DNA from: Caecitellus pseudoparvulus
Lineage: Eukaryota > Protista > Bigyra: Bicosoecida
Length of the DNA stretch: 35,509 nt
Direction: 5' to 3'
Assembly (NCBI GenBank): GCA_965644315.1
Contig: CBFFRQ010000134.1
Location: 1 to 35,509, forward strand
Shown here piece by piece: positions 1 to 35,509 of this stretch. The notes under the pieces were generated by a model, which was given only the letters and a program-made list of their open reading frames with translations, was not told the DNA's origin and made no database searches. Numbering within the stretch: the stretch's first letter is position 1; the number at the start of each line of letters is the position of its first letter. A program made the translations under genes and the position numbers.

Positions 1-308
1 TAACCATAACCCTAACCCTAACCCTAACCCTAACCCTAACCCTAACCCTAACCCTAACCCTAACCCTAACCCTAACCCTAACCCTAACCCTAACCCTAAC
101 CCTAACCCTAACCCTAACCCTAACCCTAACCCTAACCCTAACCCTAACCCTAACCCTAACCCTAACCCTAACCCTAACCCTAACCCTAACCCTAACCCTA
201 ACCCTAACCCTAACTCTAACCCTAACCCTAACCCTAACCCTAACCCTAACCCTAACCCTAACCCTAACCCTACCCTAACCCTAACCCTAACCCTAACCCT
301 AACCCTAA
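1..308 (+). repeat. Terminal telomeric repeat tract (CCCTAA)n (TTAGGG on - strand)
   Basis: About 50 tandem CCCTAA units from the first base with few variants (e.g. CTCTAA ~214, CCCTA ~268). A C-rich strand at the 5' end indicates a left chromosome end. Confidence 0.97.
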
Positions 309-483
309 ACTCTTCCAAATGTCAACCTACAATCATAGGTTGTGCAAAATTGCCTTTAAACAATGCCTGTCCAGGCGGCCGCACACCAAAGTGTGGTGTT
401 GCACAGCGCTAGTGCATTGCATTGGGTGCGCGGGTGAGCAGCAGTGCGATTTCCGCACGCGCACGCTCCCCACGCAGTGCTAA

Positions 484-3400
484 GTGCGGCTCCGGCTGGA
501 CGCTGCACCACTGCTTGCCCGAAACCATTGCTTCATCGTCATGCTCGTGGAAGGCCAGCCAGTCCTCGGCGTGCTCTTCGCGGACAAGTGCCTGGAGCAG
601 CGTGTGTCGGGGCGGCCACGAACAGGCGTGCTGACTGACATGTCCCACGCCGAGGGGCGGCCCGGACTTTCCAGCTCGGTGGCATGGACATTGACTGCAC
701 CGTGATGGCCAAGATGCATCATTTTTCGTCCGCAGGTGGCTTGGCATCTTCGGAGATGAGGCTGGAGGCCGAGTTTCCTGGAGCTGCTCCTGTGATGGTG
801 CGCGCTAATTCCGCGCTGAAACAATCCGCACCAGGGCAGACCATTCTCCCTTGTCACCAATGCTGCCGAGTGACGGTGAAGGCCCCGCCATTGCCAAGTC
901 CCTGCGCGTTGCTGCTGCTGTGCGAGAAGACTTCATCATCATGTTGAAGGGGCGGCTCTGTGGGCGTGGTGTACTCCAACACGCGGCAGTTCACGTCAGA
1001 GCGCGCCAGGGTCAGCGTGATCGCCCCCTCCCTCTGTAGTGAAGGTTGCTCAAAAGATCTCTGAGGCAGCAACCAGCATTGCCTGTGAGAGTGGGGATGT
1101 GTCCGAGATACTTGAAGCTTGTCCATGCCCTTATGTCGCCAACACTCACTCCATCGCCAAGCGTGCTCCAAAGCCTGTCGGACACTCCGTCTCCTCCAGA
1201 AGATGACGCCTCTGTCGACAAGCTGCCAAGCACACTGCCAAAGCCCCTTGCTGAGAGGCGGTCCCAAGAAAGAAAGAAGACACGGAGGGGCAGACGCAAG
1301 CCATCTGAGCAAAGAGGCTCTCCTCCTCGGCGCGCTTTGCTGAACTGTTCTGGTGAGGGCGTCGTGGCCCGGCCCGCTCGCCACAGCGCCCCCTCCCCTC
1401 CATCTGCACCCGCCGAGTCGTCAGGCCAAGCTGCTCCTTCCCCTGAACACCAGTCCCTCTTCCGTCCACCAGAGTCAAGCGCCCGACCTTCGGCAGATGG
1501 GACTCGCCCAGCCCACGCAAGAGACCTCCTCCCGTGTCCCCGACAGCTCGCGGCACTATCGGGCAGCGGGGCACAGCCACCTCTTGCAAGTCCTGCAAAC
1601 ACGGCACCCACTACGCTGCTAAAACTTGCTGACTGCAGTCGCCGACCAGCACGGCTTGGACAGGCAAACCTTGACTTGGGTTCCCCCTTGCAGCAACTCC
1701 TCGCCTCTGCGCACGCGTTCCCGCGGCCGGGACCAGACGACACTGTGTCCAGGCCTGCTTTGGAGAGCAGCGGCAGGAGAGCCACTCTTCGGTGACGATG
1801 ACCTTTGTCCTTCTTCAACACGCAGCCACCATCCAAGCGGCGCAGACATCCTTCTGTGCTGTGTTGAAGAAGAGCAGCGCGCGTCACCCTGGCACACCAG
1901 ACTCGGAGTCCCACGCTGTCTGTGAAGCAGAACCTTCCATGCCGACCACTGAGCAAGACAAAGCTTGACCTCTTTCAATCGTTCCCGTACCGACATGCGC
2001 CTGATGATGCAGCACTCACCAGCAGCCTCGTCCACCTGTGCTCCTCCCTGGTCTTCATCTCTTGCTCACGCGTATCAACGAGGGCCATCGGGAACTTGAA
2101 GGCGGCACAGTGTCTGGACACTGCCTGGTTGATGTCAAGGCAGAGAAGAGATGACCTCGAGGCAAAAGTCTTTTGCTGGGGTGTACTTCGCGTTTGCTCT
2201 CCAGCTTGGTTGACACTGGAGGGTGTCTCCCCACCTTCAGCTCATTGTCGTCAACGCTGAGAAGTCCACACTTGTACTGTGGAACCCTGACGAACCCTTC
2301 AAGAGCACCATCGTTTCCAATCGACGGCTGCCTGAGCACACTCGACTCGATGGGCATTGAGTCTATGCGCCGTGTCTCATCCTCCCCGCTGAGTGGCAAG
2401 CCGATTCCCTTCAAAGACAGAGTGCGGCTGGCCATGCTGTCCCTCAGGTCTGACTTTCCCCCACACTCCGGCGTTCGTAGCTGAGGACGAGACTGTCTGC
2501 CCAAAGACTCTCATCACTGGCAAGACAACACTGAAGTGTACCTCCCTCGCAGTGCCGCACCACGCGCCAACAAGCAGCTGCCGATGAGAGAGCCAAGACG
2601 GTTGACCCCATACTGTCACTCATCCCAACATCTGCTTGCAAGTCGCCGAACCAGATCGGTAGCGATGCACAGCCACACCCTGGCCGGCTTCTGCGGAAGA
2701 CACGCGGCACTCGCACCCTGCTGCTTGGAATGTGTGCACACGGCTCCCTGCGGCCAGTGTGTCCACGATGTCGTCACCCCTGTGTCCAGTCTGTGTGCAG
2801 TGCGTCGTCCATGTTGGCACTCTGTGTCACAGAGCCTGGGGGGCACGGCCTGCCGACACGGAAGTCATGGGCCTTTGAATGCTTCCGCCCAAGCCCGCCT
2901 GATCGGCCTGTCGGGCGGAGTGAGGTTGCCTTGCTGCTTGATCGAAGACTCAATGGCCCAGTGATCCCGGGCCTCGACGTTGATGGTCGCTGCATAATTG
3001 CTTGCTCGATCCCTGCAAGCCCACGGCCCATCGCCATCATAGCCACGTACGTACCCAACTGGCACTCTTGGCGAGCGAAAGAAGCCAGTCGCTGATCCGG
3101 ACACGAAGCTTCCGCACTTCGGCAAGAGGTTTGGCGGCAGCTTGAGTCTGCTGTTCAGGCAGCCTCCGGCTCCGCCTCACCCACATGATTGTCATCATGG
3201 GTGACTCAGAACACCTCATCCAGGTTGACGAAGGGGTAGGCACGTGGGGAGCAGATCACTGGGAGAACCGGACCGGCATTCCCGAGCCCACTGAAGACAT
3301 CCTGCAGATGCAGCTCCTCTGCGAGCAAGGCCCACTGATCCCAGCCGGACTTGGTGGCCTGCCAACGCACAGGTATGGTCAGTGCTCTGGACCCGCATCC

Positions 3401-6400
3401 TGATGACTGAGGACCTCCCACAGTATGTTGGAGCAGACCACTGCACATCACAACAACGTTCTCCAGCGGGACGAAAGTAGGCCGCTCGACTGAGTCCTCA
3501 GTGACCATCATCTTGTTGCAGCAGAAGTCCGAGTGAAGCCTGCCAAGCGAGGTGTGGACATCATCCAAGAGCCCCCATGTACAGGCGGTGCCACCCCGGT
3601 GGACCTCAGCGACAGAGGCGGGGCTGGCAGCGCAAGCGATGTTTCGAGGATCCCCTCAGCTCGCGGGCCACCGCGCTCCAGACAGGCAGCGCCGCCACCG
3701 AGCCTATCCTTTCTCAACGGTGCTGTCGAAGCTGCGGCTATGGACACACATCGCAAGGCCAAGACCCCACGTGACCCTCTGCCCCAGCTGAAGATGGACA
3801 TCAAGGCGGCCGGCGGGCTCAAGAAGTCCATGACTGCACGCGTGTCCAAGCTGCGGGAAGACCATTGCCAAGCTGCACCGGAAGCTCGCACTTGCCACCG
3901 GTCGGCATCCTCCAGCCAGACCACGCCCGTGCCATCCGAGAGGGAATCTCCATGGCCACTGAAGAGCTACACGCCACGCTTCAATGCCGCAAGGATGCAA
4001 TGCGGAAGCGCACGAGGCTTGTGACAGAAGAAGCGACCATGTCACTCTGTCCAGGATCCGAGCGCGGCTTGAGGAACTCGCTGTCACGGATCCCTTCACT
4101 GCCCACCAACACATCAAGCGCCCGTCAGGTCGAGGTCGTCGAGCCCGTCCGAGCTCCCATCAGGTCCGTGAAGTCCATGCAGGAGAGTGCTCATCTCCTC
4201 CCCTGATCTGGTGAAGGAGGAGGTTGCCAAGCAGATGTCTGGCATCCTGAGTCACAACAAGCCCAGGCCAACATCGCTGAGAAGTACGGGCTGGCAAGGT
4301 TCCTTCCCTCAGCCCAAGAGTCCTTCACACCTCAGCCGGTGACATGGCTTCCCTCCAAGAAGCAAGTCAAAGTCCTCATGGGATCACTCAGCTTGCATCG
4401 ACACCCAGGCTCTGGCAAAGTTCCAATCAGAGCACATCAAGTATGCTGGGCCAGGCTTCCAAGACATCTACTCCCAAGCCGTCATCCAAGCGTTGCAACA
4501 CGGCACCTGCCCGCCAGACTACCATGCAGGCGGTGGGTCACTCATCCCCAAGAAGACGAGGTGAAGCTGGGCGGCCTCGCACATACCGCTTGATTGTATG
4601 CCGCCCCCCTCACTGCGAAGCTCTTCTTCTCAGTGGCCGCTGCATGCCTGGAGTCCTGGATGCAAACATGGGTGTCGAAGGAGCAGGCTGAGCTGCACTC
4701 GACACCGCAACACGCATGAGCACATCTTGGCTCTCCAAGAGGTGATCAAGGGCCACCTGCGACAGTCAACAGCGCCAGTGCAAGTCCTGGTACTCTTCGT
4801 GGACTTCCGGGGAGCATTCGACTCTGGTGAGCCACGCAGCCATCACAGAGATCCTGAGGCTGCCTCCCTCCCTGCGCCACTCCCTGGCCGTCATCAAGGA
4901 GTACATGTCCAAGGCGACGGTCTCCATCAACACGCGCCATGGTCTTTGTCGCCCCCTTCCTGTCAGCAATGGTGTCCCCCAAGGAGGAGCTCTGTCCCCC
5001 TCCTCTTCAAGGCTGCGATGGATGTGCTGCCGCAAAGGCCCACGAGATGCCCCTCCAGGCATCCAGGGAGTGGGCATCCCAACACCAGCAGGCCATGTCA
5101 CCCACACCCTGTATGCAGACGACCTGGCCTGCATCGGCACCGCCTGCCACGGCCTTGCACCGAATCTTCGTAGAGGTGAAGGCCATCGCTGCCCGGGTTG
5201 GCCTTGCCATCAACCCGTCGAAGTCCAGGGGTCATGATCCTTGCCAACCTTCCGTGCGAGGCAGCCGGACACCAGTCAGTGAAAGGAAGAAGTTGGTGTG
5301 TGCGCTCGGCTGCCCTCAAAGCGGGCAGCATGCTGAGAGGTTGGCACCAAGTCCATCCAACGGGTGGCCGAGTACACTCCACTTGGGCGTGCCGATGTCC
5401 GAACATCCTGCCAAGACCCGTGCACTTACCCTGCAACAAGCTGGGCTTGCTTGCATCCAAGCCGGAGTTCACTGCGGGCGCGCTGCTCAGTGCCACCTGG
5501 CTCGATGTGCAGCAGCGGCACCTGGTTGGGTATGCCACCGTCACGTCAGCCGCCGACTACATGCTGTCCACCCCAAGCCAGCAGTTCCCTGTGCTCCGCT
5601 GCTGCGACGTTGACCGCTGGCGTCGCCCTCGCCTTGGACAGGACCCAAGTCGGCTCGCAGAGTGCACTCATGCGCCCCCACAGCTACGCCAAGCTGGCTC
5701 TATGCGGAGTCCTGCCTGCCCACGTCCGCTCCACGCAACTGCGGACTGGGATGTTTGTCAAGGCTCTCCGGATGCTGCACTCGGACACCCCTCTTGCCCG
5801 AGCTTCTGTGCCTGACCATCCCGCGGGCCCTTGACCTTATGCCTGCTTCGATGTCGACGACCTTCATCGTCGACACCATTGCTGATGGAGGTCGACTCCG
5901 GGCTGCCAGTGTCCCTGCTCCGTGGGCACTGCATGCCCTCTTGGACTCTGGCTCGTGGGCTGCATGCCGGACCTTGCACAGCTTCGGCTTGCACGTGCTC
6001 CTGGCTCTGAGCATGCTGCCACAGCCCCTGCCCAAGTCCTTGCCGGACTTAAGACCACCCCGGGCCTCCGCAGGTCTGCGGTGTGCTGGGTTGGCTGCCA
6101 GCGAGACGTCGTCCATGGCCGAACCCCCGGCCTTCACGGCAGACACCCCCTGGGCCCTGCGTCGCCAAGTCCTCGCGTCGTATCTTCATGTAGCCCAGGC
6201 AGTGCCGAGTGCAGCTGCCCACTACACCACCGACAGCCGAATCCCCCAAGTGCAGAAGCCCAGGCCGTATCATCTTGGGCCTGGTGCGTGCAGCACTTCG
6301 ATGTGGCTACATCCACTGCCACACGGGGTGAGACCCCCTCTTCTGGGTCTGTCCTGATGACAGGCCCACCAGAGCGATGGTCCATCACTTCCAGACCTTA

Positions 6401-7314
6401 CAGCTTCTTCATGGGGGGGACAGTGCCACTCTGTACGAGTGCTGTCCGAGTTGCGGACTCAACACCGATGTGCAGCTGCACGTGCACATCCTGCTGCACT
6501 GCACCCACCACGAACTCACCATGGCACGCCATACACACGATGACCAAGTTCAGAGAACTGGCCAACAGGTCAGCTGTGCCCGAGTCCGCGGCGGGCCAAG
6601 TGCAGTGCCTGCCCATCCCCCCCCAAGATCTGCCACGCCCTCCTTCGTGCCCCCGACTCAGAAGCCGCGAAGCCTGCCGGGACCTCGAGGTCCTCCACGG
6701 GCTCCTGCTCTGCGGGCAGTGGCCTCACCGGTGGGGGCTGGCCGACGAAGAGCAGCTTGTCTCTATGAAAGAGGCGGCTGTCCTCTCCACACCCCACCTC
6801 GTCCCCTTCTCACCGTGCTGGTCCTTGCCGTGTCCGCGCCCCAGCTGTATGGCAAGACATCCTGCGCAGCGCGGTTGAGTTCACAGCAAAGGCGTGGCGG
6901 GTCACAGTCACTTACATGTTGCGTATGACCGATGCCCACCACCTTGCTGTCCAGAGGCATGCTGAGTACCTGTGGTGGGCGGTACATGGGCGCGGGGCGC
7001 CGCTGCCTGGCCGCACGCAGCCAGTGCGGTCAGCGGCCACGCGGCACACGCGCAGGCCCCGCACTCGCCGCAGGGCACGCACCTTTTTCCCTGCCAAGGC
7101 TGGCCAAGTGCCGTCCACGGAGGGCAAGGTCCAGAGGACGCTGCAGCACTTCATGGGGCCTCAGCCAGCCCATGCAGACACTGATGGTGAGGGGGAAGGG
7201 CCCGATGGTTCCTGTGAAGAGAGCGAGGAGCGCAAGGCGGAACGCAGAGCGTGCGGGCGGGGGAGTGGAACAGCCACGCTTGGCGGCCGCGTCTACCCTC
7301 CACGAGTGTCCTGA
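484..7314 (+). pseudogene. Disrupted APE-RT polyprotein of copy A (many frameshifts; 5' boundary approximate)
   Basis: Homology to the B protein switches frame every few hundred bp (ORF-track fragments 2730, 3984, 4344, 4598, 4827, 5364, 5662, 6377, 6916). The last homologous frame stops at 7314. Some breaks may be sequencing indels. Confidence 0.8.
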
Positions 7315-7883
7315 CGTGATGAACTCCAGTGTGAGCGTGGTGATAACCACGGTAGCCCGAAGACAGATGCCCAAGACCTTACCTTTTACTTACTACATAG
7401 CCTGCGAGTAGCAGTGGAGTGAGCGGGAGCGTGCCTCGGGCCGCGGCGCGCGTGCAGCCGCAGTGCTGCACGGCCACGGCCCGGACGGCTGCTGACGACG
7501 AAGCAAGCTCACTCACCACGAAACCAGGGCGTGACGGGTTGAAGAAGAAGGTCCTTTTCCTTTCTGTATCCCCCTTGATGCGCGCGATGCGCTCTGTGGC
7601 GCGGGCGCGTGTGTGTGCACGGGTGCTGGTGTGCGCATCGAATTCCGCACCACGCACCCGGCCGAGTTCCCGCGCAGAGGCGGAGCACACACCTCGCGAA
7701 GGGCGCAGAGAGGCCTATGAGGGCCACAGAGGAGGTGGGTGAGGAATTTGGATTATGATCTGGCGTCAAGACTGCGCGGATGCCTAGGCGTGCTCTGGTG
7801 TGCCCCGGGTGTCTGGCGCTGGCGGACATGGGATGAAGTGCAGCGGAGGAGGCGGAAGCGATGAGTGGAGCGGGCAGGGACCT

Positions 7884-8066
7884 GCCCTAGCAAGTGGCGG
7901 CAGATATAACGGGTGCAAGCCTGTGTTTGTTGCCCGAATCCGCGCCAAGCGGTAGCCGCTGTGGCGTCCTACATGTGCAGAGGTGCATTGTGGGGCGCCC
8001 GTGTGATCAGCTCAAGCTGTACGGCTGCCAAGTTGCTGTGCCGAGGGTGAAATGCATTGTGAGTTG
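7884..8066 (+). other. Conserved structured 3'-terminal RNA element of copy A
   Basis: Shares blocks GCCCTAGCAAG, AGCCGCTGTGG, CAAGCTGTAC and AATGCATT with the B 3' end at matching spacing. Stems are predictable by eye, e.g. hairpin 7963-7999 and 8008-8014 pairing with 8060-8066. Confidence 0.65.
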
Positions 8067-8722
8067 CTAACCCTAACCCTAACCCTAACCCTAACCCTAA
8101 CCCTAACCCTAACCCTAACCCTAACCCTAACCCTAACCCTAACCCTAACCCTAACCCTAACCCTAACCCTAACCCTAACCCTAACCCTAACCCTAACCCT
8201 AACCCTAACCCTAACCCTAACCCTAACCCTAACCCTAACCCTAACCCTAACCCTAACCCTAACCCTAACCCTAACCCTAACCCTAACCCTAACCCTAACC
8301 CTAACCCTAACCCTAACCCTAACCCTAACCCTAACCCTAACCCTAACCCTAACCCTAACCCTAACCCTAACCCTAACCCTAACCCTAACCCTAACCCTAA
8401 CCCTAACCCTAACCCTAACCCTAACCCTAACCCTAACCCTAACCCTAACCCTAACCCTAACCCTAACCCTAACCCTAACCCTAACCCTAACCCTAACCCT
8501 AACCCTAACCCTAACCCTAACCCTAACCCTAACCCTAACCCTAACCCTAACCCTAACCCTAACCCTAACCCTAACCCTAACCCTAACCCTAACCCTAACC
8601 CTAACCCTAACCCTAACCCTAACCCTAACCCTAACCCTAACCCTAACCCTAACCCTAACCCTAACCCTAACCCTAACCTAACCCTAACCCTAACCCTAAC
8701 CCTAACCCTAACCCTAACCTAA
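8067..8722 (+). repeat. Internal telomeric tract (CCCTAA)n between copies A and B
   Basis: About 656 bp of near-perfect CCCTAA starting in CTAACC register, with two CCTAA variants near the proximal end (~8677, ~8718). Confidence 0.98.
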
Positions 8723-8736
8723 AGAAGGCACGGAGC

Positions 8737-11700
8737 ATGCGGGAAGCAGCAGCACGTGAGGACGACTTCACTGTGCGCCTTGGAAGGGGTGGCTTCTTGG
8801 CCGTGGTGTTTCCAAACACACGCCAGTTTGTCGCTGCCAAGGGCAAGGTCCAAGCCAAAGCGCCAACCCTTGTGCTCAACGCTGCCCGGGAAATAATGCC
8901 GCTAGCTACCAGCCTTGCAGTCAACACGGGAGATGTGTCGTCTATCGTCACTCTCGTGAAGTCTCACTTGCGTCAAGCTTCTCCAGCTGCGCACCAAGAT
9001 CGCCAACACGTCCGACAATCCGTCCCCAAGAAGGGAGATGCTGCTGTCGACAAGGCGCCCATTCGACACAACATCAAGACATCCGCACAAACCCAACAGG
9101 CTCCAGGTAAACGCAAGAAGGTCAGGCGTGGTCAGCGCTCCAAAGCAAGCACGGCATCTACACATTCCAAAGTTGTACCAGGGCGAACCTTTGCCGACCT
9201 GTTCAAGACGCCTCCATCAGAAACGACTGCCCGAGAGAAACACCAACACGTGGTGCCATCAAGTCCTCCTGCAAGAATGCCCAAGCTGCAGACGGAGGCG
9301 GTGGTGCTTCCATCGTCACGAGTGCGAACTGGGCAACAAACGCGCTGGGACAAGCCATCAACCCTTGACCAAGATTCGAAGATGCAGGCACCTGTATCGG
9401 AGGACAGCGTGCCCGCATCTCAGACTACTACCTCCACAGCAACAACACTCATCTTGACGCCACCTGCGTCAACCCCTGAGTCGATATCAGAATCAGACAC
9501 CTCGCTCAGCCTGTCTGTACCTGACGCTGCACCTCAGCATATTGTGAAGGTTGTGAGGATGAAGGACTGCCCCCGAGTCCCTGGATCACTCCCCACCCAC
9601 GACATTCCAGCATCGTCACCGCTTGCGCGCCTGCTTGCTTCAGCGAGTGTGTACGGGAACAGAGACCAACGGCATTGTGTACAAGCCTGCTTGGAAACAG
9701 CGGCAGGGGAGAAGATCTTCGAGACTGAAGACCTCGTGGCTCTCCAACATGCAGCTACCGTCGAGGCAGGACAGCGAGCCTACCGGAACCTGCGTCGTAG
9801 AGCTGCTGCAAACACATCGGACTCCTCCAGTTCTGATGTTCAGTGCACGATGCCAGCAGGCGGTGTCATGTCAGACTGCGCAGAGGATCAACTGGAAGCT
9901 CTTGCTCGCTTGCTGTTTCGCTTCACACCAAAGGACTCCCTTCTGCAAGCACAAGCACCACCTGTCCTTCTTCCCGGTTTGCATATGCTTCTCAACCGCA
10001 TGAACAGTGGGCACCGTGCCCTTCTTGGTGGGAGTAAACTCCATGGGGGCATCTGCCCTCAAGCAGTGATGTACGAGGACGGCCAAGACAAGTATTTCGA
10101 AGGTGTCCACTTTGCTTTTGCTCTGCATCGTCTCCAACACACTGACACTGCTCACCTTACGCTGGTTCTGGTCGATCATGATCGAGGAGTGTTGGTTGTA
10201 TGGAACCCAGACATTCCAGATGCAAGTGTTGAAGTGTCCTTCCACAACTGCATGGAACGTCTGCACGCCGATGCTGTAGAGATGGTCTACCGAGTATCAT
10301 CGACCCCCATGGTGGGCTCTCCAAGCCCCTTGAAAGAGAGACTACGCAATGTGATGCAGTCGCTGAAGCAAGACTTCCCCCCTCTCCCCTTTGCTGCGGA
10401 AGACGGGGAACTCCACCTCAAAACGTACATCGCTGGACAGTTCACCCGTGTTGCTCTCCCAACTGGACGCCTGACTAGACAGCAGGCCTCTGCTCTGGCA
10501 GACGCAAAAGAACATGACCCACTACTGAAGCTAATCCCACAAGACACAGATGCAATGCCTCCACGCTGGGAGCAAGGCCCGTGTACCCCAGTGGGAAAGT
10601 CAGGCACAACTTCCATCTCCATGGTGTCTTGGAATGTTGCAAGCTCCTGTGGGAACCACCTTCACGAAGTCATAGTCTGTGCGAAGTCGGCCTCGTCTCG
10701 ATCTTCAAGGATGGTGCTCTGCCTTACGGAGCCAGGCGGACATGGGACTTTGGACACGGAGATCATGGGACTGCAATGCTTCAGACCAAGTCCACCTGAT
10801 CGTCCACCAGGACGAAGTGAGGTCGCCTTGCTCATCGACAGAAGACTGCGGGCTCAACGGATGGGGGACCTTGGCCTTGATGGCCGCTGTGTTGTTGCTT
10901 GCACCATCCCCACAACGCCAAAGCCTCTTGCAATCATCGCGGCATATGTGCCAAACTGGCACACAGCGCAGCGAAAGAAGCCGTTAGCAGACCCAGATAC
11001 AAAGCTTCCTCACAGGCAGCAGATTTGGGAACAGCTCACAAATGCTGTTCAACATCTGAGGACAACCCACATGATCACACTCATGGGTGATCTGAACTGC
11101 CACCCAGGTCAACACGGGGTAACTTCGTGGGACACGTCATGCTGGCGCAACCAATCTGGCATCCCCGACCCGACGGACGACGTTCAGGAACTTGCGACTG
11201 TGTGTGAACAGGCACAACTTCAGCCTGCTGGGGTTGGGGGACAGCCTACCCAAGCTACCTTTCAGAGAGTCTTGGATCACATCCTCGTATGTCCCTCGCT
11301 GCGGTCCCGGTTGGTAAAGCCCCTTGCTGTTGTCACAACATATTCAAGCGCCAGGAAGAAGAACCACCGAAAGATGATCCTCAGTGACCACCACATGCTC
11401 ACTGCCGGCGTTGCAGTCAAGCTGCCCCCCCGACCCAAAGCCTCCAGACAACATTCATCGACCCACTCTGTCCCCCCCTGGTGGGCATCGTCCACACGTG
11501 AGGGACTCAAGGCGCAGTACATGCACAGACGCCATCTTGATGCGTCTCTTGGGCCAGCAGACCTGCATGTCCCTGGACCTGGAGATGAGGCAGAAGCACT
11601 CCAAAGCTTGGACGCCCTCATTACTACCAGTGCTCGAACCACGCATGCCCAGTGCAAGTCCACATCACCTCAAATGATTCAGGCATTTGCTGACATACCA

Positions 11701-14700
11701 CGACTCAGCTCCCTGAAGAAACGCATGACAGCCAAGACGAGGTCCATACAGAAGCGACTTGTGAAACTCCGTCGGCGCAAGCATCTGCTGCGGCACTCCT
11801 CACTGCCTAGCTCGATCGAGGCTCTGCGCAAGGAGGAAGAGCGGGAACACATGCTGCTTGAAGACCTGCATGCGACGAGGACTGAAAGGAGGCAAGCGAT
11901 GCGCAGGTGCACCAGACTCGTGGCAAAGAAGCACCAAGCCGCGAAGTTCCAGGTACAGCACCGCATCAGGGAGCTTACACTGACCGACCCATTCACTGCG
12001 CATCAACACATCCGGAAGTTGGCTGGGAAGAAGCGGAAAGGCACAGTGTCCTGCATCCAGTCAGTGCTCGACAGCAACGGGACACTCATCACGGAACCTG
12101 CTCTCGTTCGGTCCACGGTGCGGGACCACATGTCCCAAATCATCAGCTCCCCCCCTCTAAAGCTTGCCCCACTGAAGTTCGGTTTGGCCCGGCTACTGCC
12201 GCCTGCACAAGATGCTACCGCCTCTCATGATGCTTGGGTCCCAAGTGTGGACCTCATCATGAGAAAGATTCAGTCACTCAACCTACACCGCAACCCTGGC
12301 ACTGGAAGCTTCCAAGCTGAACATCTGAAGTACGCCAGTGAAATCTTCAGGAAGAAGTATGCTGGTACCCTCCGCCAAGCCATCAGCACTGGCTCCTGCC
12401 CTGAGGAGTACCACTGTGGCGTCGGGACTCTCATCCCAAAGGCTGCTAGCCAACCCGGACGAGTACAGACATACCGCCTCATTGTTTGTCGCCCACCTCA
12501 AGCCAAGCTGTTCTTCTCTGTGGTAGCAGCTTGTGTGGAAGACTGGGTCCAAAGATGGATCTCTCCAGAACAAGCTGGCTTCACTCATGCTCGAAACACG
12601 CATGAACAGATACTGGCACTACAAGAAACTTCTGCTGCGTATCTCCGAACAAAGCCGGACGCCAGTGTCCTCATACTCTTTGTTGACTTCAGAAGCGCCT
12701 TCGATACTGTCAGTCACGGTGCGATCATTGAGATCCTTGAGAGCGCAAATCTCCCGAGCGCCCTACTCGAATGTGTGAAAGACTACATGCGGCGAGCTTC
12801 TGTTGCCATCCACACGGGGCATGGCCTCTGCAACCCCCTGCCGGTGACAAACGGTGTCCCACAGGGTGGAGCCCTGTCACCTCTTCTGTTTAAGATTGCC
12901 ATAGACGTTCTCTCTCACCGGCTCAGAGAACTACCAAAGCAGGGGGTGGCGGGTGCAGGAGTGCCCACACCCCGAGGCCGAGTCACCCACACGCTGTATG
13001 CGGATGATCTGGCCTGCCTGGCTACCACACCAGCTGCCCTCCATCGAATGTTTCTCGAAGTCAAATCTGTGGGCAGTCGTGTTGGACTGACCATAAACCC
13101 CAACAAGTCAGGTGTCATGATCTTGACTGGAGCGCAACATGTCAGAGGCACATCAGCGACAGAGAGACGAAAGCTGGTCTGGAGATCCCGCTGGCTCAAG
13201 TCTGGGGAGATGTTGAAAGTAAAGGGGGCGCCCATCCAACGTACGAGTGTCTACTCGTACCTTGGTGCTCCACTTTCAGAAAACTTCAGCCGCACCAGGC
13301 TGCTTGCCTTGAAGCATGCAACACAATCTTGCACCCGCGCTGGCTTCGCCTGCGGTGCCCTCCTTAGTGGCGTCTGGCTTAGTCCAAGTCTCAAACAGCG
13401 GGTCGGTGCTGCAGCTGTCAACAGCGCCGCCGACTACATCCTTGCCTCTCAGGTCAGCAACTCCGTGCTACCTCTTCGAGATCTTGACCGTGGACTGGCT
13501 ATTGCCTTCTCTAAGGCCCAGCTTGGCATGCAGAGTTCACTAGCTCGGATGCACAATTATGCAAAGTTGGCTGTGTGTGGCATCCTGCCAGCACACATCC
13601 GAGCGACAAGGTTACGCAGCAACATCTTCAAAAAGTTGCTGAAGAACTTGCACAACCCCACGCCTATAGTCAAAGCCCTGTCATCCAGCCTTCATCAAGC
13701 CCTGCGCCAGCTTCCGCCCACCATGGACATGGCCTTTGTCTTTCAGGCCAATGTCCGCCTGGATAGGAAAGGACCGGGAGGAATTCCAGACCCATGGGCC
13801 CTGCACGGTCTCCTTGACCTTTGGCTACATGGTTGCCTCCCTAATCGCCGGGCACTTGAGGCATCCTGTCAAGAGCCAGCCGCGGACTCATCATCCGAAG
13901 CACAGGGGATCGACATCCTTGCTCGGTTGGATCCCCCTCCTCCCAAGGTCCAACTTCTCGGACTTGCTGCCCCGGAGCTGTCAGACCTCTCCCAACCCCC
14001 AACCTTCCCAGACAAGACCTCTTGGTCGATCAGACAACATGTAGTCGCCTCGTTCCTCCATGTTGCACAAGCGGTTCAATGCCAAGAAGTTGGCTACACC
14101 ACCACTGGCGAGATGAAGCGCTCAAGGCGGCCTAAGGAGTTCCACGTTGGGCTGGGGGCCTGCTTCTTTACATGGCTCCACCCCATCCCCTCTTCTGTGA
14201 ACCCACTCTTTTGGGTCCACGAAGATGACCAACAGAGTCGAGTCAAGATCCACCTCTGGCAAACGCTGCAGGTCTTCAATGGGGGAGACACCCCTACACT
14301 CTTCAGCGAATGTCCCCTGTGTCATGGAGTTTCATGGTGTACACTCCATGAACATGTCCTCTTTGACTGCCCCCACTACAAACTGCAACCATCGCGGACG
14401 GACGTGATGGTTGCAGTGCGAAACTTCCTTGAGCGGTCAAATGATGCGGTGAGGGGAGTGGCCAACGCCCAACACCTTGAAGTGCCCCCCCTCATCCTGG
14501 ATGCTGTTGTCCGGGCTGCTGAAGGCCGCTCTGTGGGCCGACCGGGTCGCTTGATCCTTCTTCGCCTGCTACTGTGCGGTCAGTGGCCCCATCGGTGGGG
14601 CCAGCCATCAGCACAGCAGCCTTGGAGTCCTGAGGCGGCCGCAGTCCTGAGCAACCCTCATGTTGCTCTCCGCGGCCCCTCAGGTCTTCTCCGTCCTCCC

Positions 14701-15111
14701 AAGTACTGGAAACAAGCTCTGGCTGCCGCCACGAGCTTCTCTGTATCTGCGTGGGACGTGCTGGTAACATGCATGCTGGGACGTACCTCACAGGCTGATC
14801 GCCATGTCCAGGTACACGCCAGGTACCTGTGGTGGGCTGCACACGGCCGCACGAGTCCACTCCCGGGCTTCTCCACCCCTGACCCAAGCGCTGTGAGAAA
14901 GCATACACGACATGTTCGCACGCGGCGCTTTGAGCGGACTTACTTTCCTGTCAGGGCTGAACGCAGGCCCCCTCGCTCCTTCACGAGGCAGGCCACTCTC
15001 CTGGACTTTGGTCTCACACGGCCCGAAGCCCGTGATGACCCTCCATCGCCCTCTTCCAACTCGGCCATGTCCTCCGAGATGTCCTTGGAAAGTCCATCGT
15101 CTTCTGAATAG
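8737..15111 (+). CDS. Non-LTR retrotransposon polyprotein: putative cysteine-protease-like domain, APE endonuclease, reverse transcriptase, CCHC zinc finger
   Basis: 2124-aa ORF. APE motifs SWNV, LCLTE, AYVP, GDLN, LDHILV, SDH. RT motifs YRLI, EQAGF, VDFRSAFDTV, GVPQGGALSPLLF, YADD (12997-13008), NPNKS, YSYLG. CPLC-x10-H-x4-C at 14311-14370. The ATG is probably internal to the original protein, because copy A has upstream homology. Confidence 0.95.
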   Translation: MREAAAREDDFTVRLGRGGFLAVVFPNTRQFVAAKGKVQAKAPTLVLNAAREIMPLATSLAVNTGDVSSIVTLVKSHLRQASPAAHQDRQHVRQSVPKKGDAAVDKAPIRHNIKTSAQTQQAPGKRKKVRRGQRSKASTASTHSKVVPGRTFADLFKTPPSETTAREKHQHVVPSSPPARMPKLQTEAVVLPSSRVRTGQQTRWDKPSTLDQDSKMQAPVSEDSVPASQTTTSTATTLILTPPASTPESISESDTSLSLSVPDAAPQHIVKVVRMKDCPRVPGSLPTHDIPASSPLARLLASASVYGNRDQRHCVQACLETAAGEKIFETEDLVALQHAATVEAGQRAYRNLRRRAAANTSDSSSSDVQCTMPAGGVMSDCAEDQLEALARLLFRFTPKDSLLQAQAPPVLLPGLHMLLNRMNSGHRALLGGSKLHGGICPQAVMYEDGQDKYFEGVHFAFALHRLQHTDTAHLTLVLVDHDRGVLVVWNPDIPDASVEVSFHNCMERLHADAVEMVYRVSSTPMVGSPSPLKERLRNVMQSLKQDFPPLPFAAEDGELHLKTYIAGQFTRVALPTGRLTRQQASALADAKEHDPLLKLIPQDTDAMPPRWEQGPCTPVGKSGTTSISMVSWNVASSCGNHLHEVIVCAKSASSRSSRMVLCLTEPGGHGTLDTEIMGLQCFRPSPPDRPPGRSEVALLIDRRLRAQRMGDLGLDGRCVVACTIPTTPKPLAIIAAYVPNWHTAQRKKPLADPDTKLPHRQQIWEQLTNAVQHLRTTHMITLMGDLNCHPGQHGVTSWDTSCWRNQSGIPDPTDDVQELATVCEQAQLQPAGVGGQPTQATFQRVLDHILVCPSLRSRLVKPLAVVTTYSSARKKNHRKMILSDHHMLTAGVAVKLPPRPKASRQHSSTHSVPPWWASSTREGLKAQYMHRRHLDASLGPADLHVPGPGDEAEALQSLDALITTSARTTHAQCKSTSPQMIQAFADIPRLSSLKKRMTAKTRSIQKRLVKLRRRKHLLRHSSLPSSIEALRKEEEREHMLLEDLHATRTERRQAMRRCTRLVAKKHQAAKFQVQHRIRELTLTDPFTAHQHIRKLAGKKRKGTVSCIQSVLDSNGTLITEPALVRSTVRDHMSQIISSPPLKLAPLKFGLARLLPPAQDATASHDAWVPSVDLIMRKIQSLNLHRNPGTGSFQAEHLKYASEIFRKKYAGTLRQAISTGSCPEEYHCGVGTLIPKAASQPGRVQTYRLIVCRPPQAKLFFSVVAACVEDWVQRWISPEQAGFTHARNTHEQILALQETSAAYLRTKPDASVLILFVDFRSAFDTVSHGAIIEILESANLPSALLECVKDYMRRASVAIHTGHGLCNPLPVTNGVPQGGALSPLLFKIAIDVLSHRLRELPKQGVAGAGVPTPRGRVTHTLYADDLACLATTPAALHRMFLEVKSVGSRVGLTINPNKSGVMILTGAQHVRGTSATERRKLVWRSRWLKSGEMLKVKGAPIQRTSVYSYLGAPLSENFSRTRLLALKHATQSCTRAGFACGALLSGVWLSPSLKQRVGAAAVNSAADYILASQVSNSVLPLRDLDRGLAIAFSKAQLGMQSSLARMHNYAKLAVCGILPAHIRATRLRSNIFKKLLKNLHNPTPIVKALSSSLHQALRQLPPTMDMAFVFQANVRLDRKGPGGIPDPWALHGLLDLWLHGCLPNRRALEASCQEPAADSSSEAQGIDILARLDPPPPKVQLLGLAAPELSDLSQPPTFPDKTSWSIRQHVVASFLHVAQAVQCQEVGYTTTGEMKRSRRPKEFHVGLGACFFTWLHPIPSSVNPLFWVHEDDQQSRVKIHLWQTLQVFNGGDTPTLFSECPLCHGVSWCTLHEHVLFDCPHYKLQPSRTDVMVAVRNFLERSNDAVRGVANAQHLEVPPLILDAVVRAAEGRSVGRPGRLILLRLLLCGQWPHRWGQPSAQQPWSPEAAAVLSNPHVALRGPSGLLRPPKYWKQALAAATSFSVSAWDVLVTCMLGRTSQADRHVQVHARYLWWAAHGRTSPLPGFSTPDPSAVRKHTRHVRTRRFERTYFPVRAERRPPRSFTRQATLLDFGLTRPEARDDPPSPSSNSAMSSEMSLESPSSSE
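10615..11420 (+). other. Apurinic/apyrimidinic-like (APE/EEP) endonuclease domain of copy B
   Basis: Ordered motifs WNV (10630), TE, Y-V-P, GDLN (11086-11097), LDHIL and SDH (11383-11391). Confidence 0.9.
12286..13266 (+). other. Reverse transcriptase domain of copy B
   Basis: Canonical non-LTR RT motifs in order, including YADD. Confidence 0.95.
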
Positions 15112-15767
15112 GCGGGGATCTGTGCGAGGCAAAGCGCAGAAACAGGCAAGCTTACATGTGTATCGTGGTGAGAACCACGGTCGTGGTTGGCTGTGAAGGC
15201 GAGGCTGCTACATGCGCTGTCCTTGATGCTTTGTTTTCTCTGTGAAAAGCAAGGATATTGGAAAGTGAATGTTGTCAGTACACGTACCTGTGTCTTCGGG
15301 GTCCACAGATAGATCCACTGGCGGCTCTGCGATGGTGCGGGCGGAATTTGGGACCGTGAACAGACGGGCACAGCGTGCAACGCCGCGCGCGGAACTTACA
15401 GGTTCGCCAGGTCCTGAATGATGAGATGGTTGAGTCATCCATGAACAGACGAAGGCCCTTGATGTGTTCTGGGTGGATGGGGGGCGTTGTTCCGGCGGTG
15501 CGCGCTGCTACCACCGGCGTGGTGTAGTGCAGCACCGCCGTGAAACGCCACCCCCAAGGCGGCCACTGCGGCTCAGTTCAGCGCACAGTGGCCCCAGGCA
15601 CGCGTGTAGTGCCTGGCAGAGGCCAAGAGATCTGGGGGACTGATGAATTATGATGCGAAGTGTGGACTGGGACGAAGTAGGAGTGGGCCCGGCCCCCTCT
15701 GGCTCAGCCGACTGAGCCGAGAGGGCGCGGGAGGGACAGTTCAGCATGTATGGGCGGGCGCGGGCGC

Positions 15768-15953
15768 GCCCTAGCAAGCGGCGGCTCATACAACGGACGT
15801 ATGTCCGTGATGGCTGCAGACCCACGAGAGTGGGAGCCGCTGTGGTGCCTACTACAGTGCATTCGTGTGCTGTGGTACGCAAGGCACCACGAGTGATGCC
15901 CAAGCTGTACCGTGCAAGAGTGTGCGGAGGCAAGTTGCAATGCATTAAGTGAG
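15768..15953 (+). other. Conserved structured 3'-terminal RNA element of copy B
   Basis: GCGGCTC/GAGCCGC stem enclosing ACGGAC-gtat-GTCCGT and CCCAC-gaga-GTGGG hairpins. GTGGTGCCT/AGGCACCAC stem enclosing a TTCG-loop hairpin. AATGCATT at 15939-15946. Confidence 0.68.
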
Positions 15954-16011
15954 CTAACCCTAACCCTAACCCTAACCCCTAACCTAACCCTAACCCTAAC
16001 CCTAACCCTAA
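15954..16011 (+). repeat. Short internal telomeric tract between copies B and C
   Basis: 58 bp of CTAACC units with one CCCCTAA and one CCTAA variant. Confidence 0.95.
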
Positions 16012-19000
16012 AGGAGCACCCTTTCACGGCGCATCAACTCATCTGCCGTGCGCTGGGCCGAAGAGCCGGAGGCCTGGCGCCAACTGGCCTCGCGCTGCAG
16101 GCCGGCCAGGCGGTGACCGAGCCGGCTCAGGTGGTGAAAATCTTGCATTCTCAGATGAGATCTGTGATAGCACAGCCACCCAGTACCGACCTGGACGGAC
16201 TCAGTGCAGCCCACTTTGAGGGTCTGCTGCCTCCCATTTCCGCAGGGAGTGACTCGGGAGCCTCTGGAGAGCCGAAAATCTTCAACTTTGAGGCGGTCCT
16301 CAGAGCGACCAAGTCACTGCGGAAACACCGCAGCAGTGGTCTGTCGGAACTTAAGGCCGAACACTGGGCCTACGCAGGCCCGGATGTTCTGAGATGCCTC
16401 GCAGAGACGCTACAGCACCTTGTGAAGGGAGAGGGTCTCCTGCCACGGGAGCTGCACCACGGCAAGGGAGTACTGCTCGCAAAGAAGGGTCAGACCCCCG
16501 GGGTCGCGTCGACCTACCGGCTGATCGTGTGCCGGAGCCCGCTTAGCAAGCTGGTGAACAGTGTTCTTGCATTCAGGCTGGAACAAGCCGTCCAAGGCCT
16601 CATCACTCCGCAGCAAGCAGGGTTCTCCAGAGGCCGCGGGTGCCACGAGCACGTTTTTGCGATGCTCGAAGGACCAAGAACAGCACTGAGAACAGCGACC
16701 GCGACGTGTTCCCGGGACATTGGACCCAAGAACAGCCCTCCACTGGCCGTTTTCGCCGTGTTCATTGACTTTCGGAAGGCTTTCGACTCCGTTGATCACA
16801 GGGCGTTGCGCGTGCTGTTAGACCACCTGCCGCTGGACCGCACCACCAGGCGACTCCTCGTGGATTTCATCGAGAACGCCAGCGTCTGCATCGACACGGA
16901 ACACGGCATGACCGAGGCTATCCATGCGACCAGTGGCGTAGCGCAAGGGAGCGTCCTGTCGCCCCTCCTATTCAAGATCGCGGTCGACCTGGTGTCCCGT
17001 GCTCTCTCCTTGAACCACATTCCGGGGGAGGGAGAGGGGGGAAAACCGACACTGGGGGTCAAGCTACTGCATTCAAGGGGGGACCCAGTCCACACTGGAC
17101 CCCGATTCAGCCACGCGCTGTACGCAGACGACCTGGGACTCGTCGTGGACAGCGCGGACGCTGTGGTGCGCGCGATCACCATCGTCAGGCGGGTCGGGGC
17201 GCTGCTGGGGCTCCAAGTCAACGCATCCAAGTCCGCCATCATGATCATGCGGCCGACGCCACGACTTGCATACCGCATGAGTCGACTCCATGTGCAAATA
17301 GTCAGAGCCAAGAAACGCCTTGCTGCGGAGTCACAGGCGCTAACCGTCGACGGAAAGCGGATCCCTCTCACGGACGAGTACGAGTACTTAGGAACACCGC
17401 TGCAAGCCAAGCTGTTCATACAGCATAAAACAGCTCGTCGACATGCCGCAACCACCTTGAGCATGGCTGGGCATTCTTCTGTGGCGATTTCTGCGGCCGA
17501 ATGGCTCGCCCCGTCGGCAGCGCACCGCCTTTTGAGGACCTCAGTGGTCGCTGCAGCGGACTACACACTGGCAATCACCGGCAAACACTCGCTCATGCCC
17601 AACCGCATGTGCGACAATGCCGTTGGCAGTGTTCTGGACAAATCCGTGTTCGGTTTTCAGCTTCATCCGATGCGCGTCCAACATGGCGCGGTCCTTGCAG
17701 CGGCTGGTATCCCTCTGACACACATGCGCACGATGCGAAGTCGCATTGGTTTCATAGTCCGGACACTCAAGCAGGCTGTGGTGGATTCGCCTGCTTTCAA
17801 GATCCTGATGGTGAGCGTGTGGCAGGGCCGAACGATGGTCGCAGACGTCCCAGACGAGATGGTCCCGTCGGCGCTCCTTTTGGAAGACGTAGCGGCATCG
17901 AAACACACCTTCTATGGCACGGGCACCCCGTGGGCCGTCAGACCTCTCCTTGAGTTGCGCCTGTTGGGGTACCACGAGGGTGTGTTCGGCGTTCTGGCCA
18001 TGGCCGCGAGGTGGCACGATTTGGGCGGAAATCGGGACACCACAGCCCTACACGAAGAGATGCGATCTCTCCAAAAGGCCTTAAAGCTGCCCAAGAACAC
18101 GGCCCAGAACGGCCCGAAGTTGTTCGTCGCAACGAGTGTTCCTGTGGCCTCTGCGAGGTTCGACAGGTCGGTTGACTTCCCAGCCACCTTCACGTTGAGG
18201 CAGCGTTTGGACCTCCTGGAGTCGTACATGTTCATCGCAAGAACGCAAAGAACAGACATGTACCGGGAGACCATGTTCCTACCTGCTGAGTACCCGGGCC
18301 ACTCGCCTCGGGGAGAAATAGGCGACAAAAGAGTGAATCCGACGCTCTCGCCGAGGCCTCACCATTTGGACATCCGAGCGCGAACACACGCGGAACTGCA
18401 TCCGATTCCAAGTGCTCCCTGTAGTGCTTGGACTGCCTGTCACCCTGACAGAAGCCCGTTGCCGAAGGTGTTCATGCTGCAGACACAGCAGCTCCTGCAT
18501 CCGGGTGCTGCTCTGACACCGTATATCGCATGTCCTCTCTGTCTGGACCCCGAAATACGCGATGCGGAGTTCATTTTAGACCACATTCTGTTGGACTGCC
18601 CTTCGGTATCTCTAGAACGTCTGGCGTTCTTCCGAGAGGCAGCGCAGAACATGTGGGACTGTGACGAAGCGGCAAAGTCAACCGCTGTGCCGAGGCGGCC
18701 GACGGCCGAGGCCCTTCGGCACCCACCCCTGAGATACGTCACCATTCCAGAAAGCCTACACACAGCGGTGCAGGCTGGCTGTCAACTGGACGCTGGAACA
18801 CGTATCTCATGCCAGAACACCCGGGCGTTGCTAAAGCGGCTCGCCTTGTGTGGTCAGTGGCCCACGGGAGCACCAGAGTGTGCGGACTGGGATCACGCAA
18901 CTTGTGCTGCCCTCACGGCGCCACACATGGAACGGTTGCGTGTTCCAGTCCGAAACTCGACCCATCTACTGGACCAAGACCCAGTGAAAGCTGCTGAAGC

Positions 19001-19331
19001 ACTGGAGGCATTTGCTGGGCCCGTGCGGCAAAAGTTGCTCCCGAATTCTGGGGGTGCCGCAGACGGCAAAAGTTTCTACTGGCCCCACGAGGTGGTCGCC
19101 GCACCTCCCGGATGGATGAAAGTCCTGAAAACGTGCATCCGGTACTGTGGGGCCGTGTTCAATCACGTGGTAGAAGCTCAACTTCAGGGCGCAGGCGTGG
19201 AACGCGGGCAGCCTGCCGCGGACCTCGCGCGGCGAGCCCGCTACACGGCCGCCACGCCTGCCGCCTGGACCATGCCGCGCCACCTCACTCCCGGGCGAGG
19301 TGGCGCAGCAGAGGAGGAAGAAAGTGAGTGA
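16011..19331 (+). CDS. 5'-truncated reverse transcriptase ORF of copy C (RT + CCHC finger)
   Basis: About 1100 uninterrupted codons. Motifs YRLIVCR, QQAGF, IDFRKAFDSV, GVAQGSVLSPLLF, YADD (17121-17132), NASKS, YEYLG, CPLC...HILLDC (18531-18599). The ORF-track start at 15912 lies in B's 3' UTR and reads through the telomeric spacer. Confidence 0.88.
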   Translation, partial: KEHPFTAHQLICRALGRRAGGLAPTGLALQAGQAVTEPAQVVKILHSQMRSVIAQPPSTDLDGLSAAHFEGLLPPISAGSDSGASGEPKIFNFEAVLRATKSLRKHRSSGLSELKAEHWAYAGPDVLRCLAETLQHLVKGEGLLPRELHHGKGVLLAKKGQTPGVASTYRLIVCRSPLSKLVNSVLAFRLEQAVQGLITPQQAGFSRGRGCHEHVFAMLEGPRTALRTATATCSRDIGPKNSPPLAVFAVFIDFRKAFDSVDHRALRVLLDHLPLDRTTRRLLVDFIENASVCIDTEHGMTEAIHATSGVAQGSVLSPLLFKIAVDLVSRALSLNHIPGEGEGGKPTLGVKLLHSRGDPVHTGPRFSHALYADDLGLVVDSADAVVRAITIVRRVGALLGLQVNASKSAIMIMRPTPRLAYRMSRLHVQIVRAKKRLAAESQALTVDGKRIPLTDEYEYLGTPLQAKLFIQHKTARRHAATTLSMAGHSSVAISAAEWLAPSAAHRLLRTSVVAAADYTLAITGKHSLMPNRMCDNAVGSVLDKSVFGFQLHPMRVQHGAVLAAAGIPLTHMRTMRSRIGFIVRTLKQAVVDSPAFKILMVSVWQGRTMVADVPDEMVPSALLLEDVAASKHTFYGTGTPWAVRPLLELRLLGYHEGVFGVLAMAARWHDLGGNRDTTALHEEMRSLQKALKLPKNTAQNGPKLFVATSVPVASARFDRSVDFPATFTLRQRLDLLESYMFIARTQRTDMYRETMFLPAEYPGHSPRGEIGDKRVNPTLSPRPHHLDIRARTHAELHPIPSAPCSAWTACHPDRSPLPKVFMLQTQQLLHPGAALTPYIACPLCLDPEIRDAEFILDHILLDCPSVSLERLAFFREAAQNMWDCDEAAKSTAVPRRPTAEALRHPPLRYVTIPESLHTAVQAGCQLDAGTRISCQNTRALLKRLALCGQWPTGAPECADWDHATCAALTAPHMERLRVPVRNSTHLLDQDPVKAAEALEAFAGPVRQKLLPNSGGAADGKSFYWPHEVVAAPPGWMKVLKTCIRYCGAVFNHVVEAQLQGAGVERGQPAADLARRARYTAATPAAWTMPRHLTPGRGGAAEEEESE

Positions 19332-19698
19332 TAAAAGCTTGCTTTGGGTTGATAGTGCATTCTAAGATGTTATTCTGAAATTCCCAGTGTCGTAACGCGC
19401 AGCGGGGCCGTTTTGGGCTGCGGGGTGGCGAGGTGTGCGCGGGGTCGCCGCGGCGCCCCCAACACGCCAAGGCCGAAACCCGCGCCCAACTCACCCAACA
19501 GGCGCCGAAAGCCTGAACAACGACGACTAACATTAAACTACCATGTTCTGAAAAGAACATGCTCATCTCACACGGTGACTCACCATGTTTCGTGCAAGAT
19601 ATGTGCGCGACGCAAGCGAGAACTGTGGCCCGCTTCTTTCGAGGAGCAAGTGTGAGGTGAGTGTGGTGAAAACAAGAGGCTATAATGCATTGAACTTC
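16012..19698 (+). mobile_element. Telomere-associated non-LTR retrotransposon, copy C (5'-truncated, lacks APE; more divergent family)
   Basis: Starts at HPFTAHQLI (equivalent to DPFTAHQHI in B, between APE and RT). RT, CCHC and LCGQWP motifs are present. The 3' end is inferred from AATGCATT-7nt-CTAACCC at 19684-19705. Confidence 0.85.
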
Positions 19699-19796
19699 CT
19701 AACCCCACGCAGCCGGACCATCGTGCAGTTTCCCCAGGCAGGGCACCAGCGCCCGAGACCAAGTGCACGACACGTCCCTGCCGCCCACCTGCGGCG

Positions 19797-22481
19797 TCAG
19801 TCTCTGCCACGCTGGCGCACTCTAAATCGACGGCATGGTCTGCTGCAGGCCCTTCGCCTGGTAGCCGGCTTGTCATGGTCGTGGGTGGCTTGCTTTCCAC
19901 CCCAGGATGGTGCCAGCAGAACCCCAAGAATATCGCATACAACTTGCAGTTGCCCCCAGTACCCTCTCAAGGCAACACCATCAATTATGTGAATGCCTAG
20001 CCTTTTCACTGTGTTCTTTACTTTTTCTGATGGCTGGTGTGTCGTGGCGATGATGGCACCACCATCCACAAAGCGGACCCCGGGCATGCTGTAGGCGGCT
20101 TTGAAGGCGCCGCTCCAGTCCTGCATGCTCGCAGAGCCAGATGACAAGCCTCTAGCAGCATCCACTTGCGCAGCAATAATCAAGTCACACACTGCACCTA
20201 CTACAGGCTTGTGCCTGCGTTCCAGGTGCACTTGCTGTGCTTGGCTGTAGGCCCTCACACCCATGAAGCTCTTCACTGCCTCTCGAACCCTGTCGTCGCC
20301 TACCTTGTACTGTTCTCTGTCCTTCAGCGCCTTTTGGGTGGCATACTTCACCTGCACCCGCACAACTGTCGCAGTGGGGTCGCCCTCTTTCACACCAGGA
20401 AACACCCCAATCAAGCCGCCCCTGACACCTGGAGCCTCTTTCACCCAGAATGCCCCCTTGCAGAGAGACAGATACTCCCTCAACGAGGCATGCATGCCCT
20501 GTAACGAGTCATGTGCAGCTTGTGCACGTGCATCCCACCTTGATTCAGTCCCAGCAGCTTCGCCAGCTCCTGCAGCAGCTGCAGTACCGGGGGCAGATCC
20601 AGCACACTCCCTGGGCACAGCCACTGTTGGAAGCGAGTCTTCGCTGGCATCTGGTGGTAGGACAATCTTCAGGTTTGCTAGCTCTCCAGCCTGCGAGTCG
20701 TCGTTCCCTCGTCTTACAGACCCGCCATGGCCACGCACGAGGACGTCGCCTGCGTACTGAGGCATCCTCGCGAGTGCACGCCCAATGGGCAGCTCAGCCT
20801 CCTGGGCGTACCCTTCGTGTCTCATCCACATCACAATGTCACTATGCACATCTCCACACATGAACTGCCAGTACACTGTCAAGCTGCCCAGCCCCCACCA
20901 CCCTGCTCCGTCAACAAGCCACCCGGCGTCCACAGCATCGTCAATGCACTGAGCGGCCCGAGTAGCTGCTTGGTCGACAGTGCTGCTGCCTGATGCGACT
21001 GCAGCTGGCGGTGGCTGACGCGAGAACTGCTTCTCAAGGGCTTGCTTCAGCAGTCCTTTAGGCACGGTGCACTGTGCGGAATGGAAGCCCAGCATGGTCT
21101 GCCCAGCTAGTTCACGGCGCTTGTCATCTGGCAAGATTTCCAGGAACGTACCCGCTACCAGGTGGAACCGGGGGTCGCCCTCACCCATACTGGGTCTCGC
21201 TGCCTCCAACGGCAAAGACAGCCATGGGTTGGAGGGGGTCCACTTTGCAAGACACTGCACAGCTGCAGTAGCTAGGTCTCTGGGTGTTTGCCCGTACCGC
21301 TCCATGATGTGCTCCAGGAAAGCAGTCTGCTTCCGTCCTGGGCTCAAGCCTTCACCTCCCTCCCAGCCCCACAGAAACAGCGCATCAAGCTTTCGCGCCA
21401 CCTCCAGTGTTGTCGCACTCGGGTACTCATCAGGACTTCGCTGATACAGGCCGAATGACGTGTCCACCTTCCTGCACGCGTGAGTAAGCAGGAAGGCCAT
21501 CAGAGATGTTCTGTCCCATGCTGGACCCCCCAGGCGGATGTGCCTGAGCTCGCTTCTTGTCCAGTCCCCTCGCAGGTCAAGATGCGTGTACTGGGGCGGA
21601 AACCGATGGGGCTGTCCGCCGGAAATGAACAGCTGCCGGGCCCGCTGGTAGCTTGCGCACAAAATCAAACCCACAGCAGAGCGACTCAAGCGCAGCAGGT
21701 CCCGCATCTGCGAGCACCACCGCTCAGCACATGCGAACGTAAAACGCTGTTTCCTGAAAAGACACTCAGCTTCGTCCACATGCACAATCACGGCGATGTT
21801 GGCATGCCTGAGTACGGCGCTTGCCATGGCCAAGCGGCCACCCGCCACGGCCTCCCACAGTACATCAGACACCTCTTGTGGTAACGCTTCAAACGCAGCG
21901 CTAATGGCATTGCTCCCTGAGGGCAACTTGGGCCGTAGGATTTTCTCATCATCCGTGTCGTCGAGCCTGTCCCGTGCAAGACTTCCCAGCAGCATGAGAG
22001 CCTCAACCACTGGCGCGTGCAGACCTAGCCGATCCAGCTGGCGTGCAGCATCACTGAACAGCCACTCGTGAAAGGACACTGTCATATGAGGGCGGTGTTC
22101 AGCAAGGTTCGTGGTGCAGCACAAGGTGAGCCTGCCTCCTTCCGCTGTGGCGATCCGCGCAGCCATCTGTTTCGCGAAAGCTTGCACCAAATGTGTTTTG
22201 CCGGTGCCCTGCGGGCCACTGAGAAGGTAAGCTTGAGGCTCACAGAAATCTGAATGCAGTGCCACCTCCATGGAGGCCAGAACTTTCAACGCAGGCATGA
22301 GGTTGAGCATGGGCAGGAAATTGTGACTCTTGTTGCCCGCCATCTCACCCAGCAGCTTCTTCTCCTCCTCATCCTTCGTTGGAAGCTCGGGCATGCAAAG
22401 CCCATTCAAACAAAGCATCTCAAAGGGCCCGCTTCCAGCTGCATGGTCCCTTGCTTCCGAGGCCGCTGCCCCAGCTGCCAT
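19797..22481 (-). CDS. P-loop NTPase with possible C-terminal restriction-endonuclease-like domain (Crinkler/RHS-like)
   Basis: 894-aa ORF. Walker A GPQGTGKT (22194-22217), Walker B VIVHVDEAE (~21765-21794), and C-terminal VVRVQVKY (QxK) motif (~20343-20366). The family assignment is inference. Confidence 0.7.
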   Translation of the reverse strand: MAAGAAASEARDHAAGSGPFEMLCLNGLCMPELPTKDEEEKKLLGEMAGNKSHNFLPMLNLMPALKVLASMEVALHSDFCEPQAYLLSGPQGTGKTHLVQAFAKQMAARIATAEGGRLTLCCTTNLAEHRPHMTVSFHEWLFSDAARQLDRLGLHAPVVEALMLLGSLARDRLDDTDDEKILRPKLPSGSNAISAAFEALPQEVSDVLWEAVAGGRLAMASAVLRHANIAVIVHVDEAECLFRKQRFTFACAERWCSQMRDLLRLSRSAVGLILCASYQRARQLFISGGQPHRFPPQYTHLDLRGDWTRSELRHIRLGGPAWDRTSLMAFLLTHACRKVDTSFGLYQRSPDEYPSATTLEVARKLDALFLWGWEGGEGLSPGRKQTAFLEHIMERYGQTPRDLATAAVQCLAKWTPSNPWLSLPLEAARPSMGEGDPRFHLVAGTFLEILPDDKRRELAGQTMLGFHSAQCTVPKGLLKQALEKQFSRQPPPAAVASGSSTVDQAATRAAQCIDDAVDAGWLVDGAGWWGLGSLTVYWQFMCGDVHSDIVMWMRHEGYAQEAELPIGRALARMPQYAGDVLVRGHGGSVRRGNDDSQAGELANLKIVLPPDASEDSLPTVAVPRECAGSAPGTAAAAGAGEAAGTESRWDARAQAAHDSLQGMHASLREYLSLCKGAFWVKEAPGVRGGLIGVFPGVKEGDPTATVVRVQVKYATQKALKDREQYKVGDDRVREAVKSFMGVRAYSQAQQVHLERRHKPVVGAVCDLIIAAQVDAARGLSSGSASMQDWSGAFKAAYSMPGVRFVDGGAIIATTHQPSEKVKNTVKRLGIHIIDGVALRGYWGQLQVVCDILGVLLAPSWGGKQATHDHDKPATRRRACSRPCRRFRVRQRGRD

Positions 22482-23810
22482 GTCTGTGAGTCAGTGCAAG
22501 GTCGTGCATCCAACGTCAGCGCGCGGCAAACCACGCGTGAGCTACTGCCAGCAACGCCGCGCCACACCACAGCGCCGCACTCACTGTATGTTCTTCGTCT
22601 TAGTGCACCAAGGAAGCTGCACAACCAAGCCCTGCGGCGCTAGGCTTGCCTCTCCCGGTGCTTGCAGCGGTGCGGTGCGGAAATTGAGCAGCCCCTCACA
22701 GCCCAACGCAAACCTGTGCGGAGCACAGCCAGACAAACGCCAGCCGCGGGGGGGGGAGCAACAACGTGTATGCTCCAGCAGGAAAAGTGAATGTGGCCGC
22801 GCTGGCGTCAGGTGTGGGTTGTGAGATGAGTATTGTGTGTGCAGGGTAGCAATGATGCTGGAGTGCAGCTCAGACGAGGGGGGAGGGGGGGAGGGGCGGA
22901 GCAGCTTGCCGAAAACGCGGACAAGGTACGGAGTGTGGCCAGAAAGAGTGAAGGGCATGGGTGTGCAAGAGGGGCCGAGCGTGGCTATAGAAGGGGGAAG
23001 AAGGCTGCTTTCATGGCGAGAATGGGCGGATTGGTCCATGGAGAGGTTGCTGTGTAGCCCCCCCCTCGTGTGGCTGCACATCGCCAAGGGGCAAAGCATT
23101 CTAGCCCCCCCAGAATCTCCACAATTAGGGCGTAACTTCCCCATCCTATTCACGATGCAAGCGGGCTTCATTCACTTCTCTGGCCTGCCACCAGCTCCAC
23201 AGACGCTGGCTCTGTCGCGACCCCATAGACTTCGCCCTTCCCAGTGCAGTCTCCCACGCACGCAACCTGCACCCAACTCTGCCCATGACTTAACTCTCAT
23301 CCTCCAACACGCCTCGTTGTGTGCACCCTTCGCGCCAGAGGCAAGGCACGGCAAGTTCAATGGACAGCATGCCTCCCAGGGTCGCTTCACTGGTGCAGCC
23401 CTCGCGTCCGGGGCGCACCACCACTCTTCACAGCCAGGGTGCCACTGGGGAGGGAAACATCCCACAAAGTTCCCCAAGCACCGATGTGGACATGCGCAAG
23501 TCATGAAACAGGCTGCAGGTGCGTGGCATGGTCGTACCCCAAGCAAGCGTCTCGCTCCAACTCAGCAGCCAGCACGCTAAGCCTCCATGCAGCGCAAAGT
23601 CGGACACCTCGCACCATTTCGTGGTGCAAATGCCCAGACATTCGTCAGAAGTCGTGGGCTATGATCCAGGTGCGCTGGTAAAGCACATTGCTCGCCGCCC
23701 ACAGCGCCACGGCAATGGTGCTGCCTCTGCGTAGGCACTGGCTTTGACTATGGAGGCGCTGCAAGCCCAGCCATGGACCCCCGTGCCCAAGCAGCGGATG
23801 GAAGTTGTCT

Positions 23811-24471
23811 TCACGTGCCATCGCAGACAGAGCTGAAACGTCTTTTGTCGAAGCCACCCAAGTTGTAGCGGCACAACTTGGTTCTGACAAGCCTTCGGCA
23901 GCGCCCGAACCATGGTGCGGGCCAGTGCTCTGAACGGAGGAACAGGAAGCCCAGGATGCGGAAGTCGTACGTGTCCAGCATGCGCAGACATGCCTCGACA
24001 ACAGGGAAGTGCACCAGCAAGAGCAGGATGAAGGCTGCGCGATACGCTTGCTCAGCACACCTCGCCCGCTGCTTGAAGAGGTCCACAGTCTTTGCCAGCA
24101 CAGCTTTTTCCTCAGAGCGCATGTTTGCAGGGTGGGCCGGCGGTGCGCCAGGCATCACAGCTGCTTCAGCCTGCGCTGCCGCCTGGCTGCGGCTTGATCG
24201 CGGCTTGCGCATATCAATGACAACTGAGCCTTCCGACTCTTCATCAGCCTCGGCCAGGTCGTCCAAGTCAGCCCACGCAGATGTCCATCTCGCTGCTGGA
24301 GATGGGTCGGTCGGGCCTATGTCGTCTTGGAATGAGGTGGACCTTGGAACCAGCGCGGAAGGTCTGGAAGTTGGAGACACCAGGGTCTTTGGCGCGGGGA
24401 AGGCAAACGTATCATCAACCAGAGCACCCTCTTTCTTGGGAGGAGTGGAAGCGGCAAGGGGCTGCGGGCCA
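23811..24471 (-). CDS. Probable 3' exon or fragment of the multi-TM surface protein at 24530-28234
   Basis: Open frame with a hydrophobic helix (AAFILLLLVHFPVVEACL). An AG|GTAAGC donor at 24533 and in-phase CAG acceptors at 24505 or 24472 would join it to the upstream ORF. Confidence 0.5.
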
Positions 24472-24529
24472 CTGCCCCAGACTCGGCAACGCCTTCCCCG
24501 CCAACTGAGCCTCCACCCTTCTCCTCAGC

Positions 24530-27500
24530 TTACCTCTCAGCAGCAGCCTGCAGCACTGCGTGACTTTGCCGCTGCAAGATGCTGGTCACACCCGCTACGA
24601 TCAACGGAATGCTCACTGCAGCAATGGGTATGCTCAAGGTGATGAAGAAGCGAGTGTACATGTCTGTGCGCAGGGCGCACTGGGCAGGCACCGAGTTGGT
24701 GCTGACGCCGACTGACACAGAGGAGAGCCACGCCATGATGCCATCCAACGCGCTTTCAGGAGGCAAGCGGGTACTCAGCAGCTCTGCATACATCTGGGCC
24801 CAACCGGTCATGACACGGAACACCCCAATAAGCAGTCCCCTGCTTTGACCCTCCTTGCTTTCCCGATCACTTGTGCGCAGAGCCAGGTACACAAGGAGCC
24901 CCGTGAACAAAACCCAGGAGCCGATGCTCTGCAGAAAGCCAAAACTGTCATCGGGGCACTTCACACAGAGCAACTGTGGGCTGGACCTTGCCCAGCCTTC
25001 AGCACACTCGCCGCAGAGGATGCCCCTGTGCCCAGGCACGCAGGAGATGCCACTCGAGTTCGCTACAGGCTTGCACGCATCTGGAGGCGTGCACTGAAGA
25101 ATGTTTGCACCAGCGTAAAGAACCGCTTTCCCTGCGACTGCGGCCTGCAACTCAGCTGTCTCATTCACAAGTGCTTGCAGACGCCGTCTCGCAGGCGAAT
25201 CAGCGCCGGTTGTGTCACCCTTCAACTCGGCACTGGCCACATCTTTCAGCTTGCTCCAGTACCTTTCCTGCAGCTTTGGGTGTGATGGCACCATGGACGC
25301 ATCGGTCACGCAGGTATCACACCAGAAACCCGGGCGGGGCCTGAACTGCCCAGCAGCGCAGCTGACGCCGTTCAAGGGGCACTGCAAGCACTTGGTCTGG
25401 GCCAGGTTGGCGAACGTGCCGCCAGGGCACTGCGTGCATGCAGCCTCTTGGCTTTCAACATTGGCACGGATTGTTCCAGGAGAGCAGCGTTCACAACGAA
25501 GCCCAAAAGTGTCATTGGTGCTCTGGCGGCGCTGCCAGCCCTTGGCACAAATGCAGTCCATCTGCGAGTCAGCTAGCACCTCGCTGTCGGTGCGGCACGT
25601 TGGGCTCACTACCACAGCAGGAACAGCCACTGCACCCCGTGACAGATACGGATACATGGCTTGTCCTGAGATAGAGGATGTGAGCAGCGTAGTCTGTGGC
25701 TGAGACGGTTGGACTTGCAGTACGGCACGTCCTTCATCCAGCGCCGCCAGCCCAACAGTCAGGTCGGCTTTGCCGGTCATCAGCTGGTGCACTTGCGGCA
25801 ACTGAACGAGGGACTGTACTTCGCGACTTGTGGCATCTCGGGCTTCAAGCAGGAGCCCCACTTGCTGTCGCCCAGACACAATCATTGCGCTTCCAGGCGC
25901 TGAGGCATCCATCATAGACATGTTGCGTTGCCCACTCAAAGCAGGTTGAATGGTGATCACTTCGCGGTCAGCGCGTTTGGGCCACGAAACGGCACCGGGC
26001 AGCATGAATCTGCTCGTGTGCGAGAACGCCCCTCCGCCGCGCACCTGCACTCGCAATGGGATAGCCCGGATTTCTTCGTACGCAGCCAGCGCGGCCACGT
26101 CCGTCGCACCTGACGCACCTTCTGCCAAAAATGCGGTGATGCGCACCAGGATTGTTGCCGCAAGCTCTCCGCTACCGCACAGAAGCCCCAGTGGTGGCCG
26201 TGGTCCAAGACAAAGCTCACCCCCATGCACGACGCTGACAGGCACCACCAGTTGCCCAGTGGAAGCAGGCAGCAATATCTCATCCTTTGCCGTGATTGTC
26301 TGCAGCCATGCGGCAGTGGAGGAGGTATCCTGTGACGATACCACTTGAACGCGCAGATCAGCGAAGGAAGCCAACGTCTGCAGAATGGCGATGCCAGGGG
26401 CTTCCTTGCTTGGCGCCACTGTCAGCGACACCGTGCCAGGGACCACAGAAAACAACGTGGAGCGCATGGTCACAGGCAGCACCTGATCAAGCTGCCTAGC
26501 TTGGGACTTGACATCGTACTCGTTCGTGCGCAAGCGCAGGGTGCTCGAAAACAGCCCACTGACAGCTGCACCTGGAGAAACCAGCCAGACTGTGAGGAGC
26601 ACGCGCTCTCCCACGCCAAGAGACCCTTGCAGCACCTCTGAATCTTCTCGAAGGGAGCCGACGGAAACGACGCCCAGCTCACTGGCAAGCACGGAAGCAA
26701 TGTCGGAGCCAGTGCCTCCAGCATGGCCACATACACCTGCTGGGGTGCACACTGCGAGCCATGGAGCCAAGCTGGCGTCCGCATGGTCAAGTGTCCAGGT
26801 CAGGGTGCCAGACCCAGCGTTTCGCAGAAGCAGCTGCTGTGTGCTGTTGCCGCCTGGGATGACGTTGCGCTCCATGACACGAGGCCGTATATCTGAGATC
26901 GGCGCGATGACCCGCAATGAGACCTGCACAATGACAGGCAAAAGGTTGGCCATTCGAAGTCGCCCAGTTGCCCCGCCAGCCGCTTCGTTTGAAGCCGTCG
27001 AGTTTGCCTGGAAGGTAACAGTGGCCCGGTGCAGGCCAGGAGGAAGGTTCGCAGACCTCATGGTCAAGATGACTCCTTGCTGGCCTTGGTTTGTGAGGGA
27101 TCGTGCCTTCCTAGCTGCAGACAGCGTCAGCCAGCCGTGCTGTTGGCCCCGAAAGGAAACCTGAGCGTCCCAGTGCACGTGTTCGGCACTGGACACGATG
27201 ACAGCTTGAGCCTTTGTATCAGACTGCCCGTTCAGCTCGAAAGCAGCGGACACTTCGACAGGGAAGGCGGTGAGGAACGGCAGGGGCTGGGGAGTGACGC
27301 TGGCGGTGGACGAGGGGGAGGCACCGGGTGACTTTGTTGGTTGGGCGGATGCACTGCTGGATGCCGTTGGCGCTGGTGTCTTGCTGCTCGACAGGCGCAC
27401 GAGGGGCGACCTGGAAGGGGCGATGGAAGGCGGTGGCGCTGAACTTTGGGCCAAGTCGACCACCTTCACAGGCACGACTGCAGTCGCATTCAAGCCCACG

Positions 27501-28234
27501 ACGCCGCGGACGTGAACCACAAGGTCAAATGCTCCCGAGTTCTCAGTCGACTCCAAGTACGCGCTGGGGAGTCGTGGCAGCCCATCAACTGCGGCAGGCC
27601 CAAGCTGCAAGGAAAGGGAGTCGATCAAGCGTGGAAACGTGGACGTAAAGGTTCGAGTCACACTCCACCAGTCAGTCGAGTGCAGACAAGGACCCCAAGC
27701 CGCATGCCTCGCATCGATGCAAGACACGCTCAAAACAGCAAGTGTCGCAGCAGATCCGATGTCTGCTGCGTCAGACAGCGACAGGGGAGCGCCGACACTG
27801 GTCCCTGTCTGGGCACCAACAAACAGCACCGCTGGGTCGTGCAGTGCTGCCACACTGGTGCCCCCATCCAAGGCCACTTCCTGCTGCACAGTCGAGGACA
27901 GCCACTCAGGCGGCCTTGAAGACGGAGTCGCGCTGCGAGTTGCTGTCACTGATGGTGTCACCGAGGGAGAGGTGCTGGGTGTGGATGCTGCTGGTGCTGA
28001 GGGCGTGGCGACGCACGCTGTGGCATCGTGGGATGGGCGTGGAAGACTGCTGCAAGCATGCTGAAGGATACGGCATGCTACGCATGCACCCTTGAACAGC
28101 GCCTGTGGGAGGCGCGCCACCCTGCGCTGAGCGGCGCCACTGCCGTCAGTGGCAGTGGCAGAACGCTCCCAGGCGCACGAAGCGGCAGCAACACCAGCAC
28201 CTCCCACAAAGCACTCCCTCGTCCATGCCGTCAA
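24530..28234 (-). CDS. Large cell-surface or membrane protein: Ser/Thr/Pro linkers, beta-rich (Ig/BACON-like) domains, CxxC (ephrin-receptor-like) repeats, multiple TM helices
   Basis: 1234-aa ORF with TPSxTPS linkers, CERCSPGT/CTQCPGGTF/CLQCP, C..GHRGILCGEC..GW and following hydrophobic helices. The N-terminus is uncertain (TTG start; a signal-peptide-like stretch upstream is cut off by a stop or frameshift). Confidence 0.75.
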   Translation of the reverse strand: MTAWTRECFVGGAGVAAASCAWERSATATDGSGAAQRRVARLPQALFKGACVACRILQHACSSLPRPSHDATACVATPSAPAASTPSTSPSVTPSVTATRSATPSSRPPEWLSSTVQQEVALDGGTSVAALHDPAVLFVGAQTGTSVGAPLSLSDAADIGSAATLAVLSVSCIDARHAAWGPCLHSTDWWSVTRTFTSTFPRLIDSLSLQLGPAAVDGLPRLPSAYLESTENSGAFDLVVHVRGVVGLNATAVVPVKVVDLAQSSAPPPSIAPSRSPLVRLSSSKTPAPTASSSASAQPTKSPGASPSSTASVTPQPLPFLTAFPVEVSAAFELNGQSDTKAQAVIVSSAEHVHWDAQVSFRGQQHGWLTLSAARKARSLTNQGQQGVILTMRSANLPPGLHRATVTFQANSTASNEAAGGATGRLRMANLLPVIVQVSLRVIAPISDIRPRVMERNVIPGGNSTQQLLLRNAGSGTLTWTLDHADASLAPWLAVCTPAGVCGHAGGTGSDIASVLASELGVVSVGSLREDSEVLQGSLGVGERVLLTVWLVSPGAAVSGLFSSTLRLRTNEYDVKSQARQLDQVLPVTMRSTLFSVVPGTVSLTVAPSKEAPGIAILQTLASFADLRVQVVSSQDTSSTAAWLQTITAKDEILLPASTGQLVVPVSVVHGGELCLGPRPPLGLLCGSGELAATILVRITAFLAEGASGATDVAALAAYEEIRAIPLRVQVRGGGAFSHTSRFMLPGAVSWPKRADREVITIQPALSGQRNMSMMDASAPGSAMIVSGRQQVGLLLEARDATSREVQSLVQLPQVHQLMTGKADLTVGLAALDEGRAVLQVQPSQPQTTLLTSSISGQAMYPYLSRGAVAVPAVVVSPTCRTDSEVLADSQMDCICAKGWQRRQSTNDTFGLRCERCSPGTIRANVESQEAACTQCPGGTFANLAQTKCLQCPLNGVSCAAGQFRPRPGFWCDTCVTDASMVPSHPKLQERYWSKLKDVASAELKGDTTGADSPARRRLQALVNETAELQAAVAGKAVLYAGANILQCTPPDACKPVANSSGISCVPGHRGILCGECAEGWARSSPQLLCVKCPDDSFGFLQSIGSWVLFTGLLVYLALRTSDRESKEGQSRGLLIGVFRVMTGWAQMYAELLSTRLPPESALDGIMAWLSSVSVGVSTNSVPAQCALRTDMYTRFFITLSIPIAAVSIPLIVAGVTSILQRQSHAVLQAAAER

Positions 28235-29091
28235 GCAAAGAGGGGGTGAAACCCCACACCAGTGCAGCTCACGCCATGGTCATTCAGCATCGGGCCCCTC
28301 CTCCACCGCCAGCAGCTTGGTCAGCGACCAGTCCCCACCGCGAGTAGGCCAAGACAACAGCAGTGGCGAGCTTCACCGGCAGCAGCAGGCCCAGGGTGCA
28401 ACGCCAGCCTTCATACTTCACATTCAACAATGTTGCGAAGGCATTGACGTGCCAATCATGGCAGTAGCCTCATCGCGCGTCAGGCTCACAAATATCTCCC
28501 GTGCAAGACACTGCACCTTCATCCGATTTCCGCAGCTCAGCTGCCTGCTCTGCACTGCCCCCGGGCGTCCTGTCACTGGATACAAGCGGCAAGGCGAATT
28601 CTTTCACTTTGACATATGGACGATAGATTTCAATGATGGCCACTCAGGGCTCCCAGTCCTGCCCATTTCGCTGCCAGGCTGCAGAACGTGTTTGACTGGC
28701 TCTGCCCACGGCAGTGCAAACCAATGCAAGGCGCTCTCCACGATGGCATGGCTGCCCGGGTGCAGGGACTGCACGGCGCACCTTGACATGCTTGGCAGTA
28801 TTGGGTTCCCTCCAGACTTGTTTGTTCAATGACATCCAATGACGGCACGGCCTTGATCTGCAAAGGCAAGGCTCACACCTGTCTCGCAGCGAAGGCCAAG
28901 CCTGGCAAACTGTGTGGCGGCGTGAGCATGAAGCAAGACATCTGACCTTCACGCATGCTCCTCAAGGCTGGGGTTCGGCTCGCTGATGACAACCGCAGTG
29001 CTCCACACGCTGGCGATACTGCTCGCCCAGCTTTGAATGATCTGAAACGTAATGCACATGAGAACAGTGTCTGGGTCTGGAACACGCCCAC

Positions 29092-29396
29092 ATGCTAGAT
29101 CAAGGCCCGGCGAGGACTGCTGAAGCACTGGATGCATTTGCTAGGCCCTTGCGGCAAAAGTTGCTCCCGAATTCTGGGGGTGCCGCAGACGGCAAAAGTT
29201 TCTACTGGCCCCACGAGGTGGTCGCCGCACCTCCCGGATGGACGAAAGTCCTGAAAACGTGCATCCGGTACCGTGGGGCCGTGTTTGATCACGTGGTGGA
29301 AGCTCAACTTCAGGGTGCAGGCGTGGAACGCGGGAAGCCCGCCGCGGACCTCGCGCGGCGAGCCCGCTACACGGCCCCCTTGCCTCCCGCCTGGAC
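29092..29396 (+). mobile_element. Isolated internal fragment of a copy C-family retrotransposon (C-terminal coding region)
   Basis: Highly similar to ~18966-19270, e.g. shared GCGGCAAAAGTTGCTCCCGAATTCTGGGGGTGCCGCAGACGGCAAAAGTTTCTACTGGCCCCACGAGG. Similarity ends at CCGCCTGGAC. Confidence 0.92.
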
Positions 29397-29463
29397 TGGA
29401 AGAGAAGCAAGTGCGAGGCAAGTGTGGCGACACCAAGAGACAACATTGCATTCTTTCAAATTC

Positions 29464-32400
29464 TTAGCTGACACTCTTCCGAAGGGAACTTCGTTGGGAC
29501 CTTGCTGCTGAAAATGACACTCTGCCACGCTCATCCAAGTGACGATCGACTGACAAACGTCTATTAGCCTCCGGAAAAATGAGCTCAGAAAATGGTTGAG
29601 ATGAGGCTGCCGAGGTGCGAGCGGCAAGAACGACCAAGACTTGTGAGCCAGCCCCGGCCTCAGCTCTTGCTGACCTTTGAGGAGAATTATCGAGCCTTGG
29701 GAGTGTTGGCAAGTTCTGAGCACGCTGTGGGTGCGGGGTGCTGTGTCTCTTCGGTACCTTTGCGCCCAAGGTAGGCGATGATACACTGTTGCGTCGGAAT
29801 ATCGGGTTTGTTCCTTGAAGCCTCCGCCCACTTTCCACGCTGGCAAGAGGATTCGGCTGCAGTGGGGGCTTGCCACCCTTGCTGGCGCTACTGTGTGACG
29901 GGAACTGTACAGCACTGCCAGCCGGCATGCCCACCAGGGTTGACTCCGAGTCACCCACCACATCCGCCATGCCAGTCTCCACGGACAGTCCCTGCTCCTG
30001 CACCATGCCCAGCACACTCAACACATCCGACGCTGGGCGAGCCGCTGCCGGCCGCACCTCACCTCGCCGCACACACCGCTGCACCAACGCCCACACAATG
30101 CTGCCCACACCCGGCACTTGGCTGTCAATCACATCACCCAGCTGGCCACTGCCCCCGCTTCTTGCACTGGCTGGCCCCAGCTCAGGCAGCAGCGCTCGCA
30201 GGCGCCGACCCACACGTGCCAGCAGTGCTCGCACTCGGCCACTGTACCCTCGCGCAACAGCCATCGCCAGCCACAGCAGCACAAGCACATGCCCGATGCC
30301 GGAGATGATGGATGCTGCAGTGGCCAGTCCGCCACCCGCCGTGCTCACACCCACACACACCACCTGTACCAGGATGCCGCCATGGGCCAGCACATCCAGG
30401 TCGCTCAGCTCAGCCAGCGCCCACGGCCGACGGTGCTGCACGAGGGCCATGCTGCCCGCAACACCCACACCGACACACACGAGGCGAGCCACGATGGATG
30501 TCGTCATGCTGCCCATGACCGCCACGAGCACGACGAGGGCCATTTGCAGGGCAGGGAAGGCGTGAGTGGGCAGGAGGCGCCCGGCACCGCAGCAGGCACG
30601 CTCACTGGCGCGTGCTGCTGCGACAGCCGCTGCTTTGAGTGCCTTGTCTGCACTTGTGGCGTGTGCGAGGCACACTGCTTGCTGTGGCGTGTACTGCATG
30701 CGGTATCCTTTGCTGCAAAACGCATGGATGGACGCCCCTCGTGGCAGCAGCTGTTCCGACCTCCGCCACTGCCGCCACGCCAGCACACTCAGCACACCCA
30801 CCGTGGCAGCCAAGCACTGCAGCGTCAAGGAGGCAGCGTACCCGCCCACATCAGCCGCATGCCCAGCGACATCGTCTGGACTGGACATGCCACACCACAC
30901 TGGCTGCAGCCCCACGACGCGAGCCTGGCCCTGGATGACACTGGGCACCACCTGCATGTACGCCGCTGGCGCCAGGAGCAGCAGGATGGTGGTCCAGGTC
31001 TTGCCAGGTGCAGGGCGAGCGCACCGCAGCACAGCGGCACTGACACACAGCAGGACGGCGCCGTACACGGCCATGATGATGTTGGCCATGTCATGCGGGC
31101 TGCGACTGTCGCCTCCGCCCGTGAGACACCCGGCACTTGGCATTGTCGCGACGCCAGCCCGCCCTGTCAGTGCGCCCAGGATGCCCATAACGTCCATGCC
31201 TTGGGCTGGCTCAGGCTGGCTCGCGTACATGGTGCCGTTGGGCAGCATGACCTGCTCTTGACCTGCTCGCCAGGGCTGGGCCATGCCACAGACGTCGGCC
31301 CAGTGGCCCAGGGTGTGGGCTGTCGCCTGCAGTGTTCCTGGCGTGTCGGCAGCTAGCAGCGCCACCTGTCCCGCCATGCCGATGTACCACATGGCCAGGC
31401 GCAGGCTGCCACTGAATAGGCTTGTCGCGACACGGTCAGGAGCACGCGCATACCCGTGCACTGCGAACAGGGACATGGCCAGGCCCAGCAGTATCTGTGC
31501 AGCTGTTGCACCCACCTTGACGACATCTGGCGCCACGCCATTGTAGGGACACTGGCGGCATGTGGTGCAGGGTGAGGTAGCAGCCCAGCCGTCGTCACAG
31601 GCCTGGCAAGCGAGGCCGCGGTGTCCAGGTTGGCAGCCTGACAGGAGGCGCACGTCGGTGTGGGGGAGGCATGAGCCTGGTCGAGGACAGGGTAGGATGA
31701 GAGCTTGTGGAGAGGAGCAGTGCCCGGCACAGGCAAGCTGTGCTGGGAAGCGGGGGGCAATGCGAAGGTGGGATGAGGAGTTGCGTGTGGAATGTGTGAC
31801 CGCCCAAACTGAGCGGCGTGGGGATGGCCAGGGTGTTGGGGAAGATTTTGGAGGTAAAGAGGCAATTGGTACAAAATTGCTCGTGGTTGAGGGTGCACTG
31901 GACGGAGTGTCCAGAATGCTGCTTGTTCTGCTGAAACCAGGGGAGCCAGATGGGTTGTTTGATGTCCTGGAGGTGGCCGTGACAGTGACGGTAAATGAGG
32001 GCGTCTTTGTCACAAGCGAGGTGGTTGTGATACTGGCGGTGTGAGACGGCGTCTCTGTCGTGGAAGAGGCGGACGTGACACTGGTCGTGTGAGATGGCGT
32101 CACCATTTGCGTCATTGATGAAGATTGCGTGGCAATGGCGGTACGGGATGCAATTGGCGTCGTGGACTGTGTTGTTGTGGGTGATGCAGTCGTACTAGGT
32201 GATGGGCTGGGCGTGGGCGTTGCCAAGGCTACACTCTGGCCGGGGAGGCACACAACATCCACGATCGGCGGACATGCTCCCGCGCTGCAGCTCCAAGCAC
32301 CATAAAGGATGCTGCCTACGCAGGAGCCTGATCCAGTGCATGAAATGCTGCAGTAACCAGGCGTTGATGGGCGGGTACAAAACATGACGGTGTCGGCGCA

Positions 32401-33282
32401 CGAGTCGCTGCCCGAACAGCTCACAGCAGCGCCCTCCTGCAGGATGAGAGGATTACTTGATGAGGAAGAACAACTGCGTGATGCTTGACAACTAACGGTG
32501 CTATTTGGCAGAGGAGGCGCACTGGGGCAGCTTTGACACATACAGAGCTGGGAGCTTAAGGGAATGGGGCCATCTCTCAGGGAGCAGTCGAACCGTGAGG
32601 GGGAAGATGGGGGGCAAGAGCTCGCGAAAGGTGACCCAAATGTGGTCAGTGTGGTGAGGCTGGTGAGTCCGTCCAACACACCCACAGGCAGGCTGTGCAG
32701 TGCACCGTTGCCGTTCAGGTACAGCTCTGTAAGGCTGGCGAGGCGGTCGAACACACCCCGTGGCAGGCATGTCAGGGCGTCATTGTAGCTCAGGTCCAGG
32801 CTTGTGAGGCAGACCAAGCTGTCGAACACGCCCAGTGGCAGGCTATTCAAGGCATCGTTGCCGCCCATGTACAGGTGTGTGAGGCTGGAAAGGCTGTTGA
32901 ACACGCCCACAGGCAGGCTTTCCAGGCCGTTGTTGTGCAAATATAGGGTGGTGAGGTTTTTAAGGTTATTTAGCACACCCAAAGGCAAGCTGGTCAGGGC
33001 GCCGTTGTTGATCACATCCAGGATTGTCAGGCTGGTGAGGCTGTCAAACACACCCACAGGCAGGCTGGTCAGCGCACCGTTGTCCCACAGTTCAAGTCGT
33101 GTGAGGTTGGTGAGGCCGTCAAGTGCACTGGCATCGATGCTCGTGATGCTACTGTATGTGATGCTCAGGCTTGAACCGCCGCAACTCTTGCAATCCTGAA
33201 GCACTCCACTATCCACCACACAGCAAGCAGGCACGCCGCTCATGACTCCAGCGATAAGACTAGCCAAGCATACGGTCCACAT
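29464..33282 (-). CDS. LRR-containing, Cys-rich, mucin-stalk multi-pass membrane receptor-like protein
   Basis: Part of the 1371-aa ORF (to 33579). Likely ATG at 33282 precedes a signal-peptide-like MWTVCLASLIAGVMSG. About 7 LRRs, a Cys-rich region, a Thr/Ser/Pro stalk, C..GHRGLACQAC..GW, then several TM helices. Confidence 0.8.
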   Translation of the reverse strand: MWTVCLASLIAGVMSGVPACCVVDSGVLQDCKSCGGSSLSITYSSITSIDASALDGLTNLTRLELWDNGALTSLPVGVFDSLTSLTILDVINNGALTSLPLGVLNNLKNLTTLYLHNNGLESLPVGVFNSLSSLTHLYMGGNDALNSLPLGVFDSLVCLTSLDLSYNDALTCLPRGVFDRLASLTELYLNGNGALHSLPVGVLDGLTSLTTLTTFGSPFASSCPPSSPSRFDCSLRDGPIPLSSQLCMCQSCPSAPPLPNSTVSCQASRSCSSSSSNPLILQEGAAVSCSGSDSCADTVMFCTRPSTPGYCSISCTGSGSCVGSILYGAWSCSAGACPPIVDVVCLPGQSVALATPTPSPSPSTTASPTTTQSTTPIASRTAIATQSSSMTQMVTPSHTTSVTSASSTTETPSHTASITTTSLVTKTPSFTVTVTATSRTSNNPSGSPGFSRTSSILDTPSSAPSTTSNFVPIASLPPKSSPTPWPSPRRSVWAVTHSTRNSSSHLRIAPRFPAQLACAGHCSSPQALILPCPRPGSCLPHTDVRLLSGCQPGHRGLACQACDDGWAATSPCTTCRQCPYNGVAPDVVKVGATAAQILLGLAMSLFAVHGYARAPDRVATSLFSGSLRLAMWYIGMAGQVALLAADTPGTLQATAHTLGHWADVCGMAQPWRAGQEQVMLPNGTMYASQPEPAQGMDVMGILGALTGRAGVATMPSAGCLTGGGDSRSPHDMANIIMAVYGAVLLCVSAAVLRCARPAPGKTWTTILLLLAPAAYMQVVPSVIQGQARVVGLQPVWCGMSSPDDVAGHAADVGGYAASLTLQCLAATVGVLSVLAWRQWRRSEQLLPRGASIHAFCSKGYRMQYTPQQAVCLAHATSADKALKAAAVAAARASERACCGAGRLLPTHAFPALQMALVVLVAVMGSMTTSIVARLVCVGVGVAGSMALVQHRRPWALAELSDLDVLAHGGILVQVVCVGVSTAGGGLATAASIISGIGHVLVLLWLAMAVARGYSGRVRALLARVGRRLRALLPELGPASARSGGSGQLGDVIDSQVPGVGSIVWALVQRCVRRGEVRPAAARPASDVLSVLGMVQEQGLSVETGMADVVGDSESTLVGMPAGSAVQFPSHSSASKGGKPPLQPNPLASVESGRRLQGTNPIFRRNSVSSPTLGAKVPKRHSTPHPQRAQNLPTLPRLDNSPQRSARAEAGAGSQVLVVLAARTSAASSQPFSELIFPEANRRLSVDRHLDERGRVSFSAARSQRSSLRKSVS
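32635..33155 (-). repeat. Tandem ~75-bp coding repeats (25-aa leucine-rich repeats)
   Basis: Repeating LxSLPxGVFDxLxSLTxLxLxxNxA units, also recognisable at the DNA level. Confidence 0.88.
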
Positions 33283-35509
33283 GAATGCCCTTTGCCCTGA
33301 AAGACCAGTGGAAATGCCCCCATTTCCACTTGCCGTGCCTGTGTCGTCTACCGTGCCAGAGCGCTGAAATGCCCTGGGGGTTGATGGGGTACGTGGCACT
33401 CCCGGGTCGAAAAAGTCAAGCGCAATGCTTCTGGCCGGATTGGAGCACGCTTTCCCACTTCTGCACGAGCACAGCATTCCATGAACAGTGCATAGGGGCG
33501 CCCTCCTGCCGTCTTGAACGAGCACCCTCTTTGTCGGCTTTACTTGCATCATGAGCGAGCTGCGCAGTGTGTTTCCCAAGTAGTGCTCCTGAGGCCCGCC
33601 TGCTAGCGAACCGACAGGCAGGTAGGACTGAAGAATGAATCCTTCAAGTTTGGCGTGTCCTTTGATTATGTGGGCTGATAGCGCCGACTCGTCGTGTCGT
33701 TGGAGTGACGAGGAAACGTGACACCACCAGGTCGAACCGTGTTTCGCGCCCGATACCTCAACTGCAACCGATGGCCGCGATTATCCACAGGCATGAATTG
33801 TGATTTACTTCTGGTGTGATTGGGAATCTTGCGTGTGGAGTGGACTGCGCGGGTGGGTGTTGGTGGGGGGGGCGATGTTTCGTGGAAGTCTGCGCTGGCC
33901 CTGTTTCGCCCGAAACGCAGGTCGACCTTCATCTGTATGCAGGCACAAAACCCGGCACCTCGCGGACTGAATCCCCTCAATGCTCTCAGAAACCACCATT
34001 CCTGATCCTTCCCCGTCCACGTGTCAGACAGACCAGCCTTGATTTCAGCTTTCGGTCTGTTCTCGCAGGATGCCGCCAACGCCACACCTAAACCCTCTAT
34101 GCTCACCACCAGCAGCACACCGTCATATTACGAACATTCTATGATGTCTTCTGTGCGTGTTCAGTCTGTGATTCTCACCGACGCTGCGTTCACCAAAAGC
34201 ATGGGAAGCAGCCTCCAGCGAACCACACTCCTGCTTCCTTCAAGGTGCCTGCACTTGAGCCCTACAGACGACACAGAACCAATCAAAATGGTGCGGCACC
34301 ATGTACCGAGAAAGTGTTCCATGCAAGCGTGATTTCAGACAACCCTCTCTCAGTGGGGCCTGGCTGCATCTTCTGCGTTCACCCGAAGGTCAGGCATCCC
34401 ACAGTGACACGTAGCTGCCCAAAGCGTGCCTGCTAGCTGGCAGGCATCACCCGCTCGCCTTTCATACATGATGCTTTCACTCCATATATTCTCTTCCTTA
34501 CTGCCTGCCTTCCCCAATCACTGGTTTGCGAAGCTCGATGCCATTGAACCCAGACCTCTCCGCGCGCCTTTCAGCATCGTACAGCAAGGATGGGGACTAC
34601 CATCGTCCTACATGACAAGCCAGGGGCGAACAAAGCGTCGTTTTCCAGGTCTTTACTCGTGCAGCATTCTCTGTTCTAGAAGCAGCGCTCCTTGTTTTGC
34701 TGAGCTGGCAGTGCTGCGAGCCCAGCCAGCAGGCACCACTTCGCGGCCCACAGATCACTTCAGCTACCCAAAGCGACAAATAAACCAACCATACTAATGA
34801 GCCATTCTACTGTTTGTTCCCCGTCCCGTGCCTCTCTCTCCACTGCGCTCCTACCCTGAAGGCACAATCCATAAGCTGAAGCTCAGAGGCCAAGCAGGAA
34901 GCATGGACGCACACGAGCCAGAAGAAGTCCATGAGGAAACCTCCAAGCAACACATGAACTTCGTACAGCCTACATCGAAAATAATACCTGTATCTCGCGT
35001 TCATCACCCTTTGCCTGCGCAGAGCCCCACGTAAACTCTCCTGCAGGCACCGATTTCCGCCACCATGCACCCGCCACGCCAGCCGCCAGTGCTGACCACA
35101 ATGCACCTGAATCAATGCAGCAATGATACTGATCAATCAAAAGATAACTTATCTTCGCCATGACAGCGTTTAGGGAGTGAATACTTTGCCCTGTTTCTGG
35201 CCATGCTTCACTTCAGCGGAATGTGGTCTGAGCCTTTGCGAAGCTGTAAGTTTCCGGGCCCATCTGGCGCACCCTGCTCCCAAAGGTCCGCATTCAAGCC
35301 TAACTGCCGATAAAGATGTTTGGCTGTGCGCGAAGCTTTGTTTTTTGCCCCAGACCCTGACGGGCGACATCGCACCCGCTGCCCGGATCCGCATCTGAGT
35401 CACGCTCCGCTCGGTCAATCCCATCAGCAAAGACATCCCACGAAAAATTTACACACTAGAAACGATTACTCCGCACAAGTAACCACAGCCATACACAGAA
35501 AGCGAGAAG

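Follow-up and report, generated by a model that had tools for sequence, protein, structure and literature searches.

Retrotransposons specialized for telomeres are known from flies, silkworm, Giardia, Chlorella, two fungi, and rotifers. The window analyzed here, i.e., the whole stretch of 35,509 nucleotides of contig CBFFRQ010000134.1 from the bicosoecid Caecitellus pseudoparvulus (assembly GCA_965644315.1), carries retrotransposons and telomeric tracts side by side, and it raises the question of how such a chromosome end is built and which parts the elements and telomerase play in it. The host has a small marine protist genome, and relatives occur in coral, aquaculture, and ocean metagenomes.

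Organization of the Chromosome End

The outermost 19.7 kb of the window is a real chromosome end. Its terminal telomere tract, read on the C-rich strand, consists of 51.5 copies of TAACCC (1..308, + strand; TRF and sequence) and is followed by element A (309..8066, +; delimited from the sequence), an internal tract of 109 CTAACC units that opens in phase CTAACC and closes with ...CTAACC (8067..8719, +; TRF and sequence), element B (8720..15953, +; ORF scan and Pfam), a short spacer of 9.7 (about 10) CTAACC units (15954..16011, +; TRF and sequence), and element C (16012..19698, +; Pfam and alignment to B). The 8 nt CTAACCCC (19699..19706, +; read from the sequence) are the sole telomere-like letters between element C and unique host DNA. 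An AAA-type ATPase ORF on the opposite strand (19797..22481, -; ORF, Pfam, and read depth) is the first host ORF and bounds the array on its inner side; LRR/NCD3G receptor-like ORFs come after it (Pfam). The host genes have a read depth of 38x and are single-copy, whereas that of element C ranges from 258 to 1760x. All three elements lie head-to-tail on the + (C-rich) strand with their 5' ends toward the terminus. A preliminary description, made from the letters alone, had proposed this succession of telomere, A, tract, B, tract, C, and host genes; it was confirmed at positions 1-19706 by the TRF tracts, Pfam, and read depth, with the A-tract-B-tract-C order as given by the assembly alone.

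The elements are APE-type non-LTR (LINE) retrotransposons, as is evident from a YxDD reverse transcriptase (RT), an N-terminal APE, the lack of LTRs, and variable 5' truncation. Neither flanking LTR-like direct repeats nor a poly(A) or other A-run at the 3' end was found at A, B, or C, and there was no RNase H match in them, in line with the earlier description of elements without RNase H and poly(A).

Coding Capacity of the Three Elements

Element B, which belongs to the family with the 3' tail AAGTGAG, possesses a single intact ORF of 2124 aa (8737-15111, +) and a 3' UTR (15112-15953, +; sequence). Its 5' terminus, 17 nt ahead of the ATG, is a recurrent one, and the 5' UTR of about 550 nt that is present in A and other members is missing from it. 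A second contig (C44) bears copies whose RT segment is identical to that of B and whose 3' UTR matches at 100%. The single-ORF architecture with APE, RT, and CCHC motif that had been proposed was indeed present in B: Pfam detected Exo_endo_phos (PF03372; aa 660-885) and RVT_1 (aa 1233-1470; 8e-30), and a Cys/His motif of the form CX2C..H..C was read from the sequence at aa 1859-1881 (14311..14379, +). Apart from this motif, nothing was detected by Pfam after the RT domain of B. The APE-type endonuclease domain (10609..11406, +; Pfam, alignments, and a structure model) has kept its catalytic residues, and alignments of families that share about 30% identity show no variation at E, Y, D-N-H, D, and SDH. 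Its model (pLDDT 79.7) found the human L1 endonuclease as the top fold match (Foldseek, E 2e-12), and neither the TRAS1 nor the R1/R1Bm endonuclease was among its top 50 fold matches. The RT domain (12433..13236, +; Pfam and sequence comparison) carries YADD at aa 1421, and human L1 ORF2p RT matches the element RT at 2e-18. Like those of the endonuclease, the active-site residues of the RT are conserved.

The first 620 aa of B form a separate conserved module. The most abundant family in the genome, which has no copy in this window, is an RT-less partner of about 2.9 kb that encodes only a homologue of B aa 1-623. The earlier remark that no gag ORF is recognizable holds in so far as there is no separate one; that a gag-like part is lacking is not quite right, since B aa 1-620 form a gag-like module of their own, fused with the rest of the single ORF. 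No zinc-knuckle Pfam match was found in the N-terminal part of B. The module is predicted, from the model, fold searches, and residues, to hold a papain-like (Josephin-like) cysteine peptidase domain at B aa ~282-535 (9580..10341, +): the 50 best VIA matches were all papain-fold peptidases (best Z 8.2), and C314, H473, and N490/D492 are invariant in seven families. The Foldseek matches of this domain had E values of 0.003 or weaker, the model reaches a pLDDT of 70-91 over this domain only, and Pfam gave no match to it.

Element A (family with the 3' tail GTGAGTTG) is of full length. It has the common 5' terminus (CTAAC)TTTCCAAATG, found again at at least six other junctions, and a 5' UTR of about 550 nt, and over aa 17-2118 it follows B colinearly. 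The single-ORF architecture assumed for it was not found, as A contains no long ORF and its reading frame is interrupted many times. Compared with copies at five other ends, A is 93.6-95.3% identical with about 95 one-base gaps (gap openings) per 5 kb, whereas these siblings are 97.3-99.96% alike among themselves and two of them have kept open frames. The frameshifts of A are therefore probably errors in the consensus sequence at this end of the contig.

Element C, of the family with the 3' tail GAACTTC, is a 5'-truncated remnant of 3.7 kb that starts at a position equivalent to B aa 1085. RVT_1 is its only domain match (8e-25, at ~16482-17396), and the frame of the RT and C-terminal part is intact up to position 19331; in full copies of the C family, the open frame runs to about 3400 aa. 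Contigs from two samples (runs X1 and X3) span the junction of C with the host DNA with 0 differences. In a related strain (X5), the host flank departs exactly at 19705/19706 into other DNA that is absent from this genome. Relative to that strain, there appears to be a terminal truncation at the junction, a single case of polymorphism taken from short-read contigs. A C-type copy from a metagenome is truncated at another point and has telomere repeats in front.

Families and Genome-Wide Distribution

Elements A, B, and C represent three families with about 30% amino acid identity. In a tree built with the 98 nearest RT relatives drawn from 1.8 billion proteins, they belong to one well-separated clade of APE-type LINEs (SH-aLRT 99.7), the nearest entries outside of it being LINEs from metagenomes, a plant (Acorus), and a charophyte (Closterium), with support no higher than 60-82. 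This separate position among the RT relatives backs the suggestion that they constitute an undescribed family.

About 70 RT copies were found on about 55 contigs, and all but one of them are no more than about 21 kb away from a contig end and have the 5' end outward, so that both the polarity seen in the window and the proposed telomere specificity extend to the genome as a whole. TTAGGG tracts terminate 12 of the 18 right-hand regions sampled. A few C-type ends are internal, e.g., 155 kb into a contig of 1.35 Mb. At least eight families keep open frames; many other copies are, like C, truncated at differing points while their 3' ends are constant. Identity between copies at different ends amounts to 97-99.96%, and the upper end of this range points to recent activity of the elements, as does the differently truncated C-type copy of the metagenome.

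Structure of the 3' Ends and Telomeric Spacers

The 3' ends consist of ATGCATT and a family-specific tail of 5-10 nt, after which CTAACC follows. This arrangement (ATGCATT-N5-10-CTAACC) occurs 175 times in the genome and 0 times in the reversed control, which is more than chance would give. With regard to the junction phase, CTA.. begins at 17 of the 19 A-type ends among those listed and, in a search that did not require the repeat, at all 18 C-type ends. Upstream of these termini lies a conserved, folded RNA module of about 190 nt that is common to the families (7873..8066 in A, where it ends with ATGCATT and the tail, +, alignment A3; 15757..15953 in B, +, alignment). It comprises 41 pairs, 18 of them with compensatory double changes, and 98.4% of the cells are paired; its covariation is 0.43, compared to 0.25 in shuffled alignments (0/500) and 0.03-0.11 in slid ones. 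Compensatory change of this kind indicates that the module is under selection.

The telomeric DNA next to the 3' ends is mostly short. Three or more perfect telomeric units are present at only 50 of the 175 junctions. The alternation of elements with TTAGGG repeats noted in the window holds genome-wide. A spacer of 6-17 nt was counted at about 97 of 161 junctions among those listed (manual tally), the commonest length being exactly one unit. C-type ends meet unrelated non-telomeric DNA via 3-8 nt of CTAACC.., and micro-copies of a 3' tail, 9-13 nt in length, are present inside tracts. On the other side of the elements, whole CTAACC units precede full-length 5' ends, and several families themselves open with CTAA(C).

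Telomerase and a Model for the Building of the End

A search of the genome for TERT, suggested as a check in the preliminary description, yielded a candidate in which Telomerase_RBD (79 bits) and RVT_1 are combined in an intact open frame of 1389 aa. With this candidate and with TTAGGG tracts standing beside the LINE arrays, the proposed term "hybrid" telomere system is apt.

We consider it rather probable that the end grew by successive rounds of target-primed reverse transcription, in which telomere-specific, APE-type LINEs were copied onto the G-rich strand, in alternation with the addition of repeats by telomerase. The RNA of the elements would end in at least one CUAACC unit, in the role of a poly(A) tail, and this unit would base-pair with the 3' end of a G strand terminating in ...GGTTAG-3'; the RT, kept in place by the 3' module, would then copy the RNA outward. 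The primer would most often be a natural or very short chromosome end, i.e., end addition or healing as with HeT-A of flies, and an APE nick in the repeats may serve as an alternative source. Since several families start with CTAA(C), the finished cDNA would again end with TTAG-3', which could be extended by telomerase or by the next element. The N-terminal module, common to the RT-less partner, may serve as a gag-like part, and its papain-like domain may process the polyprotein.

Because most spacers measure 6-17 nt and the C/host junction is polymorphic between strains, we tentatively favor a mechanism in which G-strand ends (...GGTTAG-3') located at the terminus, or close to it, serve as primers, and prefer it to insertion into long tracts. 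The C-type ends in non-telomeric DNA, the micro-copies inside tracts, and the whole CTAACC units ahead of full-length 5' ends also speak for such end-priming. The intact, conserved endonuclease argues that nicking is important, a precise nick at TTAG^GG would be expected to give an identical junction phase, and short spacers could also be explained by template jumping or by shrinkage of internal tracts. Such considerations come together in a pure parasite of telomere repeats of the TRAS/SART type, whose APE nicks (TTAGGG)n at TTAG^GG within tracts while telomerase alone maintains the ends and the spacers become short afterwards, as tracts contract or receive nested insertions. The fixed junction phase, the presence of TERT, and the long tracts downstream of 50 junctions, including the 109-unit tract of this window, are in its favor as is the endonuclease, but spacers that are mostly short and most commonly exactly one unit long, C-type ends that adjoin non-telomeric DNA, and the apparent terminal truncation at the C/host junction speak against it, and we regard it as unlikely.

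It is quite improbable that the arrays spread mainly by recombination of chromosome ends (break-induced replication or subtelomere exchange) with the elements as old passengers. Near-identical copies at different ends are what such a process would leave, and some contigs (e.g., C18 and C30), which may represent duplicated or allelic ends, agree in the spacing of their copies; against it, junctions, truncation points, and combinations of neighbors vary between ends, more than eight subfamilies have open frames, and the compensatory changes testify to selection on the 3' module. A misassembly, in which telomere-bearing reads were wrongly joined at the A-tract-B link or throughout the order, appears highly improbable. 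Polishing seems to have been poor over the first 8 kb, where one-base gaps are numerous, and the reads compared were k-mer contigs unable to cross repeat tracts, but the junctions are canonical on both sides of the tract, as at many other ends, the succession of element, tract, and element recurs at 50 places, and the C/host junction was spanned without differences in both samples.

Returning to target-primed addition in alternation with telomerase, a bolder version of it, which we put forward as a tentative and somewhat doubtful proposal, would make the LINEs a working partner of telomerase and not mere parasites: RNA ends of the form CUAACC(CUAAC), resembling a telomerase template, would pair with the G-overhang, the TTAG-3' encoded by the 5' ends would recreate a primer for telomerase or the next element, and ends without repeats would be healed. 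Healing of ends that have lost their repeats is suggested by the strain-specific C/host junction.

Comparison With Known Telomeric Retrotransposons

Zepp of Chlorella is an L1-group LINE that is gathered at a telomere, has poly(A), and nests into itself. As judged from its description, it resembles the elements studied here in being a protist or algal LINE with L1-like traits at the ends of a telomerase-bearing host; we know of no report of a telomere-repeat tail, an RT-less partner, or a 3' module for it. The L1-group layout, with a separate ORF1 and a poly(A) tail, does not describe our elements, which have a single ORF and no A-run at the three 3' ends.

TRAS and SART possess two ORFs and poly(A) and lie in mutually opposite orientations, whereas our elements have one ORF, lack poly(A), and all point the same way, and their predicted endonuclease fold best matches that of L1. 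The layout of the R1 clade, to which TRAS and SART belong, with two ORFs, a zinc-knuckle gag, poly(A), and an R1-type endonuclease, does not describe them, given the single ORF, the lack of an N-terminal zinc-knuckle Pfam match and of poly(A), and the position of TRAS1 and R1Bm outside the top 50 folds. Common to both systems are the APE type, the specificity for telomeric repeats, and a host with telomerase-type repeats; in Bombyx, the 3' UTR plays an important part in initiating reverse transcription (PMC7265360, PMC2868851). MoTeR of Magnaporthe and FoTeR of Fusarium likewise reside within TTAGGG telomeres with the 5' end terminus-ward, have telomere-like letters at the 5' end and a non-autonomous partner (MoTeR2), and exist alongside telomerase (PMC7367193, PMC12857005). 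However, they are kin of CRE/SLACS with a restriction-like endonuclease after the RT, while our elements, of another RT lineage, have their APE N-terminal to the RT and only the Cys/His motif detected after it, which sets them apart from the CRE clade.

The endonuclease-less Penelope-like elements Athena and Coprina are also restricted to termini and have 3' ends that are complementary to the telomere and can pair with the G-overhang (PMC8557442), but they use a telomerase-like RT; the conserved APE domain and an RT that matches those of LINEs rule out such an assignment here. NeSL and Utopia-1_TSP share the single ORF, the target specificity, and a cysteine protease domain before the RT (predicted in our elements), yet these LINEs combine a Ulp1-like protease with a restriction-like endonuclease (PMC4640811), in contrast to the predicted papain/Josephin-like fold and the APE type found here.

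The HeT-A/TART/TAHRE elements of Drosophila are likewise arranged head-to-tail with 5' ends outward, in several co-existing families that include an abundant RT-less partner encoding only the gag-like part, and both systems show signs of addition to ends without repeats (PMC5537684, PMC13534243). The present system differs in having telomerase repeats and a TERT gene, CTAACC units instead of oligo(A) at the junctions, autonomous members with one fused ORF, and an apparently different RT clade. Replacement of telomerase as in Drosophila, with neither TERT nor short repeats, does not fit the TERT candidate and the TTAGGG tracts. If the LINEs are indeed a working partner of telomerase, a protist that has telomerase would have acquired, by an independent route, end-building like that of HeT-A/TART, complete with an RT-less partner and a papain-like protease of its own. 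To our knowledge, an APE, a telomere-repeat tail, a folded 3' RNA module, a predicted papain-like protease, an RT-less partner, and a telomerase gene have not been seen together before; they provide a compact system for asking how a LINE RT and telomerase use one common substrate, and whether retrotransposition heals chromosome ends outside the Diptera as well.

Organization of the telomeric array

In the assembly, three LINE elements, all on the + strand, alternate with telomeric tracts that lie on the C-rich strand and were delimited with Tandem Repeats Finder. The outermost tract (1-308, 51.5 units) is followed by element A (309-8066), a second tract (8067-8719; 109 units, 99% perfect), element B (8720-15953), a third tract (15954-16011, 9.7 units) and element C (16012-19698), of which the RT and downstream part only is present. 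Eight telomere-like letters (19699-19706, + strand) then lead into unique DNA, where Pfam recognizes an AAA-ATPase ORF and cysteine-rich LRR receptor-like ORFs. Two of the latter are large (24530-28234 and 29464-33579 (-)) and give weak NCD3G and DUF7630 matches, with LRR repeats in one; a tandem repeat of 75 bp (32654-33120; 6.3 copies, 67% matches) lies inside the LRR-containing ORF of 1371 aa (29464-33579, -).

B possesses a single open frame (8737-15111, 2124 aa), in which Pfam assigns residues 660-885 to an AP-endonuclease domain and residues 1233-1470 to a reverse transcriptase domain (YADD at aa 1421); a Cys/His motif is apparent in the sequence at aa 1859-1881. A follows B colinearly from residue 17 to residue 2118, with about 30% identity spread over many frames, and C begins at the equivalent of B residue 1085 and shares 29% identity with B over 977 aa. 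Since no nucleotide similarity was found between A and C or between B and C, and A and B have only short stretches of 66-69% in common, these are three families, not three copies. Each of them ends in ATGCATT, 7-8 family-specific letters and CTAACC. The preliminary description had reported neither poly(A) nor RNase H, and this was borne out: we saw no A-run at the 3' ends of A, B and C and no RNase H match within them, nor were LTR-like repeats found at any of the three.

Copies at five other contig ends match window element A at 93.6-95.3% identity and differ from it by about 95 gap openings and about 100 mismatches in each 5 kb. These five siblings are 97.3-99.96% alike among themselves, and two retain frames of 1364 and 1442 aa; we read the broken frame of A as a poor consensus at the contig tip rather than as decay. 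Its 5' terminus, (CTAAC)TTTCCAAATG, was found again at six or more other junctions, as well as in an RT-less partner family, and A is thus full length. B starts 17 nt upstream of its ATG with a terminus, (C)TAAAGAAGG, that recurs behind different neighbours, and is devoid of the approximately 550-nt 5' UTR present in A. The first 370 nt or so of this UTR show 70-74% conservation between families with proteins about 40% alike (window 309-870 compared with the reverse strand of locus L018, 3077-3440), and may serve as a promoter or a second RNA element. Element C is a remnant; in full C-type copies the open frames span about 2800-3400 aa. Full-length C-type elements (L011, G000:C147:55000-62892) and a metagenome relative (L020:7579-18753) each encode one giant protein, about 3400-3700 aa long, and Pfam gave no match in the roughly 1800-2100 aa upstream of their endonuclease.

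Distribution of related copies in the genome

Mapping of all genomic copies had been proposed in the preliminary description. In the 30.6-Mb assembly of 215 contigs, of which the window is contig C134, a 267-aa piece of the B reverse transcriptase yielded 103 matches, corresponding to about 70 copies on about 55 contigs, and these lie near contig ends with their 5' ends outward. All + strand matches are located at most 21 kb from a contig start, and all but one of the - strand matches at most 16.3 kb from a contig end. The sole exception is an RT fragment 10.7 kb from a contig start and in opposite orientation to this nearest end (G000:C23:10663-11160, -). Twelve of 18 sampled right-hand contig regions end in TTAGGG tracts. 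The 3' motif, i.e., ATGCATT, a family-specific tail of 5-10 nt and CTAACC, occurs 175 times in the genome (137 forward, 38 reverse), as compared with no occurrence of a reversed control. Its tails define at least 10 subfamilies, many of which retain frames of 1900-2400 aa. Internal positions are occupied by a few solo 3' ends, mostly C-type, one of which lies 155 kb into a 1.35-Mb contig. The first 19.7 kb of the window very probably represent an array of telomere-specific LINEs.

The HSP90 protein of this genome shares 73-75% identity with its oomycete and diatom counterparts and 99% with a metagenome protein, and the genome probably belongs to a stramenopile. AT-rich stretches were observed within telomeric arrays or at their ends, in contrast to a genome of 60% GC: in L012 (G000:C13:975000-983774; e.g., near reverse-complement coordinate 5122), in L014 (end of contig C88) and in L017 (C208:38000-47999). 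The C-strand repeat contains no ATG and is open in two frames (NPNP.., TLTL..) in L001, L005, L012 and L016 (reverse strand), so that mechanical ORFs run from telomere tracts into element ORFs.

A conserved RNA module at the 3' end

We aligned the last 200 nt of twelve subfamilies, which places a 3' RNA module at 7873-8066 (+) in A and at 15757-15953 (+) in B. The module has 41 predicted pairs, 18 of them with compensatory changes, and 98.4% of cells pair on this structure. Its covariation score of 0.429 was reached in none of 500 shuffles (0.247), and sliding the partners lowered it to 0.03-0.11. The 3' end of C aligns poorly to the module and has little in common with it beyond AATGCATTGA. 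An Rfam search of window positions 1-20000 returned no match, and hence nothing resembling the module.

Endonuclease, reverse transcriptase and kinship

The catalytic residues of the endonuclease are invariant in all eight sequences compared, down to 32% identity. For its structural model (pLDDT 79.7, pTM 0.84), the top match is the human L1 endonuclease (E 2e-12, TM 0.66-0.70), with ExoIII and APE1 next; the endonucleases of TRAS1 and R1 are absent from the best 50 structural matches. A PDB sequence search with the endonuclease alone gave only noise, and a profile of eight endonucleases retrieved weak ExoIII and L1-endonuclease matches; Shiga-toxin rows in the profile search (E about 0.3) were dismissed as chance.

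A word-based protein search with the APE-RT region gave three weak matches, and a protein atlas contained generic endonuclease-RT clusters only. HMMER, run exhaustively against 1.84 billion proteins, found only eight matches below 1e-30, the five strongest-scoring from metagenomes and the remaining three from animals. One of these five metagenome relatives, 3724 aa long, is encoded on an 18.8-kb contig that opens with CCCTAA repeats, followed by GGCAAGGA, a 5' terminus that is also recurrent in this genome. Relative P0005, from a coral metagenome contig, has telomere repeats at neither end. Seven of the families in this genome group with the 3724-aa relative as one clade (SH-aLRT 99.7, stem 0.47) in a maximum-likelihood tree built from 106 RT cores; the nearest rows outside it are LINEs from metagenomes, plants and charophytes, weakly supported and with cluster names reading 'hypothetical'. 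RNase H is absent from all 41 near relatives examined, three of which have the plant-L1 zinc domain. Kinship and the C-terminal Cys/His motif point loosely to the L1 group.

Junctions and the mode of insertion

Junctions were tallied by eye and the counts are approximate: 161 of the 175 were listed, with 12 nt read beyond the first repeat unit. About 64 of these continue into long tracts, and in about 97 the telomeric sequence spans just 6-17 letters before the next element or other DNA begins; at least three perfect units follow only 50 of all 175 3' ends. Spacers of exactly one unit are the most frequent (about 22 cases), ahead of those of 7 nt (about 9) and of 8 nt (about 8). The preliminary description had proposed a check of whether 3' ends abut CTAACC; they do so in a fixed phase: the next letters are CTAACC in 17 of the 19 A-type ends listed, with CCTAACC and CCCTAACC in one each. 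When the C-type tail was searched without requiring a repeat, all 18 copies went on with CTA.., most of them for 3-8 such letters before unrelated sequence. Whole CTAACC units precede full-length 5' ends, and two families themselves open with CTAA(C). In addition, 9-13 nt pieces of a 3' tail are embedded in tracts as micro-copies.

Because of this fixed phase and the polarity of the copies, the elements were probably inserted by target-primed reverse transcription on the G strand, with spread by recombination as a lesser rival. On that strand, the cDNA would always begin after ...GGTTAG-3', and a finished copy, given 5' ends with CTAA(C), would often terminate again in TTAG-3'. The 3'-OH could be supplied by an APE nick within the repeats, as in a TRAS-like route, and conservation of the endonuclease speaks for it. 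Short spacers, joins to non-telomeric DNA, micro-copies and a strain difference lead us to favour a natural end or near-end, and we consider the TRAS-like route less probable.

The strain difference concerns the innermost junction. Four runs from one organism (X1-X4) contain the window, and aquaculture and marine metagenomes contain relatives; all runs are k-mer contigs, which do not cross tracts. Misassembly of the array is likewise a lesser rival. The junction of C with host DNA is spanned, from 19653 onward and with 0 differences, by an 804-nt contig of X1 and a 4128-nt contig of X3. In metagenome X5, which contains a related strain, the sequence agrees with the host side from 19706 (about 97.5% identity) and the distal side is different DNA, the last 30 letters of which were not found in this genome at up to 3 mismatches. 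Another C-type copy, in X5, is truncated at 18140 and has telomere repeats in front of it. The junction difference, a single case, fits a terminal loss that would have been healed by adding C in the window's strain.

Reverse transcription at chromosome ends would operate alongside a putative telomerase, for which a genome search had been suggested at the outset. An open frame of 1389 aa on contig C77 contains a Telomerase_RBD match of 79 bits (above cut-off) and an RVT_1 match (L021, G000:C77:24238-27642), with both lying in a single frame that stays uninterrupted for at least 1135 aa. Human-type telomerase adds GGTTAG per cycle from the template CUAACCCUAAC; the agreement of this unit with the apparent start of the cDNA is suggestive rather than evidence.

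An N-terminal module with a predicted papain fold

Every B-like and A-like family retains the first 620-640 aa of B, with 37-64% identity. The commonest family of all (tail GAGTAG, about 2.9 kb), which is absent from the window, encodes this N-terminal part alone (39.5% identity to B aa 1-623) together with the 3' module; the sole database relative of its RT-less ORF is a 694-aa metagenome protein. The earlier impression of a single ORF without a recognizable gag ORF thus holds for the single ORF but overlooked this conserved module, which the RT-less family encodes on its own.

Pfam found no match in the first 640 aa of B, in the RT-less ORF, in the 2119-aa N-terminal part of relative P0006 or in the N-terminus of P0005, and a PDB sequence search with the N-terminal 639 aa of B gave only noise. 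An AlphaFold model of the module reaches pLDDT 70-91 across aa 270-590. Papain-fold cysteine peptidases make up all of its best 50 structural matches, with Josephin-type deubiquitinases at the top (Z 8.2, 7.5, 7.4), and Foldseek agrees weakly with the papain fold. Seven families, the RT-less one included, share without variation C314 at the start of a helix, H473 at the start of a strand, and N490/D492. A papain fold is therefore likely on the strength of the model, and the domain is a candidate protease. As a precedent, an Ulp1-type protease precedes the RT in NeSL and Utopia elements (PMC4640811); the fold predicted here is papain-like.
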